A stretch of DNA of 64,000 nucleotides. Source: a bacterium. GTDB taxonomy: Bacteria > Hinthialibacterota > Hinthialibacteria > Hinthialibacterales > Hinthialibacteraceae. The notes below the pieces were generated by a model. The model was not told the DNA's origin. It saw only the letters and a list, made by a program, of their open reading frames with translations, and ran no database searches. Positions 1 to 64,000 of this stretch are shown here, piece after piece. Within the stretch, counting starts at the first letter, position 1, and each line of letters begins with the position of its first letter. A program made the translations under genes and the position numbers. Location: assembly GCA_963663405.2 (NCBI GenBank), contig CAXXSM010000153.1, positions 1-64,000 on the forward strand. Reading direction: 5' to 3'.

Positions 1-81
1 TTCCATCGATTACGGTTTCGTCGTGCAGAAAGAAGAATCGCGGGGGATTTTGATATTGATTCCTTCGAATACGTTTTAAAC

Positions 82-108
82 TCACCGTCTCCAGAAACTG
101 GGCACGGT
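82..108 (-). repeat. Duplicate of the trkH 3' end (att-like direct repeat)
   Basis: 82-108 tcaccgtctccagaaactgggcacggt matches 1025-1051 ttaccgtctccagaaactaggcgcggt at 24/27. Both encode T-x-P-S-F-W-R-R-stop on the minus strand. Confidence 0.85.
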
Positions 109-240
109 AGTGATCGAAAGACAAGTACGTACGCAGATCACCGTTTAGTCTCATACCTGGATTAACACACCATAACAAAACTATCAACTGGCCGGTCTTC
201 GAACCTGTCATTATTTCTAAACTCCAAAGGAAAAAGTATA

Positions 241-269
241 TTGACAATGTGTTACCTATAGGTTACATT
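241..269 (+). promoter_or_regulatory. Sigma70-type promoter with palindromic operator for the TA operon
   Basis: TTGACA (241-246), 17 bp, TACATT (264-269). Near-palindrome tgttacctataggttaca (250-267) overlaps it. The ATG at 275 suggests a leaderless mRNA. Confidence 0.7.
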
Positions 270-274
270 AAGAT

Positions 275-613
275 ATGTTTATCGTTCGTGTTTTCGAAGA
301 TGAAAGAGGAAAGGAACCATTCACAGAATGGTTGAAATCACTTTCACCTCTTACGGAAACACGTGTTTTGAAACGGATCTATCGAATTCAACACGGGAAT
401 TTTGGTGATTACAAGCGAATTGGAGCCGGAGTTTTTGAACTGCGCCTTTTTTTTGATGGAGGAATTCGAATCTACTTTGGCAGAGATGGTGAAGAGATCA
501 TAATATTACTATGTGGAGGCGACAAAAGCAGTCAGAAACAAGATATTAAAAAGGCATTGGATTATTGGAGGCAGTACCATGAGCAAAAAGAAGACTCGAT
601 ACCGGACATTTGA
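275..613 (+). CDS. RelE/HigB-like addiction-module toxin (HI1419-type)
   Basis: 112 aa with PFTEWL, GNFGDYK, GVFELR, RIYFG and LLCGGDKSSQ motifs; overlaps the downstream HTH gene. Confidence 0.9.
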   Translation: MFIVRVFEDERGKEPFTEWLKSLSPLTETRVLKRIYRIQHGNFGDYKRIGAGVFELRLFFDGGIRIYFGRDGEEIIILLCGGDKSSQKQDIKKALDYWRQYHEQKEDSIPDI

Positions 614-911
614 TGAGGTTGTAGAGGAGCGTTTTAGGGAAAATCCGGAATTGGTTCCTATTTTTCTGCAAACAGTATTTGAGGAATATGAAAAAGATCC
701 GGACGAAGGCGCGTTACTCTCAGCGTTACGGCAAGTGGCCAAAGCCAATGGTGGGATGACGGAATTAGCTAAGAAAACCAACCTTTCACGCGAAAGATTA
801 TATAAGACGCTCTCCCCGGAAGGTAATCCGCGCCTTAAAAATCTCAGGCGAATATTGCAAGCGTTTGGATACACACTGACTTTCAAACCTCTAAACACTA
901 TCCAGCAGTAA
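579..911 (+). CDS. HTH addiction-module antitoxin (HI1420-type)
   Basis: ALRQVAKA-GGMTELAKKTNLSRERLYKTLSPEGNP; ATG at 579 follows GGAGG. Confidence 0.9.
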   Translation: MSKKKTRYRTFDEVVEERFRENPELVPIFLQTVFEEYEKDPDEGALLSALRQVAKANGGMTELAKKTNLSRERLYKTLSPEGNPRLKNLRRILQAFGYTLTFKPLNTIQQ

Positions 912-1024
912 AGATGACGGTATGACCAAGTTTTGAATTTGGATACTCACTCGATTTTTTTTTCAATATCTGTGAAAATCCTGGATGAATCTTGTGAATA
1001 ACCAGGGTATAACCATATACAATT

Positions 1025-2539
1025 TTACCGTCTCCAGAAACTAGGCGCGGTTAAGATTAAAACTGAATAGAGTTCCAACCGCCCGACGATCATACAAAAC
1101 GACAACCACAATTTTATACAGACAGGAAATCCAGCGAAATTATCGTAGGGGCCGACTTGACTCAATCCCGGTCCAATGTTAAACAAACACGCCGCCGTGG
1201 CCGAAAATGCGGTTTCGAAATCCGCGCCAAACGCGGAGAGCAGCAACGTTGACACAATAAACATGGCGCCGACAAGAATGAAAAATCCAGTAATCCCAGC
1301 CGCAACCCGTTCAGAAATCGCTTGATCGTCCTGCTTCATCACGACCACCGCCGCTGGATACAACAGCCGGTAGATCTCCCGGTAGGCGATTTTCGCCAGC
1401 AGGATAATACGGATCACCTTGATCCCCCCGCCTGTCGAACCGGCGCAGCCACCAACAAACATCAGCAGAAAGAGAAGCATACACGCCATTGGATGCCATG
1501 TTTCAAAATCGGTGGTGCAGAATCCCGTCGTTGTCATGATCGACACGGCTTGAAACAAGGAATGCTCGATACAAGACCAGAATCCAACTACATTCCCGTT
1601 CAAGCCGACTAAAATAGTTAATACCAAAGTGGAAACACCGAGAAAAATGATATATATCCGAAACTCGCCGTTCTTTAAATAAACGGAAAATTCCCCTTTC
1701 ATGAACCGGTAGTGCAACGCGAAATTCGCGCCCGCCACAATCATAAAAAAGGTGATAACTAGATTAATGAAGGCGCTGTCGAATCCACCAACGCTTTGTG
1801 GATGAGTAGAAAATCCACCTGTGGCGACCGTGCCAAATGTATGGCATAACGCATCATATAGATTCATCCCACAAAGCATCAACGCTCCCGTCTCCAATAC
1901 CGTCAAGAGAACGTACACTTTAGATAGAGTCATGGCCGTATCGGCGATGCGGGGTTTGAGGCGGTCCGTTACGGGACCGGGCGCTTCGGTTTTAAACAGC
2001 TGCATCCCCCCCGCGCCGATCAATGGAAGAATCGCCAGCGAGAGAACGATGATTCCCATCCCCCCCAGCCAGTGGGTTGTGCTGCGCCAGAATAGGATCG
2101 CGTGAGGATTGTTGAAATCCGAGGCGGAAAAGACACTGGCCCCCGTTGTAGTCAGTCCGGACGCGCTTTCAAAAATACTGTCCGCGATCGCCACAATCGC
2201 CGCATAAAAAAAAGAAACTCCATCCGGCTTCCAAAACACGCTTTCGATCAAGAAGGGAAGTGAACCAAACAGACTGCAGAGAATCCATCCCCCCGAAACG
2301 ATCAAAAACCCTTCCCGTGGAAGAATGTCTTTCTCCTCTGAATTCGGTTGAATGGATCGCATCGCGGCGCCGGCGGAAACCGTAATCACAATCGCAATCG
2401 TAAGAGACACGCCGCCTCCCGTGCCAAACCATGCCGCGACAATCAGTGAAGGAATCATCGACATACTGAAAAACACAAGCAGCCAGCCAAGTACAAACAA
2501 TACAAGATTATACCGCACGGGAACTCTCCATTTATTCAC
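1025..2539 (-). CDS. trkH: TrkH family potassium uptake protein
   Basis: FESASGLTTTGAS, WLGGMGII, GGCAGSTGGGIK and GRLE motifs; multi-pass membrane protein. Confidence 0.95.
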   Translation of the reverse strand: MNKWRVPVRYNLVLFVLGWLLVFFSMSMIPSLIVAAWFGTGGGVSLTIAIVITVSAGAAMRSIQPNSEEKDILPREGFLIVSGGWILCSLFGSLPFLIESVFWKPDGVSFFYAAIVAIADSIFESASGLTTTGASVFSASDFNNPHAILFWRSTTHWLGGMGIIVLSLAILPLIGAGGMQLFKTEAPGPVTDRLKPRIADTAMTLSKVYVLLTVLETGALMLCGMNLYDALCHTFGTVATGGFSTHPQSVGGFDSAFINLVITFFMIVAGANFALHYRFMKGEFSVYLKNGEFRIYIIFLGVSTLVLTILVGLNGNVVGFWSCIEHSLFQAVSIMTTTGFCTTDFETWHPMACMLLFLLMFVGGCAGSTGGGIKVIRIILLAKIAYREIYRLLYPAAVVVMKQDDQAISERVAAGITGFFILVGAMFIVSTLLLSAFGADFETAFSATAACLFNIGPGLSQVGPYDNFAGFPVCIKLWLSFCMIVGRLELYSVLILTAPSFWRR

Positions 2540-2575
2540 CAGCGAAGTGGTGTAAGGCTAATTCGCGGATTGTTC

Positions 2576-2790
2576 GTTTGAATCACGGATGACTCGGATG
2601 TCCACGGATTTCACGGATAAAAGCCTTGCTTTCCACGCCTTGCTCGTTTGAACCACAGAAGGTTCGGATATCCGCAGATTTCATGGTGCAAAATCCGTGC
2701 CCTCCGTGCTTTATCCGCGACATCAGTGATTCAAACATCAAAAACTATCCGTGCTTTCCGCGTCTTCTCCGCAGTCTCCGTGATTCAAAA
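2576..2790. repeat. Nested palindromic repeat, family C (gtttgaatcacgga...tccgtgattcaaac)
   Basis: Two left arms (2576, 2646) are followed by two right arms (ending 2736, 2790); about 9-nt periodic cgga/tccg units. Confidence 0.8.
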
Positions 2791-2981
2791 ACCAATATCC
2801 CTACAAAAAATTGATTTCCTATTATTTTTTTGTTTCATTATCCCAAAAGAAGAAAACAAAATGAATCCCTTCCTAACTCAACTGGTTGTGAAGGCATCAC
2901 CACTTATTTTATAATGACTGAGCCAGTCCATCCATTCAACCAGCGGCATTCCTATAGGCTGGAGACAAGAATAGGTGAATC

Positions 2982-3926
2982 ATGAAAAACACGCCGCTTT
3001 CTATATTCTATTCCAATCGCTTTAAAGAACATAACACCGGCCAGCATCCAGAACGAGCCGAGAGAATGGACGCTATTGTCAACGCGCTGCGATCGTCATT
3101 GCCATCCGAATCCATCCACTGGCCCGAATTCGAACCGGCGTCCAAAGACGATGTGGCCTTGGTTCACAGCCAAGAACATATCAAACACATCCAAACTCTT
3201 GCGAATAATGGAGGCGGCGCGGCCGATCCAGACACGATTGTCAGTCCAGCGTCATACGGTGTGGCGCTTCTCTCCGCCGGGGCTGTTCTATCCGCTGTGG
3301 ATCAGGTTTATTCAGGCAAGGCGCGTTATGCGTTCGCCGTAAATCGGCCTCCTGGGCATCATGCTCTACGGGGCGCCGCGATGGGATTTTGTCTCTTCAA
3401 CAACATCGCCATCGCCGCCCGTCACGCCCAAAAAAAGTTGGGATTGAAGAAGATCCTCATTCTCGATTGGGATGTGCATCACGGCAATGGAACGCAGGAT
3501 ATCTTTTACGAAGACGACAGCGTCTATTACATCTCCACCCACCAACATCCTCTCTATCCCGGAACAGGCCTCGCGAAGGAGAAGGGACGCAGTAAGGGGG
3601 AAGGATATACCCGCAACCTTCCATTTCCCCCCCAAACACCACCCGATAAAATTATGAAAGCTGTCGAGGAGGCGCTCGATGAAATCGTTCCTTCGTTTCA
3701 ACCGGATCTGTATCTCATCTCAGCGGGATTTGATGGGCATAAAGACGATCCACTCGGGAATTGGTTATTGCTGGAAGAGCACTACGCCTCGATGACAAAG
3801 ATCGTGATGAAACACGCGGCTCAGACCGCGGGGGGGAAAATCGTGTCCTGTTTAGAAGGGGGCTACAACCTGAAAGCGCTTGGCGCTTCGTGCGTTGCGC
3901 ATTGCCTTGAATTACTAAAAAGGTAA
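2982..3926 (+). CDS. Histone deacetylase family (AcuC/AphA-like) amidohydrolase
   Basis: HPE, RPPGHHA, GFCLFNN, DWDVHHGNGTQ, SAGFD and LEGGY motifs. Confidence 0.95.
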   Translation: MKNTPLSIFYSNRFKEHNTGQHPERAERMDAIVNALRSSLPSESIHWPEFEPASKDDVALVHSQEHIKHIQTLANNGGGAADPDTIVSPASYGVALLSAGAVLSAVDQVYSGKARYAFAVNRPPGHHALRGAAMGFCLFNNIAIAARHAQKKLGLKKILILDWDVHHGNGTQDIFYEDDSVYYISTHQHPLYPGTGLAKEKGRSKGEGYTRNLPFPPQTPPDKIMKAVEEALDEIVPSFQPDLYLISAGFDGHKDDPLGNWLLLEEHYASMTKIVMKHAAQTAGGKIVSCLEGGYNLKALGASCVAHCLELLKR

Positions 3927-4186
3927 TTATTAGTATTTATTTTAGAGTATAATTAAGGTTATGAGTAAAAAATTTCAACAGCATAAATGACATCAAAAAA
4001 ACGATCGATATATACAAGAAAAAAATATAAAAAGAAGATTGTAAATACTGAAGTTAATCATGCAATATGGGCTGTGTTATTTTGATCCACGGAATTCATA
4101 AATCTTTTTCGATAACCCGATTAAGAACACCCGATCGAATTCTCCGGTTTATAAAATTATTGGTAGTGGTCCATATTAATTGCAAG

Positions 4187-5347
4187 TCAAAAATTGGTGA
4201 ATCTCAGGAGTTCCCCCATGCTCCAGACGTGATCGGTCAGATTCGCGGCCATGAAGGGAGTCGTGGATTTTCCATGCCGCTTGGTCAATGTTCCGTGTGG
4301 TTTACATAAGTGGTAATAGGCAAGAGTCAACGCGAGTTGATGGTGGTGGTTTTTCATGGATTTGGAGAATCGGAGCGATTTGCGTACGCACCGTGAATCC
4401 ATGTGACGAATGATCCCGTTATTTCTCTCCACGTAGGATGTGTTGATTGTCCGGCTGACTTTGGATGCCGCCAGAATCGTTTCCACTCTTGCCGGATCGC
4501 CAAAAATTACCTTTCGTGTGACTTCAACCACTTTGTATTGTTTGTAGCGTTTCACGACGTGAACGTACACCAGATCGTTCGGAGGAACGAGTCGAGGATG
4601 CGGGGGTCTTCCCGGTCCCGGTTTCCGGTAAGGCTGGACCCATGTTCCATAGACTTGAAGCAACGCATTGGCATAATGATCCAGTTGATCGGAGGAGAAC
4701 AGATCGGGCATGGATACGGTGACTCGTTTCACCTCTTCAACCAGGGCGACGGCGGAAGGCAACGTTCGTTTCCCAATGACATGCGCGAGAACGACCTTGT
4801 TGACGGCATCGAAAGCAATCCAAATCCAGGCGTCGCCGAACACGCGCTGAAGTTTCTCGAACGGCTCCAGGTTTTTCTCCTTTTTCCCGACGAAAGACCA
4901 CATTTCATCCAGCTGACATTCAGAGACGTTCGCCTTCACGAGGAGAGCGCGGTTGACCTTGACAGCATGCGCCCCGGCTTTCGCCAACACCATGAGAACG
5001 GTTTTCTTGTTCACGTTTTGAATGCGCGCCGTGGGCGAGATCCCCACCCCTTCCGCAAGGGATCGGGCAATGGTGGCAAACCGTTCTTCCGAAAGACGCG
5101 TATGATGCAACGCGGTGTTTTTCCGTGGAGACGTTCGGGATGGGGAGGCCCTCAAAAAAATTCGTTCGGGATCAAGGAATAAACCAGCTACGCCATGGAT
5201 GGTCAGGGTTTTCCGGAGACGCTTGTCTATCCGATACCGTTGGTTAAGGGCGGCCTTACGCGCTTTCTCATAGAGTCCCTGGGCCTGATCCTCGTCTTCA
5301 AAGAACACCTGGTGAGGACAGTCTCCCGCGTTCACTTCCAAGGCCAA
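4187..5347 (-). CDS. IS1-family DDE transposase (probably fused to the upstream ORF by -1 frameshift)
   Basis: QLDEMWSFVGKK, WIWIAFD, SSDQLDHY, NTSYVERNN, RKSLRFSK and TPFMAANLTDHVWS. Confidence 0.85.
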   Translation of the reverse strand: MALEVNAGDCPHQVFFEDEDQAQGLYEKARKAALNQRYRIDKRLRKTLTIHGVAGLFLDPERIFLRASPSRTSPRKNTALHHTRLSEERFATIARSLAEGVGISPTARIQNVNKKTVLMVLAKAGAHAVKVNRALLVKANVSECQLDEMWSFVGKKEKNLEPFEKLQRVFGDAWIWIAFDAVNKVVLAHVIGKRTLPSAVALVEEVKRVTVSMPDLFSSDQLDHYANALLQVYGTWVQPYRKPGPGRPPHPRLVPPNDLVYVHVVKRYKQYKVVEVTRKVIFGDPARVETILAASKVSRTINTSYVERNNGIIRHMDSRCVRKSLRFSKSMKNHHHQLALTLAYYHLCKPHGTLTKRHGKSTTPFMAANLTDHVWSMGELLRFTNF

Positions 5348-5349
5348 TG

Positions 5350-5841
5350 TCAGCGGAGCCCTTTTTTACTCAGACCCGTCTTTTCCACAATCCGTTCGAC
5401 GGTCCGGCGTGAACAATCCACTTTATAGAGGCGTAAGATTTCTTGCCGCAAGTTCTCTCCCGACAAGTGAGGTTGTTCGAGTTTCCGGTGAATGATGAAG
5501 TTGACAATCTCTTGGTTGAGAGCGAGGAGGGGGCGGCGGCCCATGGAGGAGCCAAGTAAAGCCACGTAGCCCCGCTGCATGAACATCCGTTCGAGCCGGT
5601 AGAAATACTCCCTGGAGAACCCAAAGAGGCGGCAGGCTTCAGCCACAGACATCGTGTCACTTCGAGCCGCGCGAAGCATCTCATATCGAACCTGGGGCAG
5701 GTCGAAGGGATCGAAGAAATCAAGAGTTTGGAACAGGGGGGAAGAGATTCGCTCCGGCTTTGGATTTAAGAGGCCTTCTTTTGCGAGGAACTGCGATTTC
5801 GTTTCGTTCATCGGTTCACTCCCATGGGCGGATTCAAGCAT
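5350..5841 (-). CDS. IS-associated HTH protein (OrfA)
   Basis: FFDPFDLPQVRYEMLR...VAEACRLFGFSREYFY HTH. Ends at an A6GGG run overlapping the transposase frame. The start may be MNETK at 5811. Confidence 0.8.
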   Translation of the reverse strand: MLESAHGSEPMNETKSQFLAKEGLLNPKPERISSPLFQTLDFFDPFDLPQVRYEMLRAARSDTMSVAEACRLFGFSREYFYRLERMFMQRGYVALLGSSMGRRPLLALNQEIVNFIIHRKLEQPHLSGENLRQEILRLYKVDCSRRTVERIVEKTGLSKKGLR

Positions 5842-5846
5842 AAGGA

Positions 5847-5963
5847 ATTATACTCATGAAGGCGCAAAGTGTCAACTATATATGACGTTTTATTATTAAT
5901 ATATTCTTATTTTTATTGATATCCGACGTATATACGATTTCTATACGACATATATAGTTGACA
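5847..5963 (-). promoter_or_regulatory. Consensus sigma70 promoter of the IS with an inverted-repeat operator
   Basis: Minus-strand TTGACA (5875-5870), 17 bp, TATAAT (5852-5847). 19-bp inverted repeat at 5870-5888 and 5945-5963 (18/19). Confidence 0.75.
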
Positions 5964-6257
5964 TGTTAATGAACGAAAATAAGAGGCACACTACCCGCAA
6001 CCTCTTGATATGATTGATTTTGGATGGTTCTATGACGAAGAGATAATTACGAGGAAAGGCTGCGACTAATCTACACCACTACCAAATTATTCAACGAAGT
6101 TTTTTTTAATCCCGCCTAAGCCATTTATTTTCCTGACATCGTTATCTATAATTGACTCAGCTTTCCTGTTAGGGAAGGGTTGTTCCTTGATGAGATCTTT
6201 ATTTAAATCTATTCAAGTCAAACAACCAAAAAAATCTATCTTTGTAGGAGGAAATAG

Positions 6258-7736
6258 TTGATGAGAAGAAGAATGATTTTAGTATGCGCGCTGTTGCTCG
6301 TGAGCGGTCTCGCGTTCGCAGATCGCGCCACCTACGACGAAACAAAGTCTGCGGTGGCAATGCCGTTATCTGTGCCACCGGTCATCGATGGTGTAATCGA
6401 TATCAGTGGCGGTGAATCATGGCTCGACGCGGGCGGCGCAAAAGGCGACGGCTCTGGCTATTGGAAAGTCACTGTGGATTTGGATTTGGAAGATGAAGTC
6501 CGTGGCGGCTCGATATCAAGCGGGGACGTAGGCCCCATTGATGACACGGACCTAAGTTTCCATATGTACGCCGGTTATGACAGTGACTATTTATACGTCG
6601 CCGTCCGTGTATTCGATGATTTCATCGAAACGGACAGCGCGGAAGCCGGGTCAGCGAATGGAAACACATGGTACGATGACAGCGTGGAAGTGTTTGTTGA
6701 TGGCGATAACAGCAATTATCCGGATCGCGATACAACAGGTACTAATGAAGAAGTTGTTGGAACCGGCGGCCAGTTCGTCATTACAGCAAACAACGCCTAT
6801 CGGGAAGCGGAAGCGGGAAATCCTGGCTATGGTGAAGACGCGGCATGGTATGCGTTAACCGCAGTGCGGGAAGATGGAACCGGTTATGACGCTGAGTTCC
6901 GGATTTCCATGGACACGATCGGCAATCCACAACCAGGTGATATCATTGGTTTTACGATTGGCGTCAACGAGGATGATTTGAGCGGAAGCGCGCAGCGACA
7001 GCTCATTTGGTGTGGCGCCACGCATGAGGAAATCACGTACGGTAATCTATACCTCGGTCCTAGAAGCTACACCGCTCCGAAAGTATCAACCGCTCCTACA
7101 GTCGACGGCGTTATCAACGCCGATGAATATGCAGGCGCGGGAGAAATTGAAATGAGAACTTATTCTCTGGTCTACAACCTGGATTACGGCGATGATGAAT
7201 GGCCGGTTGACGATCACGGTTATTCGGCTTGGGTCGTTCATAATGATGATGCGGTTTATGTCGCCGTGGATGTCATCGATGACATTCTTAGCAATGACTC
7301 GGCGGCCGCCGGTTCGGAAGATGGAAGCACATGGAATGATGACGCTATTGAAGTCTTCTTTGACGTGGACGACAGCAATGACCGAGACGCTGGAGACCTG
7401 GAATACGAAGGTCAATACGTCTTCACAGCCAACGGCGCTTGGCGTGACAACGAAGCGCTCAATCCGATTTTCGGTGAAGAGGATGATTGGTTCGCCGCTC
7501 AGTCCACTACAGACACCGGTTATCAGGTGGAATTCAAAATCACCAAATTCGCGCTTGTTGAGGTCGCTGATGGAACCACGATGGGCTTCAACATTTGTAT
7601 TGACGACGAAGATGTCGCAGGCGAAAACGCCAAAGTGCAAGCGCACTGGAACGGCTTCGCTCACGACGAATTTTCCTATGGCAATCTCACACTGTCCTCC
7701 GGTGGAGTCGCAGTCGTGGATTGGTCACTTTTCTAA
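6258..7736 (+). CDS. Secreted acidic protein with tandem CBM9-like sugar-binding domains; C-terminus VAVVDWSLF
   Basis: Signal peptide; two repeats of PxIDGVI...LYVAVxVxDD...WxDDxVEVFxDxD...ExxYGNL; AGGAGG RBS. Confidence 0.8.
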   Translation: MMRRRMILVCALLLVSGLAFADRATYDETKSAVAMPLSVPPVIDGVIDISGGESWLDAGGAKGDGSGYWKVTVDLDLEDEVRGGSISSGDVGPIDDTDLSFHMYAGYDSDYLYVAVRVFDDFIETDSAEAGSANGNTWYDDSVEVFVDGDNSNYPDRDTTGTNEEVVGTGGQFVITANNAYREAEAGNPGYGEDAAWYALTAVREDGTGYDAEFRISMDTIGNPQPGDIIGFTIGVNEDDLSGSAQRQLIWCGATHEEITYGNLYLGPRSYTAPKVSTAPTVDGVINADEYAGAGEIEMRTYSLVYNLDYGDDEWPVDDHGYSAWVVHNDDAVYVAVDVIDDILSNDSAAAGSEDGSTWNDDAIEVFFDVDDSNDRDAGDLEYEGQYVFTANGAWRDNEALNPIFGEEDDWFAAQSTTDTGYQVEFKITKFALVEVADGTTMGFNICIDDEDVAGENAKVQAHWNGFAHDEFSYGNLTLSSGGVAVVDWSLF

Positions 7737-7758
7737 TGAATTAAGAATCATATAATCT

Positions 7759-7796
7759 AAATAGGGCGGCTTAATGTGTTTAAGCCGCCCTATTTT
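7759..7796. terminator. Intrinsic terminator, probably bidirectional
   Basis: aaatagggcggctta-loop-taagccgccctatttt between convergent genes. Confidence 0.8.
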
Positions 7797-8103
7797 CTAT
7801 TATAGTAATAAATTTATCCATTTCAACGAATCCATTCAATTCTCCACATGACAAATAACAGGAAGAACCGAACTTTATGATCCACGAAGCCATGAATGGT
7901 CCACTGTGGATCAATCAATCGAAATAAAACAAACATTACTATTTAATTATAATGGATTTATCTTTTTGAAAGTTATATTAATTGATATGTTATTTATGAA
8001 GGGAAAAAGCATCCGTGGCAGGGAGGAAAGGCTGTTGGTTTGTTTTCGTAACCCAGCCGAATCGATGTTTCGAGCCGGGAGCGATTGATTGACATTCAGC
8101 CTT

Positions 8104-8823
8104 TTACACCTCGAAATCCACGGATGATGGATTATCATTTACGTCTCCGCTCTTCAAAATCTCTGAATCGCCTGCTTGAGGAGACGCCGATGTCTCATTT
8201 TCTCCGGCTTTATCCTGAGCGGAATTTAATATTTCATCCCGGAAATTCGCGATTTCTTCCATAACAAGATTATAAGTTTTTTGGATCACTTCACCGATTT
8301 CACCAAGTTCATCATAATTCCCAAGAATCTGTTCCGCTTCTTGGAAGCCTTTTTGGATAGCCTCTTGGACTAGAGTGGAGAATTCAGTCACTTGCTGTGT
8401 GATCTCTTCCCCATCATGGTTCGCTTGATACGAACTGAAGAATCCAGTGGCGAATTGAGCGATGCGGCTTGCTGTGTTTTCAGGACTTATATAGTCCAGA
8501 AGTTCCTGAGAGGTCGCATTCTCAGGAGGAAGAAAATTATCCGGGATTGACGCGTCATCCCCTTGGAGACCGTAACGCCGCGTTAACTGGTCCTTGATTT
8601 TAGATTGAATCGTGTTGATCGATTCGGCCAGTTGCACTGGATCAGCGTCCAGGTGGAACGAGAACGAGACGACATCTTTAGCGGTTTGTGTTTTTAACTC
8701 CGCTTGGGTAACCGATTTCGGGTCTTGATCCGCTGTGCCGTTTGACATACCAGAGGCATTTTGGCCCGGCGTGCTTTGCCGGATCAGGGGGGCCGCGTTG
8801 ATCGGGTTAATCATTGTTCTCAC
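8104..8823 (-). CDS. DUF5610-like protein
   Basis: SPENTASRIAQFATGFF...IQKGFQEAEQIL...IQKTYNLV resembles DUF5610; GGAAGGAGG RBS. Confidence 0.65.
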   Translation of the reverse strand: MRTMINPINAAPLIRQSTPGQNASGMSNGTADQDPKSVTQAELKTQTAKDVVSFSFHLDADPVQLAESINTIQSKIKDQLTRRYGLQGDDASIPDNFLPPENATSQELLDYISPENTASRIAQFATGFFSSYQANHDGEEITQQVTEFSTLVQEAIQKGFQEAEQILGNYDELGEIGEVIQKTYNLVMEEIANFRDEILNSAQDKAGENETSASPQAGDSEILKSGDVNDNPSSVDFEV

Positions 8824-9391
8824 CTCCTTCCATGTTTAAGTCTAGAGTCTCATCCATTATCATTATCGGCAGGCTCATTATAAAGCTTGAGCTTTCACTC
8901 CTCTCTAAGCCATTCACTTCTTTTATCATACCGCAATTTCAATGATCGAATACAATTATTTTTCTATTTGTAAATCGATTGTATTTATGCTAACATAATC
9001 CTAACAATTAAGGGGTATGAGAATGATCAGTATTCAAAATAAGAGTCATCATCAATCCTAAGGAGGAATCTGCGCTGTGTGTAGATACGAAACCATTAGG
9101 AGGAGAAGTGATCAGCTACGGTGATTGTGACGAAATTTCAAGAATAATACAGCAATACACTGTGCGTGATTCAAGCGATTATGTTATCTGCACGTTCAGC
9201 AAATCCTAGAAAAGTATTAAATCAACTCATACTCAATTACAAACCCTTATTTTACTCCAATTGAATGTATATATTTCGATTTGTTGTCATATACTGGATA
9301 CTTTAATAAATAATCGCAAGTTACATCAACCGTAAATAATAAAGCAATATTGTTAATGAAGCATTAAAAACCAACTACGAAGGAGAGAATT

Positions 9392-11323
9392 ATGAGAAAA
9401 TGCTATCGAATTTGGATGTGTTTGGCGCCGGTTTTCGTGCTAGCCGTGGCTCTACCAGGCTGGACGGCTACGAATAATTCGGGAAATCCACCGACATTCC
9501 TGCACCTGGATATCTGCACCAACGGAATCGGAGATAGCAGCGCTTATCACATTTATCCCCGGATGGAGCCGGATGTCTTTGACATCGGCGTGGATTTAGA
9601 CGCGGACGGAACGATCGACCGATGGTTATCACAGGAAACAACGGAATATTTCGGGCGCGACAACGCCGAAACGATCGCGCCAGGTAATTGGCGGCGTTTT
9701 TATATCCGGTTGGATTCGGATGCGGGCAGACAGGCAAAAATCCGGATCGTGGATAACAGCGAAGAATATTACATGGCGGTTAACGCGATTCGTCTGAACT
9801 ACGCGGATGGAACCGTGGTTCCCAATCTCGTTCCGAATGGTTTCTTTGAAGATGATCCTCCATTGAATGGGTGGACGATTCTGAGCGGCAGCGTGACGGA
9901 TCCGGCCAGCTTGATCCTCACGGATGACGAATCGCAATATACCGTGTACAGTTCAAAATTCTTTTCCACACGGACCGATCCCAGCAGCGATGACAGTTCG
10001 GAAACGGTTGTGATTGAGTCGGATGAGTTTACGCTTGCGGCGCCGACGAGCTTTGTATATGGAATGGTTTCCGGCGGTGGATCGGAACTTTGGAACAAAC
10101 CGGAAGCGGAAGGAACCGACAACGCGTCCGGCGTGTATCTGGATATCGGCTCCGAAACGGAAGATCCGAACGGGCAGTATGATGAAGGCGCCGACGTTCC
10201 ATTGACGGGATTTTATGGTGGATCGGCGGCAAGTGTCCGTAACCAAATGCATCCCGTCATTCTCAACACATCCGGCCTGGAAGGAAAACGGTGTCAGGTT
10301 GTTGTTGTTGATAATTCAGAATGGTACCACGTGGGCGCCGATAGTTTCCGCATGAACTGGGATAACGAGTGGATTGAGAACGGTGGCTTTGATGATGGAA
10401 TCCCCACACCGGAAGAAGATCCGGGAGCGACCGATTGGTTCTCAGAAACGGTTTTAGAATGGAACGAACATCCAAGTGGAAGTATTCCCGGTTGGACAGT
10501 GAATATAACCGGCGACGCGAGTGTGTATTTTTTTGATGACGCGGTGCATGGAAATATGTTTTCCGGCCGCACTTATGTAGGAACCGCTGGATTTGGTGAC
10601 GCCGACCGGATTTTAGCCGGCGTGGAACTTCGATCTGATGTATTTGTGATTGATCCGATTCCCGATCCGGCCCAGAGCGTTTTTCTGCAGTTCGCTTCGG
10701 CCCAGGGAACCGCGCGGTTCCGTTATACCGACGATGGAACGGGCGTCGAGCGGGGGCGCATCGAATTACGAGTGGATATCAACAACAATGGCGCGTTCGA
10801 CGATGAAGAGGACTACGCCTACATCCAGGTCAATCAAGGGATGGGGCAGAACTTGAACACCAGCAATATGGACCTTGTCTCCTATCCCGAATACCGCATG
10901 TATATCAAACCGGAACACCAGGGCTTGCAGGCGCAGATTTACATCGAAGACACCCTCGGACCCACACGGGGCAGTTACGGATGGATGGTTGTAGATGATT
11001 TCTATGTTTGGAACGGTTCGGAAGCGGTATTGCCGTTCCCCAATTCAGACTTTGAAATGGGGAACCTGACCAACTGGACGGAGGAAGTCGGCATCAACGG
11101 TGGCTCCTTGCGATCTTGGTTATCGGGTTCAGCGGAAGTCTACGATCAGGGATTGGTGGATCACGTTACTATGAATGACCGTCACACGACCGTCGACGGA
11201 GATTATTCCGCGGACACCGGGGCGAATGAATACACCGGCGGCGACGCGGGCACGGGCACACTGATCTCGACCGCGTTCACACTCCCTGCGATTACAGCGG
11301 TTGCGGACTGGTCTCTGTTCTAA
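9392..11323 (+). CDS. Secreted acidic beta-rich hypothetical protein; C-terminus TAVADWSLF
   Basis: Signal peptide; repeated NGxFE/NxDFE CBM-like motifs; AAGGAG RBS. Confidence 0.8.
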   Translation: MRKCYRIWMCLAPVFVLAVALPGWTATNNSGNPPTFLHLDICTNGIGDSSAYHIYPRMEPDVFDIGVDLDADGTIDRWLSQETTEYFGRDNAETIAPGNWRRFYIRLDSDAGRQAKIRIVDNSEEYYMAVNAIRLNYADGTVVPNLVPNGFFEDDPPLNGWTILSGSVTDPASLILTDDESQYTVYSSKFFSTRTDPSSDDSSETVVIESDEFTLAAPTSFVYGMVSGGGSELWNKPEAEGTDNASGVYLDIGSETEDPNGQYDEGADVPLTGFYGGSAASVRNQMHPVILNTSGLEGKRCQVVVVDNSEWYHVGADSFRMNWDNEWIENGGFDDGIPTPEEDPGATDWFSETVLEWNEHPSGSIPGWTVNITGDASVYFFDDAVHGNMFSGRTYVGTAGFGDADRILAGVELRSDVFVIDPIPDPAQSVFLQFASAQGTARFRYTDDGTGVERGRIELRVDINNNGAFDDEEDYAYIQVNQGMGQNLNTSNMDLVSYPEYRMYIKPEHQGLQAQIYIEDTLGPTRGSYGWMVVDDFYVWNGSEAVLPFPNSDFEMGNLTNWTEEVGINGGSLRSWLSGSAEVYDQGLVDHVTMNDRHTTVDGDYSADTGANEYTGGDAGTGTLISTAFTLPAITAVADWSLF

Positions 11324-11392
11324 TCAACAAAGCGCGCGGAATCGTTTACACCAATTCCGCTAAGGATTTTGAATAAAGTCCTACAAAAAGTG

Positions 11393-11426
11393 GCCCCCGG
11401 TTCGAAGTGGAACCGGGGGTTGCTTT
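11393..11426. terminator. Intrinsic terminator hairpin
   Basis: cccccggttc-gaagtg-gaaccggggg followed by a T-rich tract, between convergent genes. Confidence 0.65.
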
Positions 11427-11454
11427 GTTTAGAGGCAATGGTTGTTTTATAAGA

Positions 11455-11790
11455 TTATGATAGATTGGTCCGCGGGTTGGCGTTCTGTTTCGGGGTATAG
11501 GGCGCAACATGAATCTTATCTTCCATCTTCCGGGCTTGGGCGATGTCGTAGCTGTTTTGCATGCGCATGAGGGTATCCATTTTAACACCGAAAGCCTTCT
11601 CGATCCGCAAGGCCATCTCCGGAGAGAGAAAGACATTTTCATTCAACAAAGCCGACAACGCCTGCCGGCTAACCCCAAGCACCTTAGCGGCCTCCGTAAC
11701 GTTTAATTCCGCCGGCTCAATGATTTCAGCGCGGATAAATCCACCGGGATGGGGTGGGTTTTTTAGCCGATATGTTTTTGCCGTAACCAT
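11455..11790 (-). CDS. higA: HigA family antitoxin (orphan)
   Basis: PPHPGGFI...VTEAAKVLGVSRQALSALLN...SPEMALRIEKAFG...MQNSYD. Confidence 0.9.
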   Translation of the reverse strand: MVTAKTYRLKNPPHPGGFIRAEIIEPAELNVTEAAKVLGVSRQALSALLNENVFLSPEMALRIEKAFGVKMDTLMRMQNSYDIAQARKMEDKIHVAPYTPKQNANPRTNLS

Positions 11791-11801
11791 TTTTTATCCT
11801 T

Positions 11802-11858
11802 TTAGTGGTAGTCTTCGTAATTCAAGTCGATGATCCTCTTCTTTTCTATATCTTCCGA
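11802..11858 (-). pseudogene. higB: C-terminal stub of a HigB toxin
   Basis: Encodes ...EDIEKKRIIDLNYEDYH-stop, the typical HigB ending, directly upstream of higA. An in-frame stop precedes it and no start is present. Confidence 0.7.
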
Positions 11859-12056
11859 TCAGCGGAAGGCTAATAAAAGCTATGTGATGAGTATCCCTTG
11901 TGATTATAATGTAATAAGAGAGTATTGGTAGGATATAAGGTGAAAATAGAGTTTTGAAGCGAATATATCTTGAATATTATATAGGAAATGATTCAATAAT
12001 ATTGCGCCAAAAGGGTATATTCATCCTATTCGGCTCATAAATTGGAGGCATTAACA

Positions 12057-12851
12057 ATGAACGATTCGACAACATCGGCAAAAAAATCTTCAAGAAAAAA
12101 ATACAAAAAAGACTTTTTAGATCAAGTTCTAGCAAGAGTAGATTTTGCTTCATCTTTATCATTGAATTCTACAGGCCCTCCAAAAAAAGTAATGAGCGTT
12201 CTTAAGAATAGTTTTCCTATTCTCGAACATCGAATAAAAGAAGATCAATATATTAAAGTTACACCTAATCATATCAAACCTCAAATTGATGGTGCACATG
12301 AATGGCTTTTTTTTAGTAAAAATAGAGAGAGAATTATCAATATTACAAATGATTTCATGTATCTTGAATTTAAAAAATATGAATCCTATGAAGGGTTATG
12401 TAAACACTTTATATCTGTTACGGATGCATTATTTGATTCGATAGATAATTTACAAATAAAGCGATTAGGTTTGAGATATATCGATAAAATCACCATACAA
12501 GATAAAAAGGGACCTACTCAGTGGGAAGACTACTTAGATGAAAAACTATTATCATGTTTTTCATTGACTGATAATCCAAACTATATATCAAGGGCCTTTA
12601 ATGTTCTCGAGTTTAAATACGATGATGATATGAACTTACGATTTCAATACGGGATGCCGAATCCTGATTATCCAGCCGCAATAAAGCGAAAAGAATTTAT
12701 ATTAGACCATGATGCTTACTGCACTCTATTGCTTGAGAAAAATGAATTGCAAAAAAAGTTAGATAGATTTCACGATATTATTATCGAATCATTTGAAAGC
12801 GTTATCACCGATATTTTGCGAAAAAAAATGGAGATAAAAAATGGAAAATAA
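12057..12851 (+). CDS. TIGR04255 family protein
   Basis: KYKKDFLDQVLARVDF, RLGLRYIDKI, FILDHD and FESVIT; low GC; GGAGG RBS. Confidence 0.75.
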   Translation: MNDSTTSAKKSSRKKYKKDFLDQVLARVDFASSLSLNSTGPPKKVMSVLKNSFPILEHRIKEDQYIKVTPNHIKPQIDGAHEWLFFSKNRERIINITNDFMYLEFKKYESYEGLCKHFISVTDALFDSIDNLQIKRLGLRYIDKITIQDKKGPTQWEDYLDEKLLSCFSLTDNPNYISRAFNVLEFKYDDDMNLRFQYGMPNPDYPAAIKRKEFILDHDAYCTLLLEKNELQKKLDRFHDIIIESFESVITDILRKKMEIKNGK

Positions 12852-13065
12852 AGAATATTGTTCCGACAGATACAAACCCAAATTAAAATATAAAAGCAAA
12901 GGCGTGGATACTCCATTTTTCACATCAGAATATAACATAGAACCTGCAAATCTAGAATCACCAAAAGTGAAAACAGAGCACGAAGAAATAATTCAAGAAA
13001 TAGAAAAATATGGAACGGGGAAGCCAAAGAGAATTATAACAAAAGCGAATATAATTCATGATTAA
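12841..13065 (+). CDS. Small hypothetical protein, translationally coupled on both sides
   Basis: 74 aa; overlaps both neighbours; GGAG RBS. Confidence 0.6.
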   Translation: MENKEYCSDRYKPKLKYKSKGVDTPFFTSEYNIEPANLESPKVKTEHEEIIQEIEKYGTGKPKRIITKANIIHD

Positions 13066-13612
13066 AGCAAATCAAACACGAATCTCGAGAATATGCCAAG
13101 GCGATATAATAAAAAATATCGAATACATTGAATCTGTTTCAGAAAAAAATGGCATTATTCAGATATATAGAATCTTGTTCCCACATATAATAGTGTTGAC
13201 TCAAGATTGTGATCTGGCTCAAGATTATAGTGTTAGATGGGGGAAAAAAGGACAAAAAAATGAAGACAAGAAAATTCTATCTGCTCTTGTTGCTCCATTG
13301 TATAATGTAGAACACATTTATGAGGGAACACACTTATCTGAATTGGGACATACAATGCAGATAATAAACAAATCAAAAACACCAGGAAGAAATTTACGAA
13401 ACAATGAAACGCCAAGATACCATTATTTAGAATTCACAGAGAATATTCCAATTGTGCCTTCAGTAATCGATTTTAAGCATTACTTTTCTTTAAATCTGGA
13501 ATATTTGAAAAAAATCAAACGAGAAAACTTTGTATGTAAAGTTTCCGAAATTTATCGTGAAGATATTTCTCAAAGATTTGCAAGCTATTTGGCGAGAATT
13601 GCTTTACCATAA
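13058..13612 (+). CDS. Hypothetical protein (QGDI...VLTQDCDL motif, possible PemK/MazF-like fold)
   Basis: 184 aa, low GC, last gene of the three-gene operon; the fold is inferred only. Confidence 0.7.
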   Translation: MIKANQTRISRICQGDIIKNIEYIESVSEKNGIIQIYRILFPHIIVLTQDCDLAQDYSVRWGKKGQKNEDKKILSALVAPLYNVEHIYEGTHLSELGHTMQIINKSKTPGRNLRNNETPRYHYLEFTENIPIVPSVIDFKHYFSLNLEYLKKIKRENFVCKVSEIYREDISQRFASYLARIALP

Positions 13613-13660
13613 ATTGATTTTTCTCTCCCTATTTACCCTCTCTTCAATCGCAAATAATTG

Positions 13661-15379
13661 TTAGTTTCCTCTCCCCTCCATCATCCGATCCAGTTCTTTC
13701 TGCACGTTTGTCTCAATCTCTTGCAGTTGGGTGTTTTTTTCGGTGAGTTTGATTCGGGTTTTTTGGAGGGGGGTTGATAGGGCCTCTATAATCCAAGGGA
13801 GGAATTGTTGGAACCAGGTGTTGTGGAATTCCTGGTGGCCTTCTTTGATGACGATGCGGACGCCCTGGGAATAGAGGAAGATCAGCCATGTAGCGTAGAA
13901 GACTAACAAGAAGACAAGGCTCTGTAATAACTGGCCCGCGCCGAAGAGGGAGATCAGAGCGGCGAAACCACTGCCCAGGGCGGCGATGGAAAAGAGAGAG
14001 CCTTCGTACTGGATCATCTGAACGAGCAGCGGTTGGAGGATGGGGAACCAGATCAGAGGCGCGTAGACGAGTATCCGGCGGACGATGGTTGGGGTGGGCG
14101 CGCCTTCGGAGAGGCGGTTGACGATCTGTTCTTCATAATCCCGGATAAGATGGATGAATTTCTGTTCGACCACTTCGGGAAATTTGGGCGCGGGTCCCAT
14201 ATCGCGTTTTAGGTGGGGATACTCCATTTCGGTTTTTTCGCGGATGTTCCGCATCCAACCCGCCGCCGTCATGCCTTCATATCGTAGCGCGTCGCGTGGA
14301 TCTTCGGGTGTTTCATCCGGTGTTTTCGCGAAGGCGAAACGGTTTCCCAGCGTGGAGACGATCCCGGCGAGTGGATAGAAGAGGCTACGCAGGATAGGCC
14401 AGCCTTCGATGCGGCGTGTGAAGAGTCCCCGGCTGATGCGGCGGCGTAGTTCTTCCATGGCTTCGACGCGTTTCTGCACTGTATCGAAGTAATCCCCACC
14501 GTAGATCTCATGGACCGTTTGACAGATCGATTCGAGCGCTTCGTCGATCTCTTCAATCTTATCGCTCAGGGCGAAGTGAGAGCGGATGCGCGCGAGGTTT
14601 TTATCGAATTCAGCGCGCAGGTTCTTCGCTTTGGCCTTGGCGATTTCTTCCGGTGAATGGATACGGACGAGGCGGGAGTGGAGCTGGGGGAATTCGTACG
14701 CTTCCGGATCGAGGGCCGAGATCATCAGGAACCGGCTGGAATCGGGGGGCGTGACATTCTTCTTCTTACAATCCCGCGTGAGATACGCGAGCACCTCTTC
14801 GCGGACGCTGGGGAGATCCGCCTTGCCCGCCACCTGATCGAACTTGTTTAGAATGACATAGTAATTATCACTGCTCTGAGCGACGGTTTCCAATTGTTCG
14901 ATGAATTCGTGGTCGCCGTACTTGCGTGGCGTGGTGACCCAGACCATGCCTTGGAGATGCTTGCCAAACCGCTTCACATCATCGCGATGGAGGAGAAAAC
15001 GGCTGTCGAAGTCGGGGAAATCGATCAGGACGACATTTTTCAGTTCCTCGCGTTCGTGGGGGACGATCTTCAAGCGTTCTCTCGCATCGGCGCCGAGACG
15101 TTTTTCGAGCGCGGGGATATCGGCTTCACTGCAATAGGCGACGGCTATGTTGGTGCCTTCGTCGAGCACATCCGAATCGATGGAGATTCTCGCCCCGGCG
15201 AGTTGATTGATGAGAGACGTTTTCCCGACATCCTTGCCGCCGACAATGCCGTATAAGAAGAGAGAATCTTCTTCCGCGGCGCCGGTCTGGGAGGCAAGTT
15301 CCAACGCTTCCCGGTCCGTTAGCCGCTCTAATTCAATATTGAGTGAATCCAGTTGATTGCGTAGCGTTTCAATTTTCAT
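13661..15379 (-). CDS. Dynamin-like/TRAFAC GTPase with C-terminal membrane segments
   Basis: G1 GGKDVGKT, G3 DFPDFDS and G4 NKFD; helical stalk; hydrophobic C-terminal hairpin. The start overlaps the upstream stop. Confidence 0.8.
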   Translation of the reverse strand: MKIETLRNQLDSLNIELERLTDREALELASQTGAAEEDSLFLYGIVGGKDVGKTSLINQLAGARISIDSDVLDEGTNIAVAYCSEADIPALEKRLGADARERLKIVPHEREELKNVVLIDFPDFDSRFLLHRDDVKRFGKHLQGMVWVTTPRKYGDHEFIEQLETVAQSSDNYYVILNKFDQVAGKADLPSVREEVLAYLTRDCKKKNVTPPDSSRFLMISALDPEAYEFPQLHSRLVRIHSPEEIAKAKAKNLRAEFDKNLARIRSHFALSDKIEEIDEALESICQTVHEIYGGDYFDTVQKRVEAMEELRRRISRGLFTRRIEGWPILRSLFYPLAGIVSTLGNRFAFAKTPDETPEDPRDALRYEGMTAAGWMRNIREKTEMEYPHLKRDMGPAPKFPEVVEQKFIHLIRDYEEQIVNRLSEGAPTPTIVRRILVYAPLIWFPILQPLLVQMIQYEGSLFSIAALGSGFAALISLFGAGQLLQSLVFLLVFYATWLIFLYSQGVRIVIKEGHQEFHNTWFQQFLPWIIEALSTPLQKTRIKLTEKNTQLQEIETNVQKELDRMMEGRGN

Positions 15380-17054
15380 GGCCGCTGTACCCGGCGCAGA
15401 TTTGCAGCGCCTTAAATAAGGGATCGGTTTTTTCGAGAATGAGACCGCCTCGGATTTCCCGCAGCTGGTCGCGGATTTTGAATAGGTTCTGTTCGATGAC
15501 GTCTTGGATGGACTTTTGAAACCGCCGTTTGGCGGATTCGAATTTCCCCAAAGGAAGATATTTAAAAGCGCTGGGCACAAGCAGCCAGCTGCCGAAATAA
15601 GGGATCGTGGCGAAATCGATGATCAATCCGGTCAACAGCGCTACTGCGAGAAGAGGATCGTTTTTAATCGAAGCGCTGACGCTATCTTGGGTAATGAGGC
15701 CTTGGCATTCCCGCTCGAATTCTCCTACGATTTTCTTGAGGGATACTTTATACGATTCACTGTCCGCGCGCGCGTCCATTTCACGAAGGCGGGAGGAGAG
15801 AAGGGGGATTGATTCAGCGAGTTGATCGCGGCGGATCATTTCATGGATTCTTTCGCGGCCATCCGCGAGGCGCGTGGCGACTTCATTTTCCAATTTGGCT
15901 CCATCCATGCGGAAAATCTGGGAGAGGCCGCCGTCTTTCCGGTCACCGAACGCGATTTGGAAGCTGCGTTTTAACGAGCCGGTGCGGAAGACTCGTTTAA
16001 AGAATTGCGCGACGTTCGTGATCGCGAAACGTTTCAGACCGAGGTGGTTTAACGCTTGGAGAACGTCATCATTCAGGATTTTTTCCAGCGAGAGCGCAGG
16101 TTGCTTTGCGATCTGGTTTTGGATTTGGACGCTGGTTTCTTCTTCCAGGCTGTTGAGCGCATCAAGGCGTTGTTGATTCTCATCTATAACGGTTTTCGCG
16201 AGACCGGCGATTCGTTTGAAGAGAGGTGGATCGGGCGCGGGGGCGCTTAGATTGAATAGATCTTGTTTGAATTGGGTGAATTCAGGTTCGTTTTCGAAGC
16301 GGTCTTTGCCTCGGATTTCCGGAAGAACGTGAATGCGCTCAACGCCGTAAAAGGATTTGGCTTCGATCAAATCGTGATGATCCAAGTCCACACGGTCGCG
16401 CCCACGGTTATTGAGAACGCAGAGGCGGGATTGTTTCAGTTCGTTTGTTACCGTCACTGGGCGTTCGTAGTCGCGGTGGTAAATCGTTTCGTCATCCACC
16501 AGAAAAACCACCGCATCGAGCCAGGGCAGGATTTCCAACGCGAGCAGGTTATCATCACGAGCCAAAGTAGTATTGATATCCGGCAGGTCGATTAGCGCGA
16601 AGGGATGCCGCTGCCGGGAGGAGAATTGAATGAGCTGCATTATCCCCGGAGCGCCCACCGTCGAGGCGGATTCACCCGGTGAGAGGACGCCTCGTTGAAA
16701 CGCGGGCAGCAAGAGGGAGCCGAAGCGCTGTTCCAAGTCTTCGATGGCTTTCAAGAATGTATCCTGGATCAAGACCACCGGTCCGCAGGTGTTATGCGCG
16801 CGCCACCCCGTCTGGCTGACGGCTTGACCCGCCATGCTGTTGAAGAGGGTGGATTTACCCGTGCCCGTACAGCCAATCAGGCCCACAAAAAGAATGCGGT
16901 CACGGCCGAGGTTGTGGCGCAGAACGCCCAGCGAGGCCAGCGTCATCAGCGCGCTGGATACCTCTGGAGTAAATGATAGTGATTTTAATTGTTTCGCGGA
17001 CAACACCAGATTCTGGATCGCGCCCGTCATTTGTTTGTCAACAGCCATAGTCAA
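15369..17054 (-). CDS. Dynamin-like/TRAFAC GTPase (partner)
   Basis: G1 GCTGTGKS, G3 DLPD and NNRG at G4; helical region and hydrophobic segment. Confidence 0.8.
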   Translation of the reverse strand: MTMAVDKQMTGAIQNLVLSAKQLKSLSFTPEVSSALMTLASLGVLRHNLGRDRILFVGLIGCTGTGKSTLFNSMAGQAVSQTGWRAHNTCGPVVLIQDTFLKAIEDLEQRFGSLLLPAFQRGVLSPGESASTVGAPGIMQLIQFSSRQRHPFALIDLPDINTTLARDDNLLALEILPWLDAVVFLVDDETIYHRDYERPVTVTNELKQSRLCVLNNRGRDRVDLDHHDLIEAKSFYGVERIHVLPEIRGKDRFENEPEFTQFKQDLFNLSAPAPDPPLFKRIAGLAKTVIDENQQRLDALNSLEEETSVQIQNQIAKQPALSLEKILNDDVLQALNHLGLKRFAITNVAQFFKRVFRTGSLKRSFQIAFGDRKDGGLSQIFRMDGAKLENEVATRLADGRERIHEMIRRDQLAESIPLLSSRLREMDARADSESYKVSLKKIVGEFERECQGLITQDSVSASIKNDPLLAVALLTGLIIDFATIPYFGSWLLVPSAFKYLPLGKFESAKRRFQKSIQDVIEQNLFKIRDQLREIRGGLILEKTDPLFKALQICAGYSGHEN

Positions 17055-17143
17055 TCGTTCTTTCCCGGTCTTATACTGGTACTTTCATAGAACGGATAAA
17101 ATTTCAGGTTTATCCGGGAAACCTGTATTATTAAGAGATCGGA

Positions 17144-18652
17144 ATGGATCATCAAGACGCGGCCTCTTTCGCGAATGGTTTTACGCAACGGCCTTTATTC
17201 TTATATGATATTGTTTGGCTCATGATTTTGAGCCTGTTCGTCTGGTTCGCCGCTGTGGGGATTGGCTGGTGGATACTCCAAGATTTCCCCAATTCGGCGG
17301 ACGAACACGCGTACCGATTTCAATCGCAGCTCTTCGCGGAAGGACGAATCTGCGCGCCTGCGCATCCGATGCAGGAATACCTTAATCCTTTCTATATACT
17401 CACGCGCGAGGAGAAGGTGTTTTCGCTCTTTCCTCCCGGCTGGCCTGCGATTTTATCCATAGGGCAACGGATTGGGCGCCCGGATTGGATCAATCCTTTA
17501 TTAGGCGCCTTCTGCGTACCCGTGATATTTTTCTGCGCCTGGGCTTTGTATGGAAGGGAGAGCGCTTGGGTCTCGGTTTTGTTTCTTGTTTTTGCGCCTT
17601 TTTTTATGTTTAACAGCGCGTCGTATTTTTCACATCCATCCTGTCTGCTGATGGTGGCGCTTACCCTTTTGTTTATGATTTTGTGGCTTAAGCGGGAGAG
17701 AACGATTTTTGCTGTCATCATGGGAGTATCGGTTTCCTTGGCGTTTGCGATTCGGGAATTGACAGCGGTAGCTGTGTTGACGCCTCTTTTCCTATTCACG
17801 ATGGTTTATTCGAGAAAACGGGTACGGTTTCTCTCCGCGTTTCTTATAGGAATGGCGCCGGTCGCTTTGATCTATTTATGGTATAACGCGGAGCTGAGTG
17901 GGCGATGGTTTGTTCCATTGCGTTTTTTAGAGCCTTCGGAGAGCATGGGTTTTGGGACGCGGGAGATTCGTTTGTTTGATTATGTGGAGATGCAGGAATT
18001 TGGGCCATTGGACGCCTTGGTTTATTTGGGACGTAATCTTGGGCGGCTTCTTCTATGGACGGTTCCTGGTTTGACCCTTTTAGCGATTGCGGGAGTATGG
18101 TGGGGGCGTTGCGATCGTTGGATACGTCTGTTTGCGATTTCCACTATCCTGTTGCCCGCCGCGTATTTCTTTTATCCAACCGAGGGGGGGAATCAATATG
18201 GGCCGCGGTTTTATTATGAATCAATGGTGTTTCTAACCATATTGGCCGCGAGGGGATTGATATTGATTTGGCAAAAGTCGAACGCAGGGGAATGGCGGCG
18301 CATGTTTTATTACGCTGTTATTCTTATCGTTTTATTGGATCTATTTTCCATCGTCTATTATGGGAATTATTATCAGCGCCAGATTTATGAAAGACGGACG
18401 ATCTACCGGCTGGTTGAAAGCCGGAAATTGGAGAACGCAATCGTGTTCGTTGGCGCGCCCAGCGGGGATATGACGCAAGGGGATCTTATCCGCAATCCTC
18501 CGGATCTATCCAAGGCGGATGTGATATACGCATGGGATATGGGTGGACGGAATATTGATATTTTGAAGGCGTTTCCATCTAGGATAGGGTATTTTTTTGG
18601 GGAAAGCGCTTTTGGGGGGTATTATTTGGTGAGGATTTTGTCTGAACCTTGA
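17144..18652 (+). CDS. GT-C (ArnT/PMT-like) membrane glycosyltransferase
   Basis: DEHAY after the first TM helix, FPPGWP, SHP and GPRFYYE; many TM helices. Confidence 0.75.
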   Translation: MDHQDAASFANGFTQRPLFLYDIVWLMILSLFVWFAAVGIGWWILQDFPNSADEHAYRFQSQLFAEGRICAPAHPMQEYLNPFYILTREEKVFSLFPPGWPAILSIGQRIGRPDWINPLLGAFCVPVIFFCAWALYGRESAWVSVLFLVFAPFFMFNSASYFSHPSCLLMVALTLLFMILWLKRERTIFAVIMGVSVSLAFAIRELTAVAVLTPLFLFTMVYSRKRVRFLSAFLIGMAPVALIYLWYNAELSGRWFVPLRFLEPSESMGFGTREIRLFDYVEMQEFGPLDALVYLGRNLGRLLLWTVPGLTLLAIAGVWWGRCDRWIRLFAISTILLPAAYFFYPTEGGNQYGPRFYYESMVFLTILAARGLILIWQKSNAGEWRRMFYYAVILIVLLDLFSIVYYGNYYQRQIYERRTIYRLVESRKLENAIVFVGAPSGDMTQGDLIRNPPDLSKADVIYAWDMGGRNIDILKAFPSRIGYFFGESAFGGYYLVRILSEP

Positions 18653-18760
18653 TTTACTTGATTAAAGGATTGGCATGATTATTTATTACATGTTTGAAAA
18701 TTTGTAGAGTGGGCTACGCCGAGCTTTTAGCCCATCCTACCCGGCTACTGGCTCTACTAT

Positions 18761-18899
18761 TTTTGTCTGAATCAGGATGGACAGGATTAAAGGATAGTCA
18801 GGATACTATTTATTGAGTTTGCGATCCGAAGATGAATACCACTTCGATGATTCTTATCCTGTCGATCCTGATAATCCTGGGTATCCTGATTCTGACAAA
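18761..18899. repeat. Palindromic repeat family B, copy 1 (tgtctgaatcaggat...atcctgattctgaca)
   Basis: Near-identical direct copy at 21981-22135; half copies at 44574-44617 and about 18636-18680; 9-nt periodic aggat/atcct units. Confidence 0.85.
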
Positions 18900-18916
18900 G
18901 AAAGACAGGAAACACT

Positions 18917-19387
18917 TCAAGCCAACCTGCAATATTGTGAGGCATGATATCTTGCTTTTAGAAATGTCACATCATCATTCACCCAACCTAACCGATCACA
19001 ATACCTGACAACCACTCCTGACTTTTTGATTAGACATCGAACAAACTCACGCGCATCAATGTTTGTTGAATATCCACGCTTTTCTATCTCTACCAATCTC
19101 TCAATACAAATAGCTTCCCATATTTCATCTGTTCTGCAATTAATTCTCAATTGAAAAGGTCCATCCATGAACATCATATCAATTGTTTTTGAATTCTCGT
19201 CTATTGCAATTAATAAATCATTTAACCACCATCCTAATAAACGAACTGGAAAGTCATACCATTGTTCAGATGGAAAATAATAACCAAATAGATTAAATGA
19301 AATGACGCCTACAATAAGATTAAAGCTTGTGAGTTCAAAACTTTTTGTATCTACATTGATAAGATCGTTCTTCTCTGATTTGGTCAA
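18917..19387 (-). CDS. Hypothetical protein, possibly a polymorphic-toxin immunity protein
   Basis: 156 aa, low GC; FPxxxWxDFxxxxLGWW...FMDGP pattern; AAGGAGG RBS. The function is inferred. Confidence 0.6.
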   Translation of the reverse strand: MTKSEKNDLINVDTKSFELTSFNLIVGVISFNLFGYYFPSEQWYDFPVRLLGWWLNDLLIAIDENSKTIDMMFMDGPFQLRINCRTDEIWEAICIERLVEIEKRGYSTNIDAREFVRCLIKKSGVVVRYCDRLGWVNDDVTFLKARYHASQYCRLA

Positions 19388-19448
19388 TGGTTCCCTCCTT
19401 GTGGATAGCTTTATTCTGTGGGCTACGCTCTTAGTCCAACCTCGATTA

Positions 19449-20162
19449 CTACTCGATTACCATCTCATGTTGATTTCTAATAAAACAATTGGTTTTGTCT
19501 TGTATTAGCGTGACGCCAGCAGCACGTAGAAAAGCAATGAGTGACAAACCTAATCTTTCCGTTTTTTTCTTTCGTGTCGAAGGACCGACCATATAGATCT
19601 CCTGATCCGGTTTATGACTATTCCACTTTCGTCTTTTCTCACTCTCAACCGGATCGTCATGATCAAACCATAAGAAGACATGCCAGTCATTCATATCCCT
19701 ACCTGCCATGTCTGTGGCTTGTCCTGTATTCCACTCTATGGATTCGATCTTTTCAAGTGGAATACTTTGCTGGTAAAATCGATGACCAAACAATTTATAC
19801 CCAAAACGAATTTCTTTCCGTTGTCCATCTTGTACGGGAATCTCGGCAAAATATTGCCCAATCAGCTCTCCCAAGCGGTTGGCGATAAATATAAAAAGTC
19901 CTCCTTGTTCGATACACGCTTTCCATATTAAAAAAGTGGTTAAAGCAAGGCCAATGAATGATGGAATCAGAGCGATTCCATTTAAAATATTCTCAATGGC
20001 AAATTTGACAGTCGCGATAACAATACATGTAACGATGAAATAGAAGTTAGTTTCCCCATTTGACTTTGGAATCTTCATTTCTTGTTTTACTGCAGTTTCC
20101 GTTGTCATTTTCCTTCCTGAATCCATGTACAGTTCTATGTTATACATTTCTTTTTCGAGCAT
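19449..20162 (-). CDS. Hypothetical membrane protein
   Basis: Two TM helices followed by a soluble domain; low GC. Confidence 0.7.
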   Translation of the reverse strand: MLEKEMYNIELYMDSGRKMTTETAVKQEMKIPKSNGETNFYFIVTCIVIATVKFAIENILNGIALIPSFIGLALTTFLIWKACIEQGGLFIFIANRLGELIGQYFAEIPVQDGQRKEIRFGYKLFGHRFYQQSIPLEKIESIEWNTGQATDMAGRDMNDWHVFLWFDHDDPVESEKRRKWNSHKPDQEIYMVGPSTRKKKTERLGLSLIAFLRAAGVTLIQDKTNCFIRNQHEMVIE

Positions 20163-20272
20163 GGATGTTTACTGCTTAGATTTGTAGATACCATGTTGAA
20201 GGCTGGTTCCGAGTGAGAGGGAGGTATACTCTCTCTCACTCAGGAAAAAAAGAAAAAGAAAGGAACCAGCTA

Positions 20273-21343
20273 ATGAGAGTATACATCGGAATTGACGCGG
20301 GATGGGAGAGCATGCGGTACGAAGTGAGAAATGCGAAGCAAGAGAGAATCGAACGGGGCGGGATCGCGGCGACACCCGAGGCGTTGGAACACTTCTTAAA
20401 GAAGTACGAGCCAGTGAAGGAGGTCCAAGTGGCGTTCGAATCGGGGACGCAAATGTATTGGATGGATGCGGTCGTGAAGAAAATGGGAATGGACAGTTAT
20501 CCCTTTCATGCGGCGCACTTTTTCACCCTAGTGAAATCGAAGAACAAGACGGATAAAAAAGATGCGGAGCGGATCGCGGTGGAGGCGGCGAAACAGGGGC
20601 TGCCCGAACGGATCGTGATTCCAGAGGAGGATGAGAAACGATTGCGCGATCTCTTGAGCGAACGGGAGGCGTATAAGAAGACATTGACGGCGCAAGTCAA
20701 CCGCCTGCATGCGCTGACCGTCTCGGAAGGCCTGCTCATCAAGAAAGGCCGGTTGACGGTAGACGCCGCCAGTTGGGAGCGGGTGATCGGCCAACTGACG
20801 GGCGGCGCGAAAGCCGAAGCGAAACGGATGTACGCAATCGCTTTGAGCCTCATGCAGGCGCTCGAAGAACTCGAAGAGGCCATTCGTCACGAACTGGCGC
20901 AAGACGAATGGCGGCCCGCATTTGCCCGCTTAACGAGTGTGCCGGGAATCGGTTTTTGGAGCGCGGCGGTTCTTCTGGCCTGGTGTGGTCCCACGGCGGC
21001 GCGGTTTTCCTCGGGCCGGAAAGCGGCCTCTTATTTCGGTCTAGTCGGACTGACACGCCAAAGCGGGAAGCAAAACCGGTGGGGTCACATCACGAAAGCG
21101 GGTCCATCAATCCCCCGGCGGATTCTCGTCCAGGCGGCGCATGCGTTTTTACGACACCACCGGGCGAAAACGAGCCGCTGGGGCGTCTGGTACGACCAAT
21201 TGACTCAAGGCGGGAAGCGGAGGAAAAAGATCGCCATCATCGGATTGACCCGGAAACTCGTCACCGCGGCCGTCGCGTGTTTGCGGAACGAAACCCACTG
21301 GGACAGTACCCGCCTAGCCCTGGCCCCGGAGAGAACGTCGTAA
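20273..21343 (+). CDS. IS110-family DEDD/Ser recombinase (transposase)
   Basis: YIGID, AFESG and KTDKKDA (DEDD); SVPGIG, FSSGRKAASYFGL, RQSG (catalytic Ser) and GHITKAG. Confidence 0.95.
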   Translation: MRVYIGIDAGWESMRYEVRNAKQERIERGGIAATPEALEHFLKKYEPVKEVQVAFESGTQMYWMDAVVKKMGMDSYPFHAAHFFTLVKSKNKTDKKDAERIAVEAAKQGLPERIVIPEEDEKRLRDLLSEREAYKKTLTAQVNRLHALTVSEGLLIKKGRLTVDAASWERVIGQLTGGAKAEAKRMYAIALSLMQALEELEEAIRHELAQDEWRPAFARLTSVPGIGFWSAAVLLAWCGPTAARFSSGRKAASYFGLVGLTRQSGKQNRWGHITKAGPSIPRRILVQAAHAFLRHHRAKTSRWGVWYDQLTQGGKRRKKIAIIGLTRKLVTAAVACLRNETHWDSTRLALAPERTS

Positions 21344-21469
21344 AGGCGGAGGCGCGCCTCGGACTGAGCGCCCGTTTTTGAGAATCCAGACCAGAAGAAG
21401 AAAGAGAAAAAAAGAAGAAGGAAAAGGAGTTTTTCTCCAAGGCGAAAAAACGCCCCTACATTCAAAGCG

Positions 21470-21610
21470 GCCATGTTCGCAGTTCCCAAAACTCGTGCCC
21501 ACCCTTGTGATGCAAGGAATCCGTCCTCGTAGATTGAGTTGGGAACTCGCACCGATCTCTTGGCTCTGCGGTGAAGCAGAGAAACCGAATAAAAGGCTGA
21601 ACGAACCTCG
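21470..21610 (+). ncRNA. Putative bridge/seekRNA with target- and donor-binding loops (boundaries approximate)
   Basis: Stem agttccc/gggaact encloses GCCCACCCT (21497-21505) and TCGTAG (21527-21532), which match the REP target. ATAAAAG (21589-21595) matches the donor junction. Confidence 0.75.
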
Positions 21611-21980
21611 CAGCGAATGAGGGCGAACTCCGGCGGAGGAGAAAAGACGAACGAGCGAAAAAGCCACTGGGGAGGAATCCCGGCATGTGGATTCTGCCAT
21701 CTTGTGGACAAACCATGAAAGTGGATCCCATCCGGAAAGCCGGTCGAGGTTTGACCACAAGATTTGGACAGCCGCCTATGAGAGAGGATCCAAACAGAGG
21801 AAGCATCTCACAGGCGCCTGACCACAGACTCCACAAGCATAATGCGGATACGAATATGTAAATTGAAAATTAAAGACCTGCTGTGCTGACGCACAGTAAA
21901 AAAAAATAACGAAAAGTCGGTTGTCCTATTGACAGCCTTCAACATAAAAGGGTGGGCTAAAAGCAAAGCGCAGGACGCCA

Positions 21981-22135
21981 TTTTTGTCTGAATCAGGATG
22001 GACAAGATTAAAGGATAGCCAGGATTTTATCCCTTATTAATAGAGTTTGCGATCCGAAGATGAATACCACTTCGATGATTCTTATCCTGTTGATCCTGAT
22101 AATCCTGGATATCCTGATTCTGACAGAGAAAGACT
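21981..22135. repeat. Palindromic repeat family B, copy 2
   Basis: Direct repeat of 18761-18899. Confidence 0.85.
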
Positions 22136-22335
22136 GCATTTGACAGATAGGATTTCCATGTTTATTCTATTATCAGAAGCCTGTCATTTTTAATATGTTT
22201 GTATTTGGTGGGCTACGCTTCGCTTTTAGCCCACCCTACCTACTACCTACTTAGCCCACCCTACCCGGCTAAAATATTTTGGGTGCGTTTGGCCGCCAGC
22301 CTCTAATTGAAACATACAAAGAGCGCACCCCATTT

Positions 22336-22725
22336 TTAAATACCAGCCTCACGTAACTCTATAATAAAAGAATTAAGGCAATTAAAAAATTGTTCATATG
22401 CATCTGGATTTCTAATAGTATGAAGAGGGGTTCTTGGAAAACCATCACGACTTTGATGCAGTTCTCCAAGACAATTATGAAACCGTACTATTGCTTGTTG
22501 TATCAGTTCATTTTCCGAACTCAATAACCATCGTTCCTGAAGAAGAAAACATTCTTCGTTGTCTCCTTTTCCAATATGGAATATTGCCCTACCGTTTAAA
22601 TAGTAACCGTCTGCCCCTCCACCTTTAGAGAGAACTCTGTGTTCCATTTCGTGTTCAGATGCAAGGTCATGAAATCGTTGTCGAATTTCGTCAAACGAAA
22701 AAGAAGGATTAGGAATTGTATCCAT
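22336..22725 (-). CDS. Hypothetical protein
   Basis: 129 aa from MDTIPNP after AAAGGTGG; low GC; REP-flanked. Confidence 0.6.
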   Translation of the reverse strand: MDTIPNPSFSFDEIRQRFHDLASEHEMEHRVLSKGGGADGYYLNGRAIFHIGKGDNEECFLLQERWLLSSENELIQQAIVRFHNCLGELHQSRDGFPRTPLHTIRNPDAYEQFFNCLNSFIIELREAGI

Positions 22726-22958
22726 AATAATTTTTCCACCTTTTAGATTTGTAGGGCTAAGAGCAAAGCGTAGCCTACCATTTATTTTACATACATTTAC
22801 ATTTGACATAAAGGAACACCATGTATATTCTATAACCAAATACATGACATTTTTGATACTTTTGTACTCGGTGGGCTACGCTTCGCTCTTAGCCCACCCT
22901 ACTCTATAATGAAGACTATCACGATTTCTAGCGTAAGTCCTTTTAAAGGAAGAATAAC

Positions 22959-23213
22959 ATGAAAGCCGTTACCTATGCAGAGGCGAAAAAGAATTTGAAG
23001 GCGCTGATTCATCAGGTTTGCGAAGACTCGGAACCGGCTGTGATTGTCAGCAGCCAAACCCAAGAGCAAGCCGTGCTCATCTCGAAAGAAGATTATCAGG
23101 CCCTGGAGGAAACAGCCTATCTGCTCAGCGTTCCCGCGAACCGCGCGCACTTGGAACGATCGTTACAAGAAGCGGCTGAAGGCAAAGTCGTTGATTTTCC
23201 CTCCGATGAATGA
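22959..23213 (+). CDS. yefM: Phd/YefM antitoxin
   Basis: TYAEAKKNLKALI...AVLISKEDYQALEETAYLLSVPAN. Confidence 0.95.
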   Translation: MKAVTYAEAKKNLKALIHQVCEDSEPAVIVSSQTQEQAVLISKEDYQALEETAYLLSVPANRAHLERSLQEAAEGKVVDFPSDE

Positions 23214-23470
23214 TGAAGATTCAATTCACCGAAGGAGCCTGGAAAGATTTTGAATGGTTTCTGGATAATGACAAGCGTATTGTCAAGCGCATTCGGGAAC
23301 TCCTAAAAGATATCTGCCGCCATCCCGAAGAGGGTATCGGCAAACCTGAGCGGTTATCTTTCCAACTATCGGGATACTGGTCCCGCCGCATCACGAAAGA
23401 ACACCGGCTGATCTATAAAGCCGATAAAGACGTGGTGATCGTGATCAGTTGCCGCTTCCACTACGAATAG
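23210..23470 (+). CDS. yoeB: Txe/YoeB toxin
   Basis: GIGKPERL...SGYWSRRITKEHRLIY...SCRFHY. Confidence 0.95.
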   Translation: MMKIQFTEGAWKDFEWFLDNDKRIVKRIRELLKDICRHPEEGIGKPERLSFQLSGYWSRRITKEHRLIYKADKDVVIVISCRFHYE

Positions 23471-23736
23471 CCTTATTCATATCACTGAATAAAAAATTTT
23501 TCACAGATCACTCTCTTATATAGCGTCACGTATAACTTGGAGTGTTGGGCGTTAGTGGGGAATCGCGCTCCCTTGTATCTCCGGTTGAATCCTTTTTTAA
23601 TACGCTGGGATAGTCTATTTCGTGGATCTTCGTTTCTCCTTGGATTCGGGAAACCGTTCAGGTAGACTTATAGCAGGGAAATCGACTTATTCTTCGCTGG
23701 ATCAGCGAATATCCATATGGGAGGCGGTTATCGCGA

Positions 23737-24726
23737 ATGAATGAATTGCGCGCAAATGAATACCAGTCTGTGATCTCCATCAATCGAGATTTATTTTCTC
23801 GTGAGGACGCGAAAATATCCGTTTACGATCATGGTTTTCTCTATGGAGACGGTGTGTTTGAGGGAATCCGGATTTACGGGAACAACATATTCCGGTTGGA
23901 GCGTCATATCGACCGGTTGTACCGTTCGGCGAGTGTAATCGATTTGGATATCGGCTGGACCAAGCAGGAATTGATCGATGAGATTCGCCGGGTAATACGG
24001 GAATGGGCGGACCGGAACAGCGTCGATTTAAAAGCGAATAACAAACCGCTGTACAGCCGGGTTGTAATCAGCCGTGGCGAAGGCGATCTAGGACTCGATC
24101 CATTGAAATGCCCGAAACCGAACGTCATCGTCATCGTCGATACGATCACGCTGTATTCCGAAGCCTTATATGAGAACGGTCTCTCGCTGGCGACGACCAC
24201 GATCCGGCGGAATTCACCGGATTCGCTGCCGCCCCAGGTCAAATCGTTGAATTATTTGAATAACATTCTCGCGAAGATCGACGCGAATAATAATTTCAGT
24301 GGAGAAAACGATCGTACATCAGTCCCAGTGGAGACGGCGCCCCGCAAGCGGGCGGCGGAAGCGATTTTACTGAATCAGCAGGGTTTTGTCGCGGAAGCGA
24401 CGGCGGACAATATATTTATTGTCCTGAACGGGGAACTGATCACGCCCCCTGTGACAGACGGCGCGCTGCCCGGTATTACGCGGGGCACGGTGCTGGAACT
24501 GGCGCGGGAAAAGAAAATCTGTCCCTGCCGTGAGGGGCATATGACGATCGCGGACCTATTTAATGCGGAAGAATGCTTTCTCACAGGCACGGCGGCGCGC
24601 GTGATCGCCGTGACGAAGATCGACGGGCGGACCATCGGCGATGGGAAACCGGGAGCGATTACGCAAAAATTAAAACACGCCTACGAGAGTATAATCAAAA
24701 CCGATGGCGTGAAGGTATATGACTAA
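23737..24726 (+). CDS. ilvE: Branched-chain amino acid aminotransferase (class IV PLP enzyme)
   Basis: DHGFLYGDGVFEGIR, KSLNYLNNI and LPGITR. Confidence 0.9.
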   Translation: MNELRANEYQSVISINRDLFSREDAKISVYDHGFLYGDGVFEGIRIYGNNIFRLERHIDRLYRSASVIDLDIGWTKQELIDEIRRVIREWADRNSVDLKANNKPLYSRVVISRGEGDLGLDPLKCPKPNVIVIVDTITLYSEALYENGLSLATTTIRRNSPDSLPPQVKSLNYLNNILAKIDANNNFSGENDRTSVPVETAPRKRAAEAILLNQQGFVAEATADNIFIVLNGELITPPVTDGALPGITRGTVLELAREKKICPCREGHMTIADLFNAEECFLTGTAARVIAVTKIDGRTIGDGKPGAITQKLKHAYESIIKTDGVKVYD

Positions 24727-24762
24727 AAAAAGGAACGCGGATAGGCGCGGCGGGCAAGAACG

Positions 24763-25290
24763 ATGCTTTGTGACGTATGTAAAAAAAATCCTGCGAAGAT
24801 TCACGTAACTCAGGTGAAGGACAACAAGAAATATTCGATCCACATCTGCCAGGAATGCGCGCACGAAAAAGGCGTGGCGGGTCCGGCGATCAACACCTCT
24901 TTTTCAGTCGAACATCTTCTATCGGGATTGTTTCAATCGAAAGCCACTAGCGCCGGCACGCCAGTCTCACACGAGACGTGTCCATCCTGTGGACTATCGT
25001 ACAGCGCCTTTAAAGAGAGTGGGCGGCTGGGTTGTTCTCTCTGTTACGACACGTTCTCCGAACCGCTGAAACCGCTCCTGCAAAAAGTCCAGCGGGAGAT
25101 GAAACACATTGGGAAAACGCCGAACAAAGGAGACACGAAACTGACCATGCGGCGCGGGATCTCGGATCTGCGATTGCAATTGAAAGAAGCGGTGAACATC
25201 GAAAATTTTGAAGCGGCCGCCCGCCTGCGCGATCAGATTCGCACGTTGGAAAAAGAACTCGGTGAATCGGGTGAATCTCCGGCGGAATGA
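24763..25290 (+). CDS. mcsA: McsA, protein-arginine kinase activator
   Basis: Four CxxC motifs, GRLGC and a C-terminal UVR domain. Confidence 0.95.
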   Translation: MLCDVCKKNPAKIHVTQVKDNKKYSIHICQECAHEKGVAGPAINTSFSVEHLLSGLFQSKATSAGTPVSHETCPSCGLSYSAFKESGRLGCSLCYDTFSEPLKPLLQKVQREMKHIGKTPNKGDTKLTMRRGISDLRLQLKEAVNIENFEAAARLRDQIRTLEKELGESGESPAE

Positions 25291-25357
25291 CAACTGACCG
25301 CTACTCTACATACAGACAGCGTCCCGGAGAGGAAGCCGGCGCTCGTTCAAGAACGTT

Positions 25358-26419
25358 ATGAAACTACCGAAAGAATATATAACAACCTGCGGATGGCTGC
25401 AATCGGAAACTTCAGCCAATGACGTCGTGATCAGCAGCCGGATCCGTTTGGCCCGGAATATCGATGGGATTCCCTTTTCGCAATGGGCGTCATCGGGGGA
25501 TCTGAAACGTATTGCGGAACAATCCATCGAAGCGATTCAACACTCCCAGTCGTTAGGGAATTCCGACATTTTCAGTATTGAAGAATTGGATTCCATGGAC
25601 CGGCACTTTCTGGCGGAACAATATATAATAAGTCAAGAGTTGGCGAAAAGTGGAATCGAGCGGTATGTGGCGATCCGGCCGGATCAATCCGCCTCAGTGA
25701 TGATCAATGAAGAAGACCACCTCCGGATTCAAGTGTTGATCGCCGGTTCAAAACTTCAGCAGGCGTGGGAATTGATCAACGCCGCCGATGACGAGTTGGA
25801 GAATCACCTGACATTCGCTTTTTCCAACCGGCTGGGTTACTTGACCGCCTGTCCTACGAATGTTGGCACCGGAATCCGTTGTTCCGTGATGGCGCATCTT
25901 CCAGCGTTGGTCCTTTCGCGGCGGATCGAGAAAGTCTTGACCGCCGTTACGCAGATCGGTTTGACGGTGCGTGGATTTTCAGGCGAGGGAAGTGAAATCG
26001 CAGGGAATCTATTTCAGATATCGAACCAGTGGACGCTGGGGATTTCCGAAAACGAGACGATCCAGAAGATCAATAAAATATTGGACAATGTCATTGAGCA
26101 GGAGAAGAAGGCGCAGGAGCAATTGATGGAAAATAAGCGTATCTCGGTCGAGGACCGTGTCTGGCGGGCGTATTCCGCGCTGCGGTACGCCCGTGTGATG
26201 AGTTCCAATGAGGCGATCGAGTTTCTCTCCTCCATCCGGTTGGGCCGGAGTGTAGGGATCTTAGAGAAACCTTCCTTCGAAAGTTTAAATCAGATGATGA
26301 TCCAGATCCGTCCCGCACATTTGCAGAAACGCATCGGCAAATCTCTGGAACCCGTCGAGCGGGACGAGTACCGGGCGGAGCTGCTGCGGGATTGGATCGC
26401 GAACGGGAATTCTGTCTAA
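25358..26419 (+). CDS. mcsB: McsB protein arginine kinase
   Basis: SSRIRLARN, INEEDHLRIQ, GYLTACPTNVGTG and QISNQ. Confidence 0.95.
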   Translation: MKLPKEYITTCGWLQSETSANDVVISSRIRLARNIDGIPFSQWASSGDLKRIAEQSIEAIQHSQSLGNSDIFSIEELDSMDRHFLAEQYIISQELAKSGIERYVAIRPDQSASVMINEEDHLRIQVLIAGSKLQQAWELINAADDELENHLTFAFSNRLGYLTACPTNVGTGIRCSVMAHLPALVLSRRIEKVLTAVTQIGLTVRGFSGEGSEIAGNLFQISNQWTLGISENETIQKINKILDNVIEQEKKAQEQLMENKRISVEDRVWRAYSALRYARVMSSNEAIEFLSSIRLGRSVGILEKPSFESLNQMMIQIRPAHLQKRIGKSLEPVERDEYRAELLRDWIANGNSV

Positions 26420-26557
26420 CCCCCCACGCCACGTTGAGTATGGGTGAATTGAGATAAAAAAGAAAGAACATGGCGCCTAACCGGCGCCCATTTTTAACAA
26501 CACAGCCAAATACTGACATCGCGCCGCTGGTTCGGCGCGAAGAGCAGGAGCAATACA

Positions 26558-29010
<2,453 letters not shown>

Positions 29011-29014
<4 letters not shown>

Positions 29015-31422
29015 ACGTTCGATTCCTTTCATATCTAATTGGGATATTATGGATTCTCACGCAGGTTTCCACAGCGGCTCTCGCTCCGAAGATCATCAAT
29101 GAGGTGCGCGTGGATGGCTTGATCCACGTGCAGGAACAGGAGGTGTTGGAGGTTGTCGAATGTCAAATCGGGGATGATTTGACCTCACCCTCCACAATCT
29201 GGCAGATCCGTGATGACATGCGGGCGATCTGGGCGTTGGGTTATTTTAAGAACATTATTTCAAGAGATGAACGCTCCGGATCCGGTTGGGCGTTGGTTTT
29301 TGAAGTGGTTGAAAAACCGTTGGTTACCGAGCTCCGGTATGAAGGCGCTAAACGATATAAACGAAAGAAACTAAACCGGGAGATCGAATATACGGGGAGA
29401 GAGCGTCTTTTCTTCGATGAGGCGTTAGCCGACCTCTATCGGGATAAAATCCTCGGGTATTACACCAGCCAATCGTTTCCAAACACAAACATCACTTGGC
29501 GCGTCGAGGAACTCGCCGCGCCGGACACGGTGGCCATCGTGTATCAGATAGAAGAAGGAACACGGCTGCCGGTGAAGAAGATCGTGTTTGAAGGAAACAC
29601 GGCGGTCCGCGATAAAGAACTTCGAAAGAACATCGAAACCAAACAATCCTGGTGGTTTATCATCAAACGCCACTATGACGACGCTGTGGCGGAAGATGAT
29701 TTGAAAAAGATTCAATATGTATATTGGGATCATGGCTATTTAGACGCCCAAGCCTCTAAAGAAGAGGTGGAAGAATTTAAAAAAGGCTTAAAAGTCACCT
29801 TCCGGATCGAGGAAGGGGAACCATATACAATCGGAAAGATCATACTCCAGGGAAACACAGTCTTCTCGGATGAAGAACTGCTGTCTACGATTACCCAAAA
29901 ACCGGGCGATATTTTTTCGTTCCGGCAGATGACGCTTGATGAAATTGAGATGATCGACCTCTACCGGGGGCAGGGATTTTTGGACACCCGGATTCCGCCT
30001 GTTCAGGAGCAATGGGTGAAGGATGAAGTTAATCATATCGTTGATATCCATCTCCGCATTGCCGAATCACCACGAAAATATTTAGGGAAGATCTCTCTTG
30101 AGGGCGTCGTGACTCTGGATGACGGCTCCGTCATTCCAACGGAAGAAGGGGAGTTCAAGACCAAAGATTTTGTAATTCTCCGAGAGATAGAGTTGAAAGA
30201 AGGCGAGCCACTGGATTGGACGAAGGTCGTGGAGAGTGACCGGAATCTGGTGAATCTGAATTTCTTTAAAACCACGGGGATTCCGATCCCCGGGAGAACG
30301 AACTTGGTTCCTGGTTTTATCCGTCAACCTCAACAAGATCCTGGTTCCAATATTGAAAATCTACTTCTGCGTCTCGAAGAGATTCAAACCGGTATGTTTA
30401 CCTTCGGTGGCGGGATCAGCACGACCTATGGGCCTTCGGTGTTCGCCACGCTGACAGAGCGGAACATGTTCGGTTATGGTGTCCGAGGTTCCATCACGGG
30501 AGAATATGGCAGGTACCGGAACCGGGTTGCCCTCAGTTTTTTTGAGCCGCATCTCTTCAACTCCGATTACAGTTTAGATTGGGATATTTACTATATCGAT
30601 CAACAAGGATTCGGCCGGCGCCGGTTCGATGAAGAACGAATCGGAACGTCCGTCACATTCGGCAAAGAATTGAATGACGAACTAACCCTTCTTCTCGGTT
30701 TGAAAGGGGAAAATACAGACCTCAGCCCCGAGAGTGGAAGCCGGTACGACTTGGATCCAAACACCATTCCGGATGTGTTTAATCTCGGCAGCAATGTCAC
30801 GACAAGCATACTCTTCGGGGGTGTTTATGACACACGGGATTTCAAATTAAATCCCACAACAGGGATCTATAGCCGGACGACAGTGGAAGTGGCTGGTTTG
30901 ACGGATAACGAATTCGTCAAATTCCAGGCGGAAGGAAATCTGTATAAGGAAATCGTCAGAAAATTAGTGCTGGCGTTTTCAACGGAATTGGATTTGGCCG
31001 ACGCGTACGGGGATCCCGGCTACGTTCCATTGCAGGAACGGTTTTTCACGGGCGGCGCGCGGACTATACGTGGTTTCGAAGAAGGTGGTATCGGAGATCA
31101 AGCGCGTGTGTTCTATAAAGATCCCACATTAGGCGCGTTCCGAACATCACTCGGTGGGGAAGCGGCTTTTGTTGAAAATACGGAACTGCGATATTCTTTC
31201 ACAGAGATGTTCCAAGGTGTATTGTTCCTCGATATGGGCTCCAATTGGCCGGAAATCAGTGATATTGATCCATCGGAATTCCGATTCAGCACCGGCGCCG
31301 GCCTTCGTGTGCGCATCCCTGGATTAAACGCGGTCTTGAGCGTCGATTTCCCGGTTGTGCTCCGCAAAGAAAGCGGAGACGAAACGGAGTTTTTCCACTT
31401 CAGTTTCGGTCAATCCTTCTAG
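29011..31422 (+). CDS. bamA: Outer membrane protein assembly factor BamA (probable CTG start)
   Basis: POTRA domains, IRGF motif and terminal GQSF. A signal peptide is encoded in frame upstream of GTG 29104. Confidence 0.9.
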
Positions 31423-31698
31423 CGGATCGAAGCGCCTATTCCAAAGGGAGTGTTTTTTTTATAAACACGGCTAGAATAAACAGATTGTGGACACGTCATA
31501 AAAGCGTGTAAAAAAGAGAATTTCGAGGCAAAGAGGTACCATCATTAAACTTGCCCATGCCGGCGCATGATGGAGACAGGCTAGGGGGTTTGTCTTCCGG
31601 ATTTATTCCTGTATGGGCCGTAACATTCATTACAATATTATATTTCGATCAAAGCAAAAATGCTTCTATAAAGAGAGATGGATAAGGGAGGTATTTTC

Positions 31699-32226
31699 AT
31701 GCGGCCTTTTTTGAAACAGATTGCTGTAGCCGGTTTATTTCTTTTTTTGGCGGTTAGTGTTTGTTCCCCTGTGGGTTGGACACAAAGCGCGCCGATGAAA
31801 ATGGGATTTATCGACCTGGACGAAGTGTTCAGAACCTGTGAGATCTTCAAGCAGATTTTTGAAGAACTGGAACAGAGTTACCGCGCAAAAGTGAGCAAAC
31901 TTGAACAAAGAGAGAAGTCCATCCGGGAAGCAATCGAGAATTTTAACGTTCAAAAAGAGATTTTTAAACAAGACCGGATCAAGCAGCGTGAAGTGGAACT
32001 AAAAAACGAACAAGAGGAATTCCGGAAACAATTTCTCACCGAACAACAACGGTTTAGCGAGGAAAAAGACAAAAAACTTGAACCGGCTATTCAAGCGCTC
32101 CAAAAAGAAGTCGAAGCGCTGGCGAAAGCAGAAGGTTATGCGTTCATCTTCAAGCGGACACAACTCGTTTATGGGGATCCGCAGCATGATATCACCGCTA
32201 AAGTCATCGCTCGAATGAATAAATAA
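31699..32226 (+). CDS. skp: OmpH/Skp periplasmic chaperone
   Basis: Signal peptide, KMGFID, coiled coil and DITAKVI; lies between bamA and lpxD. Confidence 0.9.
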   Translation: MRPFLKQIAVAGLFLFLAVSVCSPVGWTQSAPMKMGFIDLDEVFRTCEIFKQIFEELEQSYRAKVSKLEQREKSIREAIENFNVQKEIFKQDRIKQREVELKNEQEEFRKQFLTEQQRFSEEKDKKLEPAIQALQKEVEALAKAEGYAFIFKRTQLVYGDPQHDITAKVIARMNK

Positions 32227-32256
32227 TTCCTTTTCTCCTGAAAGGTAGAGATCGCC

Positions 32257-33258
32257 GTGCCGACCTTTTCGCTGGATGAATTAAGCGCAAAATTGGGAGA
32301 AACATACGAAGGAGACGGAGCGCTTCTGCTACACGGCGTCGCGGAAATTACGACGGCGAAAGAGGGGGATCTCTCTTTTGTCGCGAATCCCAAATACATA
32401 CAGAATATCCCGGATTGCCGGGCTTCCGCATTGATCGTACATAAGGATCTAGAAACCGATTTCCGGCCCGTGATTCGTTCGATCAATCCTTATCTGACAT
32501 TCACCCGCGCCTTGACTTTATTTCATCAAGACGATCGAAAAATCGCCCGTGGCGCGCACTCCACCAGTCAAATCGCGGAGAGCGCCCAGCTAGGCGCTGA
32601 CCTGACGGTTATGGCTCATGCGATTATCGAGGAACGAGCTGTCATCGGCGACCGGGTCGTTATCTATCCCGGCGTTTATATTGGAAGCGGCGCCACGATC
32701 GGAAACGATGTGACACTCTATCCAAACGTCTCGATTTATGACGGATGTGTCATTGAAGACCGGTCTATCCTGCATGCGGGATGCCGCGTTGGCATGTCCA
32801 CAGGAGAGATCCCCTCAGAGGGACCGCCACCGGTAAAACTGGAGGCGGATGTCGAATTGGGAGCGAACGTAGTCATCGCCGGTTCACCGCAACCGCCCAC
32901 CGTGATAGGCGAGGGAACGAAGATTGACAATCTGGTCCAGGTCGGCGCGGGCGCGAAGATCGGCCCGCATTGCATCATTGTCGCGCAAGTTTCCCTTGGT
33001 GATCACGTAACGTTAGGCGAACGAGTGACCATCGCGGGGCAAGTCGTTGTGTCGCCAGGCTTAACGATCGGCGCGCAATCTCAAATCGGCGCGAAAAGTG
33101 TAGTAATTGAGGATGTCCCCGCCAATGCCGCCTATTGGGGTGTGCCCGCCCAGCCACACCGGGAGGAGAAACGGCTCAAAGCGAACTTAGCGAGAATGCC
33201 CCGGTTATTTGAAAAAATACGCTCTCTCGAAGAGCGATTATCTGGAATAGAAGAATAA
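32257..33258 (+). CDS. lpxD: LpxD-like hexapeptide-repeat protein with degenerate catalytic motifs
   Basis: LSFVANPKY N-domain, hexapeptide repeats and KIDNLVQ. Lacks DGFG, IDR and the catalytic His. Confidence 0.8.
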   Translation: MPTFSLDELSAKLGETYEGDGALLLHGVAEITTAKEGDLSFVANPKYIQNIPDCRASALIVHKDLETDFRPVIRSINPYLTFTRALTLFHQDDRKIARGAHSTSQIAESAQLGADLTVMAHAIIEERAVIGDRVVIYPGVYIGSGATIGNDVTLYPNVSIYDGCVIEDRSILHAGCRVGMSTGEIPSEGPPPVKLEADVELGANVVIAGSPQPPTVIGEGTKIDNLVQVGAGAKIGPHCIIVAQVSLGDHVTLGERVTIAGQVVVSPGLTIGAQSQIGAKSVVIEDVPANAAYWGVPAQPHREEKRLKANLARMPRLFEKIRSLEERLSGIEE

Positions 33259-34559
33259 TGGTTGAATATCAAAAATCGATCGCTGGAGAGGCCAGTGTAC
33301 GCGGTGTCGGTTTGCACACCGGACAGGAAACGACAATCACATTTAAGCCCGCCACAGCGGGATCGGGAATCCGTTTTATACGCGCCGATCTTCCGGGAAA
33401 ACCGGAGATCGAGGTAAAAGCGGAAAACGCGGTCTTGGAAGATTCGCTGTATCTCACTTCCCTGGGCGCCGAAGAGAACCAGATCTTAACAGTCGAGCAC
33501 GTGTTGGCGGCGTGTACAGGTTTAGGGATCGACAACATTGCGATCGAACTCTCTTCGAACGAACCACCGATCGGGGACGGAAGCGCGCTGCCTTTTGTGG
33601 AAGCGATACAGAAAGCAGGCATTATCAAACTGGACCAGCCCAAAGAATACATCGAGGTCCAAGAGCCGATCTGGCTGTTTGAGAATGGGCTCGAGCTGGC
33701 GATTATTCCATCCCAGCGCTTGGAAGTCACATATAAAATAGACTACGATCACCCCGCAGTCGGGATTCGTTCGGCTTCGTTTTTGGTGACGGAAGAGATC
33801 TTCGCCGAGAAGATCGCGCCCGCCCGGACATTCTGTTTTCTCAAGGATATAGACATCCTGCGAAAGCAGGGAAAAATTAAAGGTGGGAGTCTTGAAAACG
33901 CGATCGTCATTGGAGAGCAGGATTTTCTCAATGAAGAACTGCGTTTCCAAGATGAAATTGTCCGGCACAAGATCCTTGATGTGATCGGCGATTTGGCGCT
34001 CTTAGGAAAACCGCTCAAAGGTCATGTGATCGCCGTCCGGTCCGGACACGCGTTTAATATCCGATTCGTGCAAAAAGTCTTACATACTTTGAATGGAAAT
34101 GTGAAAAAAGGAATGCCAAGTCTTCCTATCTACGCACAACAAATCCGCCAGATTCTCCCTCATCGATACCCATTTCTTTTAATCGATCGCGTCATTGAAA
34201 TGGATTACAAAGAACTTCGAGTCGTTGCGATTAAGAACGTGACGAACAATGAAGAATTTTTTAGCGGCCATTTCCCAGATGAGCCAGTCATGCCGGGAGT
34301 GTTGTTGATCGAAACGATGGCGCAGGCTGGAGGAGTGCTGCTCTTAGGGATGGACGAAAACCGGGGCAAGATCGCCTATCTGGTGGGAATCGACAACGCG
34401 AAAATCCGTCAGCGCGTAGTTCCAGGGGATCAGCTTGTGATTGAGACACAGATTATGAAAATGCGCAAACGGATCGGGAAAGTAAAAAGCACGATCCGTG
34501 TGGAAGACCAAATCGTCGCGGAAGCCAATCTTCTTTTTTCAATTGGAACGGATTCGTAA
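33258..34559 (+). CDS. lpxC/fabZ: Bifunctional LpxC/FabZ
   Basis: GVGLHTG, TVEH and HKILD; HRYPFLLIDR and GHFPxxPVMPGV. Confidence 0.95.
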   Translation: MVEYQKSIAGEASVRGVGLHTGQETTITFKPATAGSGIRFIRADLPGKPEIEVKAENAVLEDSLYLTSLGAEENQILTVEHVLAACTGLGIDNIAIELSSNEPPIGDGSALPFVEAIQKAGIIKLDQPKEYIEVQEPIWLFENGLELAIIPSQRLEVTYKIDYDHPAVGIRSASFLVTEEIFAEKIAPARTFCFLKDIDILRKQGKIKGGSLENAIVIGEQDFLNEELRFQDEIVRHKILDVIGDLALLGKPLKGHVIAVRSGHAFNIRFVQKVLHTLNGNVKKGMPSLPIYAQQIRQILPHRYPFLLIDRVIEMDYKELRVVAIKNVTNNEEFFSGHFPDEPVMPGVLLIETMAQAGGVLLLGMDENRGKIAYLVGIDNAKIRQRVVPGDQLVIETQIMKMRKRIGKVKSTIRVEDQIVAEANLLFSIGTDS

Positions 34560-34566
34560 AAGACTT

Positions 34567-34797
34567 GATGATTCAAGATCACAACGCCTAAATAAAATAT
34601 GAGTCGCGGGAGTGGTAGGGTGGGTTACGCTTTATCGACCCACCGGGAATGATTCACAAAAATGGCGCCTCAAAAAGACACGACCCACCCTACAAACTCA
34701 TTTTCATATAAACCATCACGATTGAGATCACAACCACAGATGATAATGAGTTGCGGAAGAAATTGCGAATGAGTGAGCCTTAGGAACTCATTTTCAT
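34567..34797. repeat. Tandem family D hairpin repeats; the first contains an inverted REP doublet
   Basis: Motif gatcacaa...atgag...aactcattttcat at 34567-34707 and 34715-34797; REP arms at 34615-34644 and 34682-34693. Confidence 0.7.
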
Positions 34798-34956
34798 ATA
34801 AAAAAGCGTTATAATGTCAGCAAGATCGTGGTATAGTATTCGGTGAACCGGGGATTGTGCTAAAATCGACTGAATGTGAGTGGAGACTTTTGTTTTGCCG
34901 CGAGGTCAATTGAAGGGGACGCAATACCCAAACAATTGAAGAAAGAATAGAATCTA

Positions 34957-35733
34957 ATGACAATGATAGACAGTTCCGCAATCATTCATCCTCACGCTCA
35001 AGTGGGAGAGAACGTCGAGATCGGTCCCTATGCGATCGTTGGAGAAAACGTAAAAATTGGATCCGAAACAATAATCGGACCTCATGCGGTTTTGGAGGGT
35101 TGGGTGACGCTGGGGAGAAACTGCCGTATCGGCGCAGGCGCCGTAATCGGAAGCGAACCTCAGGATCTGAAATTCCGCGGGGATCCAAGTTCCGTCGTCA
35201 TCGGCGACAATACGACGATTCGGGAATACGCCACCATCAACCGCGCGACTTTCGAAGGGGAATCCACAATCGTGGGCAGCAATTGCCTGGTGATGGCCTA
35301 TTGCCACATCGCGCATAACTGTGTCTTGGAAGATCGTGTGATTATGGCGAGTTTCGCGGGTTTGGCCGGTCACATCCGGATTGAACAGAACGCGATTATC
35401 GGTGGATTAGTCGGCGTTCACCAATTCGTCCAAATCGGCCGCAGCGCGATCATTGGCGGGGGCGCCGCCGTGCGGAAAGATATTCTTCCCTATACTTCAG
35501 CCAGCGGTAATCCATGCAAATCCAAAGGGCTGAATATCGTCGGTTTGAAACGCGCCAATTATTCCCCCGAACGGATCTCGCAATTAAAGAAAGCCTACCG
35601 GATTATTTTCCGTTCAAAATTAAGTGAAGAAGAGGCGATCGAACGGCTCCAGGAAGAGATGGGCGAGGTTCCTGAAATCAAACAGATGATTGATTTTATA
35701 AGTGGCTCGAAACGAGGATTGGCGCGGATGTAA
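34957..35733 (+). CDS. lpxA: UDP-N-acetylglucosamine acyltransferase
   Basis: PQDLKF, IREYATINR, HIAHNC, HQF and GLN. Confidence 0.95.
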   Translation: MTMIDSSAIIHPHAQVGENVEIGPYAIVGENVKIGSETIIGPHAVLEGWVTLGRNCRIGAGAVIGSEPQDLKFRGDPSSVVIGDNTTIREYATINRATFEGESTIVGSNCLVMAYCHIAHNCVLEDRVIMASFAGLAGHIRIEQNAIIGGLVGVHQFVQIGRSAIIGGGAAVRKDILPYTSASGNPCKSKGLNIVGLKRANYSPERISQLKKAYRIIFRSKLSEEEAIERLQEEMGEVPEIKQMIDFISGSKRGLARM

Positions 35734-35774
35734 CTGCGAAGCGGATTTTTTTAATACATATATTTTCCAACCTT

Positions 35775-37733
35775 TTAGGAAGGTTGTCTTACGGCAAAGA
35801 TCACAATCGAACCAGGATTATTAGGATCGGCGTCAAACACCGGTTCGAGAAACACCCCGCTAGCTCGATTCACCCAGTTTTGCAATTCCTCTCCCAACGG
35901 CCATCCCAACGGCCCGTAGCCTTGATGAAGGCGTTCCAATTCCATGCGATTATACACTACATGCGAAACGGTTGGAGGCAATTCTGTCTCCAGCGGATGA
36001 TGATTAAATACTGTTGGCGCGATAACATTGAATTTGGCCCCATACGTCTGCGCTTCGCCTATGAAAAGCACATCCCGCACATCCGGGCGCCGGAACGGCG
36101 CCGCGCGCGCGTCGAGCTCCATGAGCCGGTTCAATTCCGCGATCGCACGGTAATGAGGGAGGTGTTGGGCGAAGTACTCACTTTCATACGTGGGAGTAAA
36201 CATCTGCTCGACTGTCATGCGATTCAACGCAAGCGGCGCCAAAGTCCATAACTGAAACGCAAGCACAAAAACGATGACGCCATGATAGAGAATCTTTAAT
36301 TCTTTTTGAGCGATCGCTTTTAGCCCTAGAAATGGGAGCAAAGTGAGCATGGGAAGCAATGACGCTAGAAAACGATCGTTGCGCTGGGTCGCAAAGAACC
36401 AAGCGACATACACTACCGCCATAAATAGTAAAGACCGTGTAACAGGGCTCTCTTTCCGGATAGAGAGTAAAGCAGGCGCGCCTAGCGTCCAAAGGCAGGA
36501 AAAACCGGTTTTGGCAAATTCGGGAAAGCTTTTAATAAAGGGAAGCAGGAAAAAATAGACGGCCAATGGCCATTCGATCTCCGAATGAGGCCGGTGAGCT
36601 ACCCGGAACAGATCAAAAAAGTAGGCGGGGAGGCCGCCAAACAGCTCCGGTAAAAGGGGATACACCGGATTGTGATAGATCAGCAGATTGCGAATCAGCC
36701 AAGGAGCAAATAAGAGAGCGGCGCCACAGATTGCCAGAAACATAGGTTTAATCAAATCCCTCCGCCCCAACATAAATCCATCGTATAGAATCAATGCAAG
36801 GAATGGAGCGAGGATGGAAATGATAGCGATATATTTGGCTCCCAGACCGAATCCAAGAGCGGTGATCATCATATATAGATCGATCGATCGTTTCTTGTGG
36901 CGGAATCGTTCGTACGCGAGTAACAATACGGCGGTGGAACAGGCGAGCGCGATATCGATATTGGCGGAAAGAACCATGCGCATCACCTGACCCGTTCCGA
37001 GAAATACCGCCGGGACGGTCATCCATTCGGAAATCCCCCACATCTTCGCCAGCCGTATGACAGCCAGCGCTGTCAAGAATGCGAACACCAAGTTCACCGT
37101 TTTGCACCCGGTCGTACTTTCCGCCGCGATGGGCCAAAGATAGAGCATCTCCACATTCATTGGAAACGCGGCGTAGACGTTGTAGGGAAACGCGATCCAG
37201 GCGCCCGCGCGTAAATATTGCTGCGGAACAGCGAGATGGTATTCGTGGGCGTCGTATCCGATTGGAGGGGAGAGGGAAGCGGCCACCGCCATCATTCCAG
37301 CGGTGGCTAATAAAAACCATGAGCAAAAAGGTTTTTCCAGCGAAAATTGGACGCCGCCACCGCGCCAAGCCTGAACGAGTCGTCCTTTCCACCAACGGAG
37401 AGAAATAATCAATGAGAGCGCGGAAAGAGAATAAAGCGTGAGGGGATAGGCGATCCACAAAGTCAACAAGAGAAATGCGGCGGCGCTGGCCAGCGCAAGA
37501 GCCAAAAAACTTCTATAGAGAATGCGCTCGGAAGACGTGAGTTCATTTTCCCCCCCGGCGCGTTGGAGCAGAAACGCAGCGAGTGGATAAAACGTTAAAA
37601 GAGGAAGCAATCCAGGGATGACCGCCCGCAGTTTGAAGAGCGGCCCCAGCAAAAAAATGTGATTGTTCCAAAGAAAAAATACTAAAATGAGGCCAAGGAA
37701 AAGAAGCGTTAGAGGGATCTGTAATGCTTTCAT
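35775..37733 (-). CDS. GT-C-like multi-pass membrane glycosyltransferase
   Basis: YDAHEYHLAVP, FPMNVEML, GAKY and PWLIRN...NPVYP; the start overlaps the ruvX stop. Confidence 0.7.
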   Translation of the reverse strand: MKALQIPLTLLFLGLILVFFLWNNHIFLLGPLFKLRAVIPGLLPLLTFYPLAAFLLQRAGGENELTSSERILYRSFLALALASAAAFLLLTLWIAYPLTLYSLSALSLIISLRWWKGRLVQAWRGGGVQFSLEKPFCSWFLLATAGMMAVAASLSPPIGYDAHEYHLAVPQQYLRAGAWIAFPYNVYAAFPMNVEMLYLWPIAAESTTGCKTVNLVFAFLTALAVIRLAKMWGISEWMTVPAVFLGTGQVMRMVLSANIDIALACSTAVLLLAYERFRHKKRSIDLYMMITALGFGLGAKYIAIISILAPFLALILYDGFMLGRRDLIKPMFLAICGAALLFAPWLIRNLLIYHNPVYPLLPELFGGLPAYFFDLFRVAHRPHSEIEWPLAVYFFLLPFIKSFPEFAKTGFSCLWTLGAPALLSIRKESPVTRSLLFMAVVYVAWFFATQRNDRFLASLLPMLTLLPFLGLKAIAQKELKILYHGVIVFVLAFQLWTLAPLALNRMTVEQMFTPTYESEYFAQHLPHYRAIAELNRLMELDARAAPFRRPDVRDVLFIGEAQTYGAKFNVIAPTVFNHHPLETELPPTVSHVVYNRMELERLHQGYGPLGWPLGEELQNWVNRASGVFLEPVFDADPNNPGSIVIFAVRQPS

Positions 37734-38158
37734 GGTGTTTGTTTTGAATCCAAATAGCCTTGTAAAATCCATACCGCCGCTGTTTTATCAATAACTTGTT
37801 TGCGCTTTTTCCGGCGGACATTTCCATCGAGCAGAGCCCGTTCCGCCGCGTGGGTAGAGAATCGCTCATCCCACGTTCGAACGGGAACGTTCAATCGCTC
37901 GCGCAGAAGACGCGCAAACCGTTTCGCTTGTTTTGCCATATCCCCCAGGGATCCGTCAAGGCGTTTCGGCAACCCGATGATGATTTCACCTGCTTTTTCT
38001 TCCTTGACAATCGCTTCGAGTTTTTGGAGATCTTCCTCTTCGTCCTTACATTCGATCGTTCCATAGGGCTGCGCGGTTAGGCGCAGCTCGTCGGAAAGTG
38101 CCAAACCTATCCGTTTGACGCCGAAATCAAGAGCAAGGATTTTATTCTGTTCCGTCAT
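37730..38158 (-). CDS. ruvX: YqgF/RuvX pre-16S rRNA nuclease
   Basis: LALDFGVKRIGLALSD, DERFST and IDKTAAVWILQ. Confidence 0.95.
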   Translation of the reverse strand: MTEQNKILALDFGVKRIGLALSDELRLTAQPYGTIECKDEEEDLQKLEAIVKEEKAGEIIIGLPKRLDGSLGDMAKQAKRFARLLRERLNVPVRTWDERFSTHAAERALLDGNVRRKKRKQVIDKTAAVWILQGYLDSKQTP

Positions 38159-38406
38159 GATTGTTATGTATTTGACTTTGATACATTTCTATTGCGATTC
38201 ATTAGGCTATCTCTGGTTGGATGCGCGCGCAAGCGGGGTGAGTATGATATGGCGCCAGAACGAATTGGCTTTGGCGCGCGCCGCTTCTGTTTGAATCACG
38301 GACGGTTCGGAGGTTCATGGATTTCACGGAAAAAAAATCCGTGTTCTCCGAAACTTTTCCATGTCATCCGTGGTTCAAAATGTAGTCTTTTAGCGCCCCG
38401 TCAACT

Positions 38407-38784
38407 TCAAGACAACGTGAGAATATCACATTGTGAATAGGGATCGATTTCTAGAAAGAGTTTTTGAACCGTTACTGCAGGCACTTTCCGCTTATCTACG
38501 ACTTCCATTTTGACAAGACCGGCGGCTTCCAATTTGGCTAGAGTGCGGGTGACGTTTGACGCCGCCCGTCCGGTTAGTTCCGCGAGTTCCGCAATGGATT
38601 GGGGGCGCTTATCGCGGATAACGGAAAGGAGGTTCCGGTTTTTTGGCGTCAACAACCGAATCAACGCTTCAATCGAATTGAAACTCGGAAGCGCCGCATC
38701 ATCAGGGGCTGTTTTTTCCCCCCGCGCTACAGCTCGCATTTCTCGTTCGAGTGAATCCAGATTCTGAATTTTATACTGATTCAT
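38407..38784 (-). CDS. Winged-HTH (MarR-like) antitoxin-type regulator
   Basis: SFNSIEALIRLLTPKNRNLL...PQSIAELAELTGRAASNVTRTL. Confidence 0.8.
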   Translation of the reverse strand: MNQYKIQNLDSLEREMRAVARGEKTAPDDAALPSFNSIEALIRLLTPKNRNLLSVIRDKRPQSIAELAELTGRAASNVTRTLAKLEAAGLVKMEVVDKRKVPAVTVQKLFLEIDPYSQCDILTLS

Positions 38785-38795
38785 TTTGATTTTCT

Positions 38796-38880
38796 CTATT
38801 TCTCTTCCGTATCTTGTACAGTCTCGGAAATACCGTGTTCTTTCAGAACACGGCGCACTTCTCGGAAAAAATCAGCCAAG
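38796..38880 (-). pseudogene. C-terminal stub of the cognate toxin (DUF6516/TumE-like)
   Basis: LADFFREVRRVLKEHGI resembles the end of toxins paired with this HTH type; the upstream sequence does not look homologous. Confidence 0.5.
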
Positions 38881-39319
38881 ACAATTACTATTCTTTCTAT
38901 TCTATCTTGGGTAACAGTATAAATAGCGTTATGAAAAGGCACAATGAAAAACCGAAAGAATATAATTCGAATCTGCGTTGGATGGTGTTCACAAGATAGA
39001 ATAGAGGCGCATATCGCTTCTGTTTGAATCACGGATAGATCGGATTTTCGCGGATTTCACGGAAAATACAACCCGTGGTCTCCGTGGCTTTTCCGTGTGA
39101 TCCGTGGTTCAAACATATGAAGACATCATTAAGAAATAATGAAATTGATAGTTTCCTGCTTTCTCTGTATACAGGATTTTTCTTATATTTAACCTTGCCC
39201 TTGGTTAACGCCGCTTCTGTTTAATTCACGGATAGCTCGGAGATTCATGGATTTCATGGAAAAAATCCGTGGCCTTGGTGGCTTTCCCGCGTGATCCGTG
39301 GTTCAAACACGTGAATGCG

Positions 39320-40330
39320 TCATTGTATAAAAAGCGCTTGCATCCCACCCTGATTTATCGTGAAAGTATAGCGAGGCTGGTTAGATGCTATCTTGATTGT
39401 TACGTATGCTTTTGTTTCCGTATCCCAGGCTTTCAAGTTCCTTTTCTGGGGGCCTTGGACGATCGATATATCTTTCGGATGGATTTGGATTATCGTGGAT
39501 TCATTTTTTTTTAGAACCGATTTAATGGTTTGACAGGCGAGGGTGGATTCAACTTCATGACGGAGGGCGGGATGCCAGGGACCGGCGATGATTTTGTCCG
39601 TTCCTTCCCCATGTTGATCGGAGAGGGCGAGGCCCACACGGGCGATGGGGATTTTGTTCCGATGGAATTCAGAGAGCGCCAGGCCGCATTGTTCGATCGC
39701 GTCCTCCAAAGAGAGTGGATGGTAGGCGCCGGAAATGTAGAGACGTTCAAGGGGGGTTCCTTTGAGTACTAATGTAGGGGCGATGCGGATGAAATCAGGA
39801 CGAATTTGAACCGTTTCTTGAATCGTTTCCTTCCAAGAATCCGCGTCCTGCCCGGGTAGGCCGCACATGAGGTGCAGTCCGAGTTGAAATCCGGTTTCTT
39901 GGATGCGGTCGCAGGCTCGCTGGGTGTCTTGAGCCGTGTGGCCCCGCGCGCTTTTCCGCAGGACATTGTCATCGAAGGATTCAGCGCCGAGTTCGATCGT
40001 GCGGACATTGTTTTTTTTTAAATACTGGAGAACGTCCGATGATACCCGGTCGGGACGGGTGGAGATACGGACACCGGAGACGTGTGGCAGTTGTACGAAA
40101 GGAGCGATCGTTTGGAAGCATTCGTCCATTTCCTTTTGGGAAAGAGCGCTGAAGGCGCCGCCGTAGAACGCAATCTCCCATTCAATATCTTTTTGCACAT
40201 TCTCCAAGGTCCGCAGGCGGGCTATCCATTCGTTCCGTTCGTCTATCGTTCCGGTCACAAGAGGTTGATTGCAATAGATACACGTGTGGGCGCATCCTTG
40301 GTGGGGAAGATAGAGGGGCAGGACCTTCAT
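39320..40330 (-). CDS. Radical SAM protein (Elp3/YhcC-like)
   Basis: CAHTCIYC, AFYGG, ISTRPD, IELGAES and GPWHPA; coupled to rnc. Confidence 0.9.
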   Translation of the reverse strand: MKVLPLYLPHQGCAHTCIYCNQPLVTGTIDERNEWIARLRTLENVQKDIEWEIAFYGGAFSALSQKEMDECFQTIAPFVQLPHVSGVRISTRPDRVSSDVLQYLKKNNVRTIELGAESFDDNVLRKSARGHTAQDTQRACDRIQETGFQLGLHLMCGLPGQDADSWKETIQETVQIRPDFIRIAPTLVLKGTPLERLYISGAYHPLSLEDAIEQCGLALSEFHRNKIPIARVGLALSDQHGEGTDKIIAGPWHPALRHEVESTLACQTIKSVLKKNESTIIQIHPKDISIVQGPQKRNLKAWDTETKAYVTIKIASNQPRYTFTINQGGMQALFIQ

Positions 40331-41076
40331 GAGGGATTGATATCGATCCCGTTCGACTCGATCAACTCGAGCGCGTTTTTCGCGGCGGATTTCTCAGCGC
40401 GTTTCTTACTCTTCCCTTCCCCACGACCGATTTTTTGATTGCGAACGAAGACTTCGATAACAAAATCTTTGTCGTGATCGGGTCCCTCGGCGGAAACCAG
40501 CTGATAGTTCGGCAGAACACCGTGTTCTTTCTGAATTCGTTCCTGAAGGATGGATTTGTGATCGACGATACTTTCTCCACGAACGGCTTTTTCGATCTCT
40601 TCTTCCAGCTGTTCAATGATAAATTCCTTGGACGAGTCGATTCCACAAGAGAGATGAATGGCGGCGACGATACTTTCAAACAGGTTTCCCAAAATAGAAA
40701 AACGGGTACGGCCTCCCGTTTGTTCTTCTCCTTTTCCAAGCAAGAGGTATTGCCCTAATTCCAGAGATTGGGTTCGTTGAGCAAGGATGCGTTTACTGAC
40801 GACGACGGATTTGATTTTTGAGAGCTGACCCTCACGGAGATCGGCGTATTCCTGATAAAGATAATCCGTAACGGTAAAACCGACGATCGCGTCACCGAGA
40901 AATTCCAAGCGTTCGTTGCCGAAGCTTTCACAGTCTTCCCGTTCATTGGCGTACGAGCTATGGCAAAGCGCCAAGTGGAGTAAGGCGGGGTCCATTTTGG
41001 GGAATCCAAGCCGGGCCGCTAGTTGAATCATCTCGTTTTCGCGTTCTTTATCATTCAAGGAATTTTTAGTCGTCAT
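40327..41076 (-). CDS. rnc: Ribonuclease III
   Basis: NERLEFLGDA and a dsRBD (GPDHDKDF...GKSKKRAE). Confidence 0.95.
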   Translation of the reverse strand: MTTKNSLNDKERENEMIQLAARLGFPKMDPALLHLALCHSSYANEREDCESFGNERLEFLGDAIVGFTVTDYLYQEYADLREGQLSKIKSVVVSKRILAQRTQSLELGQYLLLGKGEEQTGGRTRFSILGNLFESIVAAIHLSCGIDSSKEFIIEQLEEEIEKAVRGESIVDHKSILQERIQKEHGVLPNYQLVSAEGPDHDKDFVIEVFVRNQKIGRGEGKSKKRAEKSAAKNALELIESNGIDINPS

Positions 41077-41107
41077 ATTTACTTTCAGGCTCCATCGATT
41101 CGCCTGC

Positions 41108-41800
41108 TTATTCGTTTCCGTGCAGGGATTCAAACATAAGAGACGCTACCGCGTTTTCGCGTTTCGAGAACAGGGGCGCCATTTTGCAGAGAGAGGTTTC
41201 CTTTAATAATTCTTCGGCGCGGCTGTTTTTTTTGACGAGGGTTCGAATAACCCATCCCTGATTGAGCAGTTCTTTCACTGTCATCACGTACATCCGAAGA
41301 CCCGATTGGTTGAAAAATCTCGTATCTGTGAGATCCATTAAAAGAAAGCGCCGGCCCGTGGGGATTTTATCGATAGACGATTTGATCCGGGCGGCGGATT
41401 CCATTCCGACCTGTCCATGGAGACGAACATCGAACACCATGCCCGCTTCCACGATCTCGATTGTCAATTCGCCTTCCCGGCGCCGCGCGGCCAAGGCGTA
41501 ATGGGCCGCATCCCATTCCTCTTCGGACGCAATACGAATTTGGAACGATCCATGTCCACCGGTCCGGTTGACGAATGTCTCGATAACATCACAGGAATCC
41601 AGGATCATGCTGGCAGTGAATTCACTACCGTCCCATTGTTCGGGCACGGGGATCATGAAAACCGTCATACTTTTTCCAATCTTCCATGAAGTACGCATTT
41701 CCGCCTGCGATCCTTTGACGGAAACCATGGAAGCGTAGAACACTTCTTTGGATTCTTTTTCACAGCATGCATAGAGTTGTTTCTCGAAAAGGTTCGTCAT
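41108..41800 (-). CDS. Protein with a C-terminal STAS (anti-anti-sigma-like) domain
   Basis: RLHGQV...LMDLTDTRFFNQSGL. Confidence 0.65.
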   Translation of the reverse strand: MTNLFEKQLYACCEKESKEVFYASMVSVKGSQAEMRTSWKIGKSMTVFMIPVPEQWDGSEFTASMILDSCDVIETFVNRTGGHGSFQIRIASEEEWDAAHYALAARRREGELTIEIVEAGMVFDVRLHGQVGMESAARIKSSIDKIPTGRRFLLMDLTDTRFFNQSGLRMYVMTVKELLNQGWVIRTLVKKNSRAEELLKETSLCKMAPLFSKRENAVASLMFESLHGNE

Positions 41801-42195
41801 GAGGGCTTATTCATTCTTGGACGGTTGTTGACTTCTCCCATGTCCTACACATGAATTGAGGAATTGAGAAACATTTTTAAGACTATATCATACTCTCCCT
41901 CCTTCATCCCGCCTACCCATCCAGAAACATGTGAAAAATCACTCTGTTAGATTCATTCAAAACCAATCTACAAATTTGTCTCTCAGAATTCCTTCGTGTT
42001 AGACCGAGTAGCCACGAGGGTTGCTTTAATTGAAAGAATTTGCAGAAATTAAATTCAAATATATTTGGCTGGATTTTTTTTATAAAACCAAAATGGAAGG
42101 GTTGATCTTCGGTCAGATTTTATATACATATAGTAATACGGTTATAATAGGAATTGAAAATAAGATTCATAAATAATCTACTTTATTGGAATTAA

Positions 42196-42278
42196 ATGAA
42201 AATGAGTTCCCACAACTTACTCGTACGCGATTTCTCTTATAACTCATTTTCATTTGCGATTGTGATCTCAATCATGAT
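42196..42278. repeat. Family D hairpin repeat (reverse orientation)
   Basis: 83 bp; its reverse complement aligns without gaps to 34715-34797. A partial copy lies at 62508-62543. Confidence 0.75.
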
Positions 42279-42324
42279 CGTTACTGTTGATTGGATTGTT
42301 TGATGGAGTTGGAGGCGCGTTAAG

Positions 42325-43005
42325 ATGCTGAATCTATGTGAAAAAGTATCTCAAACTCGAATGCGAAGACGAATATCCGCCGAAGAGATTCATAAAAGAG
42401 AACGCTTAAAGATCTATCTAACACAGAAATGGGGGATCAAGGACTCCGCCGCGAAATCATTCGCGAGAAAACATGCGCGTTTATCTTTTGAAGATGTCAT
42501 TCAATCGGTTGAAAATTTAGCGCGGTATTTCCGGAATTATCACACCAGTCATTACGGTTTTATTTTGGAAGATCCTGTTCTCAACGCTGCTTTGAATCAC
42601 ACATTGCTCCGATTCGCCCGCAGTCAGAAACCCCTTACAGAGAAGCAGTTAGGTTATTTTCTCCAACTGGCCAAAGATGAAATCTCCAGTCAATTAACAA
42701 GCCGGAAAGATCCAGGAACGGAGGAGGAACGGGCCCGGTTACTGACACCTTTAAAACAAGCGTTGTTCTATGAAGAAGACGCGGCGATGCGGCAGCGGTT
42801 GTTGTTTATATACAGTTTGTTTGTTAAGCAGGGAATGCGAATTACAAAAAAAAGAGTCATCTCGGAATGTACGACAGATGAAGCCTTATTCCCCCGCCGC
42901 CGGGTAGTTGAAGACGCTCTCGAAACGCTGCGCGGGGCTTATGAAGCGCTTGGGTTGATCCGGGGAGAATTATTCATCACTCCAGAGTATCTCTTGTCGA
43001 ATTAA
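42325..43005 (+). CDS. Hypothetical protein
   Basis: 226-aa ORF with a GGAGG RBS and a downstream terminator. Confidence 0.7.
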   Translation: MLNLCEKVSQTRMRRRISAEEIHKRERLKIYLTQKWGIKDSAAKSFARKHARLSFEDVIQSVENLARYFRNYHTSHYGFILEDPVLNAALNHTLLRFARSQKPLTEKQLGYFLQLAKDEISSQLTSRKDPGTEEERARLLTPLKQALFYEEDAAMRQRLLFIYSLFVKQGMRITKKRVISECTTDEALFPRRRVVEDALETLRGAYEALGLIRGELFITPEYLLSN

Positions 43006-43082
43006 GTCAATTTGTATCAAGGCCGGAGCTGCATCCGGTTTGTCAATATCCGTCTTCATCCGATGTTATTCATCTTCCCCTA

Positions 43083-43107
43083 AGCGCTGGAAACAGCGCT
43101 TTTTTTT
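43083..43107 (+). terminator. Intrinsic terminator
   Basis: agcgctg-gaaa-cagcgct followed by a T run. Confidence 0.7.
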
Positions 43108-43318
43108 ATATGCAGGTTGTGATTTGAATTATGCTGGTTTCTATAATCCTATTTGTTTCATGATCGTAGCCGCTCACTAATCATTCCATTTTAGAATGAA
43201 TCTATTTTGTTCGATCAAACGAAAAAATAATAAAAATATTGTCTAGTTATCTTGACGTTGGATAGGCGATTTGATATGATCAGCCGTCTTTCAATTAATT
43301 GAATCTAACTATAGAAAG

Positions 43319-44383
43319 GTGAAGGACATGAAAGCAAACACGATTTGGGCAATTGCGTTTGGATTTTTATTTTGTTTCGCGCCTCTTCTGATACAGGCCG
43401 ATCCTCATGCGAGCCGTGAGTATAACGCCAACCGGGTTCCCGGCGCGGCGCCAACGATCGATGGTGAGTATACCGAAGAGGAATGGGCTGGTTCCGAATG
43501 GACGACGGGCTTTTACGGACTGAATAATCAAAGCTCCAACGGTTCCAATCAAGCCAATTTGATCGATTTGAATTATCGATGGCGGGCGCTTTGGGATGAT
43601 GATTATCTTTACATCCTCTTTGAAGCGGAAACGTTCGATTTGCCGATCAACGGTATCGTTGGAGAAGACATCGTCAATCCTATCGTCCAGGACGATGACA
43701 CATTTTCGTATGCGATTGGATTGGGGACCGATATGGAGATTTTCCTGGAACCAAATTGGCAGGAGGGAGATGGTTTTAATAGTGATCCTCCCGATTTTAC
43801 GGATCCAGGCGGAGATGTGAACGACGGCTATCATTTTGTCTGGTTCCCATTAGAGAATGATGAGGATTGGACAGAACTAAACGAAGGGATTCGTGGCGCG
43901 GATAATATTGAAGGCCCTCCCTACTTTTCATCGTCAGGCGGCTATAACAACACTTACCTCGGTGGAACGTGGGACCCGACATTTGACCCAGCCGCGGCGG
44001 AAGCGGCGGGTGCAATGCCATTTCTGGGAGCGGGATTTCTTCACCACACCGGCGCCGAACGCGGTTCCGGCGAAGTGTACGCCAATCCAGTAATGGAAGT
44101 GGGTATCGCATTCAGTCAAATGAACCCAACCTTTGGAATGGCTGAAATGGGAAACGAAGGAGAGACCCATTTGACACTCGAACCGGACGCGGATGGGAAT
44201 TATGTCCATGTAGGCGATCAATGGCTCGTTAATATGGCGGGATACACCGATCCCTATACAGCAGCGGAAGGTTTGACGCTGATTACATGGAACAATGTAA
44301 TCGGGGGACCGTTCGCTTCGTATCCGCGTGGGATTATGACATTTGTGGATGAATCGGATGTTGGAGATTGGATGATGCATTAA
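43319..44383 (+). CDS. Secreted acidic CBM9-like protein; C-terminus SDVGDWMMH
   Basis: Signal peptide, APTIDG...EEW and RALWDDDYLYI. Confidence 0.75.
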   Translation: MKDMKANTIWAIAFGFLFCFAPLLIQADPHASREYNANRVPGAAPTIDGEYTEEEWAGSEWTTGFYGLNNQSSNGSNQANLIDLNYRWRALWDDDYLYILFEAETFDLPINGIVGEDIVNPIVQDDDTFSYAIGLGTDMEIFLEPNWQEGDGFNSDPPDFTDPGGDVNDGYHFVWFPLENDEDWTELNEGIRGADNIEGPPYFSSSGGYNNTYLGGTWDPTFDPAAAEAAGAMPFLGAGFLHHTGAERGSGEVYANPVMEVGIAFSQMNPTFGMAEMGNEGETHLTLEPDADGNYVHVGDQWLVNMAGYTDPYTAAEGLTLITWNNVIGGPFASYPRGIMTFVDESDVGDWMMH

Positions 44384-44413
44384 CACAATTCTTTTTTTAG
44401 TATATGAAAACAG

Positions 44414-44445
44414 AGAGGGGTGGGACGTTTCTCACCCCTCTATTT
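44414..44445 (+). terminator. Intrinsic terminator
   Basis: agaggggtggga-cgtt-tctcacccctct-attt. Confidence 0.7.
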
Positions 44446-44626
44446 CATTGTGGAATCGGTTGACAATTTTGGTGAAGGCGTCCTACTGAAAAATCCTCCA
44501 GAAGATTATTTGCGGATTATGTCGACTATCGCTGTTCCTTATTGGTCTTTAATGGAATAGGTATGGGTATTTCTTTTGTCTGAATCTGGATGGACAGGAT
44601 AAAAGGATATTCAGGATATGAATAAG

Positions 44627-44689
44627 ATGGATATCAAACCGATTAAAACTGAAGAAGATTATCAAGCGGCGCTCAATGAGATTGATTCA
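44627..44689 (+). pseudogene. N-terminal fragment of a HigA-type HTH antitoxin
   Basis: MDIKPIKTEEDYQAALNEID, then runs into the antisense strand of ispG; follows a family B half repeat. Confidence 0.6.
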
Positions 44690-44704
44690 AGTTTATCTCT
44701 TTCC

Positions 44705-45622
44705 TCATGGGCAAGATGCCCGCGATCCATTTTCAGGAAACGCATATCTCGGCAGATTTAGATAATGCAGCAGAAGATGACCGATGATGACTTCGAGGCG
44801 GGGGTCTTCTGTGAGGGAGACGCGGATGGTGTCTCCGATTCCCATTTGGAGGAGAGCGCCGATTCCGGCCCAGGAATTGACTACCGCCGATCGGCCCAGG
44901 CCCGCTTCGGTGACGCCAAGGTGGAGGGGATATGCGTTCGTTTCGGCGTAATGGCGGTAGGCGTCGATGGTCCAGCGGGCGTCGTTGGCTTTGAGCGAGA
45001 CAACGATGTTTTTAACGCCTTCTTCTTCCATTAATCGAACGGAATTCTGCGCGCTGATCGACAGCGCTTCGGCGGAATGATCCCCATATTGTTCGCGCAG
45101 TGTTTTATCTAAGGAACCGGCATTGACGCCAACCCGGATGGGGATATCATTCTCCACCGCTTTGCGGGCGATGCGGCGGAGCAAATCCGGATTCCGGATA
45201 TTGCCGGGATTGATGCGCAGCTTATCGGCGCCCGCGTCCAACGCGGCGAGCGCTACTTGCGGCAGAAAGTGAATATCCGCCGCGACGGAGATGGGGGAGG
45301 CTTGGACGATTCTGTGAAACGGTTCCACGGAATCTTCTCCGGGGACGCTGACGCGGGTTATATCACAGTGAAAGGGCGCGAGCGCGCAGGCGTCTTCCCA
45401 GCATTGCAGTTCCTTAAGCACATTCTTTTCGCGATCTGAGAGTTGACTCGGATCGATGGAGACGGTTGACTCGATTTCCTTCATAACCGCGTCGTAATCG
45501 GTCGTGGGGACTTTGACCATCGTCTGAACCGCGATGGGGGCGTCTCCTCCGATGACGATGTTGCGAGTCTTCACTTTTTGCGTCTGGCGGCGTTCCTTTG
45601 TTAAAGGTATTGAATGGTTCAC
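44705..45622 (-). CDS. ispG: HMBPP synthase IspG, C-terminally truncated
   Basis: ADIHF, RINPGN, RVGVNAGSL, LHLGVTEAG and GIGDTIRVSL. Ends at SCP-stop, without the Fe-S domain. Confidence 0.85.
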   Translation of the reverse strand: MNHSIPLTKERRQTQKVKTRNIVIGGDAPIAVQTMVKVPTTDYDAVMKEIESTVSIDPSQLSDREKNVLKELQCWEDACALAPFHCDITRVSVPGEDSVEPFHRIVQASPISVAADIHFLPQVALAALDAGADKLRINPGNIRNPDLLRRIARKAVENDIPIRVGVNAGSLDKTLREQYGDHSAEALSISAQNSVRLMEEEGVKNIVVSLKANDARWTIDAYRHYAETNAYPLHLGVTEAGLGRSAVVNSWAGIGALLQMGIGDTIRVSLTEDPRLEVIIGHLLLHYLNLPRYAFPENGSRASCP

Positions 45623-47496
45623 GGCGATCTTCGTTCCTCGAATTCAGTTTTTAATTCCTGTGCGATTTGTTCTTCCCGTTCGGCTTCCTTCGTACTACCC
45701 AACGTGCGGAAGAACACGGCCAGTTTTTCATGGTAATCCGGCCTTGCGGGGAAGAGACGCTGGGCGGCGCGCATTTCTTCGATCGCATGGTCAATATATC
45801 CGGCTGCGAAGAGGGCATCAGCGTAATCGCTCCGGATCGACGCCCGCATCGGCGCCCAGCGCACGGCCTGTTCCAGATCATTCAATCCCCGCTCCCGCGC
45901 CCGTAACGCGGGAATCCCCGCCCAAAGACGGCCCGCGCCCCGCCAGGAATCGGCGTCGGTCCAATCAAACCAGACGGCGCGTTCGTAGAACGCTCTGGCC
46001 TGGACTATTTGTTCATCGAGTGAGAGGTAATAGGCCGCCTCGCGGGAAAACGAGTTCCCAAACGAACAGGCGATAAGACTGAACCAAGCAAAAAACAGAC
46101 ATACGCCTGCAAACTGTCCAGTTCGTTTTCCCACTGGAACGCGAGGAGAACTATCGGGCGTTTGGGGAGCGATGAGAGCGGTCAAGAGAATGGGGGCGAT
46201 CAACATTTCGATTAAATTATTATGAAAATCAAGCATCGAGAGAAAAAACAATCCCGCCGCCGCTCCACCCGCCGCATAGAGCAGCGCTGGATCGGTTTCT
46301 TTCCTATTCCATAATACACGCAGCCATCTCATCAACGCCGCGATTAACCAGAAAAGCAGGAAAACGCCAACGAATCCCAACTCGCATCCCGCTTCGAGAA
46401 TGAGATTATGGACATAATGCGATTCAAAATCCCCTGGGCGGATTACGCCGCAATAGTACGGTTCGTAACCTTCGGTTCCTACGCCAAAAAGTGGGTATTC
46501 GCGGACGATCAAAGCGCCTCCGCGGTAGAAGTGCATCCGGGCTTCCATGGTGGACAGAGTCAGGAGACGGCCTCCGAAGATTTTGTCTTTAAGGAAAAAC
46601 ACGCCGAGGAGACCGATGGCGAGGAGAAGGCTAGTCACAATCAGCGTAGTTTTAAGAGAGGGTAGACGCCCTTTTAAGATTCGAGGATAAATCCACGCCA
46701 TAAGAAGAAAGAGACCTAATACGAGCAGACCGCTCCGAGAGAAGGTTTGATAGGCCGCGAAGGAGAGAACGGCGCCGCCGATGACCCACAACCATTTTTT
46801 CACCCCTTCGGCGTTTTTCCACAACCACCATAAAGGCCAGAGGGAGAGAATAAGGTATCCAGCCAGGTGGTTTGGATTGCCGAATTGTCCCGTGGCGCGG
46901 TTGGCTTCGAGAGAGCGCATGATCTCGCGTTGCATCTCTTCGGCATAAATGGAGGCGTTTTTTAACGTTTCAATGGCGGCCTCATGCCCTCTTAATTGAA
47001 TATACAACGCTTGGAGCGCGGCGGCGATCGCGCCGAGGACCAATCCCGCTGCCATACGGCGGCGGTCTTGATGGCTCCAAGGAAGCGTTTGGACAAAACA
47101 ATACAAGAAAAAGACGATGAGATAGACGGTGAACTTGGCTTTGGCCCGGAAGAAGTCCGGTGTGTAAAAACAGCCGATCAGAACCATCAATAGCGCGGCG
47201 GTTAAAGGAAGAAAAAGCGGATTCCACTTCAACCGGGAAATAATTTGTGAAATCCCAAGCCGGTAGAGGGCGAGTCCAAGCAAGATACAGATGAATGTAC
47301 GGAAAACAAAGGCGAATTCCGGGTGTGACAGCTGGGGGAAAAAGGGGAGAAGCCCAAAAAGGATGGCGAGAAGGAGTGTCAGAATTTTCCGGTCTTGCGT
47401 TGAGAATGCTGTATCGCAATCGTGGGATTGCGCGGCCATGACGCGCTCTGGCGTATTTCGATCGCTTGATTCGCGTTCCTGCGCTTGATTATTCAT
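45619..47496 (-). CDS. O-antigen ligase-family protein with C-terminal TPRs
   Basis: FGNPNHLAGY, TFSRSG, PLFGVG and HNLILE; TPR-like tail. Confidence 0.85.
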   Translation of the reverse strand: MNNQAQERESSDRNTPERVMAAQSHDCDTAFSTQDRKILTLLLAILFGLLPFFPQLSHPEFAFVFRTFICILLGLALYRLGISQIISRLKWNPLFLPLTAALLMVLIGCFYTPDFFRAKAKFTVYLIVFFLYCFVQTLPWSHQDRRRMAAGLVLGAIAAALQALYIQLRGHEAAIETLKNASIYAEEMQREIMRSLEANRATGQFGNPNHLAGYLILSLWPLWWLWKNAEGVKKWLWVIGGAVLSFAAYQTFSRSGLLVLGLFLLMAWIYPRILKGRLPSLKTTLIVTSLLLAIGLLGVFFLKDKIFGGRLLTLSTMEARMHFYRGGALIVREYPLFGVGTEGYEPYYCGVIRPGDFESHYVHNLILEAGCELGFVGVFLLFWLIAALMRWLRVLWNRKETDPALLYAAGGAAAGLFFLSMLDFHNNLIEMLIAPILLTALIAPQTPDSSPRVPVGKRTGQFAGVCLFFAWFSLIACSFGNSFSREAAYYLSLDEQIVQARAFYERAVWFDWTDADSWRGAGRLWAGIPALRARERGLNDLEQAVRWAPMRASIRSDYADALFAAGYIDHAIEEMRAAQRLFPARPDYHEKLAVFFRTLGSTKEAEREEQIAQELKTEFEERRSP

Positions 47497-47965
47497 GCCC
47501 ATCTGTTGAATCGGAATCGTCTTGACCGTGCTGGCGGATATCTTTCGCGAGTGGATCAAGGAGTCCATTGATGAAACGGGGGGAATCATCATCCCCATAA
47601 CATTTCGCCAACTCGAGAGCCTCGTTTACGATAACATTTACGGGAGTATTGGGATGATAGAGAAACTCACAGACCGCCAGGCGAAGGATGTTTCGATCGA
47701 CGAGAGACATCCGCTCGATCCGCCAATGTTGGGCGTGTTTTTTAATCAATGGATCGATGCGGTCCCGATTCGCCTGCGTGTCTTTGACGAGTCTCATGGC
47801 GAATAAATCCGCCTCTTTTCTTACGTTCAAACGGTCTTCCCCTTCCCACCAATTCGCGATGGGGGGGAGGGATTTCACCTCTCCCGCGGCGTCGTGGATA
47901 TCGAAACCATAGAGAATGCGCAGGGCGTATTCCCGCGCGTTGTGACGGTCGCCGGACGCTCTCAC
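47489..47965 (-). CDS. nusB: Transcription antitermination factor NusB
   Basis: [26 protein letters not shown] and FINGLLD. Confidence 0.95.
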
Positions 47966-48429
47966 AGTTGCGCAGTCACGTTGGCCAATTCGATAGCGGT
48001 CATCGCCGCGTCGAAGCCTTTGTTGCCCGCTTTGGTACCCGCCCGTTCGACAGCCTGTTCGATGGTGTTGGTGGTGAGAATACCGAACGCGATAGGAGTT
48101 TCCGTTTCGAGAATCACCTGCGCCACACCTTTGGACGCTTCCCCGGCGACGTAGTCGAAATGGGGGGTGTCCCCCCGGATGACGGCGGCGAGAGCGATCA
48201 GGGCGTCGTATTTCTTGTTCGAAGTAGCCATCTTTTTCAGGATCAATGGAATCTCATACGAACCGGGCACGCGGATGACGGTAATATCATCATCCTTCAC
48301 TCCATTGCGCCGGAGCGCGTCGATAGCGCCTTCCAGGAGGCGTTCGGTGATGAGACTATTGAATCGAGAGACAACAAGACCGAATGTTTTTCCCGTTCCA
48401 TCCAACTGGCCTTCGATGAATTTTGGCAT
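47962..48429 (-). CDS. ribH: Lumazine synthase
   Basis: [23 protein letters not shown] and GNKG. Confidence 0.97.
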
Positions 48430-48535
48430 GGTTTTATCCTTAAAATCGTAGAATTACACAAGGGTAGAATAAACAAAGCTTTGCCCTTGGCGCCCGCAAA
48501 CATGTAATTTTGGAATTATAGCACGAAGGGTTTCT

Positions 48536-49726
48536 CTATAGAGAGTGTCCCATTTTTTCTTTTTTTGTTGTGAGATAGTGGACGTTGTGTTCGTTTTCTC
48601 CAACCCGGAGGGGAATCTGTTCGACGATTTCCAATCCATAACCGGAAAGCCCAACGATTTTCCGGGGATTATTGGTCATTAGTTTTAATTTATGAACGCC
48701 CAACGCGACGAGGATCTGTACACCGATACCGTAGTCGCGTTCATCGGCTTTGAAGCCGAGTTTCAGATTCGCTTCAACAGTGTCGTACCCTTGGTCCTGA
48801 AGCGCATAGGCGCGCAATTTGTTGGTCAGGCCGATGCCGCGCCCTTCCTGCATTAAATAAAGCAACACCCCGCGTCCCTCTTTCTCGATCTGTTGCAACG
48901 CGTACGCGAGTTGTTCGCCGCAGTCGCAGCGGAGGGAATTGAGGATATCTCCCGTAACACAACTGCTGTGTACACGAGCGAGGACCGGTTCCGGTGTAGA
49001 GAGATCGCCTTTGACGAGAGCGAAGTGTTCTTTGTTGTCGATTTTGTTTCTGAAGAGATGCAGTTTGAATTCACCATGTTTGGTCGGCAGGTTGGTGACA
49101 AGGAGCTCTTCAACCAGGGTTTCCGTGCGGCGGCGGTAGGCGATCAAGTCTTCGATGGTAACAATACCGATCTTGTTTTCCTCAGAGAATTTCTGGAGTT
49201 CCAGCATGCGGGCCATTGTGCCGTCATCGTTCAGAATTTCACAGAGCGCGCCGACAGGTTTCAGGCCCGATAATTTCATTAAATCAACGACCGCCTCTGT
49301 ATGCCCCATGCGCCGGAGAACGCCGCCCTGTTTGGCGACGAGTGGGAAAATATGGCCGGGCCGGGCGAAGTCTTCGGGCTGGGAGGAGGAATCGGCCAGC
49401 TGGCGGAGCGTGATCGCGCGGTCCTGCGCCGAAACGCCTGTGGTATTGCATTTCGCCGAGTCGACGCTGATCGTAAAATTCGTCGAATGAAGCGAAGTGT
49501 TTTCCTGGGTCATGGGAGTGAGGCGAAGGCGTTCGGCGAACGAGCGGTGCATCGCGGCGCATAAAAGCCCTTTCGCCTTCGAGACGGTGAAATTGACCTG
49601 CGCGGGCGTCGCGTCCTGCGCGGGGAAGATCAGATCCCCCTCATTCTCGCGGTTTTCATCATCCACGACGATCAACATCTTACCAGCGCGGATATCAGCG
49701 ATGGCTTCTTCTATCGTAAGAGTCAT
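48536..49726 (-). CDS. ribBA: Bifunctional DHBP synthase/GTP cyclohydrolase II
   Basis: [28 protein letters not shown]...RCDC and QEGRGIGL. Confidence 0.97.
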
Positions 49727-50087
49727 GACAGGATTCTCACATTCTCTATTGTGATTGCGGGTGAGTAATTACTATTATAATTGTAACCGGATTTGGAGGA
49801 ATGATAATGGATTGGGGGGGCTAGTTTGGAGATTTCATAATTGTGAGAATGAGCTTTTTACTTTTTCACAGAGATCTAAAGCAATTTGCTGTGTACTTCT
49901 GTTAAAACATACACATTATCGAGAAGTTGTATAAAATAATGGTGACACCGGGGTGTTTCATGCCATAGATTTTATCTAAAATAGACAATGCTCTTCTAGA
50001 AAGAAGTTTTGCTTCTTTATAATCACTTTGGGATTCATATAATCTAGCGAGATTATTTTAGCGTGGATAGCGCGATAGGAGGTTAAA

Positions 50088-50942
50088 ATGCCTTTAACGC
50101 TAACACCATTACGATATCCCGGTGGCAAGTCAAAATACGCTAATTTGTTTGTTGATATTATTTCGATGAACAAATTAGATGATTGCACTTTCGTCGAGGT
50201 TTTCGCAGGTGGAGCTGGGGCCGCAATAACATTGCTTCTCAAGGGGCACGTCAAGTCCTTGATTCTCAACGATCTAGACATTGCGATTTATTCATTTTGG
50301 AAATACGTCAAAGAAAGCCCTGCTGAGCTTATTAAACTCATCCGGAAGACAAGGATTAGTATGGCAGAATGGCGTCGGCAAAAGGCTATCTATGATAGTA
50401 AAGATAAAAGCGATATGCTTGCTCTCGGTTTCTCTACATTTTATTTAAACCGTTGTAATCGTTCTGGGATTTTGGGAGCCAGACCCGTAGGTGGAATGAA
50501 ACAGGATGGCGCATACAAAATTAGTTCCAGATATAACAAGGTTACGTCAATTGCCAAGATCGAAGCCATCGCCAAGCATGCAAACTCACTAGAAGTCTAT
50601 AATTTGGATGGAGTGCGTTTCCTGAAACTACTTAAGCGGAAATATCCTAATCGAAAGTGCCTGATATACTTCGATCCCCCATACTACCAGAAGGGACCCG
50701 TTCTGTACCTGAACTACTATGACCATGATGACCATATGACTCTTCGAGATGACATTCTAGAATGTCCCTTCCCCTGGGTACTCTCCTACGATAATCACGA
50801 AAGCATCATAGAGATGTATCGCGATCACGATTGCAATCTGTATCGAAATATCATTTGGCATACCATTATAGGAAATACAAAAGCGAAGGAATTGATTATC
50901 AGTAAACTAGATCTTCCTAATTACCTAGAACAACTCCAATAA
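50088..50942 (+). CDS. D12-class N6-adenine DNA methyltransferase
   Basis: TPLRYPGGKS, EVFAGG, NDLD, YLNR and DPPY. Confidence 0.9.
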   Translation: MPLTLTPLRYPGGKSKYANLFVDIISMNKLDDCTFVEVFAGGAGAAITLLLKGHVKSLILNDLDIAIYSFWKYVKESPAELIKLIRKTRISMAEWRRQKAIYDSKDKSDMLALGFSTFYLNRCNRSGILGARPVGGMKQDGAYKISSRYNKVTSIAKIEAIAKHANSLEVYNLDGVRFLKLLKRKYPNRKCLIYFDPPYYQKGPVLYLNYYDHDDHMTLRDDILECPFPWVLSYDNHESIIEMYRDHDCNLYRNIIWHTIIGNTKAKELIISKLDLPNYLEQLQ

Positions 50943-50962
50943 ATTGACAACAGGAGAAAGCG

Positions 50963-52651
50963 ATGGGTTTGACAAGGGTAGTTTCTCTTGAGATTGAATT
51001 GTTCAGACGGTTCCGTGAAATAACCATCCCACTAGGCGAAAATGTGACACTCATCGCCGGACAAAACGGGACATCCAAATCGACCTTGCTGGGAATGCTG
51101 GCACAACCCTTCTCATTCGGTGTAATGCGTGGCAGGACAGCAAAAAAACCTGATAAATCTTCTTATACGAGCAACTATCACAGCCTTAAACTTCATGAAT
51201 TTGTGGATCTTTCCGGAAAACAATTCATGTATGACTGCGATGACGTGTTTCGCTTGTCAAAGAAATTTGACTTCGGTAAGAAATACTTGTACAAAACTGA
51301 ATTATCATTGCCAGAAGGCGTTGGAGGCAACCTTCCCGATAACACTCTGCTTACGAAATCGCGGGATCGAAAAGATGAAGATGAAATAGCAGGAATGCGT
51401 TTTGTGACTGGCCCTGGAGCCAGTCACAAATCCGGCGAAGGCAATTTCCCGCATCCGGTAATCTATCTTGGCTTGAATCGTTTGTGGCCACTGGCTGTGA
51501 CAAAGAATTGCACGTTTCCCAGCGATAAACTGTTAGATGAAGATAGGGAATGGTACGTCACAAAGTATAATGAGATTCTATGCTTGGACGAGTATGACAA
51601 TAGCGCCAAGTTCATGGACACCAATGAAAAGAGAAGATTCATCACTCCTCATAGCAACGACTATGATGGTGAGAGTTGTTCTGCCGGTCAAGATAACTTG
51701 AGTCAATTGCTGACCGCGCTCCGTTCTTTTCAAATTCTCAAGAATAAACTCAAGGACCGGTATCAGGGTGGAATACTTCTAATCGATGAATTGGACGCCA
51801 CACTTCACGCTTTTGCACAGGATAAACTACTAGAATTGATCTGTACGTTATCAGATGAACTCGACTTGCAAATCATCGCCACAACACATTCTTTACGTTT
51901 GCTTGAAAAAGCATATCAATCACCGCAAAAAAAGAATATCAAGGTTTTGTATCTGGAAAATGAGGGTGGCGTGATAGTAGCACGGAACTGCAAGACTTAT
52001 CAGGAAATAAGCGAACTCTTGAAAGTAGAGCGAACTCCACCCCCTAAAAAAAAGGCACGAAAAGTGTCTGTAGTCTTTGAGGATGATGAAGGAAAATTCC
52101 TTTTCAGGCAGATTTGCGGTACAAAACTCAGAGACTATGTATCTTGCGCAAATGCTGCTTCTCTGAGCGCGGGGAGTCTGAAAAATCTCGCGAATATGTC
52201 AAAAGCTTTACCGGAGTTGCAGGACATGATCTTTATTCCTGATGGTGATATGGCAAATACATGGACCAATCCACCAAAGAATCTACTGGCTTTGCCTGGA
52301 GGCAAACGCCCCGAAACCCTTATCTATCGACACCTTTTCTCGATGAAACCCTCTGATCCGTTTTGGAGGAATGTTGGAAGTACCTACACAAAGCAATTTG
52401 CCATAACTTCTAAAGGGGGCACATCCCTAGAAAAAGGTGACAATAAGGAATGGGTGAAGAAATGGTACAAAGATCAAAGTAAGCATTGGGGAAACGGAAA
52501 ACGGATGGTATTCAAATCGTGGGTACAGGCTCATAAACCGGAATGTAAAGAATTCTGTGAGAAATTTATTAAACTTCTGAATAGAAAATACAGGGGTGAG
52601 ATCCCCAGAGAAGTGATAAAAAAAACACTTGCAGAGTTCGATAAACCTTGA
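50963..52651 (+). CDS. ABC-type ATPase with a C-terminal TOPRIM-like domain
   Basis: Walker A GQNGTSKS, signature SAGQ, Walker B LLIDELDATLH and TTHS; VFED and IPDGD TOPRIM-like acidic motifs. Confidence 0.8.
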   Translation: MGLTRVVSLEIELFRRFREITIPLGENVTLIAGQNGTSKSTLLGMLAQPFSFGVMRGRTAKKPDKSSYTSNYHSLKLHEFVDLSGKQFMYDCDDVFRLSKKFDFGKKYLYKTELSLPEGVGGNLPDNTLLTKSRDRKDEDEIAGMRFVTGPGASHKSGEGNFPHPVIYLGLNRLWPLAVTKNCTFPSDKLLDEDREWYVTKYNEILCLDEYDNSAKFMDTNEKRRFITPHSNDYDGESCSAGQDNLSQLLTALRSFQILKNKLKDRYQGGILLIDELDATLHAFAQDKLLELICTLSDELDLQIIATTHSLRLLEKAYQSPQKKNIKVLYLENEGGVIVARNCKTYQEISELLKVERTPPPKKKARKVSVVFEDDEGKFLFRQICGTKLRDYVSCANAASLSAGSLKNLANMSKALPELQDMIFIPDGDMANTWTNPPKNLLALPGGKRPETLIYRHLFSMKPSDPFWRNVGSTYTKQFAITSKGGTSLEKGDNKEWVKKWYKDQSKHWGNGKRMVFKSWVQAHKPECKEFCEKFIKLLNRKYRGEIPREVIKKTLAEFDKP

Positions 52652-52793
52652 TAAGGACAATCATTTGTAATCAGCAAAGGTGGGTAGAAAAAAAGCAAAG
52701 GTTCCGGCTCCAACGCCGACATTAACCCTTCGCGCCTATTAGGGAGAAAGGGCCTATACATTGAAATAGAATATTTTGTCCGATGGTGTTGAT

Positions 52794-53438
52794 TTAATAC
52801 CCCAGTTCCAACAGTCTTTCTTTAGTAAGTATTGGTTTTTTATCTTGAGGGTTGAATTGTTGGAGGCGTTCTATGTAGCGAGCAATTAGGTCGGCTTCTA
52901 AGTTTACGGGGGCGCCTGGGTGTTTGGTTTCTAGGGTTGTGTTTTGGATGGTGTGGGGGACGATGGCCATGGCGGCGGTGTTTTCTTGCACACGGGCGAT
53001 TGTTAGGCTGATTCCATCGACTGCGATGGAGCCTTTTTCGGCGATGTAGGGGGCCAGGGATTGGGGGAATTCGATTTCCATATCCCAAAATTCGCCGCGT
53101 TCGATCAGCGCTTGCAGCGTTCCCACTCCATCGACGTGGCCGGCGACGATGTGACCTCCCATGCGGTCGATGGGGCGGAGGGAGGGTTCGATGTTAACCG
53201 GATCGCCCGGTTTCGCCGCAGCGAAGGTCGTGCGGCTCATTGTCTCGCTGGAGAGATCGGCCCAGAACTGGCCGCCGCTCATCGACGTAACGGTCAAGCA
53301 CGTCCCGTTGACGCAGATGCTATCACCCAGACCGGCGTCTTCAATCGTTTGGGGGGCGCCGATCAAAATTCTGCCCGTGTTTCCCTGGTGGTTGATTTCG
53401 ATGATAGAACCGACTTCTTGTACAATCCCCGTAAACAT
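52794..53438 (-). CDS. ribE: Riboflavin synthase (alpha chain)
   Basis: MFTGIV, GDSICVNGTCLTV, GGHIVAGHVD and KGSIAVDGISLT. Confidence 0.97.
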   Translation of the reverse strand: MFTGIVQEVGSIIEINHQGNTGRILIGAPQTIEDAGLGDSICVNGTCLTVTSMSGGQFWADLSSETMSRTTFAAAKPGDPVNIEPSLRPIDRMGGHIVAGHVDGVGTLQALIERGEFWDMEIEFPQSLAPYIAEKGSIAVDGISLTIARVQENTAAMAIVPHTIQNTTLETKHPGAPVNLEADLIARYIERLQQFNPQDKKPILTKERLLELGY

Positions 53439-53466
53439 TTTTTTCTCGGCCAATCGTTTTTCTATT

Positions 53467-54615
53467 TCATAAATGCCAACGGATGACGCCGTTGATGAGG
53501 GTGTCCGGTCCAAACTGACGGTGCTGAATCCGTTCGAGCCGGATCGCTTCTTTCATTGTATCCGCGCCTTGGCCCATGTAAAACGTGGGAGCGTCCTTTC
53601 CACCGACTAATATGGGGGCGATGAAAATAAAAACTTCGTTGACCAAGCCCGCTTCGAGGAACGCGGTATGGATCTGGGGGCCGCCTTCGATGAAGAGGCT
53701 GAGGATGTTTTTTCTTGCCAGATGGTGAAGAATCTCCCGGAGATCGACTTGCTGTTCATCGCCTGCAATTTCGATCACACGCGCGCCCCGGCTTTCAACG
53801 CATTCGCGGCGATCAAGAGGCGCCAAGGGGGAGCAGAAGAGCCAGACAGGTGCTTCAGCGTTGGTATTGAGGATTTTGGATTCAAGAGGGATCTCACAGA
53901 GCGGATCGGCGATGATTCGGATAGAAGGGATAAACTCAATCCCGCTGGATTCAGGCTGACGGGCAGTAAGAAGAGGATCGTCTGACCGAACCGTGCCGAG
54001 TCCAGTAAGAATAGAGCCGGTTTCCGCGCGGAGTTCATGAACGAAGGCGCGGGCTTCGGGGCCTGTGATCCATTTTGAATCCCCCGTGCGTGTGGCCAGT
54101 TTGCCATCCAAAGACGACGCGGCTTTGAGGATCACCCAAGGAAAGCCGCGTTCGTGCCGGTGGAAAAAGAAACGATTCTCGTACCGGGCTTCCTCTTCTA
54201 ACAGGCCGGTTTCAACCTGAACGCCGCGTTCGCGCAGGATCTGAATTCCTTTTCCGGAAACTTCGGGGAAAGGATCCTGTATAGCGACGACAACTCGTTT
54301 AATGCCAGCTTCAAGAATGGCGTCAACGCAGGGGGGCGTAGAGCCGGTATGGCAGCAGGGTTCGAGTGTGACATAGAGATCAGCGCCTTTGGGATCTTCA
54401 CAGCAATGGTTGAGCGCGGCGCGTTCGGCGTGGGGGAAGCCTTTTTTTTCATGATAGCCTTCACCTATGAGGCGCTGTGTCTCTGGATGGACGATGACGC
54501 AACCGACACGCGGGTTGGGAGCGGTGGTAAAACGGCCTTTGCGTCCGAGTTCCAACGCGCGGCGCATAAAGAGTATATCTTGCTGAGAGAAGGTATGGCT
54601 GGGAGGCTGGTTCAA
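53467..54615 (-). CDS. ribD: Bifunctional deaminase/reductase RibD
   Basis: PNPRVGCV, HAE, TLEPCCH...PPC, SLDG, SKWIT and IEGG. Confidence 0.97.
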   Translation of the reverse strand: MNQPPSHTFSQQDILFMRRALELGRKGRFTTAPNPRVGCVIVHPETQRLIGEGYHEKKGFPHAERAALNHCCEDPKGADLYVTLEPCCHTGSTPPCVDAILEAGIKRVVVAIQDPFPEVSGKGIQILRERGVQVETGLLEEEARYENRFFFHRHERGFPWVILKAASSLDGKLATRTGDSKWITGPEARAFVHELRAETGSILTGLGTVRSDDPLLTARQPESSGIEFIPSIRIIADPLCEIPLESKILNTNAEAPVWLFCSPLAPLDRRECVESRGARVIEIAGDEQQVDLREILHHLARKNILSLFIEGGPQIHTAFLEAGLVNEVFIFIAPILVGGKDAPTFYMGQGADTMKEAIRLERIQHRQFGPDTLINGVIRWHL

Positions 54616-55430
54616 TGGGAGAGTTGACCGACTCCGCTGAGCCCGTACCGCTCCGCGAAGTTCACAATATCTTCCAGTATGTCCTCGGTCGGGCGGTCTT
54701 GCCGGACCTCTACGATAAAGGGACCGCGGTAATCACACTGACGCAATCCGTCGAAGATTTCTTCCCAAGGAAGGCGCCCCTGTCCCGGCGGGAGATGGTC
54801 ATCGGCCCGGCCCCGGTTGTCACTAGCCTGAACGGCGAAGATTTTATCTCCGAAGCTGGAAAGCACAGCGGGAAGGTGGCCACCTACAAAGGCGCGGCTT
54901 AGATTTAAAGAAAGCCCTACATTGGGCAAATCAATGTCCGAGATGGTTTCGTACAATTCCTTGGGATCACTGCCAAAGAGCGGGGGCTGGAAATTTTCGA
55001 CCGCGATCCGCAGATCACGGTCATCCGCGTAAAGGCTGAGCTCTTTCAGTGTCTTTGAGAGCTTCTCCCAACGATTTTCGGATTGACCGGCTTCGCATTC
55101 AATGCTGGCGGGATGAAATGTGACCAGGGAAGCGCCCATCAACATCGCGGAATCAAGCGTTTTCTGGCATGCAATTCGGGTTTCTCCCGACAGATCTTCA
55201 CCGGGAGCGGATAGATCCCCGACGCTGCTGGGAGCGTGCATAGAGATTTCTCGCAGGCGGATTTTGCGCAACGCCATCCCCACCCGTTGAACCTCTTCGG
55301 GATCGCTGATGTCAAGGTGCCTAAATGCGGAGAAGAGTTCGACCGACTCAATCCCGTAATCCCCCAATAAAGCCACCTTCGATAAGAGGGGAGAAGGCAA
55401 CCATGTGTAGGAAGAAACTGAAAGATACAT
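54612..55430 (-). CDS. Sugar phosphate isomerase/epimerase family TIM barrel
   Basis: SMHAP, TFHP, IAVEN and SDNRGRADDHLPPGQG. Confidence 0.8.
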   Translation of the reverse strand: MYLSVSSYTWLPSPLLSKVALLGDYGIESVELFSAFRHLDISDPEEVQRVGMALRKIRLREISMHAPSSVGDLSAPGEDLSGETRIACQKTLDSAMLMGASLVTFHPASIECEAGQSENRWEKLSKTLKELSLYADDRDLRIAVENFQPPLFGSDPKELYETISDIDLPNVGLSLNLSRAFVGGHLPAVLSSFGDKIFAVQASDNRGRADDHLPPGQGRLPWEEIFDGLRQCDYRGPFIVEVRQDRPTEDILEDIVNFAERYGLSGVGQLSH

Positions 55431-55612
55431 GTATTCGCCTCTTTTGCGCCTGCGCCCTAATTCTTTTCTTCCATGTTCAAAGAATAAAGTAACACGCCAT
55501 TCATTATGGAGGAAGTCTATCCCTCCGATTCTTTAGCTGTCAACCCCGTGAAAGCATTCAATCCTACGGGGCGCCGTATTATTATATACTATTATGGCGC
55601 CAACCTATAAAT

Positions 55613-56197
55613 ATGAGTATAGCACATAGGAGAAAAAACGAACGAATTATGAATTTCGTCCGCATTTATGTTTCACTAAAAATCCCGGACAACATCGCCC
55701 GGACCGCGTTATATACATTACGAACGCGTATGGGATATGAAACGCTGCGGCGTTTAGACCGGGCGGAATTTTGGGAAATTGGTTTCGAGGATCTCGAATC
55801 GGAGCGGATTCGGGAGATCGTGGAACGGTGGGTTTACAAAACCGCGTACTTCATGAATCCAAACAAACATCGCGTTCAAATCGACGCGCCGGAGAGAAAC
55901 CCGCAAGAAAACGCGAGGATTCAAGCGCGGGAAGACGCGGATGGTTCGATCTTGGTTTGCGACCGGATTGATGGCAAGGCGGAATCGACCTTGAAAGCGT
56001 TGACGGCCATGTGCCGGAGAAACGAATCTCCCGCCATGCTGCGGCGGGGGATGTGGTGGGATGTCTGTTTTGAGGGATTGGAGAAGGACGCCGTTCATGA
56101 CGCGGTACGCCGCATGGCCTCTACAACGAGCCGGGAAGAAGGTTTGTTCGCCAATCCTCACTACCAAGACGTTCAGATCTTTTTCGCGAATCCATAA
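55613..56197 (+). CDS. Tandem PurS-like domain protein
   Basis: Two repeats of D..A.TAL..L...L.R...W.......NP; the start may be MNF at 55649. Confidence 0.55.
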   Translation: MSIAHRRKNERIMNFVRIYVSLKIPDNIARTALYTLRTRMGYETLRRLDRAEFWEIGFEDLESERIREIVERWVYKTAYFMNPNKHRVQIDAPERNPQENARIQAREDADGSILVCDRIDGKAESTLKALTAMCRRNESPAMLRRGMWWDVCFEGLEKDAVHDAVRRMASTTSREEGLFANPHYQDVQIFFANP

Positions 56198-56257
56198 AGG
56201 GCGTACGAGTTTCGCTCCACCAGGCTCTCACAACCGCAGCGTCAAAGAGGGACGTCA

Positions 56258-57232
56258 ATGATTGATGCGATTGTTCTCCCCGATGAATCACGGATTGTAT
56301 CCGTTCCATCCGATGAATTCGCGCGTGTTTTAGACGTGATGGAGACCGCGTTTCCGGACACGGCGCGATCGTTTTTTTCTAACATCACATTGTTGGATCC
56401 CTGGTACCAGCCCCATTTCAGCCTGGCGGTCGAGAATGGAAACCTTTTTCTGGCTCACGCGCAGATTTTTGACCGGACACTGATATGGAATGAATCCCCC
56501 GTCCGGTTTGGCGGTATCGGCAGCGTGGGCACACGGCCCAATTCGCGAGGCCGTGGATACGCGAAAGCGCTGATGCGGGCGGCTTCCGATGTGATGGAAC
56601 AGGCGGGGATGGCGGGTTCTTTTCTTTACACAGAGATCCATCCCTTCTATGAAAGCCTCGGCTGGAAAACAATCCGGCAGTGGGAACAAGAGATTCCCTG
56701 TGAACCATTGAAACAATGGCGCCCCCCCCTCAGCGTCTATCGCCCCATCCGGGAGACAGATTATCCACAGCTGAACGATTTGTATACCCGGCAATCTTCC
56801 CGCATGAATGGGACAATGGAACGAACGCTGGAGTATTGGCGCGTCCGTCCGAAATGGATGAACCACACCGGAACGGCGATCGTTGAAGATGGACGGATCG
56901 CGGCGTATTTCTACGCGGCGAAATATAGGGAAGAGCAACCGGTAATGCATGTGACCGAATTTGGATTCAACCGGTTGGATGAATTCCTCTTCCGTTGGTT
57001 GTCCGGCGCAGCCGCCTGGAAAGCGGAAGAGATGGGATGCGATACAATTCGAGGATTGTTCCTGCCTGATCCCGCGTTCGGTTCGTTTCTGCAAACAGAG
57101 AATTTAATCTCCTGTGAAATGGAGAATACGTATATGATGTGGAAGGATTTTGGGCGGAGCGATTTTTGGGAATCGTTCCAGAAAGCGGCGGATGACCGGC
57201 GGTTTATCTACTGGCAGACGGACGCGTTTTAA
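56258..57232 (+). CDS. GNAT (Eis-like) acetyltransferase
   Basis: GIGSVGTRPNSRGRGYA and FYESLGW. Confidence 0.85.
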   Translation: MIDAIVLPDESRIVSVPSDEFARVLDVMETAFPDTARSFFSNITLLDPWYQPHFSLAVENGNLFLAHAQIFDRTLIWNESPVRFGGIGSVGTRPNSRGRGYAKALMRAASDVMEQAGMAGSFLYTEIHPFYESLGWKTIRQWEQEIPCEPLKQWRPPLSVYRPIRETDYPQLNDLYTRQSSRMNGTMERTLEYWRVRPKWMNHTGTAIVEDGRIAAYFYAAKYREEQPVMHVTEFGFNRLDEFLFRWLSGAAAWKAEEMGCDTIRGLFLPDPAFGSFLQTENLISCEMENTYMMWKDFGRSDFWESFQKAADDRRFIYWQTDAF

Positions 57233-57279
57233 TCCATTGGATCCATGCGGGATCCAGCGATTCATTCAGCAAACGAATT

Positions 57280-58392
57280 GTGAAACTATTTCAAAAATCC
57301 ATTCATAAAACTTCGATTCAATCGTCCGCGATCCGAAGTTTTCAATATTCCCTCGTCGCGGTGATTCTCGTTGTCGCGGGTGGAGCGGGGGGATTTTATC
57401 TAATCGAAATCTATAGCGTCCAGCACGGGTGGCTTTCGGTGGAAGACAATTTCGTTGAAAACCGTCCAATCTTGGAGGCGTTATATTGGGCTATCGAAAC
57501 GCTGACCACAACCGGTTATGGCGATATTGTTCCAAAGACATACGTAGGGAAAATCTTCGTCACTGTATTTTCCGTTTTGGGATTATTGACATTAGCATGG
57601 GCGGGAGCCAATGCGCTGGCGTTCATTGTGGAAGGACGATTGAGTGAGGCGGTGCGCGAGATGAAAATGGCAAAGGAAATCCATTCCCTAAAAGACCACT
57701 ACATTATCTGTGGATTGGGGCGTGTCGGGATGGAGGTGATCCGGCAGTTCCGGACATCACATGTAGACTATGTAGTCATCGATCAATCCAAAGAGGCGTT
57801 GGACGCGGCTCTGGAAGAGAACGAACTACGGATCGCCGGCAACACAACAAGCGATGACACTCTCCAAGCGGCGCAAATCGAAACCGCGAAAGGATTGGTG
57901 GCCTGCGTCCCCAGCGACGCGGATAATGTATTTACCATCTTGACCGCCAAAGGAATGAATCCCGACCTCTTTATCATTACCCGCGCTCAACAAGAGGCGT
58001 CACGCAATAAATTGATCCGGGCGGGAGCCGACCGGGTTGTCATGCCGGCGCTTATGGGAGGAATCCGGATGGCGAGTATGGCGCTGCGGCCGGCGATTGT
58101 CGAATTTTTGGATCATTCGTTCCAAATGTCCGGCGGCCGGGAACCCATGCTTCTGGAACAGATCCCCGTCGTGAAAGGAAGCGTCTTCGCGGGGAAGAAA
58201 TTGAGAGAAACAGATATCAAATCCAAAACCGACGTATTAATCTTGGGGATCAAGATGACAAACGGCGAAGTGCTCATCAATCCCCCATCGGACCACATCA
58301 TCCACCACGGCGATCTGCTCATCGGCATGGGCTATCATTCCCACTTCCAAGCCCTCCGCCGCCACCTCGGCATTCCGGAAGAAGAAGCGTGA
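57280..58392 (+). CDS. Potassium channel with RCK (TrkA-N/C) domains
   Basis: TLTTTGYGD selectivity filter and HYIICGLGRVG. Confidence 0.9.
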   Translation: MKLFQKSIHKTSIQSSAIRSFQYSLVAVILVVAGGAGGFYLIEIYSVQHGWLSVEDNFVENRPILEALYWAIETLTTTGYGDIVPKTYVGKIFVTVFSVLGLLTLAWAGANALAFIVEGRLSEAVREMKMAKEIHSLKDHYIICGLGRVGMEVIRQFRTSHVDYVVIDQSKEALDAALEENELRIAGNTTSDDTLQAAQIETAKGLVACVPSDADNVFTILTAKGMNPDLFIITRAQQEASRNKLIRAGADRVVMPALMGGIRMASMALRPAIVEFLDHSFQMSGGREPMLLEQIPVVKGSVFAGKKLRETDIKSKTDVLILGIKMTNGEVLINPPSDHIIHHGDLLIGMGYHSHFQALRRHLGIPEEEA

Positions 58393-58665
58393 GGGTAAGG
58401 GGATTAGGCTGAAGGTTGAAGACTGAAGGTATGCAAAGATTGGATGACAGATCACGTCTTTGAGGGATTTAATCTTATCGTGATTTAAATTGATGAGAAA
58501 AGAGATTCACTGTAATCATAAGGATTAATGAATGGTAGAACAGAATAATTACAATTCGGTATCAAACTTAGTTTTCTTGTGGATACCACACGTTCGCGTA
58601 AATCGAGTTATAAGAACAACTCAATGTCAAAAAGACTTGTTCGAGGTAATCAGTACAAGTTTATC

Positions 58666-59936
58666 TTAACGCATTAATTCCCAAACCTTAGAAAAAGATG
58701 GTATTCCTGAAAAGAGCAAGATATTATCAATTGATCTACTCCCATCACCATCTTCTGTCGCAATCCAAATACCAATCCTATCTAAACCTCTTGTAGTTCC
58801 TTGACGGAATTGGAAATCATCAGCGATTTTAACGGTTCATCCGGAAATTGGGCACATCGATTGAATTTTTAATAAAAAGTGTAATCGAAAGCCCTATGGA
58901 TCGTGACGTGTCTGTGGACAAATCTATCGATATTGCCCACAGCCACTTGGATAACGATAAAGCCGTTATCCACACGCTCCACAGTTATACGGATAATACC
59001 AATTCTATTTTTTTCTTTGTTAATAACTGATTGAATATTCTATACTTAAGAATCTTGAAAAACTTGCTAAGATTTAAAGAAATCCTTGTATTGATCATTT
59101 TAAAAAACAGATTGCAAAACACCCAATAATCAATATTCCGATAGTCTATTCAAAGATTAGATAATCATAGAATAAGATACACAAATATTTGACAGATTAC
59201 TTTTGACATTTAACAGATCACGGAGTATCGATGCTTTTTTCCTAGGAAATTTGAGGTATCACAATGATAAAACTTACAAAAAATGGTGAAATTTCCTAAG
59301 AAAAAACGCAATGCGCCCAATTTCCGGATGAGCCATTTTAACTTCAGTTTCGCCTTCTTTGGTTGCGAACAAATCATATGTATTTGCAGCGACATCTATG
59401 ATTGCGCGAATGTGTATTATTTTGCCGTCTGTATAATCGAAAGGTGTCAATGCGTCATAAGAACCTTTCCCAAACAAATTGCCATTATACGCATCAAGCA
59501 CTTCCTTCCCTTCTGACAAACGAGTTGAAACAGATAGTTCTTCCCACGTAATAGAAAGATCTCCAACAAGATCAAAATTTTCTGAATCATACACAGCGAA
59601 ACCAAAATCAACTGGACCTTCTAGAGCTTGTGTATCCCATGTAAGAGTTAGCAATCCTTCTGACTGCAAAGGAAATCCCAAAACTATAGAACCACCGCCC
59701 CAACCGCTCTGAGTCAAAACAGCAGACTCATTTTTGACGTTAAAAACACCGTCTGAATTACTCCCATCTTGCGACTCATAATAATTTAGTTCCCATCCAT
59801 TTTGTCCAATAAGTTGACCTTCACTATATCCTTGCGCCTCAGAGAAATCGATTTCTAACAAATTATCACTCATGACAGGCGAACATGTTACGTTTAAGAC
59901 AAATACCGCGAAACTCCACATCTTTAAAATTTTCAT
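58666..59936 (-). pseudogene. Secreted protein gene (253 aa when restored) split by a MITE; C-terminus SFSKVWELMR
   Basis: Removing 58834-59342 rejoins ...ATKEGETE-VKIADDFQFRQ...VWELMR in frame. Confidence 0.85.
58834..59334. mobile_element. Non-autonomous MITE, 501 bp
   Basis: 24-bp IRs gg(t/c)tcatccggaaattgggc(a/g)cat (22/24). 8-bp TSD attttaac at 58826-58833 and 59335-59342. No transposase. Confidence 0.9.
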
Positions 59937-60165
59937 TTTTATACTTCCCTTCTTATTCTTTTTATTCCGTTGTGATTATGGATTGTAAAAATAAAACTTT
60001 TAAAAAGTTATTAACTGGTATCTGATCACATCTTAAAACTTTTGTAAAGTGATAATCACATCTCCAATTACCCAGCGAACAATGACGGGAACAGCGTTTC
60101 TCACTAAACTTGAGTGATATTTATTCCTGCCAAAATGACCGTTTTTATCAAAAATCATTGATGGT

Positions 60166-62316
60166 TCACCGCCCTCTCGGGCGGCGATCGGGGGAATCCA
60201 ACCGCTTGACTTTTTCGTTGCCCCGTGTTGTGAATGTGATTGTATAGGGGGTATTCTCGAAACGCTTTCCATCCATCGTTCTCATTGAGCTGTCGAATTG
60301 GAGCCGGTAACGGGTTCCGGGTTTGAGACTTGCGCGCATGAAAACACGGGTACCGAGTCCAATCCGGTTGTATTGAAAAGCAGGCATTGAATCCATGCGG
60401 GGACGAAACCGGATTGAACGTTCGAACTTGGTGGGATCGACAGGCGCGTTTGTTTCAATAACGATCGGCTCTTCCTGGTTGATTTGAATGTGCGTATCTC
60501 CCTTTTCGGGAAACGTGCGCAGAATCATCGGGCCGGCGGTGGAGAATGTCAACACGAACGGCTCTTCCATTGGAACGCCTTTGGGGGTTCTCGCGTCCGG
60601 CGTGATGATGACGTTATAGCGGGTATTGAAGAGTAAACCTTCGGGAGCGTCCTGAAAGAGTCTCAGATGAAGAACATCCATGTCGGAGAGTTCGCTTTCC
60701 CGGTCGAAGAACGCGTCGAATGTGACCGGCGGTTCGATCCGCACGGCTTGTTTGACGGAATCCCCCGCCATCCTTTCGCTGAACCGGATGACGATATCGA
60801 TCAATTGATCGATTGGTATCCCGTTCGTTCCGATCCGGGGAAAAGAATCCACGACATAGGGGGGCTCCACATCGCGGCTCAGAATAACCGGCTCCAAGAC
60901 TTGAACCTGACCGGGCAGGACCGGGACCGCTTCGAGGTATTCGTTGTTAAATCCTCCTTTGGAGAAGAGGAGTGTATATGCGTTGACAGGTATATTTTCG
61001 AATTGAAATTCCCCATTCCCGCTCGTGACCGTGTTAAACTCGGTTCCCTCTAATGCGACGGTGATCCCGCCGTGATCGCTTTCTCCTTCCAGCAGCGCCA
61101 ATCCCCGGATGGAGCCTTCCCCTTGGTTTTCTTCGTCTTCATCTCGTTCGAGAAGGAGTTCCGGCGCTTGGGTGACTTGATCGGCGGCCACACGGAGACC
61201 GACAGCGCTGGCGGTGACGTATCCGGGATGTTCGGCGACAAGGGAATATTCCCCCGCGGGAATTCCCACAAACATATACCGGCCTTCCTTATCCGTCGAG
61301 ACGACTTGGGATACGCCTTCCAACCGGAGTATCGTATTCGCGTGTTCGGCCATATTGTTGAGATACGCCCGTCCTTGGAGAATCCCCAAACCTTCCGTCC
61401 GAAATTCTTTACGCAGGGTAATAAGACCGACGGTCTCCGAAGACGTCGCCGCGACGGGAATCGCGTTGGGAATCACCTCATCGAGATAGCCTTCATAGCT
61501 GAAAATCAGATTGTGAGGATTCGAATCAAGTTGGGTGAGTTCGAAAAAGCCGGTCGCGCTGGTGACGGTATATTTTTCGGGCACATCTTCGAGCGCGACA
61601 CGGATCCCGTCATAAACCGCTTCCCCTTCGAGAAACGCGGCGCCTCGGAGCAGATAGGTCCCCATTTCGATTTCGGGTTCTTCTTCCTGCGCCTCAATCA
61701 GGCCGGCGGACTGGAGCTTGATTTCCTGCACCGTGGTTTCTTGCCCCGCCAAGACTTCGATTTTATCCATCGAAGCGGGAAGCCATCCCTCATATAGAGC
61801 GATGATTTTATACGTTCCCGGAGGGACTTTCTCGATCATATAATGTCCCGTAGGGCTTGTGGATGTGGAGAGAACCGTTCCCACAAGAAGGATTGTGATC
61901 CCTTCATGGACCTGCTCACCCGTCAACGAGGCGAAGCCCGCGATCATTCCAAAGGGATTCTGTTTTTTGGAGAGGTCGACGGTTCCGAGAGAGGCCGCTT
62001 TTCCCCGGCGGACGATAATCTCCTCGCGGTAATCCTCATAGCCATCCATCTTTGCGACGACCGTGTATGAGCCTGGCTCCAGCTGGGTAATGACGAATGC
62101 GCCCTCTTCATCCGTGATGGCCCGGAATTGGGTGCCCGGTAAATACACCTGAATTCCTTCGAAATTGGTTTCCAATTCCAGATGAAAAATCCCTTCGAGA
62201 CTGCCAACGCCGGATTGCGAACAAGCATAAATCGTCAGGAAAAGGAGACCGGAAAGAAGTACTCCATATCCCTCGAAGAAAGACCGCGGAAAAGTGGTTG
62301 TGTATTGTATCTTCAT
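60166..62316 (-). CDS. Lipoprotein with carboxypeptidase-regulatory-like repeats and Ig-like (Big_5-type) domains
   Basis: Lipobox-like IYAC; five G.I.G......H.GI.V.L.G.....T...G.F repeats; DVEPPYVV...IRFSERM. Confidence 0.75.
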   Translation of the reverse strand: MKIQYTTTFPRSFFEGYGVLLSGLLFLTIYACSQSGVGSLEGIFHLELETNFEGIQVYLPGTQFRAITDEEGAFVITQLEPGSYTVVAKMDGYEDYREEIIVRRGKAASLGTVDLSKKQNPFGMIAGFASLTGEQVHEGITILLVGTVLSTSTSPTGHYMIEKVPPGTYKIIALYEGWLPASMDKIEVLAGQETTVQEIKLQSAGLIEAQEEEPEIEMGTYLLRGAAFLEGEAVYDGIRVALEDVPEKYTVTSATGFFELTQLDSNPHNLIFSYEGYLDEVIPNAIPVAATSSETVGLITLRKEFRTEGLGILQGRAYLNNMAEHANTILRLEGVSQVVSTDKEGRYMFVGIPAGEYSLVAEHPGYVTASAVGLRVAADQVTQAPELLLERDEDEENQGEGSIRGLALLEGESDHGGITVALEGTEFNTVTSGNGEFQFENIPVNAYTLLFSKGGFNNEYLEAVPVLPGQVQVLEPVILSRDVEPPYVVDSFPRIGTNGIPIDQLIDIVIRFSERMAGDSVKQAVRIEPPVTFDAFFDRESELSDMDVLHLRLFQDAPEGLLFNTRYNVIITPDARTPKGVPMEEPFVLTFSTAGPMILRTFPEKGDTHIQINQEEPIVIETNAPVDPTKFERSIRFRPRMDSMPAFQYNRIGLGTRVFMRASLKPGTRYRLQFDSSMRTMDGKRFENTPYTITFTTRGNEKVKRLDSPDRRPRGR

Positions 62317-62661
62317 GGTTCTTACTAGAATAACGAATGAGAGAAATCGTTTGGCACATATTTTTTTAATCTGAATGGGCAGGCCAAAAGATCTCTGTCA
62401 GACGAACCTTTAGAATCTCTCCTCGATGATATTCAATCCACATAAGGATATATATCCATCCTATCATTCTACCTTACCACAATCATCACCTTAAAATCAA
62501 ATAAACTATCATGATTGAGATCACAAAGAACAAATGAATGAGTGGTACGGGTCAAGAAATTGTAGCCGATTTTTAGAAGATCAGAAAATTATTGTTGGTT
62601 TATTCGGCGAGAGAATTCTTTTACAGGAAAGGATTCTGAGAATGATTCAGGTATTGAATCC

Positions 62662-64000
62662 TCATTCTTTGTTTATAAATTCTTTGGTTTCCTCTTTTGA
62701 CAGGAAAAAATTTTGGGGTATCTCGGATTTTAATAATGTTTTTTCCCCGATTTCCAGACGTTGCGCTTGGATGGCGAGAATTTCGGTTTCCCGTTTTCGG
62801 AGTTGGTTTTCGGAAATCAAGAGAAACCTTGCGTCACTTTTCACACCGCTGATATTGAAATCCTCACCGGTTGGATTGTAAACAAATCCGAGAACACGGT
62901 TGTTGACCGGCATCCCATAGACCGTGGCGGAATCTTTTTGGAACGAACGGATCAAGATTTGTGGAGGTTTGCCGGTCTTGTGCGCCTTGATTAACGTGAT
63001 AAATACAGCTTCTTTTCTTTTTTCCGTGGTTTCCGCTTTTAAGTTCCACTGTTCTTGATCGAATCCGATCGATGGGGGAACACAGCCGGCGTTTTGTGTA
63101 ATCTTTATATCCGCCGGCGTGACGAAAGCGATGCGCGCGGCGCTTTCCGCGTTTTTCGCTTCGATTTCAAACTGATTGCCGATGGAGAACATTTCGTTGG
63201 CGTGCAAATGAAATTGGAAGAGTGACGGTTCCGGAGCTTTCAGTTCATCGACGAGAATAAAAATATCCGGTTTAACGAAAAAGATATGCCGGGTAAATTG
63301 ATCCAGGCGGCCTTCATAAGCGTCCGCCGCTTCACCAGCGACATAATCCATTGTTTCCCCAAGATATTCACTGATGATTTTCCCCGTGGCGGAGGCGTGA
63401 TGTTTTTTCTGCCCCTGGCCGTTGACGGTGATGCAATTATCGGAAAGCGTTTCCCACATCCATTTTGTATGATGCTCGCTGCCATGCCAATCCCGGTGTC
63501 CCGCCCAGGTCAGCACAGGCAGGCCATACACGGAAAGCAGGAACGAATTTTGCGCGTTGAATCCGTGGCTTTGCGAACCAAATGGGCTGCTCTTAAATAA
63601 CAGATGGACATCATTACTGACGCTTTCCAGAATGGCATGGAGGGAGGCGATCCCCACACCATGAAAGATTTTCGACCGGGGAAGATCATATGGAATTTTC
63701 GACTCTATAACAGGCAGCCGCAGCCTCAATAGATCACCATAATTGGGCCGTTCAATCGTCTTCGTTTCCGCCGCTTCCCGCGCATACCAGAGCCAATATT
63801 CATTCCCGGCCTGACGAGCGAGAGTATTCATCAAAGATACGTTGTCAGCGGCGGCGCTCACATCGGCGCTGTCTCCAAAACCGCCATGAATAGAACCGAT
63901 AGGATTGACATAGAAAGGAAATTCTCCGGCTTTGCTGAAGTACGGTTTTTTGTATCCGTCTATATCGAATCCCGCTTTTAGAATATCCATCCACCACGTG
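62662..64000 (-). CDS. Heparinase II/III-family lyase-like protein (5' part outside the window)
   Basis: GFGDS, FKSSPFGSQSH...QNSF, NCITVNG and RHIFFVKP. Confidence 0.75.
   Translation of the reverse strand, partial: TWWMDILKAGFDIDGYKKPYFSKAGEFPFYVNPIGSIHGGFGDSADVSAAADNVSLMNTLARQAGNEYWLWYAREAAETKTIERPNYGDLLRLRLPVIESKIPYDLPRSKIFHGVGIASLHAILESVSNDVHLLFKSSPFGSQSHGFNAQNSFLLSVYGLPVLTWAGHRDWHGSEHHTKWMWETLSDNCITVNGQGQKKHHASATGKIISEYLGETMDYVAGEAADAYEGRLDQFTRHIFFVKPDIFILVDELKAPEPSLFQFHLHANEMFSIGNQFEIEAKNAESAARIAFVTPADIKITQNAGCVPPSIGFDQEQWNLKAETTEKRKEAVFITLIKAHKTGKPPQILIRSFQKDSATVYGMPVNNRVLGFVYNPTGEDFNISGVKSDARFLLISENQLRKRETEILAIQAQRLEIGEKTLLKSEIPQNFFLSKEETKEFINKE

Follow-up and report, generated by a model that had tools for sequence, protein, structure and literature searches.

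We describe a short C-terminal tail borne by about 190 unrelated exported proteins, close to 3% of the ORFs, in G000, the genome to which the window (the whole stretch of 64,000 nucleotides analysed here) belongs. The tail comprises nine or ten residues depending on its class, is genuine beyond chance and behaves as a swappable module. It occurs in Hinthialibacterota, the phylum of the window, and in Sumerlaeota, and it co-occurs with peptidases of the C25 family that have the conserved catalytic motifs and the fold of PorU. What is new is a candidate reader for the tail, namely these PorU-like C25 peptidases. We lean towards a model in which two sortases of the gingipain family cleave behind the first residue of the tail and attach the cargo to the envelope, independently of the T9SS.

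The initial annotation of the window had ascribed a common C-terminal motif to four of its proteins. The corresponding features are:

6258..7736, + strand: exported 492-aa protein with two CBM9-like domains (PF06452, E 3e-28) and a class-1 tail (22.5 bits)
7707..7736, + strand: class-1 tail VAVVDWSLF, nine codons and stop (C-terminus GGVAVVDWSLF)
9392..11323, + strand: exported 643-aa protein, no Pfam family, class-1 tail (23.8 bits)
11294..11323, + strand: class-1 tail TAVADWSLF (C-terminus ITAVADWSLF)
43319..44383, + strand: exported 354-aa protein, CBM9-like under the cut-off (E 7e-4), class-1 tail (21.0 bits)
44354..44383, + strand: class-1 tail SDVGDWMMH (C-terminus ESDVGDWMMH)
59335..59936, - strand: interrupted fourth gene, 5' part, about 200 codons
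58834..59334, no strand: non-autonomous insertion element of 501 bp, bounded by terminal inverted repeats and flanked by an 8-bp target duplication
58666..58833, - strand: interrupted fourth gene, 3' part, with a degenerate class-2 tail end

The motif is present in three of these proteins (21.0-23.8 bits), but the fourth has only a degenerate version of the long form. All three intact proteins have an N-terminal signal-like segment and no further hydrophobic segment, and they are strongly acidic (D+E 16-20%, K+R 2.5-5%), both as had been proposed. Of the two passengers described as CBM9-like, the first is a strong case, but that at 43319-44383 is weak. The latter protein has two paralogues, both tagged, and both G000 paralogues of the 9392-11323 protein end in related tails. 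The Skp-like protein, BamA and the product of 60166-62316 do not have the tail; for Skp this agrees with the initial annotation. No match was found in an Rfam scan of the window.

The element in the fourth gene, rightly recognised as a MITE, has nine full-length copies in G000. With the element removed, the gene encodes 253 amino acids with the C-terminus IPSFSKVWELMR. On the 10-position matrix this end scores -30 in register and -9.8 with a one-residue shift, and taken alone it is no match. It is counted as a probable degenerate class-2 member only because its paralogue C122:29710-30477 (38% identity over 254 aa) ends in a canonical tail.

The motif had originally been written as x-V-x-D-W-x-L/M-F/H. 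This core is present, but the tail is longer and falls into two length classes. The class-1 tail has nine residues with the consensus [T/V/S]-x-[V/I]-x-[D/N/E]-W-x-hydrophobic-[Y/H/F]-COOH. It was observed at 10 bits or more in 149 of the 6765 ORFs of G000, with 0.16 expected from internal windows, and none of 5905 shadow-frame ORFs reached 8 bits with the same matrix. As this 10-position matrix was trained on G000's own C-termini, the test rests on these two null sets. The class-2 tail, one residue longer, was found in about 42 further ORFs. Tryptophan fills its position in 95% of class-1 tails, and conservation peaks at V/I, at W and at the final two residues. Neither a transmembrane helix nor a basic cluster follows the motif in the class-1 logo. 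Enrichment among signal-peptide proteins, named in the initial annotation as a test, is pronounced: 107 of the 149 tagged ORFs and 1381 of the 6616 others satisfy an export heuristic (odds ratio 9.7, p 3e-39), this being a crude signal-peptide rule combined with the lack of transmembrane segments, not SignalP.

The tagged proteins are diverse. The 149 class-1 proteins split into 65 sequence groups, 42 of which are single proteins, and the 80 residues preceding the tail form 90 groups; the largest cargo groups have 28, 15 and 12 members, and the longest tail-bearing proteins reach 3288 aa. Among 40 cargoes scanned with Pfam, 17 had matches, to domains typical of extracellular proteins (soluble beta-sandwich, propeller, repeat and enzyme domains); no outer-membrane barrel families were observed in this set. 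PF13860 (FlgD-Ig) was considered as a cargo signal and rejected, as it has two matches in G000, one of them N-terminal in a tagged protein. Close homologues of the 6258-7736 protein have PEP-CTERM or another C-terminal domain in place of the tail, and the passenger domain is complete without the tail in 67 of 120 homologues. The tail is thus a swappable module, found strictly at the C-terminus and retained in both phyla, and does not represent the final strand of some common domain. Known profiles do not recognise it, as had been suggested: in Pfam and NCBIfam scans of 45 tails the sole match was DUF4585 at E 0.059, and no tail matched NCBIfam at E 0.1.

In a GTDB-wide scan (at least 109 loci, 80 with titles), Hinthialibacterota and Sumerlaeota are the tail-bearing phyla among the matches listed, the same lineages that the initial annotation had named. 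Single pattern matches in Ruminococcaceae and Gemmatimonadaceae were discarded as background (one match against one control). A Neisseria pattern match (L080) lies in an open frame. In the literature searched, which comprised neither subscription papers nor supplements, neither the tail nor its pairing with an enzyme was found described; the portions of PMC8092238 and PMC9324843 consulted do not mention C25, gingipains or C-terminal signals.

T9SS signals had initially been set aside because of their length. The tail is indeed short, yet it resembles the site at which PorU cleaves. In the 17 PorU sites of Table 2 in PMC4560394 (counted by hand), P1 is T in 9, P1' is G/S/A in 16, P2' is V/L/I in 14, P4' is D/E/N in 10 and P5' is V/I in 15; there is no proline after P1 and no valine at P1. 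At the equivalent positions of the 149 class-1 tails, P1 is T/S in 98, P1' is G/S/A in 75, P2' is V/L/I in 144 and P4' is D/E/N in 96. The first six tail positions thus look like published PorU cleavage sites, with a putative cut after the first residue. The proposed P1 is valine in 43 of the 149 tails, and proline directly follows P1 in 35.

C25 peptidases are widespread across many lineages. The family (PF01364) was found in all 35 genomes of the window's phylum, in 73 of 75 Sumerlaeota and in none of 14 control genomes. Two PorU-like clades of these cysteine peptidases, A and B (from a quick tree only), are encoded in both phyla. Clade A proteins have about 1800 aa and clade B proteins 1250-1700 aa; the G000 copies lie on contigs C89 and C61, respectively. 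An intact clade A protein matches the PorU profile NF033707 over positions 5-743, extending past the peptidase domain (E 1e-68). Scores with this profile fall far short of its cut-off of 420, at 160-232 bits for five intact clade A or B proteins, and 222 and 186 bits for the two PorU-like proteins of G000. PorU (6za2) is the sole PDB sequence match of the clade A protein. Its structure model (pLDDT 82) is most similar to PorU, over 1045 columns, followed by RgpB and Kgp, and the catalytic His and Cys are conserved without exception in the 18 clade A rows aligned. The PorU-like enzymes have CARDB and CBM-like C-terminal domains, and clade A carries an additional CBM35/CBM6-like fold (Z 10-11). 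Of the clade B proteins listed for Sumerlaeota, at least 12 have a lipobox-like cysteine, judged by eye. The neighbourhood of 6 of 54 loci examined contains O-antigen-ligase-like genes. In G000 the clade A gene is split at a run of eleven G; in a low-depth contig from another sample this run is two bases shorter, and with that length the gene would be in frame (tblastn frames). No RNA data covering this region are listed. A complex predicted between a 32-residue tail and residues 215-1096 of clade A scored 0.01, which weighs neither way.

The distribution of tails and enzymes was compared in 75 Sumerlaeota genomes (at least three class-1 pattern matches; a clade A-specific HMM). Both are present in 37 genomes, the tail only in 3, the enzyme only in 10 and neither in 25. 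Of the clade-A-negative genomes, 24 lie in tail-poor blocks; 19 of these have clade B as the best match, and each of the 19 gives one or more class-2 matches. Three genomes (G043, G107, G108) have neither a PorU-like match nor a true class-2 tail, lacking both tails and both enzymes. Clade B is present in G110 and G111, with 11 and 20 class-2 matches. In rpoB trees covering 28 of the 75 Sumerlaeota and G000, the starred clades place G107 and G108 nested with G110, and G043 with G044-G046; only two independent pairs fall on the starred branches. Monophyly of the clade-A-negative genomes is not rejected (AU p 0.15). The loss of clade A may have been one event, and the Fisher p of 7e-9 for the class-1 tail and clade A therefore overstates the association. 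Several genomes depart from the pattern. In G047 a clear clade A gene is accompanied by no class-1 match; G040 and G113 have tails, with clade A as ambiguous fragments only; G097 is likewise tailed but yields no clear PorU-like protein; in G057 a single true class-2 tail stands without any C25 match; and G041 and G042 score as clade B, yet have a clade A-like active-site motif. The absences among these genomes are soft, since most of them are fragmented. On the whole, the short tail tracks clade A in Sumerlaeota, and the long tail persists with clade B.

The initial annotation had envisaged an export or attachment tag with a processing enzyme. This is supported, and PorU-like enzymes are the best candidate. 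The mechanism that we favour would proceed as follows. The cargo, given its signal-like N-terminus, would be exported by Sec, and the unfolded tail on its short linker would bind the enzyme. The T, S or V of the tail would occupy P1 and small-[V/I]-x-[D/N/E] the prime-side positions, in the manner of PorU substrates; W-x-hydrophobic-aromatic-COOH may serve as the address, substituting for the folded CTD. By analogy with PorU, the His-Cys dyad would cut after P1 and join the cargo to an amine on a glycan or lipid of the envelope, with release of a peptide of 8 or 9 residues. Co-occurrence of clades and tail classes suggests a division of labour, with clade A acting on flush class-1 tails and clade B on the longer class-2 tails. 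For crossing of the outer membrane by the cargo, a secretin-based route is the likeliest available. The full picture, a stand-alone Gram-negative sortase system with two transpeptidases, two orthogonal tags, no type IX translocon and up to about 190 proteins attached per cell, is put forward tentatively, as falling a little short of probable.

One alternative is an uncleaved docking peptide whose W and terminal aromatic residue bind a scaffold, S-layer or receptor, the co-occurrence with C25 reflecting shared ancestry. Its attraction is that the best conserved positions are V/I, W and the last two, that the proposed cut site tolerates proline and valine, and that the loss of clade A could be one event. 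However, it explains neither the PorU-like pattern of the first six positions nor the joint absence of tails and enzymes from G043, G107 and G108, and no scaffold candidate was found; we regard it as unlikely. Another is that the same C25 enzymes merely clip the tail, in the manner of a signal peptidase, and the cargo is released unanchored into the medium or periplasm. All the enzyme and profile evidence is consistent with this, no acceptor pathway was identified, and the part of PMC11285876 consulted describes PorU-cut T9SS cargo that in some cases is released unanchored. On the other hand, the enzymes retain the large N-terminal region of PorU, the CBM35/CBM6-like fold of clade A could bind a glycan acceptor, and the nearby O-antigen-ligase-like genes are weak evidence in the same direction. 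Release alone is rather improbable.

We give a similarly low standing to the idea that a secretin system or a periplasmic chaperone reads the tail as a signal for export across the outer membrane, any processing being secondary or absent. G000 has nine secretin matches and 102 prepilin-like ORFs, secretins are present in 75 of 75 Sumerlaeota, the cargo domains are of kinds typical of extracellular proteins, and tail-bearing proteins reach 3288 aa. However, secretins persist in the tail-less genomes (8-12 matches each in G043, G107 and G108), hence they show no profile and were rejected as the tail reader. Finally, the tail might play no part in sorting and be either a structural strand at the end of the protein or an inherited relic. 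The expansion of some cargo families is compatible with this, but the reading is very improbable, being largely refuted by the many single-protein groups and the module swaps; the strictly terminal position across two phyla also speaks against it.

If the sortase model is right, the T9SS attachment module is a separable unit, and the T9SS signal amounts to a cleavage site with an added translocon-binding domain. The tail would then be a short bacterial C-terminal sorting signal that has no transmembrane helix and is paired with a C25 enzyme. PorU-like C25 peptidases of bacteria without a T9SS, labelled in databases as cysteine peptidases only, would acquire a testable role. The surface proteome of two uncultured, polymer-degrading phyla would become predictable. 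Site choice by PorU-type enzymes could be studied in a simpler system, and a pair of sortases that discriminates between tags on the basis of a single terminal residue would be a candidate tool for protein ligation.

Components of the T9SS were sought directly. SprA (TIGR04189) was not found in G000 (82% complete), G012 or G105, with the positive control G038 responding at 474 bits; G003 has two 40-residue sub-threshold pieces. PF14349 had no match in G000, and no positive control responded. PorV was absent from G000 by PF19572; with NF033709, G000 and G012 gave partial matches at 23-42 bits against a cut-off of 90, G003 and G105 gave none, and the control G038 responded. As for the T9SS CTD, there was no PF18962 in G000 and no TIGR04183 over the cut-off in five genomes, and no positive control responded.

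The system resembles the T9SS in combining a Sec signal with a C-terminal signal on many unrelated cargoes, in having almost the same pattern of residues about the known cut site, in a C25 His-Cys enzyme with the PorU N-terminal region and fold, and in that the enzyme's own C-terminus does not have the cargo tail. However, folded T9SS CTDs have 40-82 residues (PMC11969387, consulted in part), whereas the signal here has 9-10, of which only 8-9 follow the proposed cut site, and it ends in W-x-hydrophobic-aromatic. Further differences are that no SprA was found and no PorV at cut-off, that there are two enzyme paralogues and two tail classes, and that the enzymes end in CARDB and CBM-like domains and score below the PorU cut-off.

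With tripartite signals (criteria in bioRxiv 10.1101/2023.06.07.544157, consulted in part), that is, LPXTG/sortase A, PEP-CTERM/exosortase, GlyGly-CTERM/rhombosortase and MYXO-CTERM/myxosortase, the tail shares a terminal position, many copies, signal peptides, unrelated passengers and many-to-one pairing with an enzyme. PEP-CTERM even takes the same slot on homologues of the 6258-7736 protein. However, the tail has neither the transmembrane helix nor the basic cluster, and the proposed enzyme would be a soluble or lipid-anchored member of the gingipain family and not an intramembrane protease or sortase A.

The BAM beta-signal is the last strand of outer-membrane barrels and has an aromatic terminal residue. 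The tail is similar in this residue; however, its cargoes are soluble, it follows a linker and is swappable, and BamA of the window itself is untagged.

The tail is a genome-wide signal in the host genome (8.44 Mb, 82% complete; close homologues carry the name Candidatus Hinthialibacter). Among 6765 non-shadow ORFs of at least 100 amino acids, tryptophan was observed at position -4 in 275 ORFs and at -5 in 145; the usual count per position is about 105. An iterated matrix sets 149 ORFs (at least 12 bits) apart from the remainder, versus 0.16 matches expected from internal windows. None of 5905 shadow ORFs scored 8 bits or more. The class 1 consensus is T54/V29/S11, P/S/A, V79/I17, x, D33/N23/E8, W95, x, L67/V13/I13, Y55/H21/F19, end. 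Class 2 tails have one residue more, mainly K, E, D, Q or R; a threshold of 10 bits yields 29 such ORFs and one of 6 bits yields 44, of which 42 were retained, 19 of them with a class 1 homologue. The initial annotation had proposed a sorting signal of secreted proteins. Predicted signal peptides are enriched in tagged ORFs, with 107 of 149 versus 1381 of 6616 others. Additional TM segments are present in three of the 149 and a lipobox in one, and the tagged proteins are acidic as a set.

Four carriers had been named in the window. ORF translation bore this out for three intact genes:

6258-7736, acidic product, signal-like N-terminus, tail
9392-11323, acidic product, signal-like N-terminus, tail
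43319-44383, acidic product, signal-like N-terminus, tail

The fourth gene is split, as had been suggested, by an element (501 bp, 58834-59334; nine full copies in the host genome) and has 253 codons once this is taken out, but its tail is recognizable only as a degenerate class 2. The ends of the element occur at a few further loci of the genome as well. By Pfam, IS1-family and IS110-family transposase genes lie at 4187-5841 and 20213-21343. Our reading of Pfam matches at 24763-35733, all on a single strand, gives McsA/McsB-like, ClpC-like, BamA, Skp, LpxD, LpxC-FabZ fusion and LpxA genes. The product of 60166-62316, a putative lipoprotein, has no tail; it contains five repeats of the carboxypeptidase-regulatory-like type as well as Big_5 domains.

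The tail is modular. Its 149 carriers fall into 65 groups, 42 with a single member, and 17 of the 40 carriers scanned have Pfam matches: CotH with lamin-tail domains, LamG, LRR, FG-GAP, WD40, beta-helix, GH5, subtilase, esterase, cohesin-dockerin, FGE-sulfatase, CBM9 and others. For the 6258 protein, 53 of the best 120 homologues (identity 52-74%, 6258 itself excepted) have a class 1 tail directly after the domain, and six end in a repeat segment with a PEP-CTERM-like signal, two of three scanned ends reaching the TIGR02595 cut-off. Since the two alternate, the tail takes the place that a known sorting signal has in other homologues. The remaining 61 mostly have another C-terminal domain of roughly 60-100 residues, the named ones being from Verrucomicrobia. 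This domain, which replaces the tail in P0182, P0202, P0126 and many more homologues and ends in about F-[YF]-R-[VA]-x, had no relevant NCBIfam match in six proteins scanned and may be another undescribed sorting domain.

PorU-like C25 peptidases are candidate readers of the tail. C25 peptidases were found in 35/35 genomes of the window's phylum and 73/75 Sumerlaeota. The host genome encodes two PorU-like ones (contigs C89 and C61), both without a tail. In a tree of 52 catalytic domains the clade B group (support 92) is separate from the clade A proteins; the latter form separate groups per phylum and have a common C-terminal domain, their specific end consisting of a CARDB domain and a CBM35/CBM6-like fold. 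In sequence and fold searches alike, the best relative of known structure was PorU (6za2). The clade A gene of the host genome is the following:

C89:70234-75689 (locus L009:10235-15690), interrupted at a run of 11 consecutive G

On a low-depth contig from another sample this run is two bases shorter; thus an assembly slip or slippage variant is likely, and phase variation is possible. Directly downstream of clade A, a TPR-protein gene was observed at many loci of both phyla (L009:8763-10178, L139:11406-12458 and equivalents); its product is a possible partner. Further long proteins at C25 matches (L154:8072-13444, L161:7625-12808) have tail-like C-termini of their own, a likeness to gingipains, which are T9SS cargo. 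In a search whose positive control matched, SprA was not found in the genomes covered, and PorV matches are partial only. Two beta-barrel-like proteins of the host genome (C125:21540-22661, C35:15992-16918) have partial, sub-threshold PorV-family matches. Secretins are universal in Sumerlaeota. The host genome has nine secretin matches and 102 ORFs with a prepilin-type N-terminus.

PorU cut sites have been mapped by experiment (PMC4560394, PMC11969387). In the 17 sites of Table 2 in PMC4560394, T occupies P1 in nine, followed by G/S/A in 16 and V/L/I in 14, with D/E/N at P4' in ten and V/I at P5' in 15. The same positions of the 149 class 1 tails have T/S in 98, G/S/A in 75, V/L/I in 144 and D/E/N in 96, then W. 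Judged by sequence, tail positions 1-6 appear to follow the pattern of these tabulated sites. Unlike PorU sites, 35/149 tails have Pro after the predicted P1, and 43/149 have Val at P1.

The DNA patterns used for both classes find just a fraction of the tails (69 in the host genome) and admit some false ends. That for class 1 has 11-86 matches in every genome of the window's order (26 genomes; 0-3 with the reverse control); family f6 has 3-22, f5 has five and f4 has one, which is false. Among the matches listed in a GTDB-wide scan, open-frame ones include Sumerlaeota and OLB16-type records. Class 1 is patchy over 75 Sumerlaeota, with tail-poor blocks G041-G058 and G106-G112; at least one class 2 pattern match was found in 69/75 Sumerlaeota and 33/35 genomes of the window's phylum. 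Full-length clade A is present in 24/26 genomes of the window's order, and its N-terminal part in the other two; the clade A HMM matches 47/75 Sumerlaeota. At least three class 1 matches and clade A co-occur in 37 Sumerlaeota, with tail only in three, enzyme only in ten and neither in 25; G088, scored negative with two matches, has clade A at a contig end. Clade A is missing in 24/25 genomes of the tail-poor blocks. Classified by the top locus per genome, 19 of these 24 have clade B as the best match, four no PorU-like match and one a weak match, and class 2 matches occur in all 19. G110 and G111 have 11 and 20 class 2 matches; G043, G107 and G108 have no true one, the pattern matches ending in TGG or containing an in-frame stop. 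In G001, which belongs to the window's phylum, both tail classes and a full clade A gene are missing, and a clade B-like gene is split. A clade A gene with zero class 1 matches was observed in G047, and tails with no clear matching enzyme in G040, G097, G113 and G057, the latter finding likely due to assembly gaps. The genomes without clade A are possibly monophyletic (AU p 0.15), and the marked branches of the rpoB trees hold only two independent pairs. In one clade A-negative lineage (G048, G050, G052-G056, G058) clade B is duplicated, the copies being adjacent in G053, G055 and G056.

We give slightly better than even chances to a mechanism in which a PorU-like enzyme would cleave Sec-exported cargo behind the first residue of the tail and join it to an amine of the envelope; clade A would act on class 1 and clade B on class 2. 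It is unlikely that the tail is a docking peptide left uncleaved. Still a little more doubtful are cutting of the tail without anchoring of the cargo and, equally, a tail that is purely an export signal. That the tail is a relic seems very improbable.

The tail had been suggested to be undescribed and, indeed, no Pfam or NCBIfam model describes it; no description of the tail or its enzyme pairing was found in the literature searched. It is not a tripartite sorting signal, since it has neither the TM helix nor the basic cluster of these. The system resembles the PorU attachment step of T9SS. However, it has neither the folded CTD nor, in the genomes searched, SprA, and thus is not a T9SS. What is new here is the link between tail and enzyme, together with the two-class profile.

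What the first reader, a model, noticed from the sequence alone, without database searches (positions are those of the whole stretch)
20186..21948. IS1111 bridge recombinase whose RNA guides can be read directly and match the host REP
Seen: removing the element restores GTAG|GGTGGGCTAA, which reads GCCCACC-CT-AC on the other strand. In the 3' non-coding region, a stem (agttccc..aactc / gagtt..gggaact) with an inner ccttg/caagg hairpin displays GCCCACCCT and (TC)GTAG, the left and right target guides around a CT core. A second hairpin (ctctgc/gcagag) is followed by ATAAAAG, matching the donor junction; the left donor guide is only partly evident (ATCT at 21555-21558). Empty targets lie at 22229, 22254 and 22892. 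Known: IS110/IS1111 elements use bridge or seekRNAs, and some target REPs. This is a new, apparently intact programmable recombinase candidate with about 590 nt of non-coding sequence.
Basis: partly seen in the sequence, partly recalled or inferred. Interest (0 to 1): 0.8.

Follow-up and report, generated by a model that had tools for sequence, protein, structure and literature searches.

The report
REP-targeting IS1111-type bridge-RNA insertion sequence
This is an apparently intact jumping gene of the known IS110/IS1111 kind whose own small RNA spells out the host repeat it inserts into; it is a new example of a known mechanism and carries an unexplained structured passenger.

Summary
Window 20186-21948 is a 1,763-bp IS110-family element of the IS1111 type. 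It has a DEDD/Ser recombinase of 356 aa, 13-bp subterminal inverted repeats and a 605-nt non-coding region (NCR) downstream of the gene. It sits at GCCCACC|CT|AC, on the 3' edge of a REP hairpin; the genome holds 41 further copies of this 11-mer (2.9 expected).

The NCR carries a roughly 120-nt two-loop bridge/seekRNA at 21481-21599. Its 9-nt left target guide, GCCCACCCT, is matched by 3 of 2,000 shuffles. The only close relative I could fetch (L106, recombinase 53% identical) has ACCCATCCT at the same position, and this matches its own, different REP target. Both differences in the guide are mirrored in the target. 8 of 29 stem pairs carry compensatory changes. The 7-nt right donor guide, ATAAAAG, is conserved. 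The right target guide (GTAG) and left donor guide (ATCT) are only 4 nt each and are not significant on their own.

A second sample holds a 94% identical copy at another locus with the same borders. The element is a new member of a known kind.

About 160 nt of the NCR (21682-21843) is not guide. It is a very stable three-way-junction module that also occurs in ISL3-type elements and behind IS21-type genes. Its function is unknown.

The parts
20184..20187 (-). Left flank GTAG. On the minus strand this is the CT core plus right target AC. 20186-20187 is the left copy of the core.
   Evidence: In the genome, TTAGCCCACC is followed by CTAC in 37 of 45 cases. Three remnants in relatives (G001, G009, G020) and L106 are also flanked by GTAG; a fourth, more diverged remnant in G006 is not.
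20188..20272 (+). Left end and 5' UTR. It holds the subterminal inverted repeat ATGTTGAAGGCTG (20193-20205) and TACCAT (20189-20194), a candidate -10 of a circle-junction promoter. GGCUGGUUCC pairs with the SD-containing GGAACCAGC.
   Evidence: The pairing is kept in L106 with changed letters (GGCUGACUC/GGAGUCAGCC).
20273..21343 (+). Recombinase gene, 356 aa: DEDD RuvC-like domain plus Tnp domain with the SG serine.
   Evidence: Pfam, NCBIfam. PDB: ISCro4 at 3e-12 and IS621 at 3e-11. Residues D8, E56, D94, D97 and S264.
21351..21379 (+). Terminator-like hairpin GGCGC..GCGCC followed by T5, just behind the stop codon.
   Evidence: Read. The scan did not list it because the loop is longer than 8 nt. 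This is inference only.
21481..21547 (+). Bridge-RNA stem-loop 1, the target-binding loop. Outer stem 21481-21495 pairs with 21536-21547. LTG GCCCACCCT is at 21497-21505, the inner hairpin at 21503-21517, RTG GUAG at 21529-21532 and the handshake-like AU at 21533-21534.
   Evidence: L106 has ACCCATCCT, which matches its own target.
21548..21616 (+). Bridge-RNA stem-loop 2, the donor-binding loop. LDG AUCU is at 21555-21558, the hairpin at 21560-21588, RDG AUAAAAG at 21589-21595 and the handshake-like GCUG at 21596-21599, which also pairs with CAGC in a small 3' hairpin.
21682..21843 (+). Three-way-junction module shared with ISL3-type elements, found behind IS21-type genes, and also present in L106. 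It is not part of the guide RNA as far as can be told.
21929..21950 (+). Right end. TTGACA (21929-21934) is a candidate -35. The subterminal inverted repeat CAGCCTTCAACAT is at 21933-21945. The right donor plus core, ATAAAAG, is at 21944-21950, with the core copy at 21949-21950.
   Evidence: Across the circle junction the sequence reads TTGACA, 17 nt, TACCAT. In L106 it reads TTGACA, 17 nt, TACTAT.
21951..21979 (-). The rest of the occupied REP copy. The left target GCCCACC corresponds to 21951-21957 on the minus strand. The other hairpin arm is degenerate.
22229..22239 (+). Unoccupied target GCCCACCCTAC at the edge of a REP hairpin.
22254..22264 (+). Unoccupied target GCCCACCCTAC.
22892..22902 (+). 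Unoccupied target GCCCACCCTAC at the edge of a REP hairpin.

Best explanation
This is an IS110-family insertion sequence of the IS1111 type that chooses its insertion site with an RNA encoded in its own 3' non-coding region.

Shown here:
- It encodes an intact DEDD/Ser recombinase.
- It has 13-bp subterminal inverted repeats.
- It is inserted without duplication other than the shared core dinucleotide (CT on the minus strand) at GCCCACC|CT|AC on the edge of a host REP hairpin.
- About 140 nt behind the gene lie two stem-loops. The first displays GCCCACCCU (left target plus core) on its 5' side and GUAG (complement of core plus right target AC), followed by AU, on its 3' side. The second displays AUCU on its 5' side and AUAAAAG (complement of core plus right donor) on its 3' side.

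Inferred from IS621 and the IS1111 seekRNAs:
- The element excises as a circle. The joined ends would create a TTGACA-17-TACCAT promoter.
- A recombinase tetramer holds the RNA. The first loop pairs with both strands of the REP target and the second with the circle junction.
- The catalytic serine cuts beside CT and the strands are exchanged. The nucleotides just 3' of RTG and RDG (AU; G.UG) would pair with the incoming partner strand, as handshake guides do.
- The left donor side is matched by only 4 nt, so it may be recognised mainly through the long subterminal repeats.
For: Protein family and catalytic residues.

Borders: the restored site equals the REP consensus. TTAGCCCACC is followed by CTAC in 37 of 45 genomic cases, and the 11-mer occurs 41 times against 2.9 expected. 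A contig of another study aligns to the left flank and stops exactly at 20187. A 1,878-nt contig of that study carries a 94% identical element aligned over 20184-21964, with unrelated sequence beyond.

Guides: a 9-nt LTG match was reached in 3 of 2,000 shuffles here and 6 of 2,000 in L106. The RDG was reached in 136 and 58 of 2,000. These are the only target or donor matches of 6 nt or more that lie at homologous positions in both elements.

Covariation: the guide reads GCCCACCCT here and ACCCATCCT in L106. The targets read AGGGTGGGC and AGGATGGGT.

Structure: 29 consensus pairs, 8 of them with both sides changed.

Guide order: the guide complementary to the top strand lies 5' of the other one, as reported for IS1111 seekRNAs (PMC11187229, section read). 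LTG/RTG and HSG definitions come from PMC11208160 and PMC11208158 (passages).
Against: - There is only one copy in an 8.4-Mb assembly (82% complete), although 41 perfect empty targets exist.
- Only one independent relative carrying an NCR could be fetched, so the covariation rests on two sequences.
- RTG and LDG are 4 nt each and not significant.
- The handshake-like GCUG/GAUG also sits in a local hairpin that has a compensatory change of its own, so its match to the target may be secondary.
- No Rfam family matched.
- No sigma-70-like promoter for the RNA was found.
- There are no expression data.
- The fold energy of the RNA region is only modestly below shuffles (z -1.64; 11 of 200 shuffles fold at least as well).
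- The L106 recombinase lacks about 5 residues in the conserved PGIG..AWCG stretch, so that copy may be defective.
Confidence: 0.87

Rival explanations
1. The element is a real IS1111-type IS with a bridge RNA, but this copy is an inactive relic or a very recent, silent arrival. It would then not be a working programmable recombinase.
For: It is a single copy despite 41 empty perfect targets. Four relatives' genomes hold only truncated left-end remnants of 67-153 nt. The element's GC is 54.7% against 46.9% for the genome.
Against: The reading frame is open and the catalytic residues are kept. Both ends, the subterminal repeats and the junction promoter motif are intact. The guide fits the host REP perfectly. 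A 94% identical copy sits at another locus in a second sample.
Confidence: 0.3
2. The 9-nt match is not a guide. It is a REP fragment that the element picked up, or a chance match, and site choice is made by the protein.
For: The element lives in REPs, so REP-like fragments inside it are conceivable. RTG and LDG are not significant.
Against: A relative with a different REP target has the correspondingly different 9-mer at the same place, in a stem-loop whose stems covary. The match stops exactly at the core. RNA-guided targeting is established for this family (PMC11187229, PMC11208160).
Confidence: 0.04
3. The whole 605-nt NCR, including 21682-21843, is one long guide or scaffold RNA needed for recombination.
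For: The module is also present in the L106 NCR, in the same order and orientation.
Against: The same module lies in ISL3-type elements and behind IS21-type genes, and stands alone in G008. In its conserved boxes our copy is 94-95% identical to the IS21 and ISL3 copies but only 80% to the L106 copy. It contains no match to target or donor shared by both elements.
Confidence: 0.08

Closest known systems
IS621 of E. coli (IS110 group) and its bridge RNA
   Same: It has a DEDD plus serine recombinase and a CT core. Its natural target is an 11-nt site on the edge of a REP with a 7+2+2 layout (ATCAGGC-CT-AC there, GCCCACC-CT-AC here). Two loops each pair with both strands, and dinucleotides 3' of RTG and RDG fit the partner DNA (PMC11208160, PMC11208158; passages read).
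   Different: The RNA lies 3' of the gene rather than 5'. The gene points against the CT-top-strand orientation. The subterminal repeats are 13 bp rather than 2-3 bp. The left donor guide is only 4 nt. Protein similarity is limited to the C-terminal domain at E 3e-11.
IS1111-family seekRNA elements (ISEc11, ISKpn4, ISPst6 and REP-targeting ISPa11)
   Same: The long NCR lies downstream of tnp, subterminal inverted repeats are present, and the short target-matching segments are in the same order, with the top-strand match 5' of the bottom-strand match (PMC11187229; sections 6, 9 and 13 read).
   Different: The best named relative found is ISLin1, at 29% identity. The host phylum and the REP differ. 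The GL-P----SG motif reads GLVGLTRQSG, without the proline. The NCR carries an extra shared module.
ISPpu9 / MITEPpu9 (ssr9) of Pseudomonas putida
   Same: It is an IS110-family element in REPs that recombines at an AG dinucleotide when read in gene orientation. A small structured-RNA module sits behind the transposase gene and also occurs elsewhere in the genome (PMC12288879; abstract and discussion read).
   Different: ssr9 is flanked by copies of the ISPpu9 end boxes and is moved by the ISPpu9 transposase. The module here has no such boxes, and it occurs in elements of other IS families.

Membership tests
IS110 family (RNA-guided DEDD recombinase elements) | [quoted passage not shown] | tested here: met
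   PF01548 at 5.3e-15 and PF02371 at 3.7e-16. NF033542 at 178.2 bits against a cut-off of 140.
IS110 family (RNA-guided DEDD recombinase elements) | Catalytic D, E, D, D and the serine of the SG motif | tested here: met
   D8, E56, D94, D97 and S264 are present. They are invariant or nearly so among 23 relatives. KTDxxDA and SG align with IS621 and ISCro4.
IS110 family (RNA-guided DEDD recombinase elements) | Site-specific insertion around a short core, with no other duplication | tested here: met
   One AG/CT core lies at each junction. The restored site equals the REP consensus. The same holds in L106.
IS110 family (RNA-guided DEDD recombinase elements) | Non-coding RNA with loops complementary to target and donor on both strands | tested here: inconclusive
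   LTG (9 nt) and RDG (7 nt) are met, with covariation and conservation. RTG and LDG are only 4 nt each and not significant.
IS110 family (RNA-guided DEDD recombinase elements) | The RNA is made and bound by the recombinase | not testable with these tools
   No RNA run was listed.
IS1111 group | Subterminal inverted repeats of 7-17 bp | tested here: met
   ATGTTGAAGGCTG at 20193-20205 and its complement at 21933-21945: 13 of 13 bp, set 5 nt in from each end. The same repeat is in L106.
IS1111 group | The longer non-coding region lies downstream of the recombinase gene | tested here: met
   605 nt downstream against 85 nt upstream.
IS1111 group | Recombinase related over its full length to that of IS1111; GL-P----S(T)G motif | tested here: inconclusive
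   No IS1111 reference sequence was at hand. The best named relative is ISLin1, 29% identical over residues 4-345; that ISLin1 belongs to the IS1111 group is recalled, not tested. The motif reads GLVGLTRQSG, with G in place of P.
IS1111 group | The top-strand-complementary segment lies 5' of the bottom-strand-complementary segment in the RNA | tested here: met
   GCCCACCCU (complementary to the + strand, i.e. the gene-sense strand) precedes GUAG. The criterion is from PMC11187229.
Right end of an IS21-family element (considered for the module 21682-21843) | Lies directly behind istB in every related copy and ends the element | tested here: not met
   It follows istB directly in G006 and G012. 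An istB pseudogene in G008, 69-71% identical to the G006 gene, has no module behind it. G008 copies stand alone.
Any Rfam family (bridge RNA region and module) | Match to a curated covariance model | tested here: not met
   No match at E <= 1 in window 20000-22300. In six related loci only tRNAs and chance hits were found.

The most novel reading that the evidence does not exclude
The 162-nt three-way-junction module in the NCR (21682-21843) may be an undescribed accessory element of insertion-sequence 3' ends. It is exchanged between IS1111-type, ISL3-type and IS21-type elements within one bacterial family. Its stems are kept almost letter for letter while its loops drift. It would act as an RNA or DNA structure that either serves the IS (3'-end protection, termination, regulation) or rides on it, as ssr9 rides on ISPpu9. 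A smaller second point: in this clade the left donor side is read by only 4 nt of RNA, so the subterminal repeats may take over donor recognition.
Probability: 0.3. Interest if true: 0.6.

Novelty: new member of a known kind. Interest (0 to 1): 0.33.

Why it matters
The element adds a compact IS1111-type bridge/seekRNA system from a small, poorly sampled phylum (35 species genomes held). The recombinase clade is rare: the best database relative is 72% identical and about twenty others are 48-53% identical.

Target, donor, core and handshake positions can all be read directly, and two natural guide-target pairs differ at two positions. That makes it a reasonable candidate for bench testing as a programmable recombinase, and a natural case for asking how IS1111-type elements recognise the donor when the left donor guide is so short.

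It does not change what is known about the mechanism. The shared three-way-junction module is the one part with no explanation.

Tried and rejected
Searches for more relatives carrying an NCR:
- The single-protein scan of genome contigs found none.
- The alignment scan of genome contigs gave 80 loci, all at 33% identity or less.
- Metagenome contigs gave only L106 and L107. L107 is the same insertion as L106, with the gene interrupted.
- Viral contigs gave 0 hits for two patterns and 19 loci at 29% or less.
- The 26 genomes of the order and the 35 of the phylum held no close relative.
- A covariance model of the bridge RNA (R2) found only its two training sequences in 100 sources. In the phylum it gave two weak hits that lie in coding sequence.

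Other negative or discarded results:
- Rfam: nothing.
- The promoter scan found 0 sites against 0.9 expected. A weak TTCTCC-18-TACATT seen by eye is not conserved in L106 and was dropped.
- A longer RTG or LDG, contiguous or shifted, was not found.
- One search used border coordinates that were two bases off. Its output is void and one search replaces it.
- Sequencing runs: no RNA holder was listed.
- In one search, the joints with sides of 22-26 letters (20205>20431, 21605>21815, 21836>21943, 21839>21928, 22009>22102) were set aside as repeat or foreign-organism artefacts, as the tool warns. The 'goes back 2185' joint is the repeat of 22043-22134 upstream of the window stretch. No contig was listed joining 20187 to 21951, so an empty site at this locus in X3 is not shown; all that is shown is that the flank alignment stops at 20187.

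Ideas for the module that were dropped:
- A protein-coding reading. The ORF at 21685-21861 spans it, but the boxes fall in different frames in other copies.
- A MITE with target duplication. None is visible in 7 copies.
- An obligatory IS21 right end. The left end of the G006 IS21-like element is not assembled.
- Strand of a putative RNA: G-U and A-C exceptions are about equal in number, so no call can be made.

Supplements are closed. Durrant et al.'s Supplementary Table 5 and Siddiquee et al.'s Supplementary Figs 6-7 may hold predicted RNAs of named relatives; I did not see them. I made no literature search for the module, so I make no claim about whether it is in print.
Full report
WHAT IS THERE

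The window carries one open reading frame of 356 aa at 20273-21343 (+). It has the two domains of IS110-family recombinases: PF01548 at 5.3e-15 and PF02371 at 3.7e-16. It scores 178.2 bits against NCBIfam NF033542, 'IS110 family RNA-guided transposase', whose cut-off is 140. Its C-terminal domain matches the solved ISCro4 and IS621 recombinases at 3e-12 and 3e-11, with the KTDxxDA and SG motifs aligned. D8, E56, D94, D97 and S264 are present. The four acidic residues (D8, E56, D94, D97) are invariant or nearly so among 23 relatives; the serine column is not listed as conserved there, only the adjacent G265.

The element is GC-richer than the genome, 54.7% against 46.9%.

BORDERS AND TARGET

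On the left the sequence reads ..GATTTGTAG|ATACCATGTTGAAGGCTGG. On the right it reads CAGCCTTCAACATAAAAG|GGTGGGCTAAAAGC.

A 13-bp subterminal inverted repeat, ATGTTGAAGGCTG, lies at 20193-20205 and 21933-21945, five bases in from each end.

Read on the minus strand, the restored site is TTAGCCCACC-CT-ACAAATC. The genome assembly (8.44 Mb, 170 contigs, 82% complete) holds 41 copies of GCCCACCCTAC where 2.9 are expected. 37 of them occur as TTAGCCCACCCTAC on the 3' edge of the hairpin GGTGGGCTA-N-TAGCCCACC. TTAGCCCACC is followed by CTAC in 37 of 45 cases. CTAC therefore belongs to the repeat, not to the element.

MOBILITY AND COPIES

The assembly has one copy only. A DNA search gave 1 full match plus 14 partial ones that belong to another element. 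tblastn gave one further, 28% identical relative on another contig.

No close relative was found in the 26 genomes of the order or the 35 of the phylum. Four genomes hold truncated left-end remnants. Three of them (G001, G009, G020) are 128-153 nt long and flanked on the left by GTAG. The fourth, in G006, matches only element positions 6-72 at 79%, is more diverged, and does not show that flank.

Laying public contigs on the stretch gave three results.
- Two runs of one sample carry the same insertion.
- A run of another study has an 8,890-nt contig that follows the left flank (12 differences over 19950-20187) and stops matching exactly at 20187.
- That same run has a separate 1,878-nt contig carrying a 94% identical element (107 differences). 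It aligns over 20184-21964, that is from GTAG to GGTGGGCTAAAAGC, with non-matching sequence beyond.

This is contig-level evidence for a second insertion at another locus with the same borders.

THE GUIDE RNA

I use the definitions of Durrant et al. (PMC11208160, passage read) and take the CT-bearing strand as top. The target is then GCCCACC-CT-AC and the donor (circle junction) is CATGGTAT-CT-TTTATGTTG.

The NCR contains, in order:
- GCCCACCCT, 21497-21505: left target plus core.
- GTAG, 21529-21532: complement of core plus AC.
- ATCT, 21555-21558: AT plus core of the left donor.
- ATAAAAG, 21589-21595: complement of core plus TTTAT.

In 2,000 dinucleotide shuffles of the NCR, matches at least as long arose 3, 979, 1,620 and 136 times respectively.

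The decisive comparison is L106, a 2,935-nt metagenome contig whose recombinase is 53% identical. Its element (1,705 bp) sits in ..TTTAGTAG|..|GATGGGTCGCGCCTTTCGACCCATC, a different REP-like hairpin. At the homologous NCR position it has ACCCATCCT, which equals its own left target plus core (6 of 2,000 shuffles). The two differences between the guides (G>A and C>T) are the two differences between the targets. GTAG, ATCT and ATAAAAG are unchanged, and so are the sequences they are meant to read. No other match of 6 nt or more to target or donor is shared by the two elements.

STRUCTURE

RNAalifold on the two sequences gives 29 pairs, 8 of them changed on both sides.
- The outer stem has 12 pairs: AGUUCCC..ACUC with GAGU..GGGAACU here, and AGCCCUC..ACUC with GAGU..GGGGGCU in L106. 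It encloses the target loop. Four of its pairs are double changes.
- The hairpin inside the donor loop has 10 pairs: CUCUGC/GCAGAG here, UUCCGAG/CUCGGAA in L106. Three of its pairs are double changes.

The single-sequence fold agrees, but its energy is only modestly below shuffles (z -1.64).

The bases just 3' of RTG (AU) fit donor positions 6-7 (AT). The bases 3' of RDG (GCUG here, GAUG in L106) fit target positions 7-4 at 3 of 4 and 4 of 4. This is the pattern of the handshake guides of IS621 (PMC11208158, passages read). The second stretch also pairs in a small local hairpin that has a compensatory change of its own, so I call it handshake-like and nothing stronger.

The guide complementary to the gene-sense strand comes first, as reported for IS1111 seekRNAs (PMC11187229, section 9).

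OTHER FEATURES OF AN INTACT ELEMENT

Across the circle junction, TTGACA (21929-21934), 17 nt and TACCAT (20189-20194) line up. L106 has TTGACA, 17 nt and TACTAT. Junction promoters are known in this family (PMC12288879, discussion read). Whether this one works is inference.

In the 5' UTR, GGCUGGUUCC pairs with the SD-containing GGAACCAGC. L106 keeps the pairing with other letters.

PART OF THE NCR IS SOMETHING ELSE

Positions 21682-21843 are 73% identical to a stretch present in 14 copies of a 1,984-bp ISL3-type element of the same genome. The same stretch follows istB of IS21-like elements in G006 and G012, stands alone in G008, and is also in the L106 NCR.

Seven copies align into three conserved boxes separated by variable loops. 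The consensus is a three-way junction of 38 pairs, 6 of them with double changes. Our copy folds at -69.3 kcal/mol, z -6.77, and 0 of 200 shuffles fold as well.

In the boxes our copy is 95% identical to the G012 (IS21) copy and 94% to the ISL3 copy, but only 80% to the L106 (IS1111) copy. The module therefore does not descend with its host element.

A covariance model finds strong matches in 5 of 35 genomes of the phylum, all in one family. Rfam has nothing. The module is not a conserved ORF. No target duplication is visible. An istB pseudogene in G008 related to the G006 gene lacks it, so it is not simply the IS21 right end. I leave it unexplained. The nearest analogy is ssr9/MITEPpu9 behind ISPpu9 (PMC12288879).

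COMPARISON AND VERDICT

The element works like IS621 and the IS1111 seekRNA elements, and it meets the tested criteria of the IS110 family and of the IS1111 layout. Full-length relatedness to IS1111 itself could not be tested. The best named relative is ISLin1, at 29%.

REP targeting, the CT/AG core, an 11-nt natural target and a 3' RNA are all described already (PMC11208160, PMC11187229, PMC12288879). The finding is thus a correct reading of a new member of a known kind. It has two natural guide-target pairs, an unusually short left donor guide and an unexplained shared module. Activity and expression remain untested.

Noticed in passing
window 21682-21843; G000 C18:83310-83472 and 13 other copies; L018 1501-1662; L020 1189-1352; L106 1458-1606; L021; L188: A 133-165-nt three-way-junction module with near-invariant stems and variable loops. 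It lies inside ISL3-type and IS1111-type elements, directly behind IS21-type istB genes, and standing alone. Similarity between copies does not follow the host IS family. Function unknown; no Rfam match.
   Followed up: yes
G000 C18:83104-85087 (minus strand) and 13 other contigs: A 1,984-bp ISL3-type element (433-aa transposase) in 14 copies, about 96-100% identical to one another. Its right part repeats the last ~100 nt of the transposase gene plus the inverted repeat, at about 75% identity by eye. The module lies between the inner and outer copies, as if a deletion derivative of a second ISL3 had fused to a full one.
   Followed up: partly
window 20188-20290; L106 17-125; L016, L017: The 5' UTR of the recombinase gene folds so that the sequence beside the left inverted repeat pairs with the ribosome-binding site. 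The pairing is kept with compensatory changes in L106. It may block translation of read-through transcripts.
   Followed up: partly
L016 1501-1648 (G001), L017 1501-1648 (G009), L019 1501-1631 (G020), L025 1501-1567 (G006): Solo left-end remnants of related elements (74-86% identical). Two are cut at nearly the same position, about 152 nt. No right end lies nearby. Three are flanked by GTAG.
   Followed up: partly
window 21981-22130, and 18832-19008 compared with 22060-22134: A second repeat family lies next to the occupied REP. TTTTTGTCTGAATCAGGATGGACAAG.. has about 39 copies in the genome and an inverted partner at 22111-22130. A short leucine/isoleucine-rich ORF-like stretch is repeated at 18832 and 22060.
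   Followed up: partly
window 22959-23467: A YefM-type antitoxin (PF02604, 1e-19) and a YoeB-type toxin (PF06769, 9e-34) form an overlapping gene pair just beyond a REP.
   Followed up: yes
L107 619-1155: In another metagenome sample the L106 insertion is present with the same left flank, but the recombinase gene is interrupted after residue 145 by unrelated sequence.
   Followed up: no
L030 3267-3411 (seven-copy IS110-family element in a Sedimentisphaerales MAG, L030-L036): A weak hit of the bridge-RNA model (E 0.74) lies directly behind the recombinase gene of a distant, 24% identical, multi-copy relative. It could serve as a further test case for guide-target reading.
   Followed up: no
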